From positions 2,304,001 to 2,368,000 of the forward strand of contig OY762911.1 in assembly GCA_963666565.1 (NCBI GenBank): a DNA stretch of 64,000 nt, written 5' to 3'. Shown piece after piece: positions 1-64,000 of this stretch. The notes below the pieces were generated by a model, which saw nothing but the letters and a program-made list of their open reading frames with translations, did no database searches and was not told the DNA's origin. A program made the position numbers and the translations under genes. Source of the stretch: Thermoanaerobaculia bacterium (GTDB taxonomy: Bacteria; Acidobacteriota; Thermoanaerobaculia; Multivoradales; Multivoraceae). The first letter of the stretch is position 1, and each line of letters starts with the position of its first letter.

Positions 1-3000
1 CGCGTCGGCCTCCACCGTGAGGTCGAAGGTCAGGGTGTCCGTGTCGCCGTCAGCGTCGGTGACGGTGTAGGTGTAGGCGGTCTCGGCCTTGAGCGCCGTC
101 GGGGTGCCCGAGAGCTGGCGCGAGGAAGCGGTGAACGAGAGGCCCGTCGGCGGCTCCGGCGACAGCGAGTAGGTGAGCGGCGTGTCGCCGCCGGTGGCGG
201 CGGGGAATGTCACCGTGGTGATCGCGGCGTTCTGCACGTAGACCTTGTCGGCGATGCTGGCGTCGTCGGCGAACGAGGGGCTGTTGTCCTGGGTGACGGT
301 GATGTCGAAGGTGGCGGTCGCGGTGTCGCCGTTCGCGTCGGTGACGGTGTAGGTGTACTCCGCAGCGGTCTGGTGGCCGGTCGGGGTGCCCGAGAGCTGG
401 CGGGACGAGGCGGTGAAGGTCAGGCCCGGCGGCAGCGCCGGCGATCCGGAGGTCTTCGACAGCGTGTAGGTCAGGGGCGTGTTGCCGCCGGTCGCGGCGG
501 GCAGGGTCAGCGCGGTGATGGCGCTGTCCTGGTGGTAGCTCTGGTCGGAGACCGAGCCCAGCGAGGGCTGCGCGTCGGCCTCCACCGTGATGTCGAAGGT
601 CAGGGTGTCCGTGTCGCCGTCAGCGTCGGTGACGGTGTAGGTGTAGGCGGTCTCGGCCTTGAGCGCCGTCGGGGTGCCCGAGAGCTGGCGCGAGGAAGCG
701 GTGAACGAGAGGCCCGTCGGCGGTTCCGGCGACAGCGAGTAGGTCAGCGGCGTGTCGCCGCCGGTGGCGGCGGGGAAAGTCACCGTGGTGATCGCGGCGT
801 TCTGCACGTAGACCTTGTCGGCGATGCTGGCGTCGTCGGCGAAGGAGGGGCTGTTGTCCTGGGTGACGGTGATGTCGAAGGTGGCGGTCGCGGTGTCGCC
901 GTTCGCGTCGGTGACGGTGTAGGTGTACTCCGCAGCGGTCTGGTGGCCGGTGGGAGTGCCGGAGAGTTGCCGGGACGAGGCGGTGAAGGTCAGGCCCGGC
1001 GGCAGCGCCGGCGATCCGGAGGTCTTCGACAGCGTGTAGGTCAGGGGCGTGTTGCCGCCGGTCGCGGCGGGCAGGGTCAGCGTGGTGATGGCGCTGTCCT
1101 GGTGGTAGGTCTGGTCGGAGACCGAGCCCAGGGTGGGCTGCGCGTCCGCCTCCACCGTGAGGTCGAAGGTCAGGGTGTCCGTGTCGCCGTCAGCGTCGGT
1201 GACGGTGTAGGTGTAGGCGGTCTCGGCCTTGAGCGCCGTCGGGGTGCCCGAGAGCTGGCGCGAGGAAGCGGTGAACGAGAGGCCCGTCGGCGGTTCCGGC
1301 GACAGCGAGTAGGTCAGCGGCGTGTCGCCGCCGGTGGCGGCGGGGAAAGTCACCGTGGCGATCGCGGCGTTCTGCACGTAGACCTTGTCGGCGATGCTGG
1401 CGTCGTCGGCGAACGAGGGGCTGTTGTCCTGGGTGACGGTGATGTCGAAGGTGGCGGTCGCGGTGTCGCCGTTCGCGTCGGTGACCGTGTAGGTGTACTC
1501 CGCAGCGGTCTGGTGGCCGGTGGGAGTGCCGGAGAGTTGCCGGGACGAGGCGGTGAAGGTCAGGCCCGGCGGCAGCGCCGGCGATCCGGAGGTCTTCGAC
1601 AGCGTGTAGGTCAGGGGCGTGTTGCCGCCGGTCGCGGCGGGCAGGGTCAGCGCGGTGATGGCGCTGTCCTGGTGGTAGGTCTGGTCGGAGACCGAGCCCA
1701 GCGAGGGCTGCGCGTCCGCCTCCACCGTGAGGTCGAAGGTCAGGGTGTCCGTGTCGCCGTCGTTGTCGGTGACGGTGTAGGTGTAGGCGGTCTCGGCCTT
1801 GAGCGCCGTCGGGGTGCCCGAGAGCTGGCGCGAGGAAGCGGTGAACGAGAGGCCCGTCGGCGGTTCCGGCGACAGCGAGTAGGTCAGCGGCGTGTCGCCG
1901 CCGGTGGCGGCGGGGAAAGTCACCGTGGTGATCGCGGCGTTCTGCACGTAGACCTTGTCGGCGATGCTGGCGTCGTCGGCGAACGAGGGGCTGTTGTCCT
2001 GGGTGACGGTGATGTCGAAGGTGGCGGTCGCGGTGTCGCCGTTCGCGTCGGTGACGGTGTAGGTGTACTCCGCAGCGGTCTGGTGGCCGGTCGGGGTGCC
2101 CGAGAGCTGGCGGGACGAGGCGGTGAAGGTCAGGCCCGGCGGCAGCGCCGGCGATCCGGAGGTCTTCGACAGCGTGTAGGTCAGGGGCGTGTTGCCGCCG
2201 GTCGCGGCGGGCAGGGTCAGCGCGGTGATGGCGCTGTCCTGGTGGTAGCTCTGGTCGGAGACCGAGCCCAGCGAGGGCTGCGCGTCGGCCTCCACCGTGA
2301 GGTCGAAGGTCAGGGTGTCCGTGTCGCCGTCAGCGTCGGTGACGGTGTAGGTGTAGGCGGTCTCGGCCTTGAGCGCCGTCGGGGTGCCCGAGAGCTGGCG
2401 CGAGGAAGCGGTGAACGAGAGGCCCGTCGGCGGTTCCGGCGACAGCGAGTAGGTCAGCGGCGTGTCGCCGCCGGTGGCGGCGGGGAAAGTCACCGTGGTG
2501 ATCGCGGCGTTCTGCACGTAGACCTTGTCGGCGATGCTGGCGTCGTCGGCGAAGGAGGGGCTGTTGTCCTGGGTGACGGTGATGTCGAAGGTGGCGGTCG
2601 CGGTGTCGCCGTTCGCGTCGGTGACCGTGTAGGTGTACTCCGCAGCGGTCTGGTGGCCGGTCGGGGTGCCCGAGAGCTGGCGGGACGAGGCGGTGAAGGT
2701 CAGGCCCGGCGGCAGCGACGGCGATCCGGAGGTCTTCGACAGCGTGTAGGTCAGGGGCGTGTTGCCGCCGGTGGCGGCGGGCAGGGTCAGTGCGGTGATG
2801 GCGCTGTCCTGGTGGTAGGTCTGGTCGGAGACCGAGCCCAGGGTGGGCTGCGCGTCGGCCTCCACCGTGAGGTCGAAGGTCAGGGTGTCCGTGTCGCCGT
2901 CAGCGTCGGTGACGGTGTAGGTGTAGGCGGTCTCGGCCTTGAGCGCCGTCGGGGTGCCCGAGAGCTGGCGCGAGGAAGCGGTGAACGAGAGGCCCGTCGG

Positions 3001-4020
3001 CGGCTCCGGCGACAGCGAGTAGGTCAGCGGCGTGTCGCCGCCGGTGGCCGCGGGGAATGTCACCGTGGTGATCGCGGCGTTCTGCACGTAGACCTTGTCG
3101 GCGATGCTGGCGTCGTCGGCGAAGGAGGGGCTGTTGTCCTGGGTGACGGTGATGTCGAAGGTGGCGGTCGCGGTGTCGCCGTTCGCGTCGGTGACCGTGT
3201 AGGTGTACTCCGCAGCGGTCTGGTGGCCGGTCGGGGTGCCCGAGAGCTGGCGGGACGAGGCGGTGAAGGTCAGGCCCGGCGGCAGCGCCGGCGATCCGGA
3301 GGTCTTCGACAGCGTGTAGGTCAGGGGCGTGTTGCCGCCGGTGGCGGCGGGCAGGGTCAGCGCGGTGATGGCGCTGTCCTGGTGGTAGGTCTGGTCGGAG
3401 ACCGAGCCCAGCGAGGGCTGCGCGTCGGCCTCCACCGTGAGGTCGAAGGTCAGGGTGTCCGTGTCGCCGTCAGCGTCGGTGACGGTGTAGGTGTAGGCGG
3501 TCTCGGCCTTGAGCGCCGTCGGGGTGCCCGAGAGCTGGCGCGAGGAAGCGGTGAACGAGAGCCCTGTCGGCGGCTCCGGCGACAGCGAGTAGGTCAGCGG
3601 CGTGTCGCCGCCCGTCGCCGCGGGGAAAGTCACCGTGGTGATCGCGGCGTTCTGCACGTAGACCTTGTCGGCGATGCTGGCGTCGTCGGCGAACGAGGGG
3701 CTGTTGTCCTGGGTGACGGTGATGTCGAAGGTGGCGGTCGCGGTGTCGCCGTCCTGGTCGGTGACGGTGTAGGTGTAGCCGGTGGCGGTCTGGTGGCCGG
3801 TGGGAGTGCCGGAGAGCTGGCGCGACGAGGCGGTGAAGCTCAGCCCCGGCGGCAGCGCCGGCGTGCCGCTGGTCCTGGCCAGGGTGTAGGTGTAGGGGGC
3901 GTTGCCGCCGGTGGCGGCGGGCAGGGTCAGCGCGGTGATGGCGCTGTCCTGGTGGTAGGTCTGGTCGGAGACCGAGCCCAGAGAGGGCTGCGCGTCCGCC
4001 TCCACCGTGATGTCGAAGGT
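1..4020. repeat. About 7 near-identical 570-bp tandem repeats (190 aa, two alternating Ig-like domains)
   Basis: cgcgtc(g/c)gcctccaccgtga recurs at 1, 571, 1141, 1711, 2281, 2851, 3421 and 3991. Confidence 0.95.
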
Positions 4021-6033
4021 CAGCGTGGCCGTGTCGCCGTCAGTGTCGGTCGCCGTGTAGGTGTAGCCGACGGCGCTCTGCAGCGTCGTCGGCGTGCCCG
4101 ACAGGGTGCGCGTGGCTGCGGCGAAGCTCAACCCCGGCGGCAGCGCCGGGGTGCCGCTGGTCCGCGCCAGGGTGTATGTGGTCGTGCCGTTCCCGCCCGT
4201 GGCCGCCGGCAGGGTCAGCGCCGTGATGGCCGCGCTCTGGGTCCAGGTCTGGTCGGCCACCGTGCCCTGTCCGAACGAAGGATCGGTGTCGGCCTCGATG
4301 GCGATGGTGAAGCTCTGCGTGCCGACGTCGCCGTCGTAGTCGGTCGCGGTGTAGGTGTAGCTGGTCGCCTGCTGCGTCCCGGTCGGCGTGCCGGTGATCT
4401 CCCGCTTCGAGGCGTCCAACGAGAGGCCCGCCGGCAGCGTCGGCGAGATGGAGTAGGCGATGGGCGAGTTGCCGCCGGTGGCCTCCGGCAGGGTGAGCGT
4501 CGAGATGGCGGTGTTCTGAACGAAGGCCTGGTTCGCCACCGCGCCGACCGACGGCGTGGAATCCGCCTCCACCGCGATGCGGAAGCTGAGGCTGGCCGTC
4601 TTGCTGGCACTGTCGGTGACGGTGTAGGTGTAGGTCTGCGACGCGGAGAGCGTGGTCGGCGTGCCGGACAACTGCCGCGACGAAGCCGTGAACGTCAGCC
4701 CCGCCGGCGGGGTGGGCGAGAGCGAGTAGGTATAGGCCGGGTCGCCGCCGGTGGCCGCCGGCAGGGTCAGTGCGGTGATTGCGGCGTTCTGCACGAAGCC
4801 GTAGTCGGCGATGGTGGCGGTGCCGAACGTGAGCGGCCCTTTCGGGGTGGCCGTCACCTCGCTGGAAGCGGTACCCGCTACGTCGTTGTGGGCGCGGACC
4901 TTGAAGGTGTGCGCCGTGCCGTTCGTCAGGCCTGTGACCGTGTAGCTTGTGGTGGTCGAGCTGCTTCCGGTGATGTCCGTCCAGGAGCCGTAGGCCCCGG
5001 TCGTCTTGTACTGGTACTGCCACTTGGAGATCGTCTCTTTGGATGCTGAGCCCTGGACCCAACTCAGAGTCACCTGTGCGTTGCCAGCCGTCGCGCTCAG
5101 GCTCGGTGCTGCCAGCACGACATCGTCGTCGATTTCGGTCACGACTCGGCTTTGCTTGACGCCGTCGTAGCCGCCGCCCGCGGCAGTCATCACGATGCTG
5201 CCGCTGTTGTCTGTGGTGTCCGCATCCTCGGCGGCGCTTACGGTGATCGTCTGCGCCGTCTTTCGGTTCGCGGGGGTGAAGGTCAGCGACGCCGGACTGG
5301 GCGTCAAGTCCTGGTCCTTTGGCAGCGGCGCCGTGCTCAGGCTCACCGTGACGTTGGCCGATGGAACGGTACCCAAGTAGATCTGGAAGGTGGTGGACTT
5401 TCCCTCGACGGCCCTCAGGCTCTTGCCCGACGCGCTCGCCGAGCGCGTGTCCTGAAACTTGACAAGCGGGTTCGGCGGCACGCCGTAGACGCCCGCTTGG
5501 TAGCTCACTCCGTTCCAGTCGGTGTCGGTGCTGGTCGCCGTGAGTGTCAGATAGCAGAACTTGTTCTTCGCGCCCGCCTTCGCGCCTACTTCGCCGACTT
5601 GGGTCACGGACCAATCGGAAGGGGTAAACGTGAGCGAGGTCGGATCCGCCTCGAACAACGAGACTGCGTCGCTCGGGTGGCACGAAGTGAACGTCACAGC
5701 CACGGTCACGTCCGCCATGGGTGCGGCCGACAGGACGACGCTGAAGAGCTCTTCTCCCGTCTCGGAGATCGCCGCGTTTTCGACAGAGGCCGTGAGTGAC
5801 TGCGCCAACGTGGTTCCTGGCGCTACCAGAGCCGCGAAAGCCAGCCCCGCAGCGAACCGCTTCGCGTCAGTCAGGGCCGCCTCGGCACGGGCGGGCGTTC
5901 TTCCGGGGTCGGCCGCGTACCGTAGTCGTGGCGCCGACGGCCGGCCGCCGGCGCGCCGGAAACGTCGCCGTGCTTCGGCCACGGCTCGGCGAGCGGTGTT
6001 CATCCGACTTCGACCTCCGGCAATCTCGGCCAT
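1..6033 (-). CDS. Giant surface/secreted repeat protein (two N-terminal beta-sandwich modules, one fibronectin type III domain, many tandem putative-Ig/He_PIG-like domains); 3' end lies outside the window
   Basis: Missing from the ORF track because there is no stop in the window. Manual translation from ATG 6033 (GGAGGG immediately upstream) gives a hydrophobic stretch FAAGLAFAALVAPGTTLAQ, a Fn3 motif (LSATAGNAQVTLSW...YTVTGLTNGTAHTFKVRAHN), then repeated ITALTLPAATGG...YSL..P.GLTFTASSRQLSGTPT...YTYTVTDADGDT units. Confidence 0.85.
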   Translation of the reverse strand, partial: MAEIAGGRSRMNTARRAVAEARRRFRRAGGRPSAPRLRYAADPGRTPARAEAALTDAKRFAAGLAFAALVAPGTTLAQSLTASVENAAISETGEELFSVVLSAAPMADVTVAVTFTSCHPSDAVSLFEADPTSLTFTPSDWSVTQVGEVGAKAGAKNKFCYLTLTATSTDTDWNGVSYQAGVYGVPPNPLVKFQDTRSASASGKSLRAVEGKSTTFQIYLGTVPSANVTVSLSTAPLPKDQDLTPSPASLTFTPANRKTAQTITVSAAEDADTTDNSGSIVMTAAGGGYDGVKQSRVVTEIDDDVVLAAPSLSATAGNAQVTLSWVQGSASKETISKWQYQYKTTGAYGSWTDITGSSSTTTSYTVTGLTNGTAHTFKVRAHNDVAGTASSEVTATPKGPLTFGTATIADYGFVQNAAITALTLPAATGGDPAYTYSLSPTPPAGLTFTASSRQLSGTPTTLSASQTYTYTVTDSASKTASLSFRIAVEADSTPSVGAVANQAFVQNTAISTLTLPEATGGNSPIAYSISPTLPAGLSLDASKREITGTPTGTQQATSYTYTATDYDGDVGTQSFTIAIEADTDPSFGQGTVADQTWTQSAAITALTLPAATGGNGTTTYTLARTSGTPALPPGLSFAAATRTLSGTPTTLQSAVGYTYTATDTDGDTATLTFDITVEADAQPSLGSVSDQTYHQDSAITALTLPAATGGNAPYTYTLARTSGTPALPPGLSFTASSRQLSGTPTGHQTATGYTYTVTDQDGDTATATFDITVTQDNSPSFADDASIADKVYVQNAAITTVTFPAATGGDTPLTYSLSPEPPTGLSFTASSRQLSGTPTALKAETAYTYTVTDADGDTDTLTFDLTVEADAQPSLGSVSDQTYHQDSAITALTLPAATGGNTPLTYTLSKTSGSPALPPGLTFTASSRQLSGTPTGHQTAAEYTYTVTDANGDTATATFDITVTQDNSPSFADDASIADKVYVQNAAITTVTFPAATGGDTPLTYSLSPEPPTGLSFTASSRQLSGTPTALKAETAYTYTVTDADGDTDTLTFDLTVEADAQPTLGSVSDQTYHQDSAITALTLPAATGGNTPLTYTLSKTSGSPSLPPGLTFTASSRQLSGTPTGHQTAAEYTYTVTDANGDTATATFDITVTQDNSPSFADDASIADKVYVQNAAITTVTFPAATGGDTPLTYSLSPEPPTGLSFTASSRQLSGTPTALKAETAYTYTVTDADGDTDTLTFDLTVEADAQPSLGSVSDQSYHQDSAITALTLPAATGGNTPLTYTLSKTSGSPALPPGLTFTASSRQLSGTPTGHQTAAEYTYTVTDANGDTATATFDITVTQDNSPSFADDASIADKVYVQNAAITTVTFPAATGGDTPLTYSLSPEPPTGLSFTASSRQLSGTPTALKAETAYTYTVTDNDGDTDTLTFDLTVEADAQPSLGSVSDQTYHQDSAITALTLPAATGGNTPLTYTLSKTSGSPALPPGLTFTASSRQLSGTPTGHQTAAEYTYTVTDANGDTATATFDITVTQDNSPSFADDASIADKVYVQNAAIATVTFPAATGGDTPLTYSLSPEPPTGLSFTASSRQLSGTPTALKAETAYTYTVTDADGDTDTLTFDLTVEADAQPTLGSVSDQTYHQDSAITTLTLPAATGGNTPLTYTLSKTSGSPALPPGLTFTASSRQLSGTPTGHQTAAEYTYTVTDANGDTATATFDITVTQDNSPSFADDASIADKVYVQNAAITTVTFPAATGGDTPLTYSLSPEPPTGLSFTASSRQLSGTPTALKAETAYTYTVTDADGDTDTLTFDITVEADAQPSLGSVSDQSYHQDSAITALTLPAATGGNTPLTYTLSKTSGSPALPPGLTFTASSRQLSGTPTGHQTAAEYTYTVTDANGDTATATFDITVTQDNSPSFADDASIADKVYVQNAAITTVTFPAATGGDTPLTYSLSPEPPTGLSFTASSRQLSGTPTALKAETAYTYTVTDADGDTDTLTFDLTVEADA

Positions 6034-6370
6034 GCCCTCCTTCGGAGGGCGAGGTTCACGAGATTAGCACGAGAAAGACTCTAAACCGCCACTTGGCAAG
6101 CGTTTACGCTGGCGCGTTCCTCCCGCTGGCGCGTCCTGTTCCGCAGGCCGGCGGCCGCTGGTTCGGGGTCCGCTTTCGCTGCCGGTGCCGCGGGCCCGGC
6201 CGGGAGCCTCCGGCCCGCGGAGGGACGTCGCTGCTTCGCCGGCCGTGGCTTCAGCGGCGGCGAGGTCGATTCGCCCGTTCCAAGGGCGCCGATCCGCCCG
6301 CTCTACGGGCGGCGGGCCGGGGCCCTGCGGCCGGCGGGCCGCGGGGTCTACGGGCGGCGGGCCGCGCGCT

Positions 6371-7288
6371 TTACGTCGGGTCCCAAGTGAACACGTCGGT
6401 GGTTCGTTCCAGATCGTGGAACGAACCGGCCAACGCCGGCATGCCGTGCTCGGCGATGGACTCCGGCGTCCAGCCGGCGCCGTTGTGAACGGAGCGGACC
6501 GGCCGCGGCTGGCTCATCAGGAAGATCTCGTTCTTGCGCACCGCGAAAATCTGGCCGCTGACCTCCTTCGCGGCATCGCTCAGCAGGTAGACGGCGAGCG
6601 GCGCGACGAGGGCCGGCGTCATCTCCTTCATCTTCGCCACCCGCGCGGCCTGGGCCGGGTCGGCGGTCGGGATCGTGCCGATGAGGCGGGACCAGGCGAA
6701 GGGCGCTATGCAGTTCGAGCGGACCTCGAAGCGCTGCATGTCGAGCGCCAGCGACTTCGACAGCCCGACGATGCCCAGCTTGGCGGCGGCGTAGTTCGCC
6801 TGGCCGAAGTTGCCGATCAGCCCGGAGGTCGAGGTCATGTGGACGAAGGCGCCGCCGATCCGCTTGCGGTAGTGGGGAGCGGCGGCCCGCGCCATGTTGA
6901 AGCTGCCCTTCAGGTGGACGGCGATCACGGCGTCCCAGTCGCTCTCTTCCATTTTGTGGAAAATGACGTCGCGCAGGATGCCGGCGTTGTTGACCACGCC
7001 GTCGATCTGCCCGAACTCGTCGAGCGCCTGCTCGATCGCGCGCCCGGCGCCGGCGAAGTCGGCGACGCTCTCGTAGTTCGCGGCGGCGCGGCCGCCGGCG
7101 GCGAGGATCTCGTCGACGACGGCCTGGGCGGGCGTCCGGTCGGCGCCGTCGCCTCGCTCGGAGCCGCCGAGGTCGTTCACGACGACGGAGGCTCCGTGGG
7201 AGGCGGCGAGCAGGGCGATGTCGCGGCCGATGCCGCGGCCGGCGCCGGTGACGACGATCGTCTTCTCGTGGAGCATGCGGGTGTTCAT
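6371..7288 (-). CDS. SDR family NAD(P)-dependent oxidoreductase (3-hydroxyacyl-CoA dehydrogenase-like)
   Basis: TGAGRGIG Rossmann motif, VVNNAGILRD, catalytic YAAAK; GGAG upstream of the start. Confidence 0.93.
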   Translation of the reverse strand: MNTRMLHEKTIVVTGAGRGIGRDIALLAASHGASVVVNDLGGSERGDGADRTPAQAVVDEILAAGGRAAANYESVADFAGAGRAIEQALDEFGQIDGVVNNAGILRDVIFHKMEESDWDAVIAVHLKGSFNMARAAAPHYRKRIGGAFVHMTSTSGLIGNFGQANYAAAKLGIVGLSKSLALDMQRFEVRSNCIAPFAWSRLIGTIPTADPAQAARVAKMKEMTPALVAPLAVYLLSDAAKEVSGQIFAVRKNEIFLMSQPRPVRSVHNGAGWTPESIAEHGMPALAGSFHDLERTTDVFTWDPT

Positions 7289-7304
7289 TCGGGGTTCTCC
7301 TGTC

Positions 7305-8480
7305 TCAGGCCGCGGCGATGGCGGCGACCAGGCGGCAGCCGTCGAGGTACTCCGCGACGTCGACGTACTCTTCCACAGTGTGGGGGTTGTGCTGTCCGGC
7401 GCCCAGGGTGACCGTGGGCACGCCCTTGGCGTTCAGGTAGTTCGCGTCGAGTCCGCCGTTCGCGACGAGGTACTCAGCCTCCAGGCCGAGGGCGGCGCGC
7501 ACCTGCTCGGCCGCTAGCCGCACGGGCGGCGAGTCTTCGGGCATCTCGAACGCGTCGTAGTCGGTCTCGGCGCGGAAGTCGACCCGGCCGCGGTCGCCGT
7601 CGGAGTTGGCGACGCTCCTCGCCGCCCGCTCGAAGGCGTCGCGCCAGGCGGCGGTGATCTCGGCCAGGAACGCCTTGTCGTGGCTGCGCGACTCGCCCGA
7701 GACGAACACGCGGTCCGTGACCTGGTTGCTCGCCTCGCCGCCGGCCATGCGGCCGACGTTGGAGGTGCCGCTGCCGCCGGGAAGCTCGATCTTGCCGAAG
7801 AAGCCGCGGGCGGCGACGTCGGCCACTGCCCGCGAGGCGATGAGCGCCGCCGAGATCCCGTGCTCGGGGTGGACGCCCGCGTGCGAGGACTTGCCGTGGA
7901 CGTCCACCTGCCAGCGGTCCGCGCCGGTGGCGCCGACGATCAGCACGCGCGGCGCGCCGGAGTCGATGTTGAAGCCCATCCCGGGATGGCCGAGCCTCTC
8001 CAGCTCCACCGTGCGCGCCCCCCACAGGCCGACCTCCTCGCCGACCGTCATCAGCACCGTGATCGGCGGCCGCGGCGCGCCGGTCGCGAGCAGGGTCTCG
8101 ATCATCGTGACCAGGGCGCCGATCGAGGTCCGGTTGTCGCCGCCGAGCGCCGTGTCGCCCTCCGCCTCGATCCGGCCGTCGCGCCGCACCGGAACCGCGC
8201 CCCGGCACAGCGGCACCGTGTCCATGTGCCCCATGAACAGCCGCCGCGGCCCGGGCCGCGTCCCCGGCAGATCGACGATCAGGTTGCCGACCTCGTAGTC
8301 GCCGGGGATCCGCTCGTTCGCGTCGTCGTGGCCGATCCAGGCCGGCGCGCAGCCCGCGGCGAGGAGCTTCTCCCGCACCGCCGCGGCGACCTTGCCCTCG
8401 CGGCCGCTCAGCCCCTCGATGGCGAGGAGGTCCATCAGGTGGTCGAGGGCGCGGGCTTCGTCGATCCGGGGTGGTGTCAT
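7305..8480 (-). CDS. M20/M25/M40 family metallo-hydrolase (peptidase T-like)
   Basis: GHMDTV, LGGDNR, GEEVG, GGLDAN and HNPHTVEE motifs. Confidence 0.9.
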   Translation of the reverse strand: MTPPRIDEARALDHLMDLLAIEGLSGREGKVAAAVREKLLAAGCAPAWIGHDDANERIPGDYEVGNLIVDLPGTRPGPRRLFMGHMDTVPLCRGAVPVRRDGRIEAEGDTALGGDNRTSIGALVTMIETLLATGAPRPPITVLMTVGEEVGLWGARTVELERLGHPGMGFNIDSGAPRVLIVGATGADRWQVDVHGKSSHAGVHPEHGISAALIASRAVADVAARGFFGKIELPGGSGTSNVGRMAGGEASNQVTDRVFVSGESRSHDKAFLAEITAAWRDAFERAARSVANSDGDRGRVDFRAETDYDAFEMPEDSPPVRLAAEQVRAALGLEAEYLVANGGLDANYLNAKGVPTVTLGAGQHNPHTVEEYVDVAEYLDGCRLVAAIAAA

Positions 8481-8554
8481 CGGGGGACTCGAGCTGGCCG
8501 GCGGGGCCGGAAGTTGGCGATCCTACCCGCGTGGCACTGGCCGCCGAGCGCGCC

Positions 8555-8674
8555 GGGTGCGCGGGTCTTCCGACCCGCCCGCCGCCGGAGGCGGCCAGGA
8601 ACATGCGCCGGCTTCCGTCCGGCGGTCCTGTTGTCCGGGCTGCGCCGCTGGGCGGGTCGGAAGACCCGCGCACC
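8555..8674. repeat. Inverted pair of REP-like palindromes around a GC-hairpin core (REPIN-like unit)
   Basis: gggtgcgcgggtcttccgacccgc at 8555-8578 and its reverse complement at 8652-8674. Confidence 0.9.
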
Positions 8675-8711
8675 GACAGGCGGCCAGTCCAGCGTCACTT
8701 ACACTCGCCGC

Positions 8712-10220
8712 ATGCCAAGAGCCTGCTTTGCCCTCATGCTCGTCTCCTTTCTTGCGGCCTGCGCGCCGGATGCCCAGGAGTCCTCGGACGCCTCGTTCGA
8801 CCGTCCCCCCAACTTCGTCGTGGTCTTCGCCGACGACCTGGGCTGGGGCGATCTCGGCAGCTACGGGGCGCCGGTCATCCGCACGCCGCATCTCGACCGG
8901 ATGGCGGCGGAGGGGCAGCGCTGGACGAACTTCTACGTGACGGCCTCGGTCTGCTCGCCGAGCCGGGCGGGGTTGCTGACCGGGCGGCTGCCGGTGCGCA
9001 ACGGGCTCTACGGCGACCGGGTGCGGGTGCTGTTCCCGGACTTCGCCGGCGGCATCCAGGACGAGGAGATCACGATCGCCGAGGCGCTTGGCGATCTCGG
9101 CTACGCGACGGGCATGTTCGGCAAGTGGCACCTGGGCGACCGGCCGGAGTACCTGCCGACCCGGCACGGCTTCGACTACTGGTTCGGCATCCCCTACTCG
9201 AACGACATGATGGCGACGCTGCCGCGCGAAGAGCGTCGCGCCGCCTTCCTCGATCCGAAGATCGAGTACTGGGACGTGCCGCTCATCCGGTCGCGGGTCG
9301 GCGCGAACGGAGAAGCCGGCGCCGGAGAGGCCGATGCCGGAGAATCCGGCGCCGGCGAGGACGGCCTCGTCACGGAAACCCTCGAACGACCGGCGGACCA
9401 GACGACGATCACGAAGCGCTACGCCGAGGAGGCGGTCGACTTCATCCGCGCCCACCGGGACGAGCCCTTCTTCGTCTACCTGCCGCACAGCATGCCTCAC
9501 GTGCCGCTGTTCCGGGCGCCGGAGTTCGAGGGCCGCAGCGGCGCGGGGCTCTACGGCGACGTGATCGAGGAGATCGACTGGAGCGTGGGGCGCATCCTGG
9601 AGACGCTGGAAGAGGAGGGGATCGCGGAGAACACCCTCGTGTTCTTCAGCAGCGACAACGGACCCTGGACGGCGTTCCGCACGCAGGGCGGCCTGGCGGG
9701 CCCGCTGCGCGAGGGCAAGGGGATGACCTGGGAAGGCGGCATGAGGGTGCCGGGGCTGTTCCGGTGGCCGGGAACGATCGCGCCGGAGGTCGTGACCTCG
9801 GAGATCGGCTCGACGAGCGACCTGTTCGCGACCTTCCTGGGGTTGGCGGGCGGCGCGATGCCGGACGACCGGCCGATGGACAGCCTCGATCTGGCGCCGG
9901 TGCTGCTCGGCGAGGGCGAAGGCCCGCGCGAGGAGGCGCCGTTCTACCGGGGCAGCGAGCTCTACGCCTACCGGGTCGGCGCCTACAAGGCGCACTTCGT
10001 GACCGAGGGAGAGTACGGGCTTGCCGGCGGGCGGCTGGAGCACGATCCGCCGCTGCTCTACGACCTGGCGCTCGATCCGGGGGAGCAGTGGAACGTGGCG
10101 GCCGAGCGGCCGGAGGCGTTGGCCGAGGTGGTGGCCCAGGCGGCGCGGCACCTTGCCGGCGTGGAGGTTGCGCCGTCGCAGTTCGACCTTCGTCGCGGCG
10201 AGGGCGGCGGGGATGGCTGA
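8712..10220 (+). CDS. Arylsulfatase (Cys-type, formylglycine-dependent), probable lipoprotein
   Basis: PNFVVVFADDLG, CSPSRAGLLTGR, GKWHLG and SDNG motifs; lipobox LAAC after ATG 8712. The ORF-track extension to 7680 overlaps the M20 gene. Confidence 0.93.
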   Translation: MPRACFALMLVSFLAACAPDAQESSDASFDRPPNFVVVFADDLGWGDLGSYGAPVIRTPHLDRMAAEGQRWTNFYVTASVCSPSRAGLLTGRLPVRNGLYGDRVRVLFPDFAGGIQDEEITIAEALGDLGYATGMFGKWHLGDRPEYLPTRHGFDYWFGIPYSNDMMATLPREERRAAFLDPKIEYWDVPLIRSRVGANGEAGAGEADAGESGAGEDGLVTETLERPADQTTITKRYAEEAVDFIRAHRDEPFFVYLPHSMPHVPLFRAPEFEGRSGAGLYGDVIEEIDWSVGRILETLEEEGIAENTLVFFSSDNGPWTAFRTQGGLAGPLREGKGMTWEGGMRVPGLFRWPGTIAPEVVTSEIGSTSDLFATFLGLAGGAMPDDRPMDSLDLAPVLLGEGEGPREEAPFYRGSELYAYRVGAYKAHFVTEGEYGLAGGRLEHDPPLLYDLALDPGEQWNVAAERPEALAEVVAQAARHLAGVEVAPSQFDLRRGEGGGDG

Positions 10221-10249
10221 GGGCGGTTCGCCGCGGTGAAGTCGTTTCA

Positions 10250-10321
10250 GGCCGCCTTCGGCGGCTGCGGGTCAGAAAGACCCGCGCACCCAGCGGCGGG
10301 TCGGAAGACCCGCGTACCCAG
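10250..10321 (-). repeat. Two tandem REP-like palindromes plus GCCGCC-GAA-GGCGGC hairpin between convergent genes
   Basis: Copies at 10267-10293 and 10296-10321. Confidence 0.88.
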
Positions 10322-10340
10322 TGGCGGCGACGGCTGAGGG

Positions 10341-10547
10341 TCAGGCGTCCCGCTTGGGGTCGGCGCTCGCCTCATCTCGAAGTCCGGCGGCGAGTCCGTG
10401 CAGCCGCTTGATGCGCCGTTGCCAGAGGAGGGCTTCGCGCGCGACCTGGCGGTGGGCCCGCAGGCTGCGCAGCCACCAGCCGAAGACCGCGCCGACCAGC
10501 GCGGCGCCGACGACCCAGATCCAGATCTCGAAGAGGACGTAGAGCAT
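10341..10547 (-). CDS. Small single-pass membrane protein (68 aa)
   Basis: MLYVLFEIWIWVVGAALVGAVFGWWLRSLR...; ATG 10547 lies 13 nt after the BON-OmpA stop. Confidence 0.75.
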   Translation of the reverse strand: MLYVLFEIWIWVVGAALVGAVFGWWLRSLRAHRQVAREALLWQRRIKRLHGLAAGLRDEASADPKRDA

Positions 10548-10560
10548 GGGGACCCCCCGT

Positions 10561-11577
10561 TCAGGGGCGGTGGTGAACCCGGAACTCGACCCCCCGATGC
10601 CCGCCGCCGGGGCGGTCCTCGGCGGGGTCGTCGCTGCCGTAGCCGAAGGCCAGCAGGCGGTCCGGATGGACGCTCGCGGACAGGACGTCGCGGATCGCCT
10701 CGGCCCGGGCCATGCTGAGCGTCCGGTCGGCGGCGGCGCCGCCGCTTGCGTCGGCGTGGACGAGGACTTCGACACGGGTGTTCGGGAAAGCGTCCAGCAC
10801 CGCGCCGATGCCGGCGATGGCGGCGCGGGCGTCGCCGGCGAGCGCGTCCGTTCCTTCTCCGAAGGCGATCGGCCGCTCCCGCAGCAGGCGCTGGATCCGG
10901 TTCTGGGCGGTCCGGTGCGCCGCGACGGGAGCGACCGCCGCCCGGTTGACGATCGTCCAGCCGGTCCGGGCCGCTTCGGCGATCGCTCTCGCGTCGAACT
11001 CCAGGCGGTCGCGCATGGCGTCGCTCGAGACGTGGCCGATCAGGGTCAGCGTCCCGTCCCGCAGCCGCAGTCCGGGTCCGCCATCCACCTGCCGCAGGAT
11101 CTGGATCAGCCTCGGCAGGGCCGGAGTCCAGGGCGGTTCGGTCACGGCGGCGTCGACTTCCGTCTGGTCGATCACGTTGCCCTGGCCCTTGATCGCGGCT
11201 GCGGCATCGAACAGCTCCTGCCGGCTCTCGGGAGTCGGCAGGCGTCCGGCCAGCAGCCAGATGTCGCCGTCCTGGCCGAACTCCAGGCTCGGCTCGACCG
11301 CCATGACCAAGCGGTTGTCGACGCTCCGCACCCCCGGTTCGCCCGCCGCGCGCCGGGCCGCCTCGGCGCCGATCTCGGCGAAGGCGACGGTGCCGTGGAG
11401 GGTCACGTCCCGGCCGTCCGCGTCGACGCGCAGGTCGCGGACGCCGACGTCCGCCAGCGTCGCGGCAGTCCGCGCCTCGATCGCCGCCTCGATGCCGGGC
11501 AACTCCAGCGAGAAGCACATGGCGCCCAGCATCAGCACCATGGCGGCGCCGGTCAGGATGACGCCCGGTTCTCTCAT
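10561..11577 (-). CDS. BON + OmpA-like peptidoglycan-binding domain protein (ArfA/Rv0899-like architecture)
   Basis: N-terminal TM; BON (VDADGRDVTLHGTV...PGVRSVDNRL); OmpA_C-like end (IAFGEG...HADASG...LSMARAEAIR...GYGS...HRGVEF). Confidence 0.82.
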   Translation of the reverse strand: MREPGVILTGAAMVLMLGAMCFSLELPGIEAAIEARTAATLADVGVRDLRVDADGRDVTLHGTVAFAEIGAEAARRAAGEPGVRSVDNRLVMAVEPSLEFGQDGDIWLLAGRLPTPESRQELFDAAAAIKGQGNVIDQTEVDAAVTEPPWTPALPRLIQILRQVDGGPGLRLRDGTLTLIGHVSSDAMRDRLEFDARAIAEAARTGWTIVNRAAVAPVAAHRTAQNRIQRLLRERPIAFGEGTDALAGDARAAIAGIGAVLDAFPNTRVEVLVHADASGGAAADRTLSMARAEAIRDVLSASVHPDRLLAFGYGSDDPAEDRPGGGHRGVEFRVHHRP

Positions 11578-11703
11578 CGTGGCTGGCGACGGCGTCGCCA
11601 GGAGGCCATGCTGCGGAACGCTGCGAAGCGAGTCGCGCGACGCTGCCTCCCGGCGGTGTGGGGACTGGGGCCGAACATGGAGCTTGCGACAGGCCTGGCG
11701 GCG

Positions 11704-12288
11704 CTAGCTGGAGGTGTGGTCGGCGACGATCAGCCACCGTTCGCCGTGCCGCTCCACCGACAGCGTGAAGAGGCCGGTCGGTTCGTCCGATTCGCGGGTC
11801 AGCCGGAACCGGCCGAAGACCGTGGCGGCGTGCTCGGAGTGCACCCGCACCTCGAGTTCCTCGAAGGCCAGCGTCCCCATCGCGGCGCGGTCGGGGTAGG
11901 TCTCGCGGTAGCGCTTCAGGGTGTGGTCCCAGCCGCGACGCACCTCGCCGCCGGAGGTGAAGCGCAGTTCCCGGCTCCGCAGATAGCCGTCCATGAAGCC
12001 CTCGATGTCGCCCGCGTTCCAGTCCTCCACCTGCGCGTCCAGCACCTGGAGCACTTCCGCCGCGACGGTCTGCGGGTCGAACTCCGGCGGCGGCGGTTCC
12101 TCGAGGGCGGGCGGCTCGCAGGCCGCGAACAGCAGGCAGGCCGCGAGGCCGGCGAAGGCGGAGGCTGCTCCGACTGGGTGCGCGGGTCTTCCGACCGGCC
12201 CGCCGGCCGGCGCCGCGGAGCGGTGCGGGCCGGCGAGAGCGGCCGCCGGCGAACGTCGGCGACGGAGCTTCTTGCTGCTGGCGTTCAC
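11704..12288 (-). CDS. NTF2-like / DUF4440 (YybH-like) lipoprotein
   Basis: LDAQVEDWNAGDIEGFMDGY...GLFTL...WLIVADHTSS; lipobox FAAC; GTG 12288 overlaps the upstream TGA (GTGA). Start uncertain. Confidence 0.82.
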   Translation of the reverse strand: MNASSKKLRRRRSPAAALAGPHRSAAPAGGPVGRPAHPVGAASAFAGLAACLLFAACEPPALEEPPPPEFDPQTVAAEVLQVLDAQVEDWNAGDIEGFMDGYLRSRELRFTSGGEVRRGWDHTLKRYRETYPDRAAMGTLAFEELEVRVHSEHAATVFGRFRLTRESDEPTGLFTLSVERHGERWLIVADHTSS

Positions 12289-13112
12289 TTCGCGAGGCGC
12301 TCCACGTCGACGTCGCGGTGCTCGATCCGCGAGACGAGGGGCAGTTCCGCGGCGGCGTACGCCGGCGTGACGTCGTCGACGGTCAGGCCGCCGTCCCGGA
12401 TGTTCAGGCCGTAGTTGTCCGCGTCGTAGAACAGCAGGCCGCCGACGCGGCGGTAGTTCCGGAGAGTGCGGAACCGGAGTCCCGTACCGTCGCTGTAGTC
12501 GTAGGCGAACTGCTCGAGCCGGGCGGTCTCCGGATCGAACCAGTAGACGTAGGCGCTGTCGGCGCCGTCGCTCGAGCCGGACGCGAAGGTCACGCGGACC
12601 CGGTGCAACTGCCGCCCGTTCCACTCCTCCAGGCCCTGGTCTTCCTTGAAGGTTCCCGGATCGTTCAGCTTGTAGGGCAGGAAGAGGAAGTACATGCGCT
12701 GGTTGACGTAGCTCTCGGCCCGCGCCCGGGCCGCGTCGTCCATCTCCATCGGCGCGCCGGCTTCGGCGACCTGGAGGGCCGTGTTGTCGCGCCGGTACTC
12801 GCGCGCGTCGGCGCCGTCGGAGGCATGGATGACGTACTCGAAGCGGTCGCCGTCGATCGTCGAGTCCACGTCGAAGCTGCCGGAGCGGGAAGCGACCGTC
12901 AGCCGGACGCGCGAGCGCTCGAACAACTCGCCGCCGTGGTGCTCGATGGCGCGGTCGACGATCTCCAGGCGGTCCGACGTGCCCGGCGGGGCGCTCGGCG
13001 GCGGCTCGGGCGCCGGTTCCGCGCCGGCGCAGGCGAGGAAGAGAGCCGCGGCGGCGGCGCCGGGCCAAGCGCCCGCGGCGCCGGTTTCGTGGGAACTTTC
13101 GAATCGCAACAT
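12285..13112 (-). CDS. DUF6503-like putative lipoprotein
   Basis: FLAC lipobox; IVDRAIEHHGG...YFLFLPYKLNDPG...LEQFAY pattern resembles this family. Confidence 0.7.
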   Translation of the reverse strand: MLRFESSHETGAAGAWPGAAAAALFLACAGAEPAPEPPPSAPPGTSDRLEIVDRAIEHHGGELFERSRVRLTVASRSGSFDVDSTIDGDRFEYVIHASDGADAREYRRDNTALQVAEAGAPMEMDDAARARAESYVNQRMYFLFLPYKLNDPGTFKEDQGLEEWNGRQLHRVRVTFASGSSDGADSAYVYWFDPETARLEQFAYDYSDGTGLRFRTLRNYRRVGGLLFYDADNYGLNIRDGGLTVDDVTPAYAAAELPLVSRIEHRDVDVERLAK

Positions 13113-13142
13113 GGTTCCAGTCTAGCCGCCGGAAGCGCCCGC

Positions 13143-13290
13143 CGGGCGCGCGGGTCCTCCGACCCGGCACCGGGTGCGCGGGTCTTCCGACCCGCCGCTG
13201 GGTGCGCGGGTCTTCCGACCCGCATGCCGCCGAAGGCGGCCAAAGAACGCGCCGGCCGTCAGGCCGGCACCGCCCCGGCTGCTACGCTTC
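13143..13290 (+). repeat. Three tandem REP-like palindromes plus core half-element between divergent genes
   Basis: Copies at about 13143, 13171 and 13198, followed by gccgccgaaggcggccaaagaacgcgccggccgtcaggccggc. Confidence 0.9.
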
Positions 13291-13325
13291 GCCCTCACTC
13301 TGTACAGCCGCGGGAGGCCAACCGA

Positions 13326-14168
13326 ATGACCGAGTACGAACTCATCAAGTACGACGTGGACGATCCGATCGCCACGATCACCCTGAACCGGCCGGAGCAG
13401 TTGAACGCGATCACCGGCAGCATGCTGGCCGAGATGAAGCATGCGATGGCGGCCGCCGAGAGCGACGAGCGCGTGGTCGGCATCGTCCTGACCGGCGCCG
13501 GACGCGGCTTCTGCGCCGGTGCCGACATGCAGGGCCTCCAGGCCACCAGCCGCGGCCAGCGCGGCAGCGGCGGCGGAAACGCCATCGAGGATGCCCAGGC
13601 GGGCGCCATCGACGAGATGGGCGCCGACAACTTCGGCGTCACCTACAACTACCTGATGGCGGTGCGCAAGCCGATCGTGGCCGCGATCAACGGTCCCTGC
13701 GCGGGGCTCGGCTTCGCCATCGCGATGCTCTGCGACATCCGCTTCGCTTCGGACCGGGCGGTCTTCACGTCCGCGTTCGTGAACCGCGGCCTGATCGCCG
13801 AGCACGGGCTGAGCTGGATCCTGCCCCGCGTGGCGGGCCCGGCGAACGCGCTGGACATCCTGTGGACGGGCCGCAAGTTCTACGGGCCGGAGGCGGCCCG
13901 GATGGGCGTCGTGAACCGCTCCGTGCCGCACGACCGGGTCGTGCCCGAGGCCGAGAACTACGTCAAGGCGCTCGCCGAGCGCTCCGCGCCGATGTCGCTC
14001 AAGGTCATCAAGCAGCAGGTCTACCGCCACCTGATGATGGACACCGGCGACGCGCTCCGCGAGTCGAACGAGTTGATGGCCGAGAGCCTGAAGCGCGACG
14101 ACTTCAAGGAAGGCGTCGCCTCCTTCGTCGAGCGCCGCGCGCCGAAGTTCCAGCGCATCACGAGCTAG
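13326..14168 (+). CDS. Enoyl-CoA hydratase/isomerase (crotonase) family protein
   Basis: ITLNRPEQLNA, GRGFCAGAD, KPIVAAINGPCAGLG motifs; GGGAGG upstream of ATG 13326. Confidence 0.93.
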   Translation: MTEYELIKYDVDDPIATITLNRPEQLNAITGSMLAEMKHAMAAAESDERVVGIVLTGAGRGFCAGADMQGLQATSRGQRGSGGGNAIEDAQAGAIDEMGADNFGVTYNYLMAVRKPIVAAINGPCAGLGFAIAMLCDIRFASDRAVFTSAFVNRGLIAEHGLSWILPRVAGPANALDILWTGRKFYGPEAARMGVVNRSVPHDRVVPEAENYVKALAERSAPMSLKVIKQQVYRHLMMDTGDALRESNELMAESLKRDDFKEGVASFVERRAPKFQRITS

Positions 14169-14201
14169 CTGCGTCGCGGCGCGGCGGCGGTGCCGGCACT
14201 C

Positions 14202-14382
14202 GCCCGCGGCGAGCCGCGGGGAGGGGGCGCGCCCAAGGGACGCTCGCCCTCTCGGAGTGGATGGGGAGCAGGGGCTCGCTGTTGTCGACTGCGCTTCGCT
14301 TCGGCGTCGGTTGGCGAGGCGGCGCGGGGAGTCGCTTGTCTTCGACCCCCTGGGCGCCCCCTCCCCGCGCCTCGCCGCGGGC
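14202..14382. repeat. MITE-like segment with ~37-bp imperfect terminal inverted repeats
   Basis: gcccgcggcgagccgcggggagggggcgcgcccaaggg (about 14202-14239) matches the reverse complement of about 14346-14382. Confidence 0.6.
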
Positions 14383-14427
14383 TGGACGCTCTCGGCTCGA
14401 CATTACGCTGCGCCGAGCGTCGGTGCA

Positions 14428-14485
14428 CTGGGTGCGCGGGTCTTCTGACCCGCATCAGGCGCGATGCCGCGGAGCGGCGAGCCCG
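14428..14485 (+). repeat. REP-like palindrome with a 3' tail shared with the copy at 27056
   Basis: ctgggtgcgcgggtcttctgacccgc followed by atcaggcgcgatgccgcggagcggcgagcccg. Confidence 0.85.
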
Positions 14486-14782
14486 TGTCGCTACGTGGAC
14501 AACGCTCGAGCCGCTTTGTACACCTCCGCGTCAGATGGCTGTGGATCGCCCCGCAGCACCCGCGCCGCGGCTTCCAACGCCCAGTCCAGAACCGCGTCCG
14601 CGGTGGTGGTGTTCCCTTCGGGAGGAACGCCCAGAACGGCTATCGGTTCGTGCGGCGTCGTTTCGATCCTCGCCGATTCGGCCGGCCAGCCTTCCATGAC
14701 CGCCAGAAGCCGCCGGGCCTGAGTCAGCCAAGCGTCTGCTACCGCTTCGGCGGTGCAGTCGCCGGCGCCGCGGATCCTCCGC

Positions 14783-15898
14783 CTAGTCGACGCGATCCCG
14801 CCTTTCCTTGAGCTCGCGGAAGGTCGTCAGCACCAGGCCCTCGTCCTCGATCGCCTGTTGCACGCGGGGGTCGAGCATCGCCAGCATGTCGCCCTTGCGG
14901 CTGGGGCCGGACGTCGAGATGTACTTGAAGTTCGGGCTCGGGTCGGTCGAGTGCAGGATGATCATCGTGACGCCGGGGCGCAGGTCGCGCAGGGCCTGGA
15001 CGTAGCGTTCGACCTTGTACTCCGTCAGTTCCTCGTCGGTGGCGTCGGCGCCGCTCTCGGGGACCCAGCCGTAGCTCAGGTTGTGGAGGTCGTCGAGGAC
15101 GGGCAGGCCGCCGTCCCAGATGCGCTGGCCGAGTTCGGTCGCGCGGCCGAGTCCCGGCGGCGTGTCCCGTCCCTGGGCCTCGTACTGGGCTTCGAGGATC
15201 GCGTTGTGGCCGCCGGGGAACATGAGCGGGATGCCCTCGTCGATGCCGACCTGGATGTAGCGCTCGAGGAAGTCCATCGTGGCGAACAGGGTGCCCATGT
15301 GGGAGTCGAGGTGAGTCGGTTCGAAGCCCATCGCCCGGGCGCGGTGGATCTGCTCGCGGATCTCCGCTTCCACTTCGTCCGGGGAGGCGTGGGCGACGAC
15401 CTCGGCCACGCTCGACCACAAGGCGCCCTCGGCGTCGACCAGGCCGGGCGCCGCTTCGCGGCCGACCAGCGGTCCCCAGCGGTAGCCGTCCCACTCGGCG
15501 GTCAGGGTCAGGTGGAGGCCGGCGTCGATGCCCGGATTCTCCTTCAGGCTCGCCACGAGTTCGGGCACCCAGGGGCAGGGCATCATGACGCTCATCGAGT
15601 TCGCGGCGCCCTCCAGGATGGATCGGAGGGCGCCGACGTTCGAGTCGCGCGACATGCCGGCATCGTCGACGTGCAGGATGACGGCGCGGGCGCCGGCGGG
15701 GAAGCCGAGCTTCTCGGCGTACGTCTGCGCTTCGGCCTGGCAGGCCGTGAGGAAGGCGGCGGTCAGGCAGAGGATCGCCGCGGCGGCGATGCGAATGCGG
15801 TGCGGCGGCGGGGCCGGGTGGCGGCCGCTGCCATCCGTGCGGGTCAAAAGACCCGCGCACCCAGCGGCAGGCGAGTTCCATGCAGGCGTTTCGGACAT
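14783..15898 (-). CDS. YdjC/ChbG-like carbohydrate deacetylase family protein, exported
   Basis: ILHVDDAGM, GLHLTLTAEW, PTHLDSHMG motifs; GAGGAGG upstream of ATG 15898. Confidence 0.87.
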   Translation of the reverse strand: MSETPAWNSPAAGCAGLLTRTDGSGRHPAPPPHRIRIAAAAILCLTAAFLTACQAEAQTYAEKLGFPAGARAVILHVDDAGMSRDSNVGALRSILEGAANSMSVMMPCPWVPELVASLKENPGIDAGLHLTLTAEWDGYRWGPLVGREAAPGLVDAEGALWSSVAEVVAHASPDEVEAEIREQIHRARAMGFEPTHLDSHMGTLFATMDFLERYIQVGIDEGIPLMFPGGHNAILEAQYEAQGRDTPPGLGRATELGQRIWDGGLPVLDDLHNLSYGWVPESGADATDEELTEYKVERYVQALRDLRPGVTMIILHSTDPSPNFKYISTSGPSRKGDMLAMLDPRVQQAIEDEGLVLTTFRELKERRDRVD

Positions 15899-15909
15899 CG
15901 TGTTCCTCC

Positions 15910-17556
15910 TCATTCGGGCAGCCGGTCGACGCCGTCGAAGCCCTCGAAGCCGGCGATGCGGGTGAGGTCGAGGCCGAGGATCGGGGCCAGGCTGGGCGCG
16001 AGGTCGATCGTGTTCGCCCTGGCTTCGATCACCTGGCCGACCCCGTCCTGGCGGCGGACGATGAGCGGCACATGGGTGTCGTAGGCGTACGGCGAGCCGT
16101 GGCTGGCGACGACGGCCGATGCCGGCACGGGCAGCACGTTCGGTTCCGGTACCAGGATCAGGTCTCCGCTGCGCTCGGGGTGGTAGCCGTTCAGGTACAG
16201 CTCGTGGAGGGGATTCGCCGGGTCGAGTTCCGCCGGCCGGACGACCTCGGCGATCAGCGGGCAGTCGCTCATCGCCTCGACGATCTCGTCCTCGATCGCG
16301 CCCCGGTTGGCCTCTTCGGCCGCGATCGTCCCGGCGTCCAGGTAGAAGGTGTCGAGCAGGAACTCGCCGCCGCCGAAACGGCCCTTGAGACGCGACTGGA
16401 GGCGCTGCAGGCAGAGCGTCTGTTCGGTTCCGAAGCGGCCGCCGTCGCCGCCGTCGCGCACGACGAGTTCGGGGACCCTGCCGACGCCGTGGTCGGAGGA
16501 CAGCGCGACGACCGTGTTCTCCATGCCGATCCGTTCGTCGACGAAGTCGAGCAACTCGCCGATCGTGCGGTCGAGCCGGAGGATCGTGTCGAGAGTCTCC
16601 GGGGCGTTCGGGCCGTAGCCGTGGCCCACCGTGTCGAGAGCGGAGAAGCTGACCGCCAGCAGATCGGGCACCTCGTCGGCGCCCAGGTTCTCGGCCTCGA
16701 TCAGGGTCTCGGCGAAGTCCTCCAGGTAGCCGTCGACCAATGGCGACCGGTAGACGTCGGCGTAGAACGCCGCGCGCTCGACCGTGAAGCCGCCCACCGC
16801 GTGGGGGAAGGTGTCGATGACGGGGCCGCGGTCGAGCGGTTCGATGCCGTACGCGGCGGTGTGCTCGAGCGGGACGAGGGGCGTCCAGGCATTGGCGAAG
16901 TGGGCGGCCAGCCGATCCTCGTCGTTGAAGGCCGCGACCCACGCCGGCTGGGACTCCCGGTCGCCGTAGTACGTCGAGGTGACCCAGGCGCCGCCCGACC
17001 GGCCGTACCACCAGGCGCCGTCGGCGTGGTGTCCGCCCATCAGGATTGCCGCGCGGTCCTTGGCGCTGGCGGCGTACACCTTGGCCTGGGGATACGTGGC
17101 TTTCAGCAGATCGCCGAGAGCCGGCGCCAGCATGTTGCGCGGCGAGACGCCGTGGTCCGGATCGCCGCAGCAGTAGACGTCATCCCCGCTCTCGCGGTCG
17201 AACCAGGAGTTGGCGATGATCCCGTGCCGCTTCGGGAACACGCCCGTAGCCAGGGTCGCGTGTCCCGGAGCGGTTTCGGTGGCGGCGTGGAAGTGGTGCG
17301 CGTCGGTGAAGACGACGCCTTCCTGGAGCAACCGGGCCAGCCCATGGCTCAGAAGGGGGCGGAAGCGCTCCAGGTAGTCGCCGCGCATCTGGTCGACGAC
17401 GATCAGGAGGACGAGCCGCGGTGCGCCTTCGGGGACCTCGGCGCTGCCTGTGGTTTCTCGGCCGGTTGCTTCGGCTTCCGGGACGTCGGCCGGAGCGCCG
17501 CAGGCCAGTGCGAACGGCAACGCGGCCAGCGCCAGTAACAGTGAGAGCTTCTTCAT
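15910..17556 (-). CDS. Alkaline phosphatase family protein (PafA/NPP-like), lipoprotein
   Basis: MKKLSLLL...ALAC signal; IVVDQMRGDY, TAPGHATLATG, KDRAAIL, SSDHG and HGSPYAYDTHVPL motifs. Confidence 0.9.
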   Translation of the reverse strand: MKKLSLLLALAALPFALACGAPADVPEAEATGRETTGSAEVPEGAPRLVLLIVVDQMRGDYLERFRPLLSHGLARLLQEGVVFTDAHHFHAATETAPGHATLATGVFPKRHGIIANSWFDRESGDDVYCCGDPDHGVSPRNMLAPALGDLLKATYPQAKVYAASAKDRAAILMGGHHADGAWWYGRSGGAWVTSTYYGDRESQPAWVAAFNDEDRLAAHFANAWTPLVPLEHTAAYGIEPLDRGPVIDTFPHAVGGFTVERAAFYADVYRSPLVDGYLEDFAETLIEAENLGADEVPDLLAVSFSALDTVGHGYGPNAPETLDTILRLDRTIGELLDFVDERIGMENTVVALSSDHGVGRVPELVVRDGGDGGRFGTEQTLCLQRLQSRLKGRFGGGEFLLDTFYLDAGTIAAEEANRGAIEDEIVEAMSDCPLIAEVVRPAELDPANPLHELYLNGYHPERSGDLILVPEPNVLPVPASAVVASHGSPYAYDTHVPLIVRRQDGVGQVIEARANTIDLAPSLAPILGLDLTRIAGFEGFDGVDRLPE

Positions 17557-17636
17557 GTACGGCGCCTTTCCCTGAAGTGGTCCACGGCGAATGAGACTAT
17601 CCTCTCGGTGGCCGGAGGCCGGCTGGAGAATTGCCG

Positions 17637-18632
17637 ATGCGAGTTTTCGACGCTGCCCGGACCGCGGAACTGCTGCCCTGGGGCGCCGTGGTCGACGCGC
17701 TGGAGGCGGGCTTCCGCGACGGCTGCGAGATGCCGGTGCGCCATCACCACACGATGCAGGCGCCGGCCGGCGACGGTTCGCGGCTGCGCCCGGATGCGGG
17801 TCGGAAGACCCGCGCACCCGGCGGTGCCGAGGCGACCCTGCTCCTGATGCCGGCCTGGACCGTCGGCGGCTACCTGGGGGTCAAGGTGGCGTCCGTGTTC
17901 CCGGGCAACGCGTCCCGCGGGCTGGGCGCCGTGCAGGCCAGCTACATCCTCGCGTCGGCGGAGACCGGCGAGCCGCTGGCCCTGATCGACGGCCTGGAGC
18001 TGACGCTCCGGCGTACCGCGGCGGCGTCGGCGCTGGCGGCGCGGTTCCTGGCGCGCGCGGATTCCCGCCGCCTGCTGGTCGTCGGCACGGGCAACCTGGC
18101 GCCCCACCTGGCCGGGGCGCATGCCGCGGTCCATCCCGACCTGGAGGTCGAGTTCTGGGGGCGCCGGCCCGAGCGCGCCCTCGCGGCGTCCCGGTCGCCG
18201 CTGCTCGAAGGGCTAGCCGCGGGGACGGCGGGCGACCTGGAGCCGGCGGTCCGCGGCGCCGACATCGTCAGCACCGCGACCCTGGCCACCGAACCCCTGG
18301 TGTTCGGCGACTGGCTCCCGGCCGGCGTGCATGTCGACCTGGTCGGCGGCTTCACGCCGGCGATGCGCGAAGCGGACGACGAGGCGATGCGCCGTTCCAC
18401 CGTCTTCGTCGATACCCGGGACGGCGCACTGGTCGAGGCCGGCGACCTGACCCGGCCGATCGAGTCCGGCGCGCTCCGGGCCGAAGACGTCGCCGCCGAC
18501 CTGTACGAACTGTGCCGCGGCCGGCACGGCGGCCGCCGGGACGCCTCCGAGATCACCCTGTTCAAGTCCGTCGGCGCCGCGCTCGAGGACCTGTTCGCCG
18601 CCATCCTGCTGTGGGAGCGGAGCGGTGGCTAG
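17637..18632 (+). CDS. Ornithine cyclodeaminase / mu-crystallin family protein
   Basis: LLLMPAW, FPGN, LTLRRTAAASALA, GTGNLA and LFKSVG motifs; GGAG upstream of ATG 17637. Confidence 0.92.
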   Translation: MRVFDAARTAELLPWGAVVDALEAGFRDGCEMPVRHHHTMQAPAGDGSRLRPDAGRKTRAPGGAEATLLLMPAWTVGGYLGVKVASVFPGNASRGLGAVQASYILASAETGEPLALIDGLELTLRRTAAASALAARFLARADSRRLLVVGTGNLAPHLAGAHAAVHPDLEVEFWGRRPERALAASRSPLLEGLAAGTAGDLEPAVRGADIVSTATLATEPLVFGDWLPAGVHVDLVGGFTPAMREADDEAMRRSTVFVDTRDGALVEAGDLTRPIESGALRAEDVAADLYELCRGRHGGRRDASEITLFKSVGAALEDLFAAILLWERSGG

Positions 18633-18749
18633 CGCCGCCGAACCCGTCGCAGGCTCCGTGTTTGGCCCCGGCCCCCACCTCGTCAGGAGCTTGCGCCGCG
18701 GACCCGACCTCCGTTGCGGCGCCGCGGCGCAAGGTCCTAGACTCTCCCC

Positions 18750-20915
18750 ATGCCAAAGCTACCTGCCGCAGTTCTTCTCCCGGCCGCCCTCGCCGTGATC
18801 TCCTGCGCCGCTCCGGCGGCCGGCCCCGGCGAACCGCCGCGCGCCGAGGCGCGTCCCCACGAACTCGAGACCCACGGCGACGTGCGGGTCGACGAGTACT
18901 ACTGGCTGCGGGAGCGCGAGGACCCCGAGGTGATCGCCTATCTCGAGGCCGAGAACGCCTGGGTCGACGCCGCGATGGCGCACACCGAGGACCTCCAGGA
19001 GGCCCTGTTCGCCGAGATCCGCGGCCGCGTCGTCGAGGACGACGCCTCCGTTCCCTACCGCGACGGCGACTACTGGTACTACACCCGCTACGAACAGGAG
19101 AAGCAGTACCCGATCCACTGCCGCCGGCCGGCCGACGGCGACGTCTTCGGCGGCGACCGGGCGCCCGAGGCCGAGGAGGTGCTGGTCGACGTGAACGAGA
19201 TCGCCGGCGACAGGGAGTACACCGCCGTTCGCCTCGCGGTGAGCCCGGACCACCGCATCCTCGCCTACGGCGTCGACGACACCGGCCGGCGCTTCTACAC
19301 CGTGCGCTTCAGGGACCTTTCGACCGGGGAGGACCTGGCCGGCGAGATTCCGGACGTCACCGCGAACTTCGTCTGGGCCGCCGACAACGCCACCCTGTTC
19401 TACGTCCGCCAGAACCCCGACACCCTGCGGGCCTACCAGGTGTACCGGCACCGTCTGGGTTCCGGCGCCGCCGACGAGTTGGTCTACGAGGAACCGGACG
19501 AGACGTTCAGCGTGTTCCTGGGGCGCAGCCAGTCGCGGAAGTACCTGACGGCGACCTCGAGCCACACGCTGCGCACCGAGGTTCGCGTCCTGCGGGCCGA
19601 CGACCCGGACGGCGACTTCGCCGTCTTCGAGCCGCGCGGCGAGCGCCACGAATACAGCGTCGACCACCTCGGCGACCGCTTCTGGGTGCGCACGAACGAC
19701 GGCGCGCCGAACTTCCGGCTCATGTCCGCGCCCGAGAACGACACGGGGCGCGCCGCCTGGCGAGAAGAACTCCCGCACCGCGACGACGTGCTATTCGAGG
19801 GCTTCGAGCTGTTCGACCGCTTCCTGGTGCTGGCGGAGAGGCGCGACGGCCTGGAGCGGCTCCGCATCGAGCCGATGGGCGGGGGCGGCGCCGGGGACGG
19901 CGGGTTCCAGGGCCACGACCTCGACTTCGGCGAACCGACCTGGTCGTCCGGGCTCGGCGCCAACCCGGACCCGTCGTCCGGCACGCTGCGCTACGTCTAC
20001 CAGTCGCTGACCACGCCGCGCTCCGTGTTCGACTACGACCCGGCGACCCGCGAGAAGACCCTGCGCAAGCAGGACCGGGTGCTCGGCGGCTTCGACTCCG
20101 CGAACTACCGGAGCGAACGGCTGTGGGCGACCGCCGGGGACGGCACGCAGGTGCCGGTGTCGCTCGTCTACCGGCCCGACATGCGCCCCGAGGAGGGCGG
20201 CAGTCCGCTGCTGCTCTACGGCTACGGGTCCTACGGCGCGAGCATGGACGCCGGCTTCAGTTCGCCGCTCCTGAGCCTGATCGACCGCGGCTTCGTCTAC
20301 GCGATCGCCCACATCCGGGGCGGCGAGGAGATGGGCCGCTCCTGGTACGAGAACGGCAAGCTGCTCCACAAGAAGAACACCTTCACCGACTTCATCGCCG
20401 CCGCCGAGCATCTCGCCGCCGAGGGCTACGCGGACCCGGACCGGATCTACGCGATGGGCGGCAGCGCCGGCGGCCTGCTGATGGGCGCCGTGTTCAACAT
20501 GCGCCCCGACCTGTGGGACGGCATCGTGGCCCGGGTGCCCTTCGTCGACGTCGTGACGACGATGCTCGACGCGAGCATCCCGCTGACCACCTTCGAGTGG
20601 GACGAGTGGGGCGACCCCAGGGAACGCGAGTACTACGACTACATGCTGTCCTACTCGCCCTACGACAACGTCGAGGCGAAGGACTACCCGAACATGCTGG
20701 TGACGACCGGTTTGCACGACTCGCAGGTGCAGTACTGGGAACCGGCGAAGTGGGTGGCCCGGCTGCGGGCGGCGAAGACGGACGACAACCTGCTGCTGCT
20801 CCAGACGAACATGGGCGCCGGCCACGGCGGCGCCTCCGGGCGCTACGACCGCTACCGGGAGACGGCGCTCGTCTACGCGTTCCTGGTCGATCTGGCCGGG
20901 CTCGGCGACTCCTGA
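18750..20915 (+). CDS. ptrB: Oligopeptidase B (protease II, S9A) with lipoprotein-like signal
   Basis: HGDVRVDEYYWLR, YGYGSYG, GGSAGG (Ser), HDSQV (Asp), GAGHGG (His). Confidence 0.93.
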   Translation: MPKLPAAVLLPAALAVISCAAPAAGPGEPPRAEARPHELETHGDVRVDEYYWLREREDPEVIAYLEAENAWVDAAMAHTEDLQEALFAEIRGRVVEDDASVPYRDGDYWYYTRYEQEKQYPIHCRRPADGDVFGGDRAPEAEEVLVDVNEIAGDREYTAVRLAVSPDHRILAYGVDDTGRRFYTVRFRDLSTGEDLAGEIPDVTANFVWAADNATLFYVRQNPDTLRAYQVYRHRLGSGAADELVYEEPDETFSVFLGRSQSRKYLTATSSHTLRTEVRVLRADDPDGDFAVFEPRGERHEYSVDHLGDRFWVRTNDGAPNFRLMSAPENDTGRAAWREELPHRDDVLFEGFELFDRFLVLAERRDGLERLRIEPMGGGGAGDGGFQGHDLDFGEPTWSSGLGANPDPSSGTLRYVYQSLTTPRSVFDYDPATREKTLRKQDRVLGGFDSANYRSERLWATAGDGTQVPVSLVYRPDMRPEEGGSPLLLYGYGSYGASMDAGFSSPLLSLIDRGFVYAIAHIRGGEEMGRSWYENGKLLHKKNTFTDFIAAAEHLAAEGYADPDRIYAMGGSAGGLLMGAVFNMRPDLWDGIVARVPFVDVVTTMLDASIPLTTFEWDEWGDPREREYYDYMLSYSPYDNVEAKDYPNMLVTTGLHDSQVQYWEPAKWVARLRAAKTDDNLLLLQTNMGAGHGGASGRYDRYRETALVYAFLVDLAGLGDS

Positions 20916-20925
20916 GGAGGGCGGC

Positions 20926-21267
20926 ATGGCGATCGACTTCAGCGACCGGCGGGATCAACTCAGGCGGCAGCAGGCCGGGAGCCTGCGCTTTGTCCGGGTC
21001 GTGGTGCGCATCGCGCTCCTCTTCGCGATCGGAGCGCTGGCGGTTCTCCAGGGCTTCTCGCCGACCTCCTGGCTGCTGCTCGGCCTGCTCCTGGCCTGGG
21101 GCGCGTCCCTGCCCTTCCTGCTGCGCGGCATTCTGCGGCGGGTACGGGCGCTCGACCATCTCGCGCGGTGGCAGCGGTTGGCCCTCATCTGGACGGCGGG
21201 GCTCGTCCTGATCGGCGGCTTCGCCGTGCTGGCGCGGTACGTCCTGCTGCCCGCCCCGGCCGGCTGA
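20926..21267 (+). CDS. Hypothetical membrane protein (about 3 TM)
   Basis: GAGGAGG upstream, directly after the ptrB stop; three hydrophobic segments. Confidence 0.7.
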   Translation: MAIDFSDRRDQLRRQQAGSLRFVRVVVRIALLFAIGALAVLQGFSPTSWLLLGLLLAWGASLPFLLRGILRRVRALDHLARWQRLALIWTAGLVLIGGFAVLARYVLLPAPAG

Positions 21268-21291
21268 CCCGCCGCCACACCGGGTACGCCC

Positions 21292-21429
21292 CTGGGTGCG
21301 CGGGTCTTCCGACCCGCTGCCGCCGGAGGCGGCGTCGAGAATCGTCGCCGGCCTTTGGCCGGCGTCCGTACTCTCCGGGCTGCGCCGCTTCGCGGCTTCG
21401 CCGAGCGGGTCGGAAGACCCGCGCACCCC
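21292..21429. repeat. Complete REPIN-like composite element (inverted REP pair plus conserved core)
   Basis: Forward copy 21292-21317, reverse copy 21405-21429; core closely matches 33945-34035. Confidence 0.92.
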
Positions 21430-21440
21430 AGGGCATCCGG

Positions 21441-22610
21441 TTAGTAGCTTTTCGGCAGGCCGAGCACCTTCTCGGCGATGTGGCAGAGGATCAACTGCGG
21501 GCTGACCGGCGCCAGCCGCGGGATCATGACCTCGCGCATCAGCCGCTCGACGTGGAACTCCTTCGCGTAGCCCATGCCGCCGTGGGTCATCACCGCCTGC
21601 GTGCAGGCCTTGAAGCCGGCCTCCGCGCCGAGGTACTTCGCGGCGTTCGCGTAGTGGCCGCAGGGCTCGTCGCGGTCGTAGAGCGAGGCCGCCTGCATCG
21701 CCATCAGGAAGGCCGCCTCCAGTTCCATCCAGCACTCCGCCAGGGGATGCTGGATCGACTGGTTCTGGCCGATCGGCCGGCCGAAGACCCGGCGTTGGCG
21801 GGCGTAGTCGGTGGCGCGCTCCAGCGCGTTGCGGCCCACGCCGACCGCCTCGACGCCGATCAGGATCCGCTCCGGGTTCAGGCTGTGCAGGATGTACTCG
21901 AAGCCGCGCCCCTCTTCGCCGATGCGGTCTTCGGCGGGCACCTCGAGGCCGTCGATGAACAGCTCGTTCGAGTCGACCGCCGCGCGGCCCATCTTCGGGA
22001 TCCGACGCACGTCTACCCGCGAACGGTCGAGGTCGGTGTAGAACAGCGAAAGCCCCTTGGTCGCCTTGCCCGTCTCGGTCCTCGGGGTGGTGCGGGCGAG
22101 CAGCATGACGCGGTCCGCTTCCTGGGCGGTCGTGGTCCAGATCTTGCGCCCGTGGACGACGTAGCCGCCGTCGGGCTGGCGTTCCGCGCGGGTCGTGATC
22201 GCCGTCGTCTCCAGACCGGCGTCGGGCTCGGTGACCGCGAAGCAGGTCTTCTCCCGGCCTTCGATGAGAGGCGGGAGGAAGCGGCGGCGCTGCTCCTCCG
22301 TTCCGAAGACGACGATCGGGTGCGGACCGAAGATGTTGATGTGGATCGCGGAGGCGGCACTCATGCCGCCGCCGGCGCGCGCCACCTCGTGCATCGTGAG
22401 GGCTGCTTCCGTAACGCCCAGGCCCGCGCCGCCGTACGTCTCGGGCATGGCGATGCCGAGTGCGCCGCAATCGGCCATCGCGCGATGGAACTCGTTCGGG
22501 AAGCGCGCCTCGTTATCGATCGCGAGCCAGTAGTCGTCGTCGAAGGCGGCGCAGGTGCGGGCAATGCCTTCGCACAGGGCGCGCTGCGGTCCGGTGAGGG
22601 TGAAGTCCAT
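21441..22610 (-). CDS. Acyl-CoA dehydrogenase family protein
   Basis: FAVTEPDAG, GRKIWTT, RRVFGRPIGQNQ and HGGMGY motifs. Confidence 0.94.
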   Translation of the reverse strand: MDFTLTGPQRALCEGIARTCAAFDDDYWLAIDNEARFPNEFHRAMADCGALGIAMPETYGGAGLGVTEAALTMHEVARAGGGMSAASAIHINIFGPHPIVVFGTEEQRRRFLPPLIEGREKTCFAVTEPDAGLETTAITTRAERQPDGGYVVHGRKIWTTTAQEADRVMLLARTTPRTETGKATKGLSLFYTDLDRSRVDVRRIPKMGRAAVDSNELFIDGLEVPAEDRIGEEGRGFEYILHSLNPERILIGVEAVGVGRNALERATDYARQRRVFGRPIGQNQSIQHPLAECWMELEAAFLMAMQAASLYDRDEPCGHYANAAKYLGAEAGFKACTQAVMTHGGMGYAKEFHVERLMREVMIPRLAPVSPQLILCHIAEKVLGLPKSY

Positions 22611-22658
22611 GGGAACGGGAGAGGGTACAACGGCCGCCTTCGATGGTGGGTCCGGGCG

Positions 22659-23249
22659 TCACTGCGATCGATGCGCTTGGAGCAGAGACTCTCCTTGCGG
22701 GCCAGGGAGTGCTCTGGGTGCGCGGACCTTCTGGTCCGCTTCCGGGAGAAACGCGTCGTGGAGCGGCGACCGCTTGGATCGGCGCCGAGTCAGCAGTTCG
22801 GCCGCGGTCGCGCGCAGGACCGGGTGCCAGGCGTTCGGCGCGATCTCGACCAGCGGCTCGAGGACGAAGCGGCGCCGGTGCATCCGCGGATGCGGGACGA
22901 TGAGGCCGGGCTCGTCCACGACGCGGTCGCCGAACAGCAACAGGTCGAGATCGATCGTCCGCGGGCCGGCGGCGCCGGCGGTCCGGTCGCGGCCCAGGGC
23001 GGCTTCGATCTCGAGCAGGGCCGCCAGCAGGCCGCGGGCGTCGAGGTCGGTCTCCAGCGTCGCCGCCGCGTTCCGGAAGTCCGGATCCGCGGCCGCGACG
23101 CCGCGCTCGGGGACCGCCCGGGTGCGGTAGAAGCGCGACACCGCGGTCACGTCCGCGACATCGCGCAGACGATCGAGGGCCGCGTGCAGATTGGCGCGCT
23201 TGGGCCGCAGGTTGGACCCCAGGGCGACGAAGGCGCGGGTGGACGTCAC
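22659..23249 (-). CDS. folK: 2-amino-4-hydroxy-6-hydroxymethyldihydropteridine diphosphokinase
   Basis: AFVALGSNL, GPRTIDLDLL, PHPRMHRRRFVLEPL motifs; GTG 23249 overlaps the folP-folB stop (GTGA). Confidence 0.92.
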   Translation of the reverse strand: MTSTRAFVALGSNLRPKRANLHAALDRLRDVADVTAVSRFYRTRAVPERGVAAADPDFRNAAATLETDLDARGLLAALLEIEAALGRDRTAGAAGPRTIDLDLLLFGDRVVDEPGLIVPHPRMHRRRFVLEPLVEIAPNAWHPVLRATAAELLTRRRSKRSPLHDAFLPEADQKVRAPRALPGPQGESLLQAHRSQ

Positions 23250-24616
23250 GGCCGCCAGTCGACCTCGGTGCCCACTTCGGCGACTCCGAGATCGCGCGCC
23301 GCGCCGGGCTTGGAGACCCGGACGCGCAACGCTTCGATCGATGGGTACCCGCCTTCGGAGGCGGCAGCGCCCGGTTTCGAGGGCGCTTTGTCGCCAGTTC
23401 TGCCTGGGCCTCCGCCGGCTCGGTCTGAGACCCGGTCGACTCTGCCGGAGACGCTGTCGGCACCGCTGGAGACGCTGTCGGCACCGCCTGAGTCTCCGCC
23501 GGCTCTGCCCGAGACGTTCTCGGCGACCGCGGCGGCGATCCGCTCGGCGAGCGTCTCGACGAGGCGGTACTCGTCTTTCGCCGCGACGGCTCGGGCGACT
23601 GCCGCGATCAGCGCGTAGTCGACCGTCCGGTCGAGATCGTCGGGGGCGCCGAACGCGGCCGGCGCCAGGGCGACCTCGACGTCGACGAGCAGCTCTTGCG
23701 GAGCCGCCCGCTCCCGAGCCGTGACGCCGACGCGGCAGCGGCACGGGATGCCGCGGGCGAGAACCCGCCGCCGCGGCGCCGCTGCCCGGCGTCGCCGCCG
23801 CATGGCGCCGATGCTGTCCGCCAGTTGCCGGTGCTCCCTCACGTCGTGGACCCGCAGCACGTCGGCGGCGTCGAGGGCCGCCGCCCAGGCGTTGACGCTC
23901 AGCGTGCCGGCCAGCCGCTCATCGACCGGCACGCCGCCGAGCAGGCGGTCGAGGAAGGACTTCCGGGACACGCCGAGGACGATCGGCGCCCCCAGTTCGC
24001 GCAGATCGCCCAGGTTCGCGAGCAGGTCGAGGTTGTGCTCCAGCATCTTGCCGAAGCCGATGCCGGGGTCCACCAGCACCTCGACGCCGCGCCTCTTGCC
24101 GGCCGCCACCCGCCCGGCGAGGAACTCGCGGATCTCGGCCACGACATCGTCGTAGCGCGGCTCGCGCTGCATCGTGCGTGGCTCGCCCTGCATGTGCATG
24201 GCGATGACCGGAGCGCCGTGCCGCGCCGCGGCCTCCAGCATCTCGTCGCGGGCCCCCGAGACGTCGTTGACCAGGTGCGCCCCCGCGGCGAGCGCCCGGT
24301 CGGCCACCTCGGGTTTCGCCGTGTCGACGCTCAGTGGCACGCCGAGGTCCAGCCTGCGGATGCCCTCAAGCGCCGGCAGCAGTCGCTCCAGTTCTTCCGC
24401 GGGACCCACCGGCGCGGCGCCCGGCCGCGTGCTCTCGGCGCCGACGTCGATCAGGTCCGCCCCTTCCGCCGCCATCAGCCGGGCATGGTCGACCGCCGCC
24501 TCGGCGTCGTCGAAGCGGCCGCCGTCCGAGAAGCTGTCGGGCGTCACGTTCAGCACGCCCATGATCAGGGGCCGCCGGTCGAACGCGAGGGTGTGCGGTC
24601 CGCAGCCGATGTCCAT
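23246..24616 (-). CDS. folP: Dihydropteroate synthase fused to C-terminal dihydroneopterin aldolase (FolP-FolB)
   Basis: MGVLNVTPDSFSDGG, DPGIGFGK, SRKSF, RVHDV, then FolB motifs (GVTARER...Q.L.VD, TVDY, LVETLAERIA, VRVSKP) in the same frame. Confidence 0.92.
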   Translation of the reverse strand: MDIGCGPHTLAFDRRPLIMGVLNVTPDSFSDGGRFDDAEAAVDHARLMAAEGADLIDVGAESTRPGAAPVGPAEELERLLPALEGIRRLDLGVPLSVDTAKPEVADRALAAGAHLVNDVSGARDEMLEAAARHGAPVIAMHMQGEPRTMQREPRYDDVVAEIREFLAGRVAAGKRRGVEVLVDPGIGFGKMLEHNLDLLANLGDLRELGAPIVLGVSRKSFLDRLLGGVPVDERLAGTLSVNAWAAALDAADVLRVHDVREHRQLADSIGAMRRRRRAAAPRRRVLARGIPCRCRVGVTARERAAPQELLVDVEVALAPAAFGAPDDLDRTVDYALIAAVARAVAAKDEYRLVETLAERIAAAVAENVSGRAGGDSGGADSVSSGADSVSGRVDRVSDRAGGGPGRTGDKAPSKPGAAASEGGYPSIEALRVRVSKPGAARDLGVAEVGTEVDWRP

Positions 24617-24763
24617 GCGTGCAGTCTAGGCGCTTCGCACCCACACGCGCGCCCCGATCTCGTCTATGTCATTGGATAGAGTCGAAGCCGCGCCGCCGTG
24701 GCGTTGCCGGCTCTGAGGTTCGACTTGAGATCTGAGTCAGGAGGTACCGCGGTAGAGAATGCG

Positions 24764-25051
24764 ATGGACGTGATTCTGATGATCGGCGGGATTCTCGTGC
24801 CGGCTCTTTCGGCGATTGTCGCGCTGGGCGCCTGGTTCCTGCCTCGGATGGACCGCCGCTTCGACGAGGCCGCGCTGGACCGGAGGAGGATCGAGATCCA
24901 ACTGGGAGAGCGCTTCGACCGGCTTGCGGCGTCTTTCAAGGCGAACATTCAGAGGCTTGAGGCGGAGTTCAAGGCGCGGTCGGACCGAATCGAAGAGCGA
25001 TGCTACGAAGCGCCGTCGGCTGCCAGTCGGTCGTCCAGGTCGCCGTTCTGA
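24764..25051 (+). CDS. Small protein with N-terminal TM and coiled-coil-like body
   Basis: MDVILMIGGILVPALSAIVALGAWFLPRMDRRFD...; visibly more AT-rich than its flanks; 3' end overlaps the next ORF by 52 nt. Confidence 0.55.
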   Translation: MDVILMIGGILVPALSAIVALGAWFLPRMDRRFDEAALDRRRIEIQLGERFDRLAASFKANIQRLEAEFKARSDRIEERCYEAPSAASRSSRSPF

Positions 25052-27036
25052 CGTGCGCCTTTGTTCCTTCGGGCGTCGCCGCCTTGCCGGCCGCCGTCGG
25101 CGAGGATTGCGGATTCGCGTTCGTCGAGGTGGCGGCTGAAGCCGGGATCGACTTCCGCCACGACGCGGGCGCCTCCGGCGGTCTGCACCTGCCGGAGACG
25201 ATGGGCGCCGGCGTCGCGTGGATCGACTTCGACGGCGACGGTTGGCTCGATCTCTACTTCGTGCAGTCGGGGCCGTTCCCGCCTGCCGGCGAGCGGGAAG
25301 GCGGGGCTGCCGACCGGCTGTTCCGCAACCTGGGGCCGGACGAGGCGGGGAAGTTCCGCTTCGTGCCGGTCGAGGCTGGCGGTTTGGCGAGCGGCTACGG
25401 CCAGGGCGTCGTCGCCGCCGACGTCGACGGCGACCGGGACTTCGACCTCCTCGTGTCGCACTGGGGGCCGACCGTGCTCCTGCGCAACGACGGCGCGGGC
25501 CGTTTCGCACCGCCGGAACCGCTGCCGGCGGGAGGTGCCCGCGGCGCACCGGCCGAATCCTCCTCGGCGGGAGACGCCGGCGGCGCACCGGCCGAACGGC
25601 TGCCGGCGGGAGGCGCCGAGGGCGCGCCGGATGAGTCGTTGCCGGCAACGGGCGCCGGCGGCGGGCCGGACGAGTTCCCCTGGGGCTCCTCGATGGCGCT
25701 CGCCGACGCGGACGGCGACGGCGATCTCGACCTCTACGTCAGCCGGTACCTCGACTACGACCCGGCGCACGGCCTGGACTGCCGGCGGGACGGGCCGGAC
25801 TCTCCGCCGGAGGTGTGCGACCCGTCGCTGTTCACGGGGCAGCGTGACCGCTACTACGCGAACCGCGGCGACGGCGCCTTCGAAGACGCGACGGAAGCCG
25901 CCGGGCTCGGCGGCGCCGACGGCAAGGGGCTCGGCGTTCTGTTCACGGATCTCGACGCGGACGGCCGGCCCGACCTTTACGTGGCGAACGACCTGACGCT
26001 GAACCTCCTGTTCCGCAACCGGGGCGACGGCACGTTCGAGGATCTTTCCCTGCTTTCGGGCGCCGCCGTCAACCGCAACGGCCGGCCCGAAGCGGGAATG
26101 GGGCTCGCCGCGGCGGACTTCGACCTCGACGGCGACCCGGACCTCGCGGTGACGAACTTCGACGTGGAGACGAACACGCTGTACCGCAACGCGGGGCCCG
26201 CGTCCGGCCTGCTGTTCGAGGACGTGTCCGCGACGACCGGCTTCGGCCAGCCGTCGTTCAACCTGCTGGGCTTCGGGATCGTGGCCGCCGATTTCGACCG
26301 CGACGGCGCGCTCGACGTCTACGTCGCGAACGGCCACATCTTCGCTTCGCCCAGGCGGGACAACACGGAGCACCGGCAGCGGAACCTGCTCCTGCGCGGC
26401 CACGCCGGCGACCGCGACGGCGGCGATGGCGGCGGCCGCGAGACCGACGGCCGCGAGACCGGCGGCCGCGAGACCGACGGCCGCGAGACCGACGACCGCG
26501 AGACCGACGGCCGCGAGACCGACGACCGCGAGGCCGGCACCCGCGAGACCGGCGGCCGCGCCGCCTTCGTCGAGGCGCGCTGCGGGTGGCTGGAGCGGCA
26601 CCTTCTGGTCAGCCGCGGCGCCGCGACGGCGGATTTCGACCTCGACGGCGACGCCGACCTGGCGGTGACGGCGAACGACGGGCCGGCCCGCCTGTGGCGG
26701 AACGACGCCGCCCCGTCGGCCGGCGCGGCGTGGCTGGGCGTCGAACTGCGCGGCGCGGCGCCCAACACCCAGGCGGTCGGCGCCGTCGTCACCGTCTCCG
26801 GCGGTGGTGGCGCGCCGCCGGCCCGGCGCTGGACGATCCGCGGCGACAGCTACCAGTCGTCGAGCGGCCACCGCCTGCGCTGGGCCCTCGCGCCGCCTCC
26901 GACGCCGACCGGCGATCCTCCCGCCGCCGGCGCCGACCGGACGCTCCTGCTCGACCTGCGCTGGCCCTCCGGCGCCCGCACCCGCGTCGTCGATCCGCCG
27001 ACCGGCGTCTACCTCGTCGTCGAGGAACGCCCATGA
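25000..27036 (+). CDS. CRTAC1 / ASPIC-UnbV family protein (FG-GAP-like beta-propeller repeats)
   Basis: ETMGAGVAWIDFDGDGWLDLYF, repeated DxDxDGxxDL motifs, EAGMG, SRGAATADFDLDGD, NTQAVGAVV. Start uncertain. Confidence 0.88.
   Translation: MLRSAVGCQSVVQVAVLTCAFVPSGVAALPAAVGEDCGFAFVEVAAEAGIDFRHDAGASGGLHLPETMGAGVAWIDFDGDGWLDLYFVQSGPFPPAGEREGGAADRLFRNLGPDEAGKFRFVPVEAGGLASGYGQGVVAADVDGDRDFDLLVSHWGPTVLLRNDGAGRFAPPEPLPAGGARGAPAESSSAGDAGGAPAERLPAGGAEGAPDESLPATGAGGGPDEFPWGSSMALADADGDGDLDLYVSRYLDYDPAHGLDCRRDGPDSPPEVCDPSLFTGQRDRYYANRGDGAFEDATEAAGLGGADGKGLGVLFTDLDADGRPDLYVANDLTLNLLFRNRGDGTFEDLSLLSGAAVNRNGRPEAGMGLAAADFDLDGDPDLAVTNFDVETNTLYRNAGPASGLLFEDVSATTGFGQPSFNLLGFGIVAADFDRDGALDVYVANGHIFASPRRDNTEHRQRNLLLRGHAGDRDGGDGGGRETDGRETGGRETDGRETDDRETDGRETDDREAGTRETGGRAAFVEARCGWLERHLLVSRGAATADFDLDGDADLAVTANDGPARLWRNDAAPSAGAAWLGVELRGAAPNTQAVGAVVTVSGGGGAPPARRWTIRGDSYQSSSGHRLRWALAPPPTPTGDPPAAGADRTLLLDLRWPSGARTRVVDPPTGVYLVVEERP
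26437..26556 (+). repeat. In-frame 15-bp tandem repeat (RETDG/RETDD, about 8 units)
   Basis: cgcgagaccgacggc-type units. Confidence 0.9.
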
Positions 27037-28868
27037 CGTCAAGCGGCCTCACACCGGGTGCGCCGGCGACCTCGCCGGCATCAGGCGCGATGCCGCGAAG
27101 CGGCGAGCCCGAGTCCCGCCGTCCGCGGCGAGCACCTTGTTCCGTAGCCGCCCTTCTTCTTGCCGTGTTCGCCTCGATGGCGGCAGCCACCTCGCCGCCC
27201 CTCGAGCCGACCCGCTTCACCCTCGACAACGGGATGACCTTCCTCGTCGTCGAACGCCCCGGCCGCCCCCTGGTGGCCGCCGTCTGGGCTGCGCGAGGCG
27301 GCTCGGCGTCTGACCCGCCGGGACGCCGCGGCCTCGCCCACGTCGTCGAGCATCTCCTCTACGCCGGCAGTCGGACGATCGGCGCCCGCGACTGGGACGA
27401 GGAGGCGCCGCTGCTCCGGCGCTGGGAGCGCCTGTACGAGCGGTCCGTGCGGCAGGGCGCCGCCGAGCCCGGCCTGGACGGGGTGGAGCAGCGGCTCGCG
27501 GCCCTTCAGCGGCCCGGCGCCTATGCCGGCGTCTACACGCGCGCCGGCGCGCTCGGCATCGACGCCTTCACCCGCCACGACTCGACCGCGTTCCAGGTCC
27601 TGACGCCGAAGGAGAAGATCGAACTCTGGTTCTGGATGGAATCCGACCGCCTGCTCGAACCGGTCTTCCGGGGCTTCCGGCGCGAGCTCGCGGTGGTCGA
27701 GCAGGAGCGCCGCCAGCGCATCGACTCGACGCCGGCCGGGACCTGGTTCGACCTCTTCGACGCCGCCTACTGGGGCGCCGGGCACCCCTACGCCCACTCG
27801 CCGGGCGGCGAGCGGCTCGAAGTCGCGCGCCTGCTGCCGGCGGACGCGCGTTCCCACTTCGAGGCCACCTACCGCCCCGACCGCCTGGTCGCGGTTCTCG
27901 TGGGCGACCTGACCGCGCCGCGCATACGAGAGCTGGCCGAACGCTACTTCGGAAGGCTCGAAGGCGGCCGCCAAAGTCAGCCGGATGCACGGGACTCCCG
28001 ACCCGCCGCCGCCGAAGGCGCTCGGGATCCGCTGGGTGCGCGGGTCTTCCGACCCGCCGCCGCCGAAGGCGCTCGGGAACCGCTGGGTGCGCGGGTCTTC
28101 CGACCCGCCGCCGCCGAAGGCGCTCGGGATCCGCTGGGTGCGCGGGTCTTCCGACCCGCCGCCGCCGAAGGCGCTCGGGATCCGCTGGGTGCGCGGGTCT
28201 TCCGACCCGCCGCCGCCGAAGGCGGCCAGGAACGTCCGGGCCCGCGGCAACGACCCGCTCCCGAAGCGAACGAAGCGCCAGCGACGCCCGGTCCCCCCGA
28301 GCCGGCGCTCGGATCCCTGGAAGGCCTCTGCGCCTGCCGCGGCCAGGTCGAGATCCGCTATCCCACCGTGCCGTTCGCGGCCGCCGGCGACGCGGTCGCG
28401 CTCGACGTCCTCGCCGGCCTGCTCAACGGCCGCTCGGGGCGCCTCTACCGCGAGCTCGTGGCGGGCGAGGGCCGGGTCGCCTTCGCGGCGTCGGCGGAGC
28501 ACGTGTCGCGGCGGCTCGGCGGCTACTTCGCGGTGCGGATCGAGGCAGGCGAGGGCGCGGTTCCATCGGAACTGGCACCCGCTTGGGACCGGCTGCTCGA
28601 GAGAGTGCGCGCCGGCGGCGTCGACGACGCGGAGCTCGAGCGGGTAAAGCGGCAACTCGCGACCGACTCCTGGCGTCAACTCGAACAGGACGTCGGCTTG
28701 GCGCACCGCCTCGCGGCGGCCGAGGCGCTCGGCGGCTGGCGCCAGTTGACGGAGTGGCTCGACGCCGCGGCGGCGGTCTCGGCCGCCGACCTGGAGCGGG
28801 CGATCGATCGCTACCTCCTCGGCGCCGAGCGGGCGGTTCTCTCCCTGACCCGGACCGGGGGACCCTGA
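27033..28868 (+). CDS. M16 family zinc peptidase (insulinase), catalytic subunit
   Basis: LDNGMTFLVVE, GLAHVVEHLLY (HxxEH), MESDRL; ATG 27033 overlaps the CRTAC1 stop (ATGA). Confidence 0.88.
   Translation: MTSSGLTPGAPATSPASGAMPRSGEPESRRPRRAPCSVAALLLAVFASMAAATSPPLEPTRFTLDNGMTFLVVERPGRPLVAAVWAARGGSASDPPGRRGLAHVVEHLLYAGSRTIGARDWDEEAPLLRRWERLYERSVRQGAAEPGLDGVEQRLAALQRPGAYAGVYTRAGALGIDAFTRHDSTAFQVLTPKEKIELWFWMESDRLLEPVFRGFRRELAVVEQERRQRIDSTPAGTWFDLFDAAYWGAGHPYAHSPGGERLEVARLLPADARSHFEATYRPDRLVAVLVGDLTAPRIRELAERYFGRLEGGRQSQPDARDSRPAAAEGARDPLGARVFRPAAAEGAREPLGARVFRPAAAEGARDPLGARVFRPAAAEGARDPLGARVFRPAAAEGGQERPGPRQRPAPEANEAPATPGPPEPALGSLEGLCACRGQVEIRYPTVPFAAAGDAVALDVLAGLLNGRSGRLYRELVAGEGRVAFAASAEHVSRRLGGYFAVRIEAGEGAVPSELAPAWDRLLERVRAGGVDDAELERVKRQLATDSWRQLEQDVGLAHRLAAAEALGGWRQLTEWLDAAAAVSAADLERAIDRYLLGAERAVLSLTRTGGP
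27983..28230 (+). repeat. Four 51-bp tandem units (plus one degenerate), each carrying the REP-like palindrome, in-frame in the M16 gene
   Basis: Units start at 28002, 28053, 28104 and 28155 and encode PAAAEGAR(D/E)PLGARVFR. Confidence 0.95.
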
Positions 28869-28871
28869 GCG

Positions 28872-30464
28872 GTGCGCCGGCTCTTCGAACCCGCGCCCGG
28901 CACGGTCGTGGCGCCTCTCGCCGCCGTTGCGCCGGTCGCTGCCGTCGCGCCCGTCGCCGTCATGGCGATCATCGCGGCCGTCGCCGTCGTAGCGTCGCCG
29001 TTCGCCGTGCCGGCCGCGGCGCAGCCGCGTCCGGAGATTCCGGAGCGGCCCGAGGAACTGGAGTTCCCGCCGTCGACCTTCGAGCCGCCGCCCGTCGCCG
29101 GGTTGCGCTTCGAACTCGGCAACGGCCTGCCGGTCTACGTCGTTCCCGACCGCATCCTGCCGCTCGTCGACGTCGTGCTGGCGCTGCCGGTCGGCGACCG
29201 GAACGAGGGTCCGGGCGAGGACGGACTGGCCTCGATGACGGCGGCGATGGCGCGCCGCGGCGGCGCCGGCGAACTCGGCCCCGAGGACCTGGACGACGAG
29301 ATCGACGCCCTCGGCGCCCGCGTCGTGACGAGCAGTTCCTGGTCGCGCACCGTGCTCGCGCTCGACTGCGGCTCGGACGCCCTCGGCCGGGGCCTGGAAC
29401 TCCTGGCGTCCATCCTGTTCGAGCCGCGGTTCAGCGAGGAGCGGCTGGCCCGGGCGAAGGAGAACCTCCGCGTCAGCCTGCTGGCGGCGGCCGACGACCC
29501 GCGGACGGTCCTCGAACGGGAGTGGCTGCGTCTGGTCCACGGGCCCGGTTCGCCGCGCAGCCGCCGCCTGACGGAGGAGTCCGTCGCGGCGTTCGACCGC
29601 GACGCTCTGGCCGGGTTCCACCGGCGACACTGGCGCCCCGAGGGAGCGGTGATCGCCGCCTCGGGCGACGTCGACCCGGAGGCGCTGGTGGCGCGTCTCG
29701 AGGAGCTGTTCGGCGGTTGGGGAGCTTCCGCCGGTCCGGACGCCGGCCCGGCCGCGAGCGGGCGTTCCGCGGCGCCCCGACAGCCGGCGCCGGCCCGCGC
29801 CGCTTCGCCGGGCTCGTGGACGATCGACCGTCCAGACCCGCAGGCCGCGATCGCGCTAGGACACCGCGGCGCCGTCTTCGACTCCTGGGACGACTCCGAG
29901 CGTTGGGCCCTGATGCTCCTGACGGAGGTGCTCGACGGCCCGGGCGCGGTGTCCCGGTTGCGCTCCAGGCTGCAACTCGAGGAGGGGCTCACGTACCGGG
30001 TGTTGACGTACTTCGATCTCGACGTGGCGCCGGTCGCCTCGTCGTTGCCGCATCAGGTCGGGGGCGAGTTCCGCGTCTTCCTGGAGACGGCCCCCGAGTC
30101 GGCCGCGGCCGCCGCCGCCGCGGTGCTGGAGGAACTCGGCCGGCTCCGGCGGGACGATGTGTCCGCGGCCGAGATCGCCACCGCTCGGGAGTCGCTGCTG
30201 GCGCGCCTGCCGCTGCTCTTCGACCGTGCCGAGTCGGTCGCCGGCCGCTACGCGGAGGACGAGCTGCTCGGCCGTCCTCACGAGTACTGGGCGGTGTATC
30301 GGGAGCGGCTTCTCGCGGTGACGGCGGCGGACCTCCGGCGCGTGGCGACCCGATTTCTCGACCCGGAGGGGGTCGCGGTGCTCGCGGTTGGCGACCTGGC
30401 CGCGATTCGATCCGGCCGAGGGCCGGACTGGCAACGCCTGCCCGCCAGCGGCGCGCCCGACTGA
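28872..30464 (+). CDS. M16 family peptidase, non-catalytic partner subunit
   Basis: LGNGLPVYVV, GLASMTAAM (no HxxEH), SRLRSRLQLEEGLTY; starts 3 nt after the catalytic subunit. Confidence 0.87.
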   Translation: MRRLFEPAPGTVVAPLAAVAPVAAVAPVAVMAIIAAVAVVASPFAVPAAAQPRPEIPERPEELEFPPSTFEPPPVAGLRFELGNGLPVYVVPDRILPLVDVVLALPVGDRNEGPGEDGLASMTAAMARRGGAGELGPEDLDDEIDALGARVVTSSSWSRTVLALDCGSDALGRGLELLASILFEPRFSEERLARAKENLRVSLLAAADDPRTVLEREWLRLVHGPGSPRSRRLTEESVAAFDRDALAGFHRRHWRPEGAVIAASGDVDPEALVARLEELFGGWGASAGPDAGPAASGRSAAPRQPAPARAASPGSWTIDRPDPQAAIALGHRGAVFDSWDDSERWALMLLTEVLDGPGAVSRLRSRLQLEEGLTYRVLTYFDLDVAPVASSLPHQVGGEFRVFLETAPESAAAAAAAVLEELGRLRRDDVSAAEIATARESLLARLPLLFDRAESVAGRYAEDELLGRPHEYWAVYRERLLAVTAADLRRVATRFLDPEGVAVLAVGDLAAIRSGRGPDWQRLPASGAPD

Positions 30465-30481
30465 CGGTCGTCACGTGTTCT

Positions 30482-30528
30482 TGGCCGCCTCCGGCGGCAG
30501 CCGGCCAGAAGGCCGGCGCACCGACAGG
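30482..30528 (-). repeat. Variant REP-like palindrome with compensatory stem changes plus core hairpin
   Basis: gccggcc-agaa-ggccggc-gcacc at 30500-30522, preceded by ggccgcctccggcggc. Confidence 0.75.
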
Positions 30529-30555
30529 GCGGCTCGTTCCCCAGGCGCCGCCGCG

Positions 30556-30867
30556 TCAGGCCTGCTTTGCCTCGGCGGCCGCCGGCCGGCCTGAGCGGAC
30601 GGCCGCGATGAACTCCCAGGCTCGGGGCAGCGCCATGATCGCGACCCCGATGCCGATGGCCCAGCCCGCGGTCAGAACCGTGGCGTGCAGCGCGGCGATG
30701 TCGGCCGTCAGCGACGTCTCAAGCGCCGCGATCTCACCGCGGAGCGACGTCTCAAGCGCCGCCATTTCACCGCGGAGCGACGTCTCAAGCTGAGCGAGGT
30801 CAGCCTTCGTGGCGAGGTGCTTGTACGCTTCTTCAAGAGCCGCGACGCGTTCGTCGACCGAATTGAT
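30556..30867 (-). CDS. DUF1640/CCDC90-like coiled-coil protein with C-terminal TM; start codon apparently ATC
   Basis: Frame reads INSVDERVAALEEAYKHLATKADLAQLETSLRGEMAALETSLRGEIAALETSLTAD...TM, with 33-bp internal repeats; AAGGAGG lies just upstream of ATC 30867. Confidence 0.65.
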   Translation of the reverse strand: MNSVDERVAALEEAYKHLATKADLAQLETSLRGEMAALETSLRGEIAALETSLTADIAALHATVLTAGWAIGIGVAIMALPRAWEFIAAVRSGRPAAAEAKQA

Positions 30868-31033
30868 GACGCCCTCCTTTCGGGGCGGCGACAGTCTAGC
30901 CGACTGGCGCCGCTGCCGGCAGCCCCCGTCTCCGGTTGGAACGCGTACCAGCCGAACCGGAAGGCGACGCGGTAGGCTGGCTCGCGGGCCGGGCCTGCCG
31001 GGCGGCGGTCCATACCGGACGAGAGGGGGTCCC

Positions 31034-33871
31034 GTGCTTTCGTTGACCGTGAGCAGCGTCGATTCGATGTCGCCAGCGGCCGGACGCCATGCAAGGCGCG
31101 TGTTGCCGGTCCTGTGTCTGCTGCTGTTCGCAGCCGTGGCTCACGGTCAGCAGTTCGCGAGGCTCGCGTCCGGCGCCGCCGCCGATGACCGGAGTGCCCC
31201 TGCCCGCGCGGCCGGAACGGCGATCGTCGTCGACCGGGACCTGGTGCGTTCGGACCCGCAACGGCTTGAGCTCCAGGGGACGGACGGCCGGATCCTGGTC
31301 GCCGAGCGGAGCGTGTTCGAGGATCGGGGAGACGGCAACGTCATGTGGGCCGGCCGGTTCCCCGGCGCGAGCTACGACAGCGTCGTGCTGACCGTGCACG
31401 ACGGCTACCTGCAGGGCATGTTCGGCGAACCGGAACGGGCGCCCCACTGGATTCGCGCCGGCCCGGACGGCCTGGGCCGGCTGGACCGGCCCGTCGACCG
31501 CGGACCGGAGGGCGGCGCCGAGTTCTGCGCCGGAGGCGTCGTTGCCAACGCGCCGGCGCCGGGCGCCGCGGTCGCGGCGAGTCGCGCCGACCCGCCGGCC
31601 GCGGTAGTCGGCGAATCGAACCACGATCGCATCGACATCCTCGCGCTCTACACCGTGAAGGCCGCCGAGGTCTGGGAAGGCCTCGGCTACGGTCCGCCGC
31701 GGGCGGCGATTCAGGCGGCGATGGACTTCCTGAGTCTGGTCTTCCGTAACAACTCGATGCCGGCGACCGCCCGGCTGGTCCACGTGGCGGAAGCGCCGGC
31801 GGCCCTCGACGGTCCCGAGGTTCTCCTGAACCGGCTCTCGGACACGCGGGAGGTGGTGGAACTCCAGGCGCAACACGGGGCGGACCTCGTTCACCTCTTC
31901 ACGGGCGAGCACTACCGGGATCTCCGCTATTGCGGCATCGCTTGGCTGCTCACCCGGGTTGGCGAGAGGGACGGCTTCTCGCGCGCCCATGGCGTGACCG
32001 CCGCCACTTGCAGCTTCCCGGCTCAGGAGGGGACCTATCCCTACTTCGGGCAGGTGTTCGCCCACGAGGTCGGCCACAACCTGGGCGCGAACCACGATCC
32101 GGCCAACACGGATGTCACGAAGGACCAGGCCTTCCGTCCGTGGGCCTTCGGGCACTTCGACATCGACGTCAATCCAACGGTCGAGACGATCATGAGCTAC
32201 CGCAGCTACTCGCCGCGCCAGTGGGTACCGTTCTTCTCCTCGGTGCGGATCAGGCCGAACGGCTGGGCGATCGGAGTCCAGGACGAGAGGGAGAACGAGC
32301 GCGCTCTCTACGACGGCGCTCCCCTGGCCGTCGTTTACGACGACTGGATCCCGGACCCGTCCGAGTGGCCGGCGCACCCGTCCTATGCGCAGCCACCGGC
32401 CGCGCCGGAGAACCTGAAGGTCGCGTCGACGAGCGCGACCAGCGCCCGGCTCGAGTGGGTCGACGCGGCGGATACGGAGGCGGGCTTCCAGATCCAGGCC
32501 AGAACCGGGGCCGACATATGGCGCGTCGTCGAGGCCGTGCCGGCCGACCGCGAATCGGTGGAGGTCGACGGCCTGAAACGGGAGGCCCGGTACGCGTTCA
32601 GGGTGCGCGCGCATCATGCCCGGGGAGGCGCGGACAGCGAGATCGTCAGCGTCACGCTACGGGCGGGCGGCGGCCCGGGGCCGGGCCCCGGCCCCGGAGA
32701 CATCGACGTCCCGAAGGATCTCGGCGCCGCGGCTCTCGGCTCGACGTCCATCGAGTTGAGCTGGAGTGGCGTCACGGACGGGACGGTCGAGGTCGAGGCG
32801 CGCACCTGGAAGGCTGGCTGGGCTCATGTGGCGACCGCCGACGCCGCGGACGGCCGGGCGACCGTGGCGAATCTCGAGGCCGAGGCCCCCTACACGTTCC
32901 GGCTGCGAAGCCGGACCGGCGGCGGCAAGGTCTCCGCGTGGTCCGACGAGGTCAGCGCGACGACCGGCGACGCGTCCGGCGCCTGCCGGGACGGCGGCGA
33001 GTATCTCTGCCTGTCGGAGGGTCGATTCGAGATCCGCGTCCACTGGAAGGACCACAACCGGGAGGGCGTGTACGGCGCGGGGACGGCCGTGCCGATCGAC
33101 GTCTCGGACGAGTCGGGGATGTTCTGGTTCTTCAGCAGCACGAACATCGAGCTGGTCGTCAAGACGCTCGACGGCCGGGGAGTCAACGGCCACTACTGGG
33201 TGTTCTTCGGCGCGCTCTCGGACGTGGAGTACTGGGTGACGGTCCGCGACACGTCGGGCGGCGGCAGGCGGACGTACCACAACCCGCCGGCGGAGAACTG
33301 CGGCCAGTCGGACATCACGGCGTTCGTGCCGTCCGCGGCGTCCTCCAGCGCTCCAGTCTGCGGGCGACGAGACGGCGGCACTCCTGGTCCTTCGTGTGGC
33401 GCTTCCGCGGAGGCCGGGACCGCCGGGGTTTTCGGAGTCTCCGGCATCGAACTGGTTCCGATGAGGGCGTCGCCGATCGACCTGCCCTCCGTCGCCCTGG
33501 CGCAGGACGGCGGCGGGACGTGCGAACCGGCCGCCGGCCGCCTCTGCCTGCACGATGGCCGCTTCTCGGTCGAGGTCGAGTTCACCGACCCGAACGTGAA
33601 CGAGCGCAAGGCCGGTCAGGTCGTCTCGTCGCTGACCACGGCGGAGACCGGGTTCTTCTGGTTCTTCAGCCCGACCAACGTGGAACTGGCGGCAAAGGTG
33701 CTGGACGGCCGCGCGCTGACGGGCAAGTACTGGTTCCTTTACGGCGGCCTCTCCGACGTGGAGTACGTCGTGACGCTGACCGATACGGCGACCGGCGAGT
33801 CGAAGCGCTACATCAACGAGGCGGGCAGTCTCTGCGGCGGCATCGACACCTCGGCGCTGCCCCTCCAGTAG
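31034..33871 (+). CDS. Secreted M12B/reprolysin-like zinc metalloprotease with two Fn3 domains and two C-terminal unnamed domains
   Basis: Signal peptide, HEVGHNLGANHD zinc motif, TIMSY Met-turn, Fn3 motifs. Start is GTG 31034 or ATG 31067. Confidence 0.88.
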   Translation: MLSLTVSSVDSMSPAAGRHARRVLPVLCLLLFAAVAHGQQFARLASGAAADDRSAPARAAGTAIVVDRDLVRSDPQRLELQGTDGRILVAERSVFEDRGDGNVMWAGRFPGASYDSVVLTVHDGYLQGMFGEPERAPHWIRAGPDGLGRLDRPVDRGPEGGAEFCAGGVVANAPAPGAAVAASRADPPAAVVGESNHDRIDILALYTVKAAEVWEGLGYGPPRAAIQAAMDFLSLVFRNNSMPATARLVHVAEAPAALDGPEVLLNRLSDTREVVELQAQHGADLVHLFTGEHYRDLRYCGIAWLLTRVGERDGFSRAHGVTAATCSFPAQEGTYPYFGQVFAHEVGHNLGANHDPANTDVTKDQAFRPWAFGHFDIDVNPTVETIMSYRSYSPRQWVPFFSSVRIRPNGWAIGVQDERENERALYDGAPLAVVYDDWIPDPSEWPAHPSYAQPPAAPENLKVASTSATSARLEWVDAADTEAGFQIQARTGADIWRVVEAVPADRESVEVDGLKREARYAFRVRAHHARGGADSEIVSVTLRAGGGPGPGPGPGDIDVPKDLGAAALGSTSIELSWSGVTDGTVEVEARTWKAGWAHVATADAADGRATVANLEAEAPYTFRLRSRTGGGKVSAWSDEVSATTGDASGACRDGGEYLCLSEGRFEIRVHWKDHNREGVYGAGTAVPIDVSDESGMFWFFSSTNIELVVKTLDGRGVNGHYWVFFGALSDVEYWVTVRDTSGGGRRTYHNPPAENCGQSDITAFVPSAASSSAPVCGRRDGGTPGPSCGASAEAGTAGVFGVSGIELVPMRASPIDLPSVALAQDGGGTCEPAAGRLCLHDGRFSVEVEFTDPNVNERKAGQVVSSLTTAETGFFWFFSPTNVELAAKVLDGRALTGKYWFLYGGLSDVEYVVTLTDTATGESKRYINEAGSLCGGIDTSALPLQ

Positions 33872-33891
33872 GGGGTGCGCCGGTCGGTGCG

Positions 33892-34072
33892 CTGGGTGCG
33901 CGGGTCTTCCGACCCGCTGGGTCCGCGGGTCTTCCGACCCGCTCGCCGCCGAAGGCGGCGGACAGCATCGTCGCCGGCCTTTGGCCGGCGGCCTTGTTGT
34001 CCGGGCTGCGCCGCTTCGCGGCTTCGCCCGGCGAGCGGGTCGGAAGACCCGCGCACCGACCCGCGCACCCAG
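33892..34072. repeat. REPIN-like composite element with duplicated ends
   Basis: Forward copies at 33892 and 33917, reverse copy at 34035, partial copy at 34058. Confidence 0.92.
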
Positions 34073-34095
34073 CCGGGCGTCTATACTGATCGGCC

Positions 34096-36618
34096 ATGAG
34101 CGAATCCCGACTTCCCGTAGCGGATGACCGCGGTGCCGGGTCCGGTCCGGACCGGCGGCGGTTCCGGCGCTTGGCGTTCCGCCTGGCGCTTCCCTGTCTC
34201 GTCTTTCTTGCCGCGAGCGCCCAGGGTCAACGGTTCTTGACCGTCGCACCGCTGGGCGACGATCCGACCTCGGACGGTTGGTCGGTCGACGTCGATCACG
34301 ACCTCGTGCGTTCCGCGCCGCGGCGTATCGAGTTCGAGGCGCCGGACGGCCGCGTCCTGACCCCCGAGATGCGCGTCTTCGAAGACCGCGGCGACGGCAA
34401 CGCGATGTGGGTCGGCGGCTATCCCGAACTCGGCTACGACAACGTCGTGCTGACGCTGCAGGACGGCCACCTGCTGGGGCGCTTCGGGCTGCCGGAAGGC
34501 GGCACGTACTGGATTCGCTCGCCCGGCCAGGGTTCCGGCCGCCTGACCGAGGGCGGCGAGACGTCGGCGCGGGCCTGCGGCGGCGGAGTCGTACCGGACC
34601 GCGACCCGGTGGAGCGGGTGGCCGCGGCGGCGAGCGCGGACACGCCCCGGCGCGCGAAGAACGCGTCGAACCACGACCGCCTCGACATCCTGGTGCTCTA
34701 CACGGCAGCCGCGCGGCAGCGGCTGGAGCAGGCGGGCTGGGGGGCGCCCGCGGCGTTCACGCAGCACGCAATGGACTACCTGAACCTGGTGTTCCGCAAC
34801 AACCAGGTCACCGTGACGGGGAATCTGGTGCACCAGGAGGAGGCGCCGGCCGTATTGGGTCAGTTCAACAACCCGCTGGACGCGCTCACGGGCAGTCAAG
34901 AGGTGCACGATCTGCGGGTGGAGCACGAGGCCGATCTCGTCCACCTGTTCTTCAACGCCGAGGCCGGTCTCTGCGGCCAAGCATGGCTGATGACGCGTGG
35001 GAGCACGGCGGCGAACTTCTGGCGCAGCGGCTACGGCATTACGTCCGTGGCCGGCGGCTGCGTCAGCGCCGAGCGGCTGGTGCGGCCCGGAGAACACGCG
35101 AACCATGTCGAGACGTTCGCCCACGAGATCGGCCACAACCTGGGGGGGAATCACAACCCGGAGGACACGGGTCTCGAGCCCGACCGGGCGATTTACCCCT
35201 ACGCCTTCGGCCACCACAACTTCGAGCCGCAGCCCAACCGGAAGAGCGTGATGAGCTACAACGAGGGCCGGCAGATGCCGTTCTTCTCGACCGTGCGGGT
35301 GAAGCCGGATGGCTACACCCTCGGCGTCGCGAACGAGCGGGAGAACGAGCGCGCCGTGCAGCAGACCATTCACATCGCGGTCCGGCTCAGCGACCAGCTT
35401 CCCGAACCGGGGGAACCCCCGCCGCCGCCGCCGCCGCCAGGCGATCTGCCGTCGGCGCCCACCGACGTTTCCGTTCTGGCCACCGGCAGCACCAGCGTCA
35501 AGGTGACCTGGACCGACACGTCGGACGACGAGCACGGCTTCCACGTCCTCGCCCGGCCCGCGGGCGCCGGCTGGCGGACGGTGGCCGAGGCGCCCGCGAA
35601 CGCGGAGTCGGCCGACGTCGACGGCCTCAGGGCCGGCGCCCGCTACGACTTCCGCGTCCGGGCCTGGAACCGCAGCGGCGGCCGCAATAGCGGCGTGACG
35701 ACGATCGTCCTGAGCGGGGCCGAGTACACCGACTGCGTGCCGTCCGCGGCCCAGATCGCGTTCGAGCACGGCTTCACCGTCAGCATGTGCGTCGAGTACG
35801 AGAAGGACGGCGAGACGGTGAAGACGGACGCGAAGGACTACGGCCTCGAGTCCCGGGAATCGGGGTTGCTGTACTTCTTCGATCGCGACAATGCGGAGGT
35901 GCTGGTCAAGGTGCTCGACGCCTGCGCGGTGAACCAGTACCGCTGGGTGTTCGTCGCGCCGGTCACGGACCTAGCCTTCAACCTTCGCGTCAACGAGACG
36001 GAAACCGGGAAGTCGTGGACCCACCGTAACCCCAGGGGCGGCCAGACCGCGTTGACGAAGAGCGACGTGCGGGCCTTCCCGTGCGACGGCGGGGCGGGAT
36101 CGACCGCCGCCGGCGAGCCTGGCGGCGAAGGCGTGACCGGCGTGGACCTCGTCGCGGCGGGTCTTCCCGCCGCCCCGGCGCCGGCGCCGGCCGCGACGCC
36201 GCCTGCAGCGCTGCTTTCCGCGGCGTCCGTGATCCAGCCCATCGGCGCCGGCGAGGCGACGGACTGCGCGCCGATGCCGGCGATGACGCTGGCCGGCGGC
36301 TACACCGTCAACATGTGCGTCGAGTACCTCAAGGACGGCAACCCCGAGGTCAAGGAGGCGCTGGACTACGGTCTGGATTCCCGGCAGTCGGGGCTCCTGT
36401 ACTTCTTCGATCGCAACAACGCGGAAGTGCTGATCAAGGTGCTCGACGGCTGCGACGTGAACCGGCACCGCTGGGTGTTCGTGGCGCCGGTGACGGACCT
36501 CGCGTTCAACCTGTCGGTCGTGTCGCCGGACGGCCAGGCGGTGTGGACGCACGACAACGCGCTGGGCCAGACCGCGTCGGCCAAGAGCGACGTCGCGGCC
36601 TTCCCCTGCGCCAACTGA
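34096..36618 (+). CDS. Second M12B/reprolysin-like metalloprotease paralog with one Fn3 domain and two C-terminal unnamed domains
   Basis: HEIGHNLGGNHN, SVMSY; prodomain shared with the upstream gene (VFEDRGDGNxMW, SNHDRxDIL.LYT). Confidence 0.88.
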   Translation: MSESRLPVADDRGAGSGPDRRRFRRLAFRLALPCLVFLAASAQGQRFLTVAPLGDDPTSDGWSVDVDHDLVRSAPRRIEFEAPDGRVLTPEMRVFEDRGDGNAMWVGGYPELGYDNVVLTLQDGHLLGRFGLPEGGTYWIRSPGQGSGRLTEGGETSARACGGGVVPDRDPVERVAAAASADTPRRAKNASNHDRLDILVLYTAAARQRLEQAGWGAPAAFTQHAMDYLNLVFRNNQVTVTGNLVHQEEAPAVLGQFNNPLDALTGSQEVHDLRVEHEADLVHLFFNAEAGLCGQAWLMTRGSTAANFWRSGYGITSVAGGCVSAERLVRPGEHANHVETFAHEIGHNLGGNHNPEDTGLEPDRAIYPYAFGHHNFEPQPNRKSVMSYNEGRQMPFFSTVRVKPDGYTLGVANERENERAVQQTIHIAVRLSDQLPEPGEPPPPPPPPGDLPSAPTDVSVLATGSTSVKVTWTDTSDDEHGFHVLARPAGAGWRTVAEAPANAESADVDGLRAGARYDFRVRAWNRSGGRNSGVTTIVLSGAEYTDCVPSAAQIAFEHGFTVSMCVEYEKDGETVKTDAKDYGLESRESGLLYFFDRDNAEVLVKVLDACAVNQYRWVFVAPVTDLAFNLRVNETETGKSWTHRNPRGGQTALTKSDVRAFPCDGGAGSTAAGEPGGEGVTGVDLVAAGLPAAPAPAPAATPPAALLSAASVIQPIGAGEATDCAPMPAMTLAGGYTVNMCVEYLKDGNPEVKEALDYGLDSRQSGLLYFFDRNNAEVLIKVLDGCDVNRHRWVFVAPVTDLAFNLSVVSPDGQAVWTHDNALGQTASAKSDVAAFPCAN

Positions 36619-36721
36619 CCGGCGAGCGGGACCGCTCCCCCTTCGCGTCGTCGCTGCTCCCGGAGTGCCAGCCGGAACGGCGGCGCTCCCGGAGAACCGG
36701 GCTTCCCGCTCTCGCAGGCGG

Positions 36722-38182
36722 TCAATAGACCGCCGTCTCCGGGTAGAACGCGTACCAGCCGAACCAGAAGGCCGCGTGGCCCGGCACGCGCGGCAGCAGC
36801 TCGCCGCCCGCGTCGGGCGCCAGGCCGTCCTCGGCGATCCACCAGACGCTGCCGTCGTCCGCGCGAAGCTGGCGGAGCGGTGCCTCGTCCGGCGCATCGA
36901 ACCTCCGTCCGCCTCGTTCGTAGGCCCGCACCGCGTCGCTTGCCGGGTCGAGGACGAGCACGACGTTTCGGCCTCCGAGGGTGTCGTGGACCAGCCGCTC
37001 GGCGCGCAGCTTCGCGAGCGGGTAGGCCTTCGCCTCGCCGGCGATCCGAAGCGCGTAGATCGGCTCGTTGCGCGGGAGCGCGTCGCTTTGCCTCCACACC
37101 GGGAACTCGACGCCCGTGCGCGCCCGTTCGGCGGCGCCTTCGACGTAGCGGTAGCCGGTGCGCCGCGCGGTCTCCGGGTCGGGCCGCATGATCGTCGTGT
37201 CCGGGTAGCGCTGTCGCCAGGCGTCCCATCGCGTGAGGGTCATCGGCAGCATCCTGAGTTTCGCTCCCTCGGCGGCGCGCTCCCCGACGACGGCCTCGCC
37301 GGTCAGGTTGCTCCACAGGCTGAGCGTGGCGCGGTCGAACATCAGCTTGTTCGAGCGGTAGAGCAGGCCGGAGGTGCCGAAGCGGAGGCGGTTGCCGTCG
37401 CCGTCGACCGCCGCGTAGAGGATCCCCGAACCGCACAGCGTGCAGAAGGAGAGTACGACCGGCTGGCCGCCCACCGTGTCGTTCAGGAGTTCGTGCCAGC
37501 TCAGCACCTTGACCGGGTAGGCGCGCCGCTCGCCGCCCAGGCTGACGCCGAAGACGGTGTCCGTGTCGCGCATGAAGCGGGCGACGTCCGCCGGGACGAA
37601 GGCGGGATCGTCGATGGCCGGGATGCCGTCGAGCGGCACGCCGCCCGTGTGGACTTCTCGCAGCCGCAGGCGCACCGCCGCGCCGGGACGGAAAATCTCG
37701 CCGTAGACCGGGTCGATGCGCGAGAACGTCTCCCCCTTCCAGGCGACGTAGCCGGGCGGCGCCGCGAGATCGTCGCGGCTGGCGGCGTGGAGGAACCAGT
37801 CCCGGTAGCGGCCGCCGAGCCGTTCGCCGGCGAGGCGCTCCAGGAGTTCCCTGCCGTCGGCGCGGGCCTCGCCCGGCATGAAGAAGTACGCGTCGACCAG
37901 CGGGATCAGCGTCGCCGGATCGGCCTTCGACAGCGCGGCCGCCGCCTTGCGCCGCGCCTTCGGCTTCGTCGACATCAGCCGCCGCAGGCGTTCGTAGACG
38001 GGACCGTCGGCGCCGGCGGGGTCCACCGAGAGCTGCCGCGGCGTCGCTCGGGGTTCGTCGGCCGGCGGAACCTGGGCCGCAACGCTGGTCGCGGCGAACA
38101 GCGCCAGGAAGGCGAACGCGGCGGCCGGTCGCGGAGCGGCGGTCGGCGGCGGAAGCGCGTTCCGGGGTCGTGGAGAGGTCAT
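36722..38182 (-). CDS. DUF3179 domain-containing protein, exported
   Basis: GGVPLDGIPAIDDP, RAYP...WHELLND, FCTLCGSG, FGTSGLLYRSN, FWFGWYAFYPET motifs. Confidence 0.88.
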   Translation of the reverse strand: MTSPRPRNALPPPTAAPRPAAAFAFLALFAATSVAAQVPPADEPRATPRQLSVDPAGADGPVYERLRRLMSTKPKARRKAAAALSKADPATLIPLVDAYFFMPGEARADGRELLERLAGERLGGRYRDWFLHAASRDDLAAPPGYVAWKGETFSRIDPVYGEIFRPGAAVRLRLREVHTGGVPLDGIPAIDDPAFVPADVARFMRDTDTVFGVSLGGERRAYPVKVLSWHELLNDTVGGQPVVLSFCTLCGSGILYAAVDGDGNRLRFGTSGLLYRSNKLMFDRATLSLWSNLTGEAVVGERAAEGAKLRMLPMTLTRWDAWRQRYPDTTIMRPDPETARRTGYRYVEGAAERARTGVEFPVWRQSDALPRNEPIYALRIAGEAKAYPLAKLRAERLVHDTLGGRNVVLVLDPASDAVRAYERGGRRFDAPDEAPLRQLRADDGSVWWIAEDGLAPDAGGELLPRVPGHAAFWFGWYAFYPETAVY

Positions 38183-38204
38183 CGTCTCGGTCGCCGTCGA
38201 TAGT

Positions 38205-38705
38205 ATGCGCGCCGTGCCGGAAGCAGTGCCCAGGGCCAGAGCGTGGCTCCTCGTCCTGCTGCTCGGCGTCGGCGCGGTTGCCGCGCAGGGTCCGCCGCGG
38301 GTCGTTCTCTCCGGCATCGAGGTGGCGCCGGCCGCGCCCGGCGCCGAGACGCTCTGCAAGTTGACCGCGACGATCGAGAACTCGGGCGACCGGGCCGTCT
38401 ACGGCTTCGGCTTCGACGTCGAGCTGAACGGCGAACCGTTGCCCGTTTACGAGAAGCAACTCTTCCTCCAGGTGATCGAGGCCGGCGAGACGGAGGAGGT
38501 CGCTCTCTTCAACTTCTGGACCTCGGAAACCGGCCGGCCGGCGCCGGCGGACGGCAAGCTCGAGGTGCTGGTCCGTCTGCGAGAGGCGCGCTGGGTCGAG
38601 GTCTCCGAGGTCGAAGAAGACGGCGAGACCGTCGAGGTGTGGACGCCGCTGGGAGACGTCGCCGGTCTGCCGCAGGCGGTCAGCCTGGCGCTCGAACTGA
38701 AGTGA
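38205..38705 (+). CDS. Secreted hypothetical beta-sandwich protein
   Basis: Signal peptide (WLLVLLLGVGAVAA), beta-strand-like pattern; divergent from DUF3179. Confidence 0.75.
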   Translation: MRAVPEAVPRARAWLLVLLLGVGAVAAQGPPRVVLSGIEVAPAAPGAETLCKLTATIENSGDRAVYGFGFDVELNGEPLPVYEKQLFLQVIEAGETEEVALFNFWTSETGRPAPADGKLEVLVRLREARWVEVSEVEEDGETVEVWTPLGDVAGLPQAVSLALELK

Positions 38706-38710
38706 CCGCA

Positions 38711-41113
38711 ATGCGCGTCCGTTGGGTGCGCGGGTCTTCCGACCCGCTCACGGGCGAAGCCGCGGAGCGGCGCAGCCCGGACAACAGGGCCGCCGGCCGG
38801 GGGCCGGCGACCGCGGCAGACGAGACGCCAGCCAAAGCGGCGCCGGCCTTGCGGCCGGCTCGTACTCCTGGCCGCCTTCGGCGGCAGCGGGTCGGAAGAC
38901 CCGCGCACCCAGCCGGCGGCCGGTTGGGTGCAGGGTCGTTCGCGTTCGCCGCGGCCTTCGTCGTGGCGGCGTGCTCTCCCGCGCCGCCGGAGTCCCGCCC
39001 CGGCGCCGGCGTCGGCACCGCCGCGCCGCGGCCGCCGATCGTCCTGATCTCCATCGACACCCTGCGCTCGGACCGGCTGCCCGCCTACGGCTACGACGCG
39101 GTCGAGACGCCTGCCATCGACCGCCTTGCCGCCGACGGCGTCCTGTTCGAGCGCGCCTACACCCACGTCAACGTCACCCTGCCCTCGCACGCGAGCCTGT
39201 TCACCGGCCTGCTGCCGCCGGACCACGGCGTGCGCGACAACGCCGGCTACCGCCTGGACGAGGCGGTCCCGACCCTGGCGGCGGAACTCGGGCAAGCCGG
39301 CTACGCGACGGGCGGCTTCGTGTCCTCCTACGTCCTGCGCGCCGGGACCGGAATCGCCAGCGGCTTCGACGTCTACGACGACGAGGTCGGGTTCGAGACC
39401 GGCCGCCAGTTGGGCCAGCTTCAGCGCGCGGGCGCCGAGACGCTCACCGCGGCCTCCGAGTGGCTCGGCGGCGTGGCGGGAACGCCCTTCTTCCTGTTCC
39501 TTCACCTCTACGAGCCGCACGCCCCCTACGAGCCGCCGCCGCCGTTCGCCGAGCGCTACCCGGAGAACCCGTACGACGGCGAGGTCGCAGCGGCGGACGC
39601 GGTCGTCGGCGCGCTGATCACGCGCCTGGAGGAACTCGGCGTCTACGACGAAGCTCTCGTTGTCCTGCTCTCGGACCACGGCGAGGGACTGATGGACCAC
39701 GGCGAGATGGACCACCTGATCCTCATCTACCGGGAAGTGCTCCAGGTGCCCCTGATCGTGAAGCTGCCGGACGGTTCGCGTGCCGGCGAGCGGATCGCGG
39801 CGAACGCGCAGCTCGCCGACGTGGCGCCCGCGGTCTACTCGCTGCTCGGCCTGGAAGCGCCGCCTGGACTCGCCGGCGAGGATCTGCTCGCCCTCGGCGC
39901 GGCCCCGCCGGACGCTGCGCCGCGCCGGATCGTCTCGGAGAGCGTCTATCCGCGGATCCACTTCGGCTGGAGCGACCTCGGCTCGGTCGTCGAGGGCGAG
40001 CTGCACTTCATCGAATCGCCCGAGCCGGAGCTGTTCCGCCTGTCCGAGGATCCGGCCGAGCGGAACAACGTGATCCAGCAGGAGCGGGCGGCCGCGCGGC
40101 GCCTGCGCGCGGCGCTTGCGGAGATCGACCGTTCCCTGGCGGCGCCGGCCGAGGACGATCCGGAGGTCCGCCGCCGGCTCGAGTCGCTCGGCTACCTGTC
40201 CGGCGGCGCGAGTGGCGGCGACGGGCCGCTTGCCGACCCCAAGGGCCGCATCTCCGTCGTCGCGGATCTGGGCCGCGCCATGCGGTTGGCGGACGCTGGC
40301 GAACTGGCGGAGGCTGAGTCGGCGTTGCGGGCGGTAGTAACCGCCGAGCCACAACTCGTGCTCGCGTGGCAGTCGCTCGGCGACGTGCTGGAACGCCGGA
40401 AGCGGCCCGGGCCGGCGCTCGAGGCCTACCGCGAGGCGTTCGAGCTCTCGGCCGGCGGCGCCTCCGCAGCGGGGCTCAAGGTCGCCGAACTGCTGCTCCA
40501 GGAGGGCCGCGTCGCCGAGGCCCGCGAACACGCCCTGGCGGTGATTGACCGGTCGCCCATGGCGAACGACGTGCTGGCGCAGGCGGCGATGCTGGAAGGA
40601 GACCTGGACGCGGCCGGAGCACACCTGGAGCGGGCGGTCGCGGAGCGCGGCTTCCGCGTGAGACCTCTGATCACGAAGGCGGCTTGGCTGAACAGACAGG
40701 ATCGCTTCGAGGAAACCCTGGCGCTGAGCGACGGATTGCTGGCCGAGTTCGGCGACCGGCGCGACCGGGAGATCCTCGGGCACCTGTATCTCTACCGCGG
40801 CGCGGCGCTGGCGGCCCTGGGGCGCGAGGGCGAGTCCGAGAGCGCGTACCGGGAGGCGATCGCGCTGGGGCCCGATCTCCTCGGGGCCTGGTCCGGCCTG
40901 GCCTTCCTCCAGGCGCTCATGGGACGCGGCGCCGAGGTCGGCCGCACGCTGCAGGAAATGGTCGCCGTGAACCCGAGCCCGGCGGCGTACGCCGAAGCGG
41001 TGCGGGCGTTGCGGGCGATGAACGATCCGCGCTCCGCGGACGGCGTGCTCGGCGAGGCGCTGCGCCGGTGGCCGGAAGCCGAGGAGTTGCGGCTGCTCAC
41101 GGCCTCGCGCTGA
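38711..41113 (+). CDS. Alkaline-phosphatase-superfamily ('sulfatase-like') lipoprotein with C-terminal TPR repeats
   Basis: VAAC lipobox; IVLISIDTLRSD, TLPSHASLFTG, HLYEPHAPY, SDHGE, LESLGYL, then TPRs. ATG 38711 lies 5 nt after the previous stop. Confidence 0.87.
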   Translation: MRVRWVRGSSDPLTGEAAERRSPDNRAAGRGPATAADETPAKAAPALRPARTPGRLRRQRVGRPAHPAGGRLGAGSFAFAAAFVVAACSPAPPESRPGAGVGTAAPRPPIVLISIDTLRSDRLPAYGYDAVETPAIDRLAADGVLFERAYTHVNVTLPSHASLFTGLLPPDHGVRDNAGYRLDEAVPTLAAELGQAGYATGGFVSSYVLRAGTGIASGFDVYDDEVGFETGRQLGQLQRAGAETLTAASEWLGGVAGTPFFLFLHLYEPHAPYEPPPPFAERYPENPYDGEVAAADAVVGALITRLEELGVYDEALVVLLSDHGEGLMDHGEMDHLILIYREVLQVPLIVKLPDGSRAGERIAANAQLADVAPAVYSLLGLEAPPGLAGEDLLALGAAPPDAAPRRIVSESVYPRIHFGWSDLGSVVEGELHFIESPEPELFRLSEDPAERNNVIQQERAAARRLRAALAEIDRSLAAPAEDDPEVRRRLESLGYLSGGASGGDGPLADPKGRISVVADLGRAMRLADAGELAEAESALRAVVTAEPQLVLAWQSLGDVLERRKRPGPALEAYREAFELSAGGASAAGLKVAELLLQEGRVAEAREHALAVIDRSPMANDVLAQAAMLEGDLDAAGAHLERAVAERGFRVRPLITKAAWLNRQDRFEETLALSDGLLAEFGDRRDREILGHLYLYRGAALAALGREGESESAYREAIALGPDLLGAWSGLAFLQALMGRGAEVGRTLQEMVAVNPSPAAYAEAVRALRAMNDPRSADGVLGEALRRWPEAEELRLLTASR
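38723..38912. repeat. Complete REPIN-like element lying in-frame in the 5' end of the sulfatase-TPR ORF
   Basis: Forward copy 38723-38747, reverse copy 38887-38912; core is in the opposite orientation to the 21292 and 33892 elements. Confidence 0.9.
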
Positions 41114-41202
41114 GTCCGGCCGTGTCCGTCGGGTTCCGACCCGTCCGGGGGAACCGGGCAATCCCGGCCCGCATGAGTGCAAACGGGGTTAGGCTCTTGC
41201 TC

Positions 41203-43032
41203 ATGGCGGCGAACAGCACTGCGTCCGGCGGCAGGATTCCGACTTCGGCAGCCGCGTTGACGGTCCTCGCCCTCGGGATGCTCGGCGCGCTACCGGCGGC
41301 CGCCCAGCCCGAAGCCGCGCCGCCGCCTTCCGGTCCCGGCTTCACCGAGACCGTCGACGTCCAGGTCGTCAACATCGACGTCTACGTGACCGGCGCCGAC
41401 GGCAAGCCGGTGCTCGGGCTCGGTCCGGAGGACTTCGAGCTTCGGGTCGACGGCAATCCGGTAGGGATCAGCAACTTCTACGCGGTGGAACTCCGCGACG
41501 ACGAGCTCTTCGTGCGCCGCGGCGGCGGGGTCGAGGCCCAGCCCCTGGCGCCGCCTCCGCCTGCGGACCCGCGCGAGGCGGAACTGTTGCGCCGGGCCCC
41601 TCCCCGGATTCCGGCCGAGCACGCGCTGCACGTGGCCGTCTACATCGACAACTTCAACCTGACGCCGTTCAACCGCAACCGCGTCCTGCGCGAGCTGCGG
41701 GCCTTCATCCGCGAGCACCTGCGGCGCGAGGACCAGGTCATGCTGGCCTCGTCCGACCCCGGGCTCACGCTCCGCATGCCCTTCACGAACGACCGCGAGC
41801 AGTTGAACCGGACCCTGCTGGAGCTCGAGGAGGTCTCGGCGCAGCGGATCCACCGGAACAACGAGCGCCGGGACCTGATCAACAACGTGAACGACGTGAA
41901 CAACGAGGAGTCGATGGAGAACCGGCCCGGCGCCGCGGCGGCGGAGCGGGCCGGCCTGACGGTCGGCGGCGGCGGGAGCTGGGCGCGCAACGAACTGATG
42001 GCCTACGCGGGCTCGGTGCGCAACGACACGAACCTGGCGATCGACGCGCTGACGAGGGTGGTCGAGAACCTCTCCGCGGCGCCCGGCCGCAAGGCCCTGG
42101 TCTACGTCGCGGACGGCCTGCCGATGATCGCCGCCGAGGACATCTTCTACTTCGTCGAGCAGCTCTACGAGCGTTCCGTGTCGCTGATCGAGATGGCGGA
42201 TTACGACCTCTCGCGACGGTTCCAGCAGCTCGCGGCGAGCGCCAACGCGAACCGGACGAGCTTCTACGCGATCGATGCTCGCGGGCTGACCGTCCTCTCC
42301 CAGGGCACGGTCGACGGCCAGGTGGCGGGCGCGCCCGGACAGGCGACGCTGATCGACCAGATACGGATGACGAACCTCCAGGCGCCGCTGCAGCTCCTGG
42401 CCGAGGAGACGGGCGGCCGCGCGGTGATCAACGCGAACCGCGTGATGCCCGATCTGCTCAAGATCGCCGACGACTTCCGGAACTACTACGCCCTGGGCTA
42501 CATGCCCTCGAGCGCGGGCAGCGGCCGCTACCGCCGGATCGAGGTGCGCTGGAAGGACAGGCCGCGCGGCGCCTCGGTGCGCTACCGCCGGGGCTACCGC
42601 GACAAGACGACGGAGTCGCGGATGATCGAGGGCACGCTGTCGGCGCTCAACCTGAACATGCAGGAGAACCCTCTGAGCGTCCGGGTCAACAGCCTGCCGG
42701 CGAAGCGCCGTTCCGACGGCAACTACGACGTGCCGGTGGTCGTCGAGGTCGCCTGGAGCGAGCTGGCCCTGATTCCCCGGGACGGCGTCCACCACGGCCG
42801 CATCGAGCTATGGATCGCGGCGAAGGACGAGGAGGACCGCGCGACGCAGCCGCACCGCACGGAACTCAACATCGCCGTGCCGGAGGACCGCCTGGTGGAG
42901 ACGGAGGGCGGCACCTGGCGGTACGGCCTGGAAGTCACGATGGAGGCTGGCTACCACGACATCGGCATCGGCTTCCGCGACGCCATCGGCGGCCGCCGGT
43001 CCTTCCTGCGCGGCGGCGTCGACGTCCGATAG
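41203..43032 (+). CDS. Acidobacterial-type VWA domain protein, exported
   Basis: FTETVDVQVVNIDVYVT...GL..EDFEL, PGRKALVYVADG, LAEETGGRA, YYALGY, YRRGY. Confidence 0.88.
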   Translation: MAANSTASGGRIPTSAAALTVLALGMLGALPAAAQPEAAPPPSGPGFTETVDVQVVNIDVYVTGADGKPVLGLGPEDFELRVDGNPVGISNFYAVELRDDELFVRRGGGVEAQPLAPPPPADPREAELLRRAPPRIPAEHALHVAVYIDNFNLTPFNRNRVLRELRAFIREHLRREDQVMLASSDPGLTLRMPFTNDREQLNRTLLELEEVSAQRIHRNNERRDLINNVNDVNNEESMENRPGAAAAERAGLTVGGGGSWARNELMAYAGSVRNDTNLAIDALTRVVENLSAAPGRKALVYVADGLPMIAAEDIFYFVEQLYERSVSLIEMADYDLSRRFQQLAASANANRTSFYAIDARGLTVLSQGTVDGQVAGAPGQATLIDQIRMTNLQAPLQLLAEETGGRAVINANRVMPDLLKIADDFRNYYALGYMPSSAGSGRYRRIEVRWKDRPRGASVRYRRGYRDKTTESRMIEGTLSALNLNMQENPLSVRVNSLPAKRRSDGNYDVPVVVEVAWSELALIPRDGVHHGRIELWIAAKDEEDRATQPHRTELNIAVPEDRLVETEGGTWRYGLEVTMEAGYHDIGIGFRDAIGGRRSFLRGGVDVR

Positions 43033-43037
43033 GGGGT

Positions 43038-43195
43038 CTGGGTGCGCGGGTCTTCCGACCCGCACTCCCGTCGGAAGAGCCGCGCATCCAGAATGCGGGT
43101 CGGAAGACCCGCGCACCCAGTGGGTCGGAAGACCCGCGCACCCGGTGGGTCGGAAGACCCGCGCACCCGGTGGGTCGGAAGACCCGCGCACCCGG
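43038..43195. repeat. REP-like cluster: one forward copy, one degenerate copy and four reverse copies at 25-bp period
   Basis: gggtcggaagacccgcgcaccc at about 43097, 43122, 43147 and 43172; lies between convergent VWA genes. Confidence 0.93.
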
Positions 43196-43203
43196 TGGGG
43201 CCG

Positions 43204-45366
43204 TTACAGCACCCGGATCGGCGTCGACGAGGAGTGCTCGCGGTTCGACCGGTCGGTTACGACGACCGACAGGGTGTAGTCGCCCGCGGCGAGCTTCTTG
43301 CCCGCGACGAAGACGCCGGAGAGCTGAGACAGCCCGGAACCGGCCTGGGCGTCCGGAGCGAGGACGACCTCGCCGCCGTCGGCAACCTGTTCGCCGTTCG
43401 GCCGGAACACCTGGGTCCGAACCGACACCGGGCCGGCGCCGAGATCCGAGCCCACGAGACTGATCGGCGTCTCGCCGCCGGCCGTGACCTCGGGCCGCGC
43501 CGCCGGAATGAAGGGCTCGCCGCTGCGAAGGAAGGGGAAGCCGACGTCCTTGCGCTGCTCCGACTCCTCCTCGCGCAGGAGCACCCACTTGCCCGGCTGT
43601 TCCGGGAACAGGGGCGGCTGCAGCGTCGCCGCCTCGCCGGGCACCTCGAGCAGCGACGTGGTCAGCGCGCGGCGCCCCGTCGCGTCGTTGCGGATGAGCA
43701 CCCGCACCGAGTAGGTGCCCGGATCGAGGTCGAAGTGCCCCCAGTACTTCATTCCGCTCTGGCGGAGCGCCGGGCCGGCCTGCACGGAGTCGAGACCCAG
43801 CGCGCGGACGAAGAAGTCGCGCACGATGCCGTGCTCGTCCAGCGCGTAGGCGTAGATCTGGAGCGGCACCGTCCCGCCGTCGATGCCGGCGAGGAGATCC
43901 TCCCCGCGGGCCTCGATCAGCACCGGCGCGTAGGCCTTGCCGCTGGCGGCGGCGAACCCGGCGGCGAGGACGGCCGCGTCGATCTCGCCGGCCTCGACGC
44001 CGCCCATCACCTGTTGGGCCGAGGTCAGCGCCCGCTCGAAGGGGTTCGTCCGGGCGTAGGGCTTGGGCGCGTAGTAGCCCGGCCGGTGGACGATCTGGGT
44101 TCCGCGCGGAGCGTTCTTCAGCCGGACCCGCAGCCTGCGGAACTTGCCGTCGAACGTCAGGTCCGAAGGCTGGAAGGCGAGCAGGTAGGTCACGCTCGTG
44201 CGCTGCAGCATCTCGGACATCGCGTCGCCCAGGTCGGTGAAGTTGGCGAACACCTCGCCGCCGGTGTCTCTGGACATGAGAAAGAGCGAGTCCCGGTTGC
44301 TCTGGCCCTCGGTCAGCACCTCGGCGCTGACGTCGACGGACTGGATCGCGCAGTCCGCCTCGCGGAACCTGGTCAGCATCTCGTTGACCGAGCGCTGGGC
44401 GGACGAACTGCCGTAGATCTCCTCGCTGTTGACGCGCCAGGATTGGCCGTCGGCCGCCGCCTGCTGAATCTCCAGCATCCGGTCCTGCTCCCCGGCGGTG
44501 AGGCTGCGGTTGCCGACCAGGATGGAGCTGTCGAAGCCTTCCGAGAGGAAGACGACATGCTTGCGGCCCTGGACGGTTCCCATCCACGCCGCGAGTTCGC
44601 CCATCCCGGAGGTCAGGGCGGCGATGTCGCTGGCCGCCCGGTCGCGGTCGGCGGTCGCCTGCAGGCCCGCGAGCTCGGCGCGCTGCTGGGCGAGCAGCGC
44701 CTCGGAATCCAGCCCCGCGCGGTCGGCCGTCTCGCCGAGGAGGCCGTCGCCGGTCGGCAGTTCGCCGCCGAGGTCGCCGATGACGAGGCCCAGCGGGTCG
44801 CGGACCGCCTGACCGGTTTCGATCTTGCCCAGGGTCGCGATCGCCTGGCGGAGCTGGCTGCGGTCGGAGGTGAAGCCGAGCACGAGCCGCGGCCGGGTGT
44901 CGTAGAGGGCCACGGCGGCCAGGTCCGTCGGGTGCAGTTCGCGCAGCACGAGGTCGGCGGCGGCCTGCTGGGCGCGGCCCACGGAGTCGGGGGTGGAGAA
45001 CAGGAGGTCGAACAGGAGCAGGAAGTGCCGCCGCGCCGCCACCGGCACCGGCGTCTCCGAGACCTTGCCTTCGACGACCCCGAGGTCGACCATGTCGAAG
45101 CCGGTGATCTCGACCGGCCTGCGGCCGTCGAGGAGCTCGAAGTCGTCGCGGGTGAGGCCGCGCAGCGGGTCGCCGCCGCTGCTGACCTGCACCGGCACCT
45201 CGACGACGGTGACGGTGGTCGCTTCGCTGAACTCCGCTCTCTTCTGCCGGCGGCCGCGCTGGGCGTCGGCGGCGGCCGCGAGCAGCAGGGCGCCGGCGCA
45301 CAGGAGGGCGGCCGTTCGGGCCGCGGCGGGGGCGAATGGACGGTTGCCGGGTCTGGGATTCGTCAT
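43204..45366 (-). CDS. Acidobacterial-type VWA domain protein, exported
   Basis: VVEVPVQV...GLTRDDFEL, LLLFDLLFS, QGRKHVVFLSEG, DTGGEV, HRPGYYAP; AAGGGAG upstream. Confidence 0.88.
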   Translation of the reverse strand: MTNPRPGNRPFAPAAARTAALLCAGALLLAAAADAQRGRRQKRAEFSEATTVTVVEVPVQVSSGGDPLRGLTRDDFELLDGRRPVEITGFDMVDLGVVEGKVSETPVPVAARRHFLLLFDLLFSTPDSVGRAQQAAADLVLRELHPTDLAAVALYDTRPRLVLGFTSDRSQLRQAIATLGKIETGQAVRDPLGLVIGDLGGELPTGDGLLGETADRAGLDSEALLAQQRAELAGLQATADRDRAASDIAALTSGMGELAAWMGTVQGRKHVVFLSEGFDSSILVGNRSLTAGEQDRMLEIQQAAADGQSWRVNSEEIYGSSSAQRSVNEMLTRFREADCAIQSVDVSAEVLTEGQSNRDSLFLMSRDTGGEVFANFTDLGDAMSEMLQRTSVTYLLAFQPSDLTFDGKFRRLRVRLKNAPRGTQIVHRPGYYAPKPYARTNPFERALTSAQQVMGGVEAGEIDAAVLAAGFAAASGKAYAPVLIEARGEDLLAGIDGGTVPLQIYAYALDEHGIVRDFFVRALGLDSVQAGPALRQSGMKYWGHFDLDPGTYSVRVLIRNDATGRRALTTSLLEVPGEAATLQPPLFPEQPGKWVLLREEESEQRKDVGFPFLRSGEPFIPAARPEVTAGGETPISLVGSDLGAGPVSVRTQVFRPNGEQVADGGEVVLAPDAQAGSGLSQLSGVFVAGKKLAAGDYTLSVVVTDRSNREHSSSTPIRVL

Positions 45367-45428
45367 GGGCTGGCTCCCTTGGTCGGGGGATGCGGGTCTG
45401 GCCGCGGCGCCGCCGGGCCGGTCCCCGC

Positions 45429-47606
45429 TCAGTTGAGCACCTTGATGGGGATGGAGTTGGCGGGCCGAAGCCGGGTCGCCGGGTCGGTCACGGCGACGGT
45501 GAGAGTGTAGTCGCCGGCGGGCAGGTCCGCCGGGTCGAAGGCGGCGACGAGCTTGTCGAGGCCGGGGATGCCGGTCACCGTGCGTTCGCGCAGGCGGAGC
45601 GAGCCGCCGTCCACCGGGTCGCCTCGCGCGTCGATCAGGCTCGCCTCCAGGGCCAGGTCGCCGCGGCCCAGGTTGTAGCCGACGAGGCAGATCTCGGCGC
45701 CGGCGCCGTCCGCTCCCGCGCGCACCAGGGCCACCGCGGAGGGCACGTACGGCTCGCCGTTCACCGTGAAGGGGTAGACGGTCGTCTTCGCGTACCGGTC
45801 GGCGGGCTGTTCGCGGACGAGGAACCAGCTTCCCGCTTCCTCGTGGAAGAATGGCGGGAGGAGGAGGGGCTCGCCCGCGTCGAAGGCCGGAACCCGGATC
45901 TCCGCCGTCTCGACCCCGGTGGCGCCGGTGAGGCCGTTGCGGACGAGCACACGGAGCAGATAGCTGCCCGGGCCGAGTTCCAGGTGGCCGTAGTACTTGA
46001 GGCCCGTGTTGCCGAACGCGTCCTCGCGGCCCGACAAGTCGAGAGTGACGACGCGGCTGAAGAAGTCCCGCATCTCGGACTTCTCGTCCGTGACGTAGGC
46101 GTAGATCTCGACCGGCATGCGGGCCGGCTCGTGCCCCGCCAGCAACCCGTCGCCGCCGATCTCGACGATCACCGGCACGTAGGCCAGGTCGTCGGCGGCC
46201 CGGAACGGCGCCGCCAGCAGGTCGATGGCGAGGTCGTCCCGTTCGGCGGCCGCGGCGATCAGGTCGGACGCCAGGAGCCGCTTCTCCATCGGGTGGAGAT
46301 CGTCGAAGGGGCGCGGCGTGTAGTAGCCCATCCGGTGGGAGATCTGGGCGCCCTTCGGGGCCCGCGCCCGCACCCGGAGCCGGCGGTGTTCGCCGGGTTC
46401 GCCGGGGGTCGAAGGTTCGAAGCTGAGCAGGTAGGTGACCGTCGAGGACTCGAGCACCTCGCCCAGCTCGGCGCCGAAGTCGTTCGCGTCCTCGTGCAGG
46501 GCGCCGCCCGTCTCGTTGGCCAGGTAGTGGAGCGCGTCGCGGTGGACGATGCGGGTGCGGTGCTCCTCCGGCAGGTCGGCGCGCAGGCCGGAGATGTCGA
46601 CGGTGTGGATGGCGGCGTTCGCCCGCTGGAACTCGTTCAGCATCCGGTTGACGTGGCCTAGAAGCTGCGTGTTGCCGTAGCGGTTGTCCGTGTCGACGCG
46701 GCCGTATTGCCCGGTGTCGATGGCCTCCTGCTCGCGTTGCATCTCCTGGTCGAAGAAGTCCGGCTGGCGGCCGAACAGGAGCCGGCCGTCGAACCCCTCG
46801 GTGAAGAGGACCACGTGCTTGCGGCCCTGGACGCTGGAGAGGATGCGCGCCATCGCCTGGAGGGATCCGGTCCAGCTCGAGATCTGCCCGCGGGCGTAGC
46901 TCTTCTCGTACTTCGCCATCTCGTTGCCGATCACCTGGAGGTAGGCGTCGAGGTCGCGCTCCATGGCGCGGATGTCCTCGTTCACTCCGCCCACGTCGAG
47001 CGCGCCGGCGATGCTCGCACTGGGCGCGTCGATCATGAAACCGAGCGGGTCCTTGGTCGCCAGGTTGAGCAGGCGCGGATTGCCCAGCGTGGCGATGGCG
47101 CGCGCCAGTTGGGCCCGGTCGGGCGTGAACGTGATGAGCAGTTGCGGCCCCGACTCCACGGTATGGACGGCGACCGCGGCGAGGTCCGTCGGGTGCATGT
47201 GTTCCAGCACGAAGTCCTGCGCGGCGGCCCGCGCCTTGCCGACGGAAGTAGGCGCCGAGAACGAGAGGTCGAACAGGAACAGGAAGTGGCGGCGGGCCGC
47301 GGGCGGGATGCCGTAGTCGGCCTCGACTACGCGCCGCTCGTCGGGAGCGATCAGGTCGAGGTCGATCACCCGGAAGCCGGTGACCTCCTGGACTTCGCCC
47401 TCGTCGAGGATCTGGAAGTCGTCCGGTCCGAGGCCGCGCACGGGCTCGCCGCCGCGGGCGGTGACGTTCACCGGCACCTGGACCTCGAACACGAACGCGC
47501 GGTCGTCGAACTGGTGCAGTTCGTCCGGCCCCTGGGCCGGCCCTGGCGCGGCGCCCAGGAGCAGGCCGGCCAGAGCGACAACTCCGAATCTCCCGTACCG
47601 CAACAT
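45429..47606 (-). CDS. Acidobacterial-type VWA domain protein, paralog of 43204-45366
   Basis: AARRHFLFLFDLSFS, HPTDLAAVA, QGRKHVVLFTEG, ANETGG; signal peptide after ATG 47606. Confidence 0.88.
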   Translation of the reverse strand: MLRYGRFGVVALAGLLLGAAPGPAQGPDELHQFDDRAFVFEVQVPVNVTARGGEPVRGLGPDDFQILDEGEVQEVTGFRVIDLDLIAPDERRVVEADYGIPPAARRHFLFLFDLSFSAPTSVGKARAAAQDFVLEHMHPTDLAAVAVHTVESGPQLLITFTPDRAQLARAIATLGNPRLLNLATKDPLGFMIDAPSASIAGALDVGGVNEDIRAMERDLDAYLQVIGNEMAKYEKSYARGQISSWTGSLQAMARILSSVQGRKHVVLFTEGFDGRLLFGRQPDFFDQEMQREQEAIDTGQYGRVDTDNRYGNTQLLGHVNRMLNEFQRANAAIHTVDISGLRADLPEEHRTRIVHRDALHYLANETGGALHEDANDFGAELGEVLESSTVTYLLSFEPSTPGEPGEHRRLRVRARAPKGAQISHRMGYYTPRPFDDLHPMEKRLLASDLIAAAAERDDLAIDLLAAPFRAADDLAYVPVIVEIGGDGLLAGHEPARMPVEIYAYVTDEKSEMRDFFSRVVTLDLSGREDAFGNTGLKYYGHLELGPGSYLLRVLVRNGLTGATGVETAEIRVPAFDAGEPLLLPPFFHEEAGSWFLVREQPADRYAKTTVYPFTVNGEPYVPSAVALVRAGADGAGAEICLVGYNLGRGDLALEASLIDARGDPVDGGSLRLRERTVTGIPGLDKLVAAFDPADLPAGDYTLTVAVTDPATRLRPANSIPIKVLN

Positions 47607-47653
47607 GTCGGCGACTAGGCTACCAGCCGCCCGTCGGTGCGCGGTTCCCTCCG

Positions 47654-47758
47654 CTGGGTGCGCGGGTCTTCCGCTGGGTGCGCGGGTCTTTCTGACCCGC
47701 TTGCCGGCGCAGCCGGCCAAAAGAACGCGCCGGCCGTCAGGCCGGCTCCGCTCCGCTG
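47654..47758 (+). repeat. REP-like palindrome with partial duplication plus core half-element
   Basis: ctgggtgcgcgggtcttccg at 47654, full copy 47674-47700, tail shared with 13225-13270. Confidence 0.88.
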
Positions 47759-47761
47759 CCC

Positions 47762-48886
47762 CTACGGCGGCCCGCGTTCGATCAGCGCCGCGTACTTCCG
47801 CGCCTCCTCATGCGTCGCGTCCAGCCGCAGCGCCCTCTCCACATGGTGCTTCGCCTCGGCCATCCGTCCCGCCGCCAGATGGACCCGCGCCAGCCCGACG
47901 TGGACCTCCGGGATCTCGGAGTCCGCCCGCAGCGCCCGGCGCATGTAGTCGAGCGCCAGTTCGCCGTCCCCGGCCGCGAGCGCCGCGTCGCCCCGGTACA
48001 CGTAGAAGAACGGACTGGCCTGGTTCATCTCCTCGAGCGTGTCCAGGACCCCTCCGGCCAGGTCGTCGTGGCCCTGGAGCTGGTAGGCGCGGACCAGGTT
48101 CGTCAGCAGCGGCACGCTGTCCGGGTGGAGTTCGACGCCCTCCTCGAGCCGGCGCGCGGCGTCGTCGAGGCGGCCGCGCCGGAGCAGGACGATGCCGTAG
48201 TTGTTGATCGCCTTGTCGAAGTCCGGCGTGAGCCGGACAGCGATGTCCAGCCAGCGCTCGGCCTCGTCGAGCTCGTTCGCCATCAGCGCCTCGGCGCCGA
48301 GGTTGTTGTAGTAGTGCCCGGCGGCGGCGAGGTCGGTGATCGGCCGGAAGTCGCGGTACGACTTGGGCCGGTAGGGGAGGAAGTCGTACGTCGCCATCTC
48401 GCCGTCGACGTACATGCCGGCGACGATGTGGCCGCGGCTGACCACGACGCCGTCCTGGTAGTTCCAGCGCTGGTAGTCCTCCACCTCGACGAAGAAGGGG
48501 TTCAGCCGCCGCTCCCGCCCGACCGCCACGAACAGGTTGACGAACGACAGGCAGTTGCCGCGGGAATCGGCGAAGGTCTCGGCCGCCGTCCGGGTCGGCG
48601 TCAGTTCGTACTCCAGCCCGACCCGGCCGAAGATGAAGTCGAGCACCGCGTCGCGTCGCCGGGTCTCGCTGCCGGCGGGGCTGACGCGCTCGTCCACGGC
48701 CTCGCGCAGCTCTTCGTCCATCGCGAAGGGAACGACGACTCCTTCTTCCCAGCCGATTCCCAGGCGGCGCTCGAACTCGGGCGCCAGGGCCTGCTCGCCG
48801 TCGAACGGAACGTAGCCGGCGCAGCCGGCGGCGAGGGCCAGGAGGGGCGCCAGCGCGACGCGGGCCTTGCTGCGGGTGGACAACAT
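47762..48886 (-). CDS. Transglutaminase-like domain + TPR lipoprotein
   Basis: AAGC lipobox; GNCLSF (Cys), GHIVAG (His), YDF (Asp); YYNNLG followed by TPRs. Confidence 0.83.
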   Translation of the reverse strand: MLSTRSKARVALAPLLALAAGCAGYVPFDGEQALAPEFERRLGIGWEEGVVVPFAMDEELREAVDERVSPAGSETRRRDAVLDFIFGRVGLEYELTPTRTAAETFADSRGNCLSFVNLFVAVGRERRLNPFFVEVEDYQRWNYQDGVVVSRGHIVAGMYVDGEMATYDFLPYRPKSYRDFRPITDLAAAGHYYNNLGAEALMANELDEAERWLDIAVRLTPDFDKAINNYGIVLLRRGRLDDAARRLEEGVELHPDSVPLLTNLVRAYQLQGHDDLAGGVLDTLEEMNQASPFFYVYRGDAALAAGDGELALDYMRRALRADSEIPEVHVGLARVHLAAGRMAEAKHHVERALRLDATHEEARKYAALIERGPP

Positions 48887-49251
48887 GGTGCAACTACTGT
48901 ACGATGCGCGCACTCGACAGGTTCGATCCGCTGGCCGCGTCGGTCGCGGCGGAGCAGGGCTGACGGTCTTTGTCCGTCCTGTTGCCGTTGTTGGCTCGGG
49001 GTCGCGGCTTCGTGGCGGAACGATACCGGCCGATCGCCCTCGCGTGGCGGCCCGGATTCGCGCCGCCGAGGCCCGGCGAGCCGGTCAGGATGGTCGAGTC
49101 GGTTCAAGATAATGAACATGGAGCAGCTTCTTGGATTGCCCGCAGTCCCGGTGCGCGCCAATTTGGCGTCGCGCCGAGTCGGTCCTGCCGGAGAATCCCG
49201 CCGTGGCGCGGATTTTCGCGCGGCGCGTCAGGCGCCCGCACTCCGGCCGAT

Positions 49252-49268
49252 CTGGCACACGCCTTGCG
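49252..49268 (+). promoter_or_regulatory. Sigma-54 (RpoN) -24/-12 promoter of the TonB-dependent receptor
   Basis: CTGGCAC-ACGCC-TTGCG matches TGGCAC-N5-TTGC about 120 nt upstream of ATG 49389. Confidence 0.78.
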
Positions 49269-49388
49269 GGTACGTCCACACAGTCGGTGAGCCTTCGCGG
49301 CTCTTCCCAAACGGCGGGGGGTTCCCTCGCGTCGCGTGAGCGGCGCCGACCCACCCGTGAAACACACATCGGAGGGAGAATCGATCGT

Positions 49389-52283
49389 ATGAACAGACGC
49401 CTCGTTTCGACGTTCAGCGTCATCCTTTGTCTGCTCGTCGCCGGCGTGGCCTTTGGCCAGACGCCGACGGGCAATCTCTACGGCACGGTGACGGACGAGT
49501 CCGGCGCCGCGCTGCCGGGCGTCATGGTGACGGTCAGCGGCATCGGCGCGCCCCGGACGCAGTTCACCGATGGCCAGGGCCAGTGGCGCTTTCTGGCGCT
49601 CGACCCGGGCGCCTATACCGTCGCCGCCGAGCTCGATGGCTTCGGCGGCATCGAGTTCCCCGACGTCATCGTCGCTCTGGGCCGCAACACGAACGTGCCC
49701 CTGGTGCTGACCGCGGCGCTCGAGGAGACGATCACCGTCACTTCGGAGAGTCCCCTGCTCGACGAGCGGAAGCTCTCCACGGGCACCAACGTCAGCCAGG
49801 TCGAACTGGAGAAGATCCCGACCGCCCGCGACCCGTGGGCCCTGCTCTCGCAGACCCCGGGCGTTCTGGTCGACCGGGTGAACGTAGGCGGTTCGGAGTC
49901 GGGCCAGCAGGCCACGTTCCGCGCCCCGGGCGTGAGCGGCAACCAGAACGACTTCCAGATGGACGGCACGTCGATCACCGACATGGCGGCCACCGGCGCC
50001 TCGCCGACGTACTACGACTTCGACCAGTTCGCCGAGATGTCGTTCACGACCGGCGGCACGGACGTGACGAAGAACAGCGCCGGCGTCCAGGTCAACCTGG
50101 TGACGAAGCGCGGCAGCAACGAGTTCCGCGGTTCGGCCCGCTTCTACAACACGCAGCGGAACGGCTACTTCGGCGGTTCGCTCCCGCAGGCGCAGCCGGA
50201 CATCGAGGGCGAGCTGTACAAGGACAACTACCAGACCGACCTCGCCGGCGCGCAGGTCAGGAAGATCGAGGACATCGGCTTCGAGGCCGGCGGCGCCGCG
50301 ATCCAGGACCGCCTCTTCTTCTGGGGTAGCTGGGGTCAGAACGACATTCAGCAGAACGCGGCGACCGGTCTGGCCGACGACACGATCCTGGAGAACACGG
50401 CGCTCAAGGCCAACGGCCAGATCAACGCCTCGAACTCCATCGTCGGCTCGTTCAACAACGGCGACAAGCTGAAGTTCGGGCGCGGCGCGGGCACGATCCG
50501 CCCGGCGGCGACGACCTGGAACCAGCGCGGTCCCTCGGCCCAGTACCGGCTGGAGGACACGCACGTGTTCTCGTCGAACTTCTTCCTCACCGGCACCTAC
50601 TCGCACGGCGATTTCGGTTTCGCCCTGCGTGCCAGGGGAACCCGCTCGGACGAGAACGGAGTCCATCCGGACGCGCTCGACCCGCGCCGGGAGGCTGGCG
50701 TCTGGCAGGACAACTACCTGTCGGGCAGTAGCTCCCGTCCGTTCGACTCGTACCAGGTCGACACGTCCTACTTCTTCACCACGGGCGCGTCCGTCAACCA
50801 CGAGTTGAAGATCGGCGGGCGGTTCCGCGAGTTCACCCAGAACTCCGTGTTCCAGTGGGGGCCGCGGGACGTGTTCCACGGCGACTGGGGCGCCACGGTC
50901 GCGGTCCGCGATCACACGGGCGTCGCCGTTTCCGAGTACACGGCCCTCTGGGCCCAGGACACGATGACCTTCGGCCGGGCGACGATCAACTTCGGTCTCC
51001 GGTACGACGACCAGACCGGAGGGAACGAGCCGTACAGTCGGCCCGCCCATCCGGTGGCCGCCTACCGCGAGATCTTCCCGGAGACGAACTTCCGGGGCTC
51101 CGACGCCGGCTTCAGTTGGGGAACGATCGCACCGCGTCTGGGCGCCACCTACGCCATTGGCGAGCAGCGCAAGACGCTGATCCGGGCCAGCATCTCCCAG
51201 TTCTACGATCAGATGGGTTCGGGCTGGGTGACCAGGAACTCGCCGTTCGGCGCTTCCTACGCCTACTTCGACTCGGTCACCGGGGAGATGTACTACACGA
51301 GAGGATTCGATCCCGACAATCCGGTGAACGTGGTCGACGAGACGGATCCGGGCCTGGACGCTCCGCTCACCCGGGAGATCCTGGCTGCCGTGGAGCACGC
51401 CTTCCTGCCCGAGTTCGTCGTCGCCTTCACGGTGACGTCGCGGGAGGTCAGCGATCTGCTCGACACCTTCACGATCTTCCGGCAGCCGGACGGCAGCACG
51501 CGGATCCCGAACCGTAGCGACTACGAGCACGTCGGGACCCTGGAGACCGAGTTGCCTCGGATCGGCCGCAGCGTCAGCATCCCGTACTACGGCATCCCGA
51601 ACAGGGACCTCGTGGAGACGGGCGGCAGCTACGCGACGAACGGCGACCGCGGGCGCGACTATCTCGGCTACTCGATCAGCTTCACCAAGAGGCTGGCGAA
51701 CCGCTGGATGGCCCGCGGCTTCTACCAGTACGGCAAGGGCGAGTGCAGCATTCCGCGCTCCTACTACGACCACGCGAGCCCGAACGTCGGGCGGGCCGGT
51801 TGCCAGGACGGCGACCTCTTCCTGACCCGTTCTTCCGGCTCCGGCAAGGGCGAGCGGTTCCTGCAGGCCACCTGGAGCTACAGCCTGAACGGCATGTACC
51901 AGGTGGCGCCGGACCGGCCGTGGGGCTTCAACGTCTCCGCGAACCTGACCGGACGCGAGGGCTATCCTCTCGCCTACTGGGACAACTCGGTGACGGCGCC
52001 CTGGGGATCGCGGAATCCGCGCTTCTCGTTCAACGTCGTACCGGGTCAGGACTACGACCAGTACCGCCTGGACGACATCGAGACGATCGACTTCCGGGTC
52101 GAGAAGGAGATCGCCCTTCAGGGTCCGGTCAACATGACCTTCGGCATCGACGTGTTCAACGTGACGAACGAAGGCACCGGCCTCGCGTACCTGCTGAACA
52201 CGCGGTACACGAACGCCGGAAACCTGGACGACAACATCTCGCCGCGCATCTACCGCCTTGGCGTGCGGCTGGCCTGGAAGTAG
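49389..52283 (+). CDS. TonB-dependent receptor (Oar-like) with N-terminal carboxypeptidase-regulatory-like domain
   Basis: Signal peptide, GTVTDESGAALPGV.V, plug (IPTARDPWALL, NLVTKRGSNEFRGS), barrel ending PRIYRLGVRLAWK; GGAGGGAG upstream. Confidence 0.92.
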   Translation: MNRRLVSTFSVILCLLVAGVAFGQTPTGNLYGTVTDESGAALPGVMVTVSGIGAPRTQFTDGQGQWRFLALDPGAYTVAAELDGFGGIEFPDVIVALGRNTNVPLVLTAALEETITVTSESPLLDERKLSTGTNVSQVELEKIPTARDPWALLSQTPGVLVDRVNVGGSESGQQATFRAPGVSGNQNDFQMDGTSITDMAATGASPTYYDFDQFAEMSFTTGGTDVTKNSAGVQVNLVTKRGSNEFRGSARFYNTQRNGYFGGSLPQAQPDIEGELYKDNYQTDLAGAQVRKIEDIGFEAGGAAIQDRLFFWGSWGQNDIQQNAATGLADDTILENTALKANGQINASNSIVGSFNNGDKLKFGRGAGTIRPAATTWNQRGPSAQYRLEDTHVFSSNFFLTGTYSHGDFGFALRARGTRSDENGVHPDALDPRREAGVWQDNYLSGSSSRPFDSYQVDTSYFFTTGASVNHELKIGGRFREFTQNSVFQWGPRDVFHGDWGATVAVRDHTGVAVSEYTALWAQDTMTFGRATINFGLRYDDQTGGNEPYSRPAHPVAAYREIFPETNFRGSDAGFSWGTIAPRLGATYAIGEQRKTLIRASISQFYDQMGSGWVTRNSPFGASYAYFDSVTGEMYYTRGFDPDNPVNVVDETDPGLDAPLTREILAAVEHAFLPEFVVAFTVTSREVSDLLDTFTIFRQPDGSTRIPNRSDYEHVGTLETELPRIGRSVSIPYYGIPNRDLVETGGSYATNGDRGRDYLGYSISFTKRLANRWMARGFYQYGKGECSIPRSYYDHASPNVGRAGCQDGDLFLTRSSGSGKGERFLQATWSYSLNGMYQVAPDRPWGFNVSANLTGREGYPLAYWDNSVTAPWGSRNPRFSFNVVPGQDYDQYRLDDIETIDFRVEKEIALQGPVNMTFGIDVFNVTNEGTGLAYLLNTRYTNAGNLDDNISPRIYRLGVRLAWK

Positions 52284-52345
52284 TCCAGAACCGGAGGAAC
52301 ATGGCCTGACGTTCTGAACGAAGGGTCATGAACCGAAGCAAGCCG

Positions 52346-52381
52346 AGAGGGCCGGGGTTCATCCCCCGGCCCTCTTTTCTT
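52346..52381 (+). terminator. Rho-independent terminator
   Basis: agagggccgggg-ttcatc-ccccggccctct followed by a T-rich tail. Confidence 0.85.
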
Positions 52382-52407
52382 ATGCGGCCGGCTGGACGAA
52401 ACCGGCG

Positions 52408-52545
52408 CTGGGTGCGCGGGTCTTCCGACCCGCCGCCGCCGGAGGCGGCCGGAGAGCAGCGCCGGCCTTTGGCCGGCGGCCCTCTCATTCGGACCGCGCC
52501 GCTCCGCGGCTCTGCTCGTGGGCGGGCAGAGACCCGCCCACCCAG
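52408..52545. repeat. REPIN-like element with degenerate right end
   Basis: Forward copy 52408-52433, core gccgccggaggcggc...gccggcctttggccggc, degenerate reverse copy 52522-52545. Confidence 0.85.
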
Positions 52546-52667
52546 CGGACGGCGCCGTTGCCTTGGGCGACAGCGCAGCGGGAGCCGCTGTCCTTGCCAA
52601 CATCGGGCAGAACCTGACACCATCGGTGTTTGCTTGGCGGCAATAGGGCGTAACAGAGCAGGGAGAG

Positions 52668-53252
52668 ATGCCCATGTCCCGGTTCCAGCGGAATCCCAAG
52701 GCCGAGGCCGTGCTCGCGGCCCTCTGCGACCATCTGGGCGCAATGATGAAGACCCAGGCGGTCAAGTTCCCGTACCTCGTGGACGTCGTCGCGACGCGCG
52801 TATTGGGGGCGCCCATCACCGATGCTCGCTACGGAACGTGGAAGCATGGCGTCGTGTGCGAGCCGCTGTTCGCGATGCTGGAGCACAATCCGAAGGACGG
52901 TGGGTTCCACGTCGAACGTCCGCAGTACACCGAAACCCAGTCGGTTCGGCGCGACGCCGGATTGCCGCCGGAAGGGAGTCTGGGAGAGGCCGAACGCGCG
53001 ATCGTCCAGTACGTCGCCGACGAGTACGGCGGGCTGGCCGCGGATGAACTTGGCCTCCTGACGAAGCGGATGAATCCGGATGTGCCCGCGACAGCATGGG
53101 GAAACAACCGTGCCGCCAACGTCAACGAAGACGCCTACGACCGTTTGACGGATGCGTACCAGGAGATGGCCTCGATGCTCGATGGCCTCAACTCGCGGAC
53201 TCTCTGGGCGAACGTGCAGCCGCTCCCGAACGATCCCGCGGACTGGGTCTGA
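52668..53252 (+). CDS. Panacea-domain (DUF4065/SocA-like) antitoxin
   Basis: KTQAVKFPYLVD...GAPITDARYGTWKHGVV...YGGLAADELGLLTK...AW resembles the Panacea pattern (KLxYxxD, PIT, HGPV, LTH...PW). Start 52668 or 52674. Confidence 0.75.
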   Translation: MPMSRFQRNPKAEAVLAALCDHLGAMMKTQAVKFPYLVDVVATRVLGAPITDARYGTWKHGVVCEPLFAMLEHNPKDGGFHVERPQYTETQSVRRDAGLPPEGSLGEAERAIVQYVADEYGGLAADELGLLTKRMNPDVPATAWGNNRAANVNEDAYDRLTDAYQEMASMLDGLNSRTLWANVQPLPNDPADWV

Positions 53253-53272
53253 TTGACCGTTGATCGTCTGGG

Positions 53273-53345
53273 TTCACGACGACACTCATCGACCGCCTGC
53301 TGCACCACTCCTCACGCTCCGCCGTCGTCGTGCCGTCGCTCCGGC
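53273..53345 (+). pseudogene. Possible short remnant of an IS21-family istB (ATPase) 3' end
   Basis: Translates FTTTLIDRLLHHSS, resembling the IstB motif AILDRLLHH; preceded by in-frame stop at 53261. Very short match. Confidence 0.4.
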
Positions 53346-53473
53346 GTCCTTGGGGTCAAGAGGATCGGAGGCCGATTCTCCCTTTCCGGGCGGCAGTCCG
53401 ATGGGCCGTCTTGTCCAGAGAGAGTAGCACTACAGCAGCGGACAGGCGACCGAGGAAGCAGTCGAAGGCGGTT

Positions 53474-53770
53474 TCAGGACTGCGACGTACTCCGCTGGAA
53501 GTAGAAGGTCAAGATGAGGACCGCGAGAGGGAGGAGGCCAATCTTGATGAACTCGAAGATCTCCGGGAGTGCGTTGAAGCTGTCACTCTTGCCCGTCAGA
53601 CTCGCCCACACGTAGAGACCGGAGAAGGTGAAGGCGAAGAGGCCGACGATGGCCAAGGTCCAGCCGGCGAGCCGGAGGACCTTGGCGGGGTCAGGACTAC
53701 GGAGTGGGTAGTCGCGGGAGAGCTTGACCGGCTCATCCTCGACTCGGAGATCGGGAAGGTGGTCCGACAC
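53474..53770 (-). CDS. Small two-TM membrane protein
   Basis: Two hydrophobic segments; GTG start 4 nt after the upstream stop. Confidence 0.65.
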   Translation of the reverse strand: MSDHLPDLRVEDEPVKLSRDYPLRSPDPAKVLRLAGWTLAIVGLFAFTFSGLYVWASLTGKSDSFNALPEIFEFIKIGLLPLAVLILTFYFQRSTSQS

Positions 53771-53774
53771 GGCA

Positions 53775-53999
53775 CTACATCAGCCCGGAGATCCGCTTGA
53801 CGGCTTGCACTTTGCCGTCGCTCGTGATCTCGGCGAACGCCAGCGAGCGCCCCTGTTCCTCCTGCTCCTGGATGGCCTCCAGAAGGGCCACCATTCGGCC
53901 CAGGGTCTGGTGCTTGGTGAGGTGGTGCTTGCGGGCGAACCTGTCCAAGACCTGGTGAGCATCAGGCGGTAGAATGATGGGCAGTTCCTGGGTTGGCAT
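53775..53999 (-). CDS. Small ribbon-helix-helix/CopG-like DNA-binding protein
   Basis: ELPIILPPDAHQVLDRFARKHHLTKHQTLGRMVALL gives a strand-helix-helix pattern; GGAG upstream. Confidence 0.6.
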   Translation of the reverse strand: MPTQELPIILPPDAHQVLDRFARKHHLTKHQTLGRMVALLEAIQEQEEQGRSLAFAEITSDGKVQAVKRISGLM

Positions 54000-54113
54000 G
54001 ACGGTTCTCCGTGAAGGTTCGCTCTGCTGTTCCGCAGGCTAGCAGAGTCGGAGGGGCCGGGCAGGGAAGGTAGGATGTTGAGCAGACGTCGACTGCGAGC
54101 GAGGGGAGGACTC

Positions 54114-55088
54114 ATGGGCTACAGAACGCGAATCGCCGCCTCGATGCTGGCCGGCGCCCTTCTGGCCGCGGCTGTTTCGGCGCAGGCCTGGGCCGGGCGC
54201 GGGCGCCTGAGCGGCACGGTTCAGGATGCGGACGGCAATCCGGTGGAGGGGGCGAGCGTCCAGCTCACCCTCAACGGGGCGGGGCCGGAGGCGGTCTCGA
54301 CGAACGCGAAGGGGCGCTGGGCGCGCGCCGGATTGGGCGGCGGAACCTGGGACGTGCTCGTGTCCAAGGCGGGCTACGTGTCGACGACGCACACGGCGCC
54401 GGTGCAGGAGTACGCGGCGCCCGCGGATCGGGTCTTTCTGAGGACGACCCTGGAGGCGGGGACCGCGGCGGCGACCGACGGGTCGGCGGCGGCGCTGGAG
54501 GACAACGAGGCGGCCCAGGCGGCGCGGGGGTTGCTGGAGCAAGGCAACTCCCTGCTCCTGACGCAGGACTACCAAGGGGCGATCCAGGCGTTCCAGGAGG
54601 CGTTTCCGTCTCTGCCGGACGGCGGCAAGGCGGCGGTGCTGGTCGCCGTGGCCCAGGCGCAGGTGGCGCTGGAGCGGGACGACGAGGCGATCGCCAGCCT
54701 GGAGCAGGCGCTTGGCTTCGCGCCGTCGAACGTGGACGCCCTGCGGCTGATCAGCCGCCGGCTCACCGCGATGGGGCGGGGCGACGAGGCCCGGCAGTAC
54801 CTCGAACGGATGCCGGAGGATCAGCGGGCGGACCCGGAGATTCTGGTGCGCGAGGGCGTCGCGCTTTACAACCAGAACGACTTCGAGGGGGCTCTGGCCA
54901 AGCTGAACGTGGCGGTGGAAGCGGCCCCGGACTGGGCGGACGCCTACTACTTCCGCGGCCTCTCGAACATGGCTTCCGGGAACAATGCCGAGGCCGCGGC
55001 CGACTTCCGCCGGATGCTCGAGCTTGAGCCGGAGGGCGAGAAGGCCGAGGAGGCGAAGCAGTTCGCGGAGTACCTGGAATCGCTCTGA
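54114..55088 (+). CDS. Carboxypeptidase-regulatory-like domain + TPR protein, exported
   Basis: AQAWAGRGRLSGTVQDADGNPVEGASV...TNAKGRW followed by TPRs; GGAGG upstream of ATG 54114. Confidence 0.87.
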   Translation: MGYRTRIAASMLAGALLAAAVSAQAWAGRGRLSGTVQDADGNPVEGASVQLTLNGAGPEAVSTNAKGRWARAGLGGGTWDVLVSKAGYVSTTHTAPVQEYAAPADRVFLRTTLEAGTAAATDGSAAALEDNEAAQAARGLLEQGNSLLLTQDYQGAIQAFQEAFPSLPDGGKAAVLVAVAQAQVALERDDEAIASLEQALGFAPSNVDALRLISRRLTAMGRGDEARQYLERMPEDQRADPEILVREGVALYNQNDFEGALAKLNVAVEAAPDWADAYYFRGLSNMASGNNAEAAADFRRMLELEPEGEKAEEAKQFAEYLESL

Positions 55089-57370
55089 GGAGGCGGCTCC
55101 GGCAGGGGGCGGCCGCCCTCCTGCTGGCGGTTCCGTTCCTGGCGGCCTGTCAGTCCGGCGGAGACCGCGAGGAGGAGTCGGGCGCGCGGGCCGGGCCAGC
55201 CGCGCCGTCCGCTGTATCGGCGGCGCGAGGCGCCGGGCAATCGCCGCAGCAGGCTACGGAGCGGCGGTCGGGTCCGGCTGACGCCTGGCCCGAGGCGCCG
55301 CCGCCCGGCTTCGCCCGCGACGTTGTCCTGGTGACGATCGACACGCTGCGCGCGGACGCGACCGGTTTCGCCGGCAACGCGGCGGCGGCGACCCCGCACC
55401 TGGACGAACTGGCCGCTGGCGGCTGGGTGTTCGAGCGGGCGCACGCGCACAGCGTGATGACGCTGCCGTCCCACGCCAACCTGCTGACGGGCCGGTTGCC
55501 GTACGAGCACGGCGTGCGCGACAACGCGGGCTTCGTGTTGCCGGCGTCCGTGCCGACCGCCGCGGAGGCGCTCGCGGCCGCTGGCTTTCGCACCGGCGCC
55601 TTCGTGGCGGCGTTCCCGCTCGACGCCCGCTACGGCCTGGACCGGGGCTTCGAGGTCTACGACGACTCCTATCCCGAGGGTGCGACCCGGGGCGGGGCGG
55701 TCGCGGAGCGAAGCGGCGACGAGGTGGTCGCTGGGGCGATCTCCTGGTGGCGGCGGCACGAGGGCGAACGCCGCTTCCTCTGGGTTCATCTCTACGAGCC
55801 GCATGTGCCGTACGAGCCACCGCCGCCGTTCGCCGCGCGGTTCCCCGAACGGCCCTACCTGGGCGAGGTCGCGGCGGCCGACGCCTACGTGGGGCGGCTG
55901 CACGAGGCCGCGGCGCCCGGCGAAGGCGGCCCGGACGTGCTCTTCGTCGTCACGTCGGACCACGGCGAGGGCCTGGGCGACCATGGTGAGGCGACGCACG
56001 GGCTGTTCGCCTACGAGGCGACGCTAGCGGTGCCGCTCGTGTTGTGGGCCGAGGCGCTGACCGCCGCCAGAATCGGTTCGCCGGTCGGGCACGTCGACGT
56101 CCTGCCCACGATGCTGGAGGCGGCCGGGGTCGAGGCGGCTGCGTTCGCCGGCACGGCGGGCCGCAGCCTCTGGCGGGATCCCGGCGGCGGGTCGGCCGGC
56201 GCTCACGGCGCTCGGCGCGCGACCTACTTCGAGGCGCTGCACGCGAACCTGCAGCGCGGCTGGGCGCCCCTGCGCGGCGTGGTCGGCCGGGCGGTGCCGG
56301 AGGAGGACGGCGCGGGAAGGTCCGGACGGCTTCTCAAGTACGTTTCGCTGCCGCGGCCCGAGCTCTACGATCTCGACGCGGACCCGGCGGAAGCACGGAA
56401 CCTCCACGCGGCGGACCGCGACGCGGCGGCGGCACTCGCGGCGCTCCTGCCGGCCGAATCGGAGTGGCCGCCCGCGGCGGGTGCCGTCAGCGAGGAGGAA
56501 CGGCGGGCTCTCCAGAGCCTCGGCTACCTGAGTTCCTCCGGCGGTGTGTCCCTGCCGCGCGCCTACGGCGAGGAGGACGACCCGAAGTCCCTCGTCGACG
56601 TCGACCGGATGATCCAGGACTACTCGGCGGCTTACCAGGCGGGCCGCCTGGAGCAGGCCGAGGCGCTGGCGCGGCGGATGATCGAACGCCGGCCCGGCAT
56701 GGGTCTCGGCTACGCGAACCTGGCCCAGGTTCTGCTGGACCGGGGGCGGATCGAGGAGGCGCTTCGCCTGATGATCGATGCCGAACGGCGGGGGCTGGCG
56801 TCGCCGTACCTCGAGCGGCAGTTGGCGTTGACACTCGCCCAGGTGGGCAGGACGGAGGACGCGGTGCGTCTGATGGAGCGCCACGCGGAGTCGAGCGACC
56901 CGGACGCGCTCGACGTTCTCGGCCTAGTGCTGGCGGAGGCGGGACGGACGGCGCGGGCGCGGGAGGTTCTCCTGCGGTCCCTCGACGTCGACGAGAGGAA
57001 CCCGCGGGCGCGTCAGAATCTGGCGCTGGCGGCCCTGCACGATGGCGACTGGCCGCTCTGCGAGCGGGAGGCGCGCGCCGCGCTGGCGCTCAATCCGGGG
57101 CTGTCGCTGGCGTGGAACTACCTGGGGATCGCGCTGTTCAACCAGCGCCGGGCGGACGAGGCGATCGGGGCCTGGCAGCGGTCGGTCGAGCTCGATCCGG
57201 GGGATCTCGGCGTGCTGTTCAACCTGGGGAGCGTGGCGGCGCGGACGGGGCGGCGGGAGGTGGCCCGGCCGGCGTTGGAGCGGTATGTGCGGGAAGCGGC
57301 GGCGCCGTCTCTTGGCGGCCGGTATGCGGCGGATGTGGAGGTGGCGCGGGGGTTGTTGCGGGGGTTGTAG
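55085..57370 (+). CDS. Second alkaline-phosphatase-superfamily ('sulfatase-like') + TPR lipoprotein; probable CTG start
   Basis: DVVLVTIDTLRAD, TLPSHANLLTG, HLYEPH, SDHGE, LQSLGYL, TPRs. The frame is open upstream of GTG 55331 and encodes RRRLRQGAAALLLAVPFLAAC. Confidence 0.85.
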   Translation: MRRRLRQGAAALLLAVPFLAACQSGGDREEESGARAGPAAPSAVSAARGAGQSPQQATERRSGPADAWPEAPPPGFARDVVLVTIDTLRADATGFAGNAAAATPHLDELAAGGWVFERAHAHSVMTLPSHANLLTGRLPYEHGVRDNAGFVLPASVPTAAEALAAAGFRTGAFVAAFPLDARYGLDRGFEVYDDSYPEGATRGGAVAERSGDEVVAGAISWWRRHEGERRFLWVHLYEPHVPYEPPPPFAARFPERPYLGEVAAADAYVGRLHEAAAPGEGGPDVLFVVTSDHGEGLGDHGEATHGLFAYEATLAVPLVLWAEALTAARIGSPVGHVDVLPTMLEAAGVEAAAFAGTAGRSLWRDPGGGSAGAHGARRATYFEALHANLQRGWAPLRGVVGRAVPEEDGAGRSGRLLKYVSLPRPELYDLDADPAEARNLHAADRDAAAALAALLPAESEWPPAAGAVSEEERRALQSLGYLSSSGGVSLPRAYGEEDDPKSLVDVDRMIQDYSAAYQAGRLEQAEALARRMIERRPGMGLGYANLAQVLLDRGRIEEALRLMIDAERRGLASPYLERQLALTLAQVGRTEDAVRLMERHAESSDPDALDVLGLVLAEAGRTARAREVLLRSLDVDERNPRARQNLALAALHDGDWPLCEREARAALALNPGLSLAWNYLGIALFNQRRADEAIGAWQRSVELDPGDLGVLFNLGSVAARTGRREVARPALERYVREAAAPSLGGRYAADVEVARGLLRGL

Positions 57371-57408
57371 GAGAGTGGTCGCCGCTTCGCGGCGGCGCTT
57401 TCCGGGGT

Positions 57409-57548
57409 GCGGGTCAGAAGACCCGCGCACCCAGCGGAAGACTGCCGCGCAGGGAACGGACCCTCTGCTGGGTGCGCGGGTCTTCTGACCCGCTGCCGCC
57501 GAAGGCGGCCAGGAACACGCGCCGGCCGTTAAGGCCGGCTCCGCTCCG
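57409..57548. repeat. Two REP-like palindromes (reverse then forward) plus core half-element between convergent genes
   Basis: Copies at 57409-57434 and 57468-57493. Confidence 0.88.
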
Positions 57549-57561
57549 GCGGTGGGAGGAG

Positions 57562-60024
57562 TCAGTTTCCGTCTGGAGGTGGAGTCTCCGCCGCGGCGAG
57601 ACCCTGCTCTCGCGTGGCCTGCTGATCTTCGGCGTAGAGCTCCCTGTAGCGCTCCATGTGGACCGCGGCCTCGTCGTTTCGCCCGAGGCGTTGCAGCACT
57701 TGGGCGAGGCCGTAGATCGCTTCGCTGTGATCGGGCGCGGCGGCGACGGCTTGGCGGTAGGCCTCTTCGGCCTTCGCGAGGCGGGACTGCTCGTCCGCCG
57801 TTCCCGCGGCGTCGCCGGCCGCGCCGTCCCAGGCGCGGGCCAGGTCGATCAGCAGCGCGGCGTCCGGCTCGGACAGCGCCGCGTCCGGTTCGGGCGGCGA
57901 CGCGTCCGGTTCAGGCGACGCGGCATCAGGCCCGGGCAGCGCCGCCGCGCGTTCCAGGGACTCCGCCGCCGCGAGGTGTTCGCCGCGCCAGAGCAGCAGG
58001 CCGCCGAGCATCCGGTGCGCCGCCGCCGAGGACGGTTCGAGCGCGACGGCCTCGCGGGCGTGCAGTTCGGCCTCCGCCGGCTTGTTGTTCTCCCACAGCG
58101 CCGAGGCCAGGTCGATGCGGAGGCTGGCGTCCTCCGGGTCGAGCAGGACCGCGCGGTCCAGGGGCGCCTCGGCGGCGCGGAAGTCCCGGTTTCGCAGGAG
58201 TTCGCGCCCCAACTCCGCCGGCGGCAGTTCATCGCTCCGGCCGCCGCCCGCCGCTCCGGCCGCGCGCAGCCGGTCGAGATGGCCCTGGGCCACCGCGTCG
58301 CCCGGCCGCAGTTCCAGCAACCGTCGCAGCAGTCCGGAGGCTTCGCCGTTCCGGCCGTCGCTCATCAGCAGGACGGCGTAGTCCTGCAGCGTTGCCGTAT
58401 GGGTCGGCTGGGCCGCCAGCGCCTGGCGGAACATCTCCTCGGACTCGGACGTCCGTTCGAGCGACATGAGCACCGCGCCCCGCTGATAGAGGCCGTCGGC
58501 CCGCCCGGGCGCGGCGGCGAGCGCCCGGTCGGCGGCCGCCAGCGCCTCTTCGTTCCGGCCCGCGTCGAGCAGGATCGACGACGCGGCGTACGCGGGCCGC
58601 GGGTCGGCGGAGGCCAGCCGCGCCTCGCGGGCCAGGACGCTCAGCGCCTCCTCGATCTCGCCGCCGGCGGCGAGTTCCAGCGCGCCGCGCACCTCGCGGC
58701 CCGTCGGATCCGCGATGTCCTGCCGCCGCCGGTTGACGGACGCCACTTCGTCGGTCGCGTCGCGGGACAGTTCCTGGAATCGCTCCAGGACCTCGCGCGC
58801 CTCTTCCCGTTCGCCACTGGCGGCGAGGGCCTGCCCGAGCGCCTGGTAGGCGTCCGCCTTGCCGGCGTCGAGTTCGGTGGCCAGGCGCAGGAAGGGCACC
58901 GCGCGCGCCGCCTCGCCGGACGAATGGAGGTAGCGGCCGTACTCGAGGACGATGTCGCGCGCCACCGGCGGCGGGTTCTCCGGCGCCGGATTCTCGGGCA
59001 GCGGCTCGGCGTACGGCGCGAGGGTCGCGATCGCCTCGTCGAGCCGGCCGGCCTGGAAGTACGCGCTCGCCAGCAGCACGGCGTCCTCGGGTCCGGCGCC
59101 TTCGAGCGACTCCATCTGTTCCAGGGCGCCCTCGGCCTCGCCGACGACGAGGTAGGCGCGGGCGAGGGTGCGGCGGATGCCGCCGCCGATGTCCGGCGCC
59201 GGGTCGGCGGCGAGGTCGCGGAGCTCGCCGATCGCGCCCCAGGGGTCCGCCTGCTGGAGCAGGACCTGGGCGCGCAGCATCTTGACGCCGGGGTCGTCGG
59301 CCGGGAGCCCTTCGAGCAGGGCCTCGGCCTCGGGCGCTCGCTCCAGGGCGATGGCGCCGGCCGCGGCGGCCGCCCGGGCCTCCAGGTCGCCGGGGTTCGA
59401 GGCGGTCCAGGGTTGCAGGAAGGCGTAGGCCTCGGCGGGGTGGCCGTAGCGCCCGAGCATCATGCCGAGCGCGCGCAGGGCCGGCGAGTACGGCTGGACG
59501 CCGAGCGATCGCCGGTAGTACTCGCCCGCGTCCTGGACGCGGCCCGCCGCCTCGGCCGCGCGGCCGGCGTTGTAGAGCACGCCGGCGTCCGCCGGTTCGC
59601 GCTCGGTCAGCGGGGCGAGGATCTCCGTCGCCTGATCGAAGGCCCCCGCCTCGACGTGGAGGCTGCCGAGCAGGGCGCAGGCGGCGTCGCGGTCGCCGGC
59701 GCCGCCGCCGGCTTCGGCTTCGGAACCGGCGCAGAGCGTCTCGGCGGCGGCGATGGCGCCCTGGAGGTCGCCGGCGTTGGCCAGGGCAAGCGCCTCGGCG
59801 ATGCCGGCGCCCGCGCCCGGAGCGGCGTCGCCCGGTTGCTGGGCGGGCGCCGGCGCCGCCGCCGCGTCGAGGGGCGCGGCGAGTACGGCCGCGGTCAGAA
59901 TCGCGGCCCCGAGGGCCGCGGAGCGTCTGGCGGCGCCGCGGTTGCGGGTCGACGCGGCGCCGTCGCGGGCTTGAACGCGGCCTCGATCCGCTTCGTCGCG
60001 GCCGCGCCGGGGATTCCGACTCAT
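57562..60024 (-). CDS. Large exported TPR-repeat protein
   Basis: Signal peptide followed by continuous TPR-like helical repeats. Confidence 0.85.
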   Translation of the reverse strand: MSRNPRRGRDEADRGRVQARDGAASTRNRGAARRSAALGAAILTAAVLAAPLDAAAAPAPAQQPGDAAPGAGAGIAEALALANAGDLQGAIAAAETLCAGSEAEAGGGAGDRDAACALLGSLHVEAGAFDQATEILAPLTEREPADAGVLYNAGRAAEAAGRVQDAGEYYRRSLGVQPYSPALRALGMMLGRYGHPAEAYAFLQPWTASNPGDLEARAAAAAGAIALERAPEAEALLEGLPADDPGVKMLRAQVLLQQADPWGAIGELRDLAADPAPDIGGGIRRTLARAYLVVGEAEGALEQMESLEGAGPEDAVLLASAYFQAGRLDEAIATLAPYAEPLPENPAPENPPPVARDIVLEYGRYLHSSGEAARAVPFLRLATELDAGKADAYQALGQALAASGEREEAREVLERFQELSRDATDEVASVNRRRQDIADPTGREVRGALELAAGGEIEEALSVLAREARLASADPRPAYAASSILLDAGRNEEALAAADRALAAAPGRADGLYQRGAVLMSLERTSESEEMFRQALAAQPTHTATLQDYAVLLMSDGRNGEASGLLRRLLELRPGDAVAQGHLDRLRAAGAAGGGRSDELPPAELGRELLRNRDFRAAEAPLDRAVLLDPEDASLRIDLASALWENNKPAEAELHAREAVALEPSSAAAHRMLGGLLLWRGEHLAAAESLERAAALPGPDAASPEPDASPPEPDAALSEPDAALLIDLARAWDGAAGDAAGTADEQSRLAKAEEAYRQAVAAAPDHSEAIYGLAQVLQRLGRNDEAAVHMERYRELYAEDQQATREQGLAAAETPPPDGN

Positions 60025-60034
60025 GGCGGCGATG

Positions 60035-61996
60035 CTATCGCCGCAGGAGCGCCCGCCTGCCGGACGGCAGGTCCAGCAGCACGAGCGGGCGTTGGCCCGA
60101 CGGCGGACGGACGACGACCCGGTCGATGCGCTCCTCTTCGCCGAGTCCGAAGAAGGCCGCGAGCGCGCTCTGCGAGAGGTAGGACGAACCGGCTCGCGTT
60201 TCGCGCACCTGCGTCGTCTCCCCGGCGGCGAGCTCGAGGCGGACGCCCGGAGTCGCGGCGCCGCCCGTACCGTCGCCGGCGTTCGCGCTGCCGCCGGAGG
60301 GGCTCGCGGCTTCTGTGGCGCTTGAACTGCCGGCGACGAACGTCAGGGCGAACCAGGCGCCGGAAGCGCGGTTCTCGTACGCCTCGGCGACCTGGTTCGA
60401 GTTGACCGCGATCAGGTCCAGGTCGCCGTCCAGGTCGAAGTCGGCGACCGCCGAGCCGCGGCTCGTGCGCACCTCGTCGAGGCCCGCGTCGGTCCGTTCC
60501 CGGAATCGTCCGCCGCCCAGGTTCTCGAACAACTGGTTCGGCTGCTCGTAGGCGCCGACCTCGCCGATGCTGGCCGCCCGCGGCTGGATGTGGCCGTTGG
60601 CGACGAAGATGTCGAGGTCGCCGTCGAGGTCGGCGTCGAACGCGTTCACGCCGAAGGCGAGTCGCTGGAGGGACGGCTGGGCGAGGCCGGCGGGGAAGCG
60701 CCGGTCGAGGAACACGCCGCCGCCGGCGTTGCGGTAGAAGGCGTTCGTCTCGAGCGCGAAGTTCGTGACGACGAGGTCCTGGCGGCCGTCGCCATCGAGG
60801 TCGGCCAGCTCGACGCCCATGCCGGCCTCGGCGGCGCCGCTCCGGTCGAAGGCCGCGCCGGAGAGCAGGGACTCGTCCTCGAACCGGCCGCCGCCGAGGC
60901 TGCGGAAAAGCAGGTTCGGGTCCTTGTCGTTGGCCACGTAGATGTCGGGCCAGCGGTCGCCGTCGAGGTCGCCGACGACGACGCCGAGGCCGGCTTCGGC
61001 CGGGCCGTCCAGGCCGCTGGCGGCGGTGGCGTCGGTGAAGAAACCGCTGCCGTCGTTGAGGTACAGCCGGTCCGTGACGCCGTTGTACATGTCCGGGTGG
61101 CAGTAGCCGCGTTCGCTGGAGTCGCCGGAGTCGCCGGAGTCGCCGGAGTCGCCGGAGTCGCGGGTGCCGCCGTCGCTGCTTCCGCTCAGGCCGCAGGGCT
61201 TGTGGTTCGCGATCGAGAAGTCCGTGTAGTTGGTCACGTACAGGTCGAGGTCGCCGTCGAGGTCGAGATCGGCGAAGGCGGCCGAGGCGCTCCAGCGCGG
61301 GTCGGCGACGCCGCGCTCGGCGCCGGCGGAGCGGAAGCTGCCGTCGCCGAGGTTCAGGAAGAGCTCGTTGCGCCCGAACGCGGTGACGTAGAGGTCCAGG
61401 TCGCCGTCGTTGTCGACATCGCCCGCCGCGCCGCCGATGCCGTAGCCGTGGAAATCCATGCCGGCCGCGTCCGTCACGTCGACGAAGCGCGCGGGGCTGT
61501 CGCCGGCGCCGATGCCGTCGCTGTCGCTGTTGCCGCCGCTGTGGCCGGCGTCGTTGCGCAGCAGTCGGGAGCGGGGAACTGGCCCTTCATAGCCCGGCAG
61601 GGCGCCGCCGTCGATGAAGAAGGCATCCTCGTCGCCGTCGCGGTCGTAGTCGAAGAGGACGACGCCGCCGCCCATCGTCTCGACCATGTAGTGCCGGCCC
61701 GTGAAGCCGGCGTTGTGGCGGAAGTCGAGGCCCCAGTCGGCGGCCACTTCCCGGAAGGCGATCTCGCCGGCGGCGGCGCCGAGCGGCAGCGGCGAGCCGA
61801 GCAACGCCAGGCACGCCACGGCGGCAAGCGCGGCATGCCGGTCAGCGTGGACGAGGCGCTGGCGGCGCCTACGCGAACGCGCCGCCTCCCCGCTCGGCCT
61901 GGGACGCTGTCCGCGCGTGGGCAGCGCGGACTCCGGGCATGGCCCGATCACCTCGATCGACCTGAGGTGCCGCCCGCTCACGGCACGCGCGGTCAA
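60035..61996 (-). CDS. CRTAC1 / ASPIC-UnbV family protein
   Basis: ETMGGGVVLFDYDRDGD, YCHPDMY, EAGMG, SRGSAVADFDLDGD, GSSYLSQS. TTG 61996 overlaps the upstream stop; start uncertain. Confidence 0.86.
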   Translation of the reverse strand: MTARAVSGRHLRSIEVIGPCPESALPTRGQRPRPSGEAARSRRRRQRLVHADRHAALAAVACLALLGSPLPLGAAAGEIAFREVAADWGLDFRHNAGFTGRHYMVETMGGGVVLFDYDRDGDEDAFFIDGGALPGYEGPVPRSRLLRNDAGHSGGNSDSDGIGAGDSPARFVDVTDAAGMDFHGYGIGGAAGDVDNDGDLDLYVTAFGRNELFLNLGDGSFRSAGAERGVADPRWSASAAFADLDLDGDLDLYVTNYTDFSIANHKPCGLSGSSDGGTRDSGDSGDSGDSGDSSERGYCHPDMYNGVTDRLYLNDGSGFFTDATAASGLDGPAEAGLGVVVGDLDGDRWPDIYVANDKDPNLLFRSLGGGRFEDESLLSGAAFDRSGAAEAGMGVELADLDGDGRQDLVVTNFALETNAFYRNAGGGVFLDRRFPAGLAQPSLQRLAFGVNAFDADLDGDLDIFVANGHIQPRAASIGEVGAYEQPNQLFENLGGGRFRERTDAGLDEVRTSRGSAVADFDLDGDLDLIAVNSNQVAEAYENRASGAWFALTFVAGSSSATEAASPSGGSANAGDGTGGAATPGVRLELAAGETTQVRETRAGSSYLSQSALAAFFGLGEEERIDRVVVRPPSGQRPLVLLDLPSGRRALLRR

Positions 61997-63702
61997 CGGA
62001 CCACCCGCAGGCGGTGGCCCGGCGGCAGTTCCGGAAGCCGCAGTCGTCCCTCTCGCGGCCAAGCGATCCGGATCTCCACCGCGCGCGTGGTCTCGGCACC
62101 GCCGGCTTCGCTCGCGGCAGTGGCTTCGGCCGCCGCGCCGGGATCCGCCGGCGCGCCGAAGGTCTGCGTCAGCGAGTTCTGGGACAGGTAGGACGATCCC
62201 GCCCGCACCTCCCGACGCTGGACTCCGGCGCCCGCGCGAAGCTCGATCACCGCGCCGATCGCTCGCGCGTTCGCCGCGCCTCGGTCGACGAGGTCGACCT
62301 GGACCGCGTGGCCTTTCCGCGCGCTCTCGTTCCGGTAGACCTCGGCCCGGTCGTTGCAGTTCGAGATGACCAGGTCCAGGTCGCCATCGAGGTCGAAGTC
62401 GGCCGTGGCCAGCCCGCGGCTCACGCGGACGGCGCCGATGCCGCTGTCCTCCACTTCGGCGAACCGGCCGCCCACGTTCTCCAGGAGCTGGTTCGGTTGC
62501 GCGTAGGCGGCGCCGGCGAAGCCCGCGTGTTCCGAGATGTTGTGGATCACGTGGCCGTTGGCGACGGCGAGGTCGAGGTCGCCGTCGAGGTCGAAGTCGG
62601 CCAGGTCGGCGCCGAAGCCGACCCACGGCATGGAGGGCTCGGCAATGCCGGCGACGAAGCGGCGTTCCAGGAAGAGGCCGTCGCCGCGGTTCGAGTACAG
62701 GGCGTTCGTCTGCCGGTCGAGGTGGGTGACGATCAGGTCCTCCAGGCCGTTGCCGTCCACGTCGCCGACCGCGATGCCCATGCCCGCCTCCGCTTCGCCG
62801 CGGTCCGAGAGGGCGGTGCCGGCGAGCAGGGCGTCGTCCTCGAAGCGCGGACCGCCATCGGCGCCCCGGTTGAGGAAGTGGAGGTTCGGATCCATGTCGT
62901 TCGCGACGTAGATGTCCGGCCGGCGGTCGCCGTCGAAGTCCGTGATGACGACGCCGAGGCCGGCGTGGCGCGGACCGGCGAGACCCGTCTCGGCGGCGGC
63001 CTCGACGAAGACGGGGGTTCCCTCGGGGCCGAGGTCGTTGCGATGGAAGCGGTCCGGAAGGCCGTCGTAGGCGTCCGGGTGGCAGTAGGAGCGCGGACCC
63101 GGCGGCGGGTCGCCGCAGCGCACGTTGTTGTCGTAGCCGAAGTCGACGTAGTTCGCCACGTACAAGTCGAGGTCGCCGTCCAGGTCGACGTCGCCGAAGG
63201 CCGCGGAGGCGCTCCAGGAGGGGTCGGCGGCGCCGGCGGCGGCCGGCGCGGGGACGAAGGCGCCGTCGCCGCGGTTGAGCCACAGGCGGTTCGGGCCGAA
63301 GGCGGTCAGGTAGAGGTCCGGGTCGCCGTCGCCGTCCACGTCGCCGGTGACGGCGCCCATGCCGTAGCTGTCGAGCCGGATGCCGGAGGCCCCGGTGACG
63401 TCGACGAACCGGCCGCCGTCGTTCCGCAGCAGGGTCGTGCGGCCGGGCGCGCCGCCGTGGGGCGCGGGCTCGCCGCTGTCGACGAACAGCAGGTCGTCGT
63501 CGCCGTCGCCGTCGTAGTCGAACGCGACGACGCCGCTGCCGACGGTCTCGATCATGTAGTACTCGCCGCGGCCGCCATGGCGGTGCCGGAAATCGACGCC
63601 CCAGTCTTCTGCCGCGTCGACGAACCGGAGTCCGCCCGCCGCCTGGGCGGGGGCGGCGAGCGCCAGCGCGGCGGCGAGCGCCGGGATCAGGGCGAGAACC
63701 AC
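61993..63702 (-). CDS. CRTAC1 / ASPIC-UnbV family protein
   Basis: Signal peptide, ETVGSGVVAFDYDGDGD, YCHPDAY, EAGMG, SRGLATADFDLDGD, GSSYLSQN. Confidence 0.9.
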   Translation of the reverse strand: MVLALIPALAAALALAAPAQAAGGLRFVDAAEDWGVDFRHRHGGRGEYYMIETVGSGVVAFDYDGDGDDDLLFVDSGEPAPHGGAPGRTTLLRNDGGRFVDVTGASGIRLDSYGMGAVTGDVDGDGDPDLYLTAFGPNRLWLNRGDGAFVPAPAAAGAADPSWSASAAFGDVDLDGDLDLYVANYVDFGYDNNVRCGDPPPGPRSYCHPDAYDGLPDRFHRNDLGPEGTPVFVEAAAETGLAGPRHAGLGVVITDFDGDRRPDIYVANDMDPNLHFLNRGADGGPRFEDDALLAGTALSDRGEAEAGMGIAVGDVDGNGLEDLIVTHLDRQTNALYSNRGDGLFLERRFVAGIAEPSMPWVGFGADLADFDLDGDLDLAVANGHVIHNISEHAGFAGAAYAQPNQLLENVGGRFAEVEDSGIGAVRVSRGLATADFDLDGDLDLVISNCNDRAEVYRNESARKGHAVQVDLVDRGAANARAIGAVIELRAGAGVQRREVRAGSSYLSQNSLTQTFGAPADPGAAAEATAASEAGGAETTRAVEIRIAWPREGRLRLPELPPGHRLRVVR

Positions 63703-64000
63703 GGCTCGCGGGCGGGTTCGCCGTTCAGGTAGGCGGCGAGGCGCCGGGACTGGCCCGCGGTCGGCGTGCCGCCGCGCCGCCCGACCTCGTCCAGCACCTG
63801 CCTCTGCATGGCCGCCGCGCCCTCGAAGTCGCCGGTCTCGGCCAGCGCCATGGCGACGGTTTCCGCGTGCTCCAGCGTTGGCCGTTCCGACATCAGGCGT
63901 TCGGCGATGGCGAGCGCTTCGGGGCCGTTGCGCACGCTCGGATCGGGGCTCGCGGCCAGCAGGCGCGCCAGCAGGGTGTCCAGGTGGTCGGCGGCCGCGC
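63687..64000 (-). CDS. 3' end of a TPR-repeat protein (truncated by window edge)
   Basis: ...LARLLAASPDPSVRNGPEALAIAE...ETVAMALAETGDFEGAA...RLAAY is a typical TPR-protein C-terminus. Confidence 0.75.
   Translation of the reverse strand, partial: AAADHLDTLLARLLAASPDPSVRNGPEALAIAERLMSERPTLEHAETVAMALAETGDFEGAAAMQRQVLDEVGRRGGTPTAGQSRRLAAYLNGEPAREPWFSP

What the first reader, a model, noticed from the sequence alone, without database searches (positions are those of the whole stretch)
11704..41113. The palindrome inserts in-frame into proteins, in different frames, often ahead of signal peptides
Seen: the consensus has no stop in any of six frames (LGARVFRP, WVRGSSDP, GCAGLPTR, GSEDPRT, VGRPAHP, AGRKTRAP). 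Copies lie inside apparently intact CDSs: DUF4440 N-terminus (12174), YdjC N-terminus (15839), cyclodeaminase (17796), folK C-terminal tail (22714), M16 N-terminus (27056) and linker (28002), and sulfatase-TPR N-terminus (38723-38912, a whole ~190-bp element). Four of these precede the hydrophobic core of a signal peptide. Known: Rickettsia palindromic elements are a precedent for in-frame palindrome insertion. Inference: an independent protein-invading repeat tolerated in cleaved leaders and loops.
Basis: partly seen in the sequence, partly recalled or inferred. Interest (0 to 1): 0.85.

Follow-up and report, generated by a model that had tools for sequence, protein, structure and literature searches.

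The report
REP hairpin repeats inserted in-frame into genes
A small hairpin-forming mobile DNA repeat that normally sits between genes has multiplied in this sponge-associated bacterium and has also landed inside dozens of apparently intact genes without breaking their reading frame, which is a known but uncommon way for selfish DNA to add pieces to proteins.

Summary
The core GGGTGCGCGGGTCTTCCGACC occurs 31 times in the window (0.01 expected) and 902 times in the 4.79-Mb genome. Comparison with same-genus genomes shows that all seven reported sites are insertions that keep the host frame: OCD loop (51 nt), M16 loop (51-nt tandem units), folK tail, and four N-terminal sites between a conserved start codon and the signal-peptide hydrophobic core.

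The element is a REP/REPIN-type repeat. It has an 8-nt tag plus hairpin and 138- or 187-nt inverted doublets. One RAYT-like transposase gene is present, and its own 3' end runs into REP copies.

About 88% of copies lie outside coding segments. About 54 ORFs carry copies, including HisD, PurH and a GlmM-like mutase, all checked against congeners.

Translation is inferred, not shown. YdjC and the SnoaL-like lipoprotein have no canonical start downstream of the repeat. The sulfatase and the M16 N-terminus do.

Intragenic REPs and Rickettsia RPEs are in print, so this is a new member of a known kind.

The parts
12174..12281 (-). About 102-nt half-REPIN insert (boundaries within about 6 nt) in codons 3-36 of a SnoaL/NTF2-like lipoprotein gene. 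The CDS is 11704-12288 on the minus strand; GTG 12288 overlaps the upstream stop as GTGA. Core at 12176-12196; read as ..GGPVGRPAHPVG.
   Evidence: Six congeners aligned at DNA level lack the 102 nt, and 14 of 16 at protein level lack the insert. G012 shares it. No canonical start lies between the repeat and the lipobox.
15816..15881 (-). About 66-nt insert after codon 6 of the YdjC-family lipoprotein gene. The CDS is 14783-15898 on the minus strand; ATG 15898 is preceded by GAGGAGG. Core at 15842-15862; read as AAGCAGLLTRT.
   Evidence: The ATG aligns with the M of all 13 congeners. The closest N-termini (L033, L038) lack the 66 nt.
17774..17824 (+). 51-nt single-REP insert (17 aa, GSRLRPDAGRKTRAPGG) in the ornithine cyclodeaminase/mu-crystallin gene (CDS 17637-18632 +). 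It lies just before the conserved LLLMPAW strand. Core at 17799-17819 (minus orientation).
22659..22793 (-). Repeat-derived C-terminal tail (about 44 aa) of folK/HPPK. The Pfam domain ends at residue 138 of 196. A degenerate core of the GGACC stem variant lies at 22709-22745.
   Evidence: Congeners end at ..AELLAEL plus 0-4 residues, or carry repeat-coded tails such as ..AAAGQKTRAPS.
27045..27143 (+). About 99-nt variant-REP insert (CGGCG stem) between the conserved start ATG 27033 (ATGA overlap with the upstream stop) and the signal-peptide core of an M16 peptidase (CDS 27033-28868 +). It carries its own ATG at 27090.
27977..28247 (+). Tandem array of 51-nt units (17 aa, PLGARVFRPAAAEGARD) inside the Peptidase_M16_C region of the same M16 gene. 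Cores at 27983, 28034, 28085, 28136 and 28187.
   Evidence: The 13 congeners have a 10-25-aa variable loop there.
38720..38914 (+). Whole 187-class REPIN (about 195 nt, 65 aa) after codon 6 of the sulfatase-TPR lipoprotein gene. The CDS is 38702-41113 +; GTG 38702 overlaps the upstream stop as GTGA. Cores at 38724-38744 (+) and 38890-38910 (-). An alternative in-frame TTG lies at 38924.
   Evidence: The RNA fold gives -159 kcal/mol, z -8.8.
13144..13220 (+). Intergenic tandem array of three cores, 28-nt period (context: the usual extragenic location).
21294..21428 (.). Intergenic 138-class REPIN between convergent genes.
33894..34058 (.). Intergenic REPIN with one extra core, between two reprolysin-like genes.
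43040..43193 (.). Intergenic cluster of six cores, including four at a 25-nt period, between convergent genes.

Best explanation
The repeat is a REP/REPIN-type selfish element. It consists of a conserved 8-nt tag (GGGTGCGC) followed by a 7-bp GC hairpin. It occurs as singles, as direct tandem arrays, and as inverted doublets of about 138 or 187 nt that fold into one long hairpin. It was probably spread by the genome's single RAYT-like HUH tyrosine transposase acting on single-stranded hairpin DNA.

It has expanded in this genome to about 840 copies, against 0-172 in congeners. Most copies sit just downstream of genes.

The element is very GC-rich, so it has few stop codons. An insertion whose length is a multiple of three can therefore survive inside a gene at a permissive place: a surface loop, an inter-domain linker, a C-terminal tail, or the stretch between the start codon and the hydrophobic core of a signal peptide. 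There the repeat is read as part of the protein, and only the frame is under selection, not the peptide sequence.

Shown here: the family and its architecture, the insertions relative to orthologs, frame conservation, and the depletion in coding sequence.
Inferred: mobilisation by the RAYT, translation of the inserts, and removal of N-terminal inserts with the signal peptide.
For: Family and architecture:
- 31 copies in the window against 0.01 expected; 902 in the genome.
- 119 convergent against 8 divergent core pairs. Lengths cluster at 135-141 nt (75 pairs) and 184-189 nt (14 pairs). The consensus folds give -138 and -183 kcal/mol.
- The tag is followed by hairpins with three different stem sequences.

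Transposase:
- One Y1_Tnp hit in the genome, with an HUH motif. NCBIfam REP_Tyr_transpos scores 76.8 bits. Its C-terminus runs into four REP copies.

Distribution:
- 792 of 902 copies lie outside coding segments that cover 86% of the genome.
- 377 clusters lie within 60 nt after a stop, against 116 within 60 nt before a coding start. Convergent spacers hold 143 of 474 clusters, against 506 of 3381 spacers overall.
- Found in 18 of 21 congeners, with 839 copies in G000 and 0-172 in the others. Found in 0 of 13 genomes of other genera of the order.

In-frame insertions verified against orthologs:
- Seven sites in the window.
- HisD: about 77 aa, absent in 5 of 5 congeners.
- PurH: 12 aa, absent in G013.
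- GlmM-like: repeat-derived loop in all 5 genomes compared, left or right half of the element.

Frame constraint:
- The modal array period is a multiple of 3 in 10 of 13 arrays inside coding segments, against 45 of 98 outside (Fisher p 0.042).
- The M16 N-terminal inserts have lengths of 55-63 aa, all in frame.
- Variable sites by codon position are 13/16/16 of 33 in the insert, against 10/5/26 of 40 in the mature part.

N-terminal pattern genome-wide:
- 57 of 116 clusters near the 5' end precede a hydrophobic window, against 24% of all 3382 genes.
- 21 have no canonical start downstream of the repeat.
- An upstream start with an open frame is commoner in the gene's frame (53) than in the other two frames (32, 35).
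- Two further loci were checked with congeners.

Assembly: DNA contigs from three samples bridge the YdjC and SnoaL-like inserts without a difference.
Against: - No protein or ribosome data. The RNA run laid holds only a relative and does not bridge any insert.
- The sulfatase (TTG 38924) and the M16 N-terminus (ATG 27090) have in-frame starts downstream of or inside the element.
- Full REPINs inside hisD and the sulfatase 5' end would form perfect stems of more than 30 bp in the mRNA, which could hinder translation or invite cleavage.
- The RAYT hit is just under NCBIfam's cut-off (76.8 against 80 bits), and only its 3' side carries clear REPs.
- The tag is neither GTAG nor CGTC, the two tags of the published REP super-families (passages of PMC3733652).
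- No target-site duplication or target motif could be resolved.
- Genome-wide counts rest on my own crude codon-score gene caller and a hydropathy heuristic. Three of 13 'internal' arrays have periods of 25-26 nt and may be false gene calls.
- The array test is only p 0.042, and intact ORFs are in frame by construction.
Confidence: 0.8

Rival explanations
1. The N-terminal copies lie in 5' untranslated leaders. Translation starts downstream of the repeat, and the long upstream ORFs are the stop-poor artefact of a 70% GC genome.
For: High-GC ORFs run far upstream of real starts throughout the window. The sulfatase has an in-frame TTG at 38924 and the M16 an ATG at 27090. In two congeners of the G000:1222043 lipoprotein an ATG lies between the repeat and the hydrophobic core. 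Di Nocera et al. concluded the same for most 5' REPs of Pseudomonas putida, Citrobacter koseri and Stenotrophomonas maltophilia (passages of PMC3733652).
Against: YdjC and the SnoaL-like gene have no ATG, GTG or TTG between the repeat and the lipobox cysteine. The starts conserved in 13 and 14 congeners lie upstream, one with a GAGGAGG site and one with a GTGA stop/start overlap. Insert lengths differ among genomes yet always keep the upstream start in frame. The gene's frame has more upstream starts with an open path than the other two frames, 53 against 32 and 35.
Confidence: 0.2
2. The insertion-bearing genes are recently inactivated pseudogenes of a symbiont in genome decay. The open frames merely reflect the lack of stop codons in GC-rich DNA.
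For: Most insertions checked are private to G000 and could be too young to show decay. Long perfect hairpins inside hisD and the sulfatase 5' end might block expression.
Against: The hosts include single-copy housekeeping genes (hisD, purH, a glmM-like mutase) with full-length conservation at 82-92% identity. The shared M16 and GlmM-like insertions persist across species in frame, and the M16 mature region shows 10/5/26 variable sites by codon position. Coding segments still cover 86% of the genome. The 34 clusters tightly flanked by same-strand genes sit between full-size genes, not between gene halves.
Confidence: 0.06
3. Some in-gene copies have been recruited for a function. Candidates are RNA hairpins that tune translation or mRNA decay at the 5' end of secreted-protein genes, flexible linkers, or variable exposed peptides.
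For: Hydrophobic-core genes are over-represented after 5' clusters, 49% against 24%. The same sites are hit repeatedly or kept across species: YdjC in G003, the amidohydrolase-like gene, the GlmM-like loop and three M16 loops. The nucleotide sequence GCGATGCCGCGAAGCGGCGAGCCCGA is conserved at all codon positions in the M16 N-terminal insert.
Against: There is no codon-position bias in the insert, so no peptide-level selection is visible. Recurrence can equally reflect tolerant sites or target preference. Copies are depleted about sevenfold in coding segments.
Confidence: 0.1
4. The in-gene copies are assembly errors in a repeat-rich genome.
For: Short-read contigs break inside the OCD copy at 17796.
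Against: Contigs from three samples are identical to the window across the YdjC and SnoaL-like inserts. Orthologous inserts occur in independent assemblies.
Confidence: 0.02

Closest known systems
REP/REPIN sequences with RAYT (REP-associated tyrosine transposase), as in Escherichia coli and Pseudomonas
   Same: A short GC-rich hairpin with a conserved flanking tag. Hundreds of copies. Inverted doublets that form one long hairpin. Enrichment just downstream of genes and between convergent genes. One transposase-like gene per genome, flanked by the repeat. General features are taken from passages of PMC3733652 and from abstracts listed.
   Different: The tag is GGGTGCGC, not GTAG or CGTC. Many direct tandem arrays have periods of 24-60 nt. 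About 12% of cores lie in ORFs. The RAYT's own C-terminus is repeat-coded. The NCBIfam score is just below the cut-off.
Rickettsia palindromic elements (RPE)
   Same: A palindromic repeat inserted in frame into many unrelated genes, housekeeping ones included, with the host ORF kept. Insertions are read in several frames. N-terminal cases exist (passages of PMC10969869, and of PMC3733652).
   Different: RPEs occur in AT-rich obligate intracellular alphaproteobacteria, and the passages read name no transposase for them. Here the genome is 70% GC and belongs to a sponge-associated acidobacterial lineage, a RAYT-like gene is present, arrays inside genes have periods that are multiples of three, and most copies are extragenic. 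No sequence comparison with RPEs was made.
Intragenic GTAG/CGTC REPs of Opitutus terrae and other species (Di Nocera et al. 2013)
   Same: REPs lying entirely inside ORFs, often as dimers or groups coding 20-80 aa, some at the N- or C-terminus, some supplying stop codons (passages).
   Different: Different tag and lineage. Here each window case was tested against congeners. The supplement listing their host genes was not seen.
Enterobacterial RU/ERIC elements inside genes (Delihas 2007)
   Same: A small mobile repeat with open frames fused to genes. [quoted passage not shown]
   Different: There the repeat supplies the signal peptide itself, in single examples. Here the repeat lies ahead of a pre-existing hydrophobic core, and the pattern recurs in dozens of genes.
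   Same: Tandem units within operons whose small frames overlap the stop and start of flanking genes. This resembles the 34 clusters squeezed between same-strand genes.
   Different: MIRUs are not hairpin REPs and have no RAYT. The resemblance is a lead only.

Membership tests
REP/REPIN-RAYT system | Short (20-40 nt) imperfect palindrome in high copy number | tested here: met
   A 7-bp stem with a 4-nt loop plus an 8-nt tag. 902 copies at up to 3 mismatches.
REP/REPIN-RAYT system | Mostly extragenic, close to 3' ends of genes | tested here: met
   792 of 902 copies lie outside coding segments. 377 clusters lie within 60 nt after a stop, against 116 before a start. The gene caller is my own.
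REP/REPIN-RAYT system | Inverted doublets of fixed size that fold into one hairpin (REPIN) | tested here: met
   119 convergent against 8 divergent pairs. Modes at 137-139 and 186-187 nt. Consensus MFE -138 and -183 kcal/mol.
REP/REPIN-RAYT system | A cognate RAYT gene flanked by the repeat | tested here: inconclusive
   One PF01797 hit (36.3 bits, over the cut-off). NF047646 scores 76.8 bits against a cut-off of 80. Four direct cores and one inverted core lie at its 3' end. Only degenerate tag repeats lie at its 5' end.
REP/REPIN-RAYT system | GTAG or CGTC tetranucleotide tag at one end (the two published super-families) | tested here: not met
   The conserved flank is (CT)GGGTGCGC. The criterion comes from passages of PMC3733652.
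REP/REPIN-RAYT system | Cleavage and joining of the single-stranded repeat by the RAYT | not testable with these tools
   Needs biochemistry.
Rickettsia palindromic elements | In-frame insertion into intact, conserved genes | tested here: met
Rickettsia palindromic elements | Sequence membership in an RPE family | not tested
   No RPE sequence was fetched. The GC content and host lineage make membership implausible.
MITE (IS-derived) | Terminal inverted repeats | tested here: met
   The cores form the ends of the 138- and 187-nt elements.
MITE (IS-derived) | Target-site duplication | tested here: inconclusive
   None could be read at the OCD, YdjC, sulfatase or HisD sites. The flanks are too divergent or too GC-monotonous.
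MITE (IS-derived) | A parent insertion sequence with the same ends | not tested
   Only PF01797 was searched in the genome.

The most novel reading that the evidence does not exclude
An ongoing REPIN burst in an uncultured sponge-associated acidobacterium is systematically remodelling its exported proteome. Repeats settle between the start codon and the hydrophobic core of lipoprotein and secretory leaders, and in loops of housekeeping enzymes. There the repeat-coded extensions or their RNA hairpins are used to tune export or translation, or to diversify host-facing proteins. On this reading the n-region of signal peptides would be a preferred landing pad for selfish DNA, not merely a tolerant one.
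Probability: 0.1. Interest if true: 0.75.

Novelty: new member of a known kind. Interest (0 to 1): 0.5.

Why it matters
This is a well-controlled natural example of selfish DNA adding sequence to proteins. About 20 close relatives provide empty sites for the same genes, so insertion sites, tolerated positions and later in-frame decay can be read directly.

It extends in-frame palindrome insertion, best known from Rickettsia, to a GC-rich free-standing REP/RAYT system in another phylum. It suggests that signal-peptide n-regions, inter-domain linkers and C-terminal tails are the main tolerant places.

In practice it warns annotators of such genomes in three ways. Start codons upstream of a repeat can be the real ones. 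Repeat-coded peptide repeats are not assembly noise. Adjacent genes can be bridged by stop-free arrays.

Tried and rejected
The alignment A1 built for it was not used for anything else. The PDB sequence search only shows that homology to solved OCD-family chains begins at residue 65, right after the insert. I therefore do not claim a surface loop as shown.

RNA evidence: the one metatranscriptome found (X23) holds contigs 85-95% like the window, that is a relative, and none bridges an insert. This says nothing about expression. No listed contig bridges the OCD insert; contigs begin at 17796.

Target-site duplications were sought at four filled/empty site pairs and not resolved.

The idea that KKLRRRR was the native n-region of the SnoaL-like protein was dropped after the congener alignment showed it is part of the insert.

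One of three extra N-terminal loci (G000:760758) had only 60%-identical matches, probably paralogs, and was not counted. In the first HisD alignment four rows were wrong ORFs picked by too short a motif; it was redone.

Split genes caused by out-of-frame insertions were looked for only crudely, so their absence is not shown.

Literature searches for repeats in Candidatus Multivorans found nothing (3 papers listed, none on repeats). Searches found the precedents cited. Supplementary tables of PMC3733652, which list intragenic REP hosts, were not seen and may hold closer parallels.

Shuffles keep mononucleotide content only.

Full report
WHAT IS THERE

The window is 70-77% GC. It lies in a single-contig genome of 4,786,144 bases. 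The motif behind the finding is GGGTGCGCGGGTCTTCCGACC, whose centre is the hairpin GCGGGTC-TTCC-GACCCGC. It has 31 matches at up to 3 mismatches in the window, against 0.01 expected from 100 shuffles. In the genome it has 417 exact matches and 902 at up to 3 mismatches.

The repeat finder shows three forms:
- single copies;
- direct tandem arrays, with periods of 25, 28 and 51 nt in the window;
- larger units with one core at each end in inverted orientation.

Genome-wide there are 119 convergent core pairs and only 8 divergent ones. Their lengths peak sharply at 137-139 nt (75 pairs within 135-141) and at 186-187 nt (14 pairs within 184-189). The consensus of each class is a nearly perfect long palindrome, with predicted folds of -138 and -183 kcal/mol.

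The eight bases GGGTGCGC act as a constant tag. They are followed by perfect hairpins with three different stems: GGGTC in about 680 copies, CGGCG in about 61 and GGACC in 11.

WHAT KIND OF ELEMENT

A search of the genome with Pfam Y1_Tnp gives one hit, at G000:749427-749648. The ORF (749118-749858) has:
- an N-terminal WHWRGYHPHLD...FRLADSVP stretch;
- an HUH motif (PNHIHAL);
- a YYDRF motif;
- the NPVGAGL...WPWSS end.

Its last residues are four copies of WVRGSSDPH, coded by a 27-nt array of the repeat. An inverted core follows 100 nt on. Degenerate tag repeats lie upstream. NCBIfam names it REP-associated tyrosine transposase at E 1.6e-21 and 76.8 bits, just under the cut-off of 80.

Tag plus hairpin, inverted doublets of fixed size, hundreds of copies, and one flanked RAYT-like gene together are the anatomy of a REP/REPIN system. 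The tag differs from the GTAG and CGTC tags of the two published super-families (passages of PMC3733652).

The family is confined to the genus among genomes searched. It was found in 18 of 21 congeners and in 0 of 13 genomes of other genera of the order. G000 has 839 copies at up to 2 mismatches, against 0-172 in the others. Other single-contig congeners have 0-92. Record titles of the nearest public loci name Candidatus Multivorans, Thermoanaerobaculia, Acidobacteriota, many from sponge metagenomes.

WHERE THE COPIES LIE

No gene finder is provided, so I trained a codon log-odds score on long high-GC3 ORFs. For every ORF I called the best-scoring stretch ending at its stop. This gives 3382 segments covering 86% of the genome.
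- 792 of 902 cores lie outside these segments, 95 lie inside and 15 lie on an edge.
- Of 545 clusters, 377 lie within 60 nt after a stop and 116 lie within 60 nt before a coding start.
- Convergent spacers hold 143 of 474 non-coding clusters, although they are only 506 of 3381 spacers.

The element behaves like an ordinary REP in the main, and copies in coding sequence are strongly depleted.

THE SEVEN REPORTED SITES

Each host protein was searched in about 20 same-genus genomes, and the loci were aligned.

Ornithine cyclodeaminase family (Pfam):
- G000 has 331 aa. All 18 genus matches are 312-314 aa, and all 38 genus-like public loci are 933-942 nt.
- The alignment shows 17 extra residues (GSRLRPDAGRKTRAPGG), a 51-nt insert at 17774-17824, between APAGD and EATLLLMPAW. 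It is absent from 11 of 11 aligned congeners.

M16 peptidase:
- About 90 aa made of 51-nt units (PLGARVFRPAAAEGARD) replace a variable loop of 10-25 aa in 13 of 13 congeners.
- At its N-terminus, the start codon overlaps the upstream stop (ATGA or GTGA) and follows GAGGAAC in 12 of 12 genomes where it could be located.
- Genomes without an insert have 22-28 aa from the start to the motif LEP. Six with the insert have 55, 55, 56, 57, 62 and 63 aa, all in frame.

YdjC:
- ATG 15898 follows GAGGAGG and the upstream stop. It aligns with the M of all 13 congeners, most of which read MRKVLR plus a lipoprotein core.
- G000 has about 66 extra nt after codon 6 relative to its nearest N-termini.

- GTG 12288 overlaps the upstream stop as GTGA, as in the congeners.
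- A 102-nt insert follows codon 2. It is shared in diverged form, still in frame, with G012 only.

Sulfatase-TPR:
- GTG 38702 overlaps the upstream stop in all six genomes aligned at DNA level.
- A whole 187-class element (about 195 nt) follows codon 6 in G000 and is absent from 15 of 15 congeners.

folK:
- The conserved protein ends at ..AELLAEL plus 0-4 residues.
- In several congeners the element sits at the 3' end. In some the stop lies in a hairpin loop; in others the frame reads through and gives tails such as ..AAAGQKTRAPS.
- G000 has a repeat-derived tail of about 44 aa.

All four N-terminal inserts precede a hydrophobic core. Three of these cores end in a lipobox cysteine.

ARE THE N-TERMINAL COPIES INSIDE THE CODING SEQUENCE?

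- In YdjC the next in-frame ATG, GTG or TTG after the repeat is at 15655, inside the YdjC domain. One TTG lies inside the core itself.
- In the SnoaL-like gene the next one is at 12054, beyond the lipobox.

If these proteins keep their leaders, translation must begin upstream of, or within, the repeat. The sulfatase has TTG 38924, and the M16 insert carries ATG 27090, so those two cases remain open.

Genome-wide figures:
- 21 of 116 clusters near the 5' end have no canonical start between the repeat and 15 codons into the coding segment. 16 of these 21 precede a hydrophobic window.
- As a control for stop-poor DNA, an upstream start with an open path occurs in 53 of 116 cases in the gene's frame, against 32 and 35 in the other two frames. 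For genes with a hydrophobic window the figures are 33 against 20 and 14 of 57.
- Hydrophobic windows follow 49% of these clusters, against 24% of all genes.

Two further loci checked with five congeners show the same picture:
- An amidohydrolase-like gene has repeat-like inserts of different size between M and the core in 4 of 5 genomes and none in G004.
- A lipoprotein has the repeat ahead of its lipobox core in all six genomes. In two of them an ATG lies after the repeat.

A third locus had only paralog-level matches and was dropped.

INTERNAL INSERTIONS BEYOND THE WINDOW

54 called ORFs hold cores. In 31 of them the cores lie at least 90 nt from either end. All 31 have a Pfam domain at E up to 1e-5.

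The copies lie mostly in three kinds of place:
- between domains: phosphoglucomutase domains I/II, ADH_N/ADH_zinc_N, GATase/Asn_synthase, HemC/HemD;
- in loops that split a domain match: three M16_C domains, NTP_transferase, PQQ_2, AICARFT;
- in tails.

Three hosts were checked against five congeners:
- HisD has a whole element of about 77 aa, absent from 5 of 5.
- PurH has 12 extra residues absent from G013. The other four congeners have unrelated or degenerate 10-15-aa stretches at the same place.
- The GlmM-like mutase carries the left half of the element (WVRGSSDPLPPKA) in three genomes and the right half (AAAGRKTRAP) in two. This looks like an old insertion trimmed in frame.

All six frames of the core are used. 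The three hydrophilic readings are the commonest.

FRAME, NOT SEQUENCE, IS KEPT

- Spacings between successive cores are multiples of three in 27 of 32 cases inside coding segments and in 71 of 172 outside.
- Taken array by array the figures are 10 of 13 against 45 of 98, Fisher p 0.042. The three exceptions have periods of 25-26 nt and may be false gene calls.
- Among six M16 orthologs that share the N-terminal insert, variable sites are spread evenly over codon positions (13, 16, 16 of 33). In the adjoining mature part they are 10, 5 and 26 of 40. All indels are multiples of three, and the hairpin stem shows a compensatory G-C to C-G change.

The host protein is therefore under purifying selection after the insertion, while the insert evolves like DNA that only has to stay in frame.

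Whole elements have more open frames than chance. 27% of 75 are open in all six frames, against 3.9% of shuffles and 2.4% of repeat-free non-coding windows. The consensus nevertheless has a stop from the central loop in 2 of 6 frames.

OTHER CHECKS

- DNA contigs from three samples of one study are identical to the window across the YdjC and SnoaL-like inserts.
- Whole elements in the sulfatase 5' end and in hisD would fold at -159 and -165 kcal/mol, z about -8.5. This is a real difficulty for smooth translation and the main reason for caution.
- No target-site duplication was resolved.

COMPARISON WITH WHAT IS KNOWN

- In-frame palindromic inserts are the hallmark of Rickettsia RPEs (passages of PMC10969869).
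- REPs inside genes have been catalogued in several species, most in Opitutus terrae and R. conorii. That study cautions that many N-terminal ones may be extragenic (passages of PMC3733652).
- I found no paper on repeats of this genus.

The present case is therefore a new member of a known kind. Its particular features are a new tag, a RAYT-like gene whose own end is repeat-coded, arrays inside genes with periods that are multiples of three (up to 8 x 12 aa), and a recurrent position ahead of signal-peptide cores, each testable against many close relatives.

VERDICT

- Translation of the inserts is inferred. I rate it about 0.8 for the internal sites, about 0.65 for YdjC and the SnoaL-like protein, and about even for the sulfatase and the M16 N-terminus.

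Noticed in passing
window 1-6063 (minus strand): A giant ORF that runs off the window start (at least 1928 aa). It has seven near-identical 570-nt tandem repeats and 17 He_PIG Ig-like domains plus Big_9. It is a large repetitive surface-type protein.
   Followed up: partly
G000:C1:749118-749858: The genome's only Y1_Tnp/RAYT-like gene ends in four repeat-coded WVRGSSDPH units. The surrounding 742-758 kb is unusually dense in arrays, several of them inside ORFs.
   Followed up: partly
G000:C1:752819-755230 and G000:C1:1730602-1732632: Stop-free repeat arrays bridge two domain sets into one ORF: GFO_IDH_MocA with Aldo_ket_red, and HemC with HemD. These may be gene fusions made or kept by the repeat. 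They were not compared with congeners.
   Followed up: no
L028 (G003), YdjC ortholog: A different insert of about 36 aa (..RPGACAGERSNDSPTAQGPGEDGMGRKSEPARR..) sits at the same place between the start and the lipoprotein core.
   Followed up: no
window 26387-26581: A 15-nt tandem repeat (about 13 units) near the 3' end of the FG-GAP repeat protein gene 25072-27036. It is unrelated to the REP family.
   Followed up: no
window 50000-54000: GC falls to 0.64-0.67, against 0.70-0.77 elsewhere. The stretch holds the end of a CarboxypepD_reg-domain gene and small ORFs, and may be foreign DNA.
   Followed up: no
window 31118-33871 and 34252-36618: Two adjacent paralogous reprolysin-like (M12B) metallopeptidase genes with fn3 domains, separated by a REPIN.
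   Followed up: no
G000:C1:342091-344835 and window 27033-28868: Three different M16 peptidases carry repeat inserts at the equivalent loop after the ..FG.L motif of the M16_C region. This is either a very tolerant site or a preferred target.
   Followed up: partly
window 43207-47573 (minus strand) and 41338-43029 (+): Three large ORFs with strong coding score (703, 714 and 564 aa) have no Pfam family at E 1e-5.
   Followed up: no
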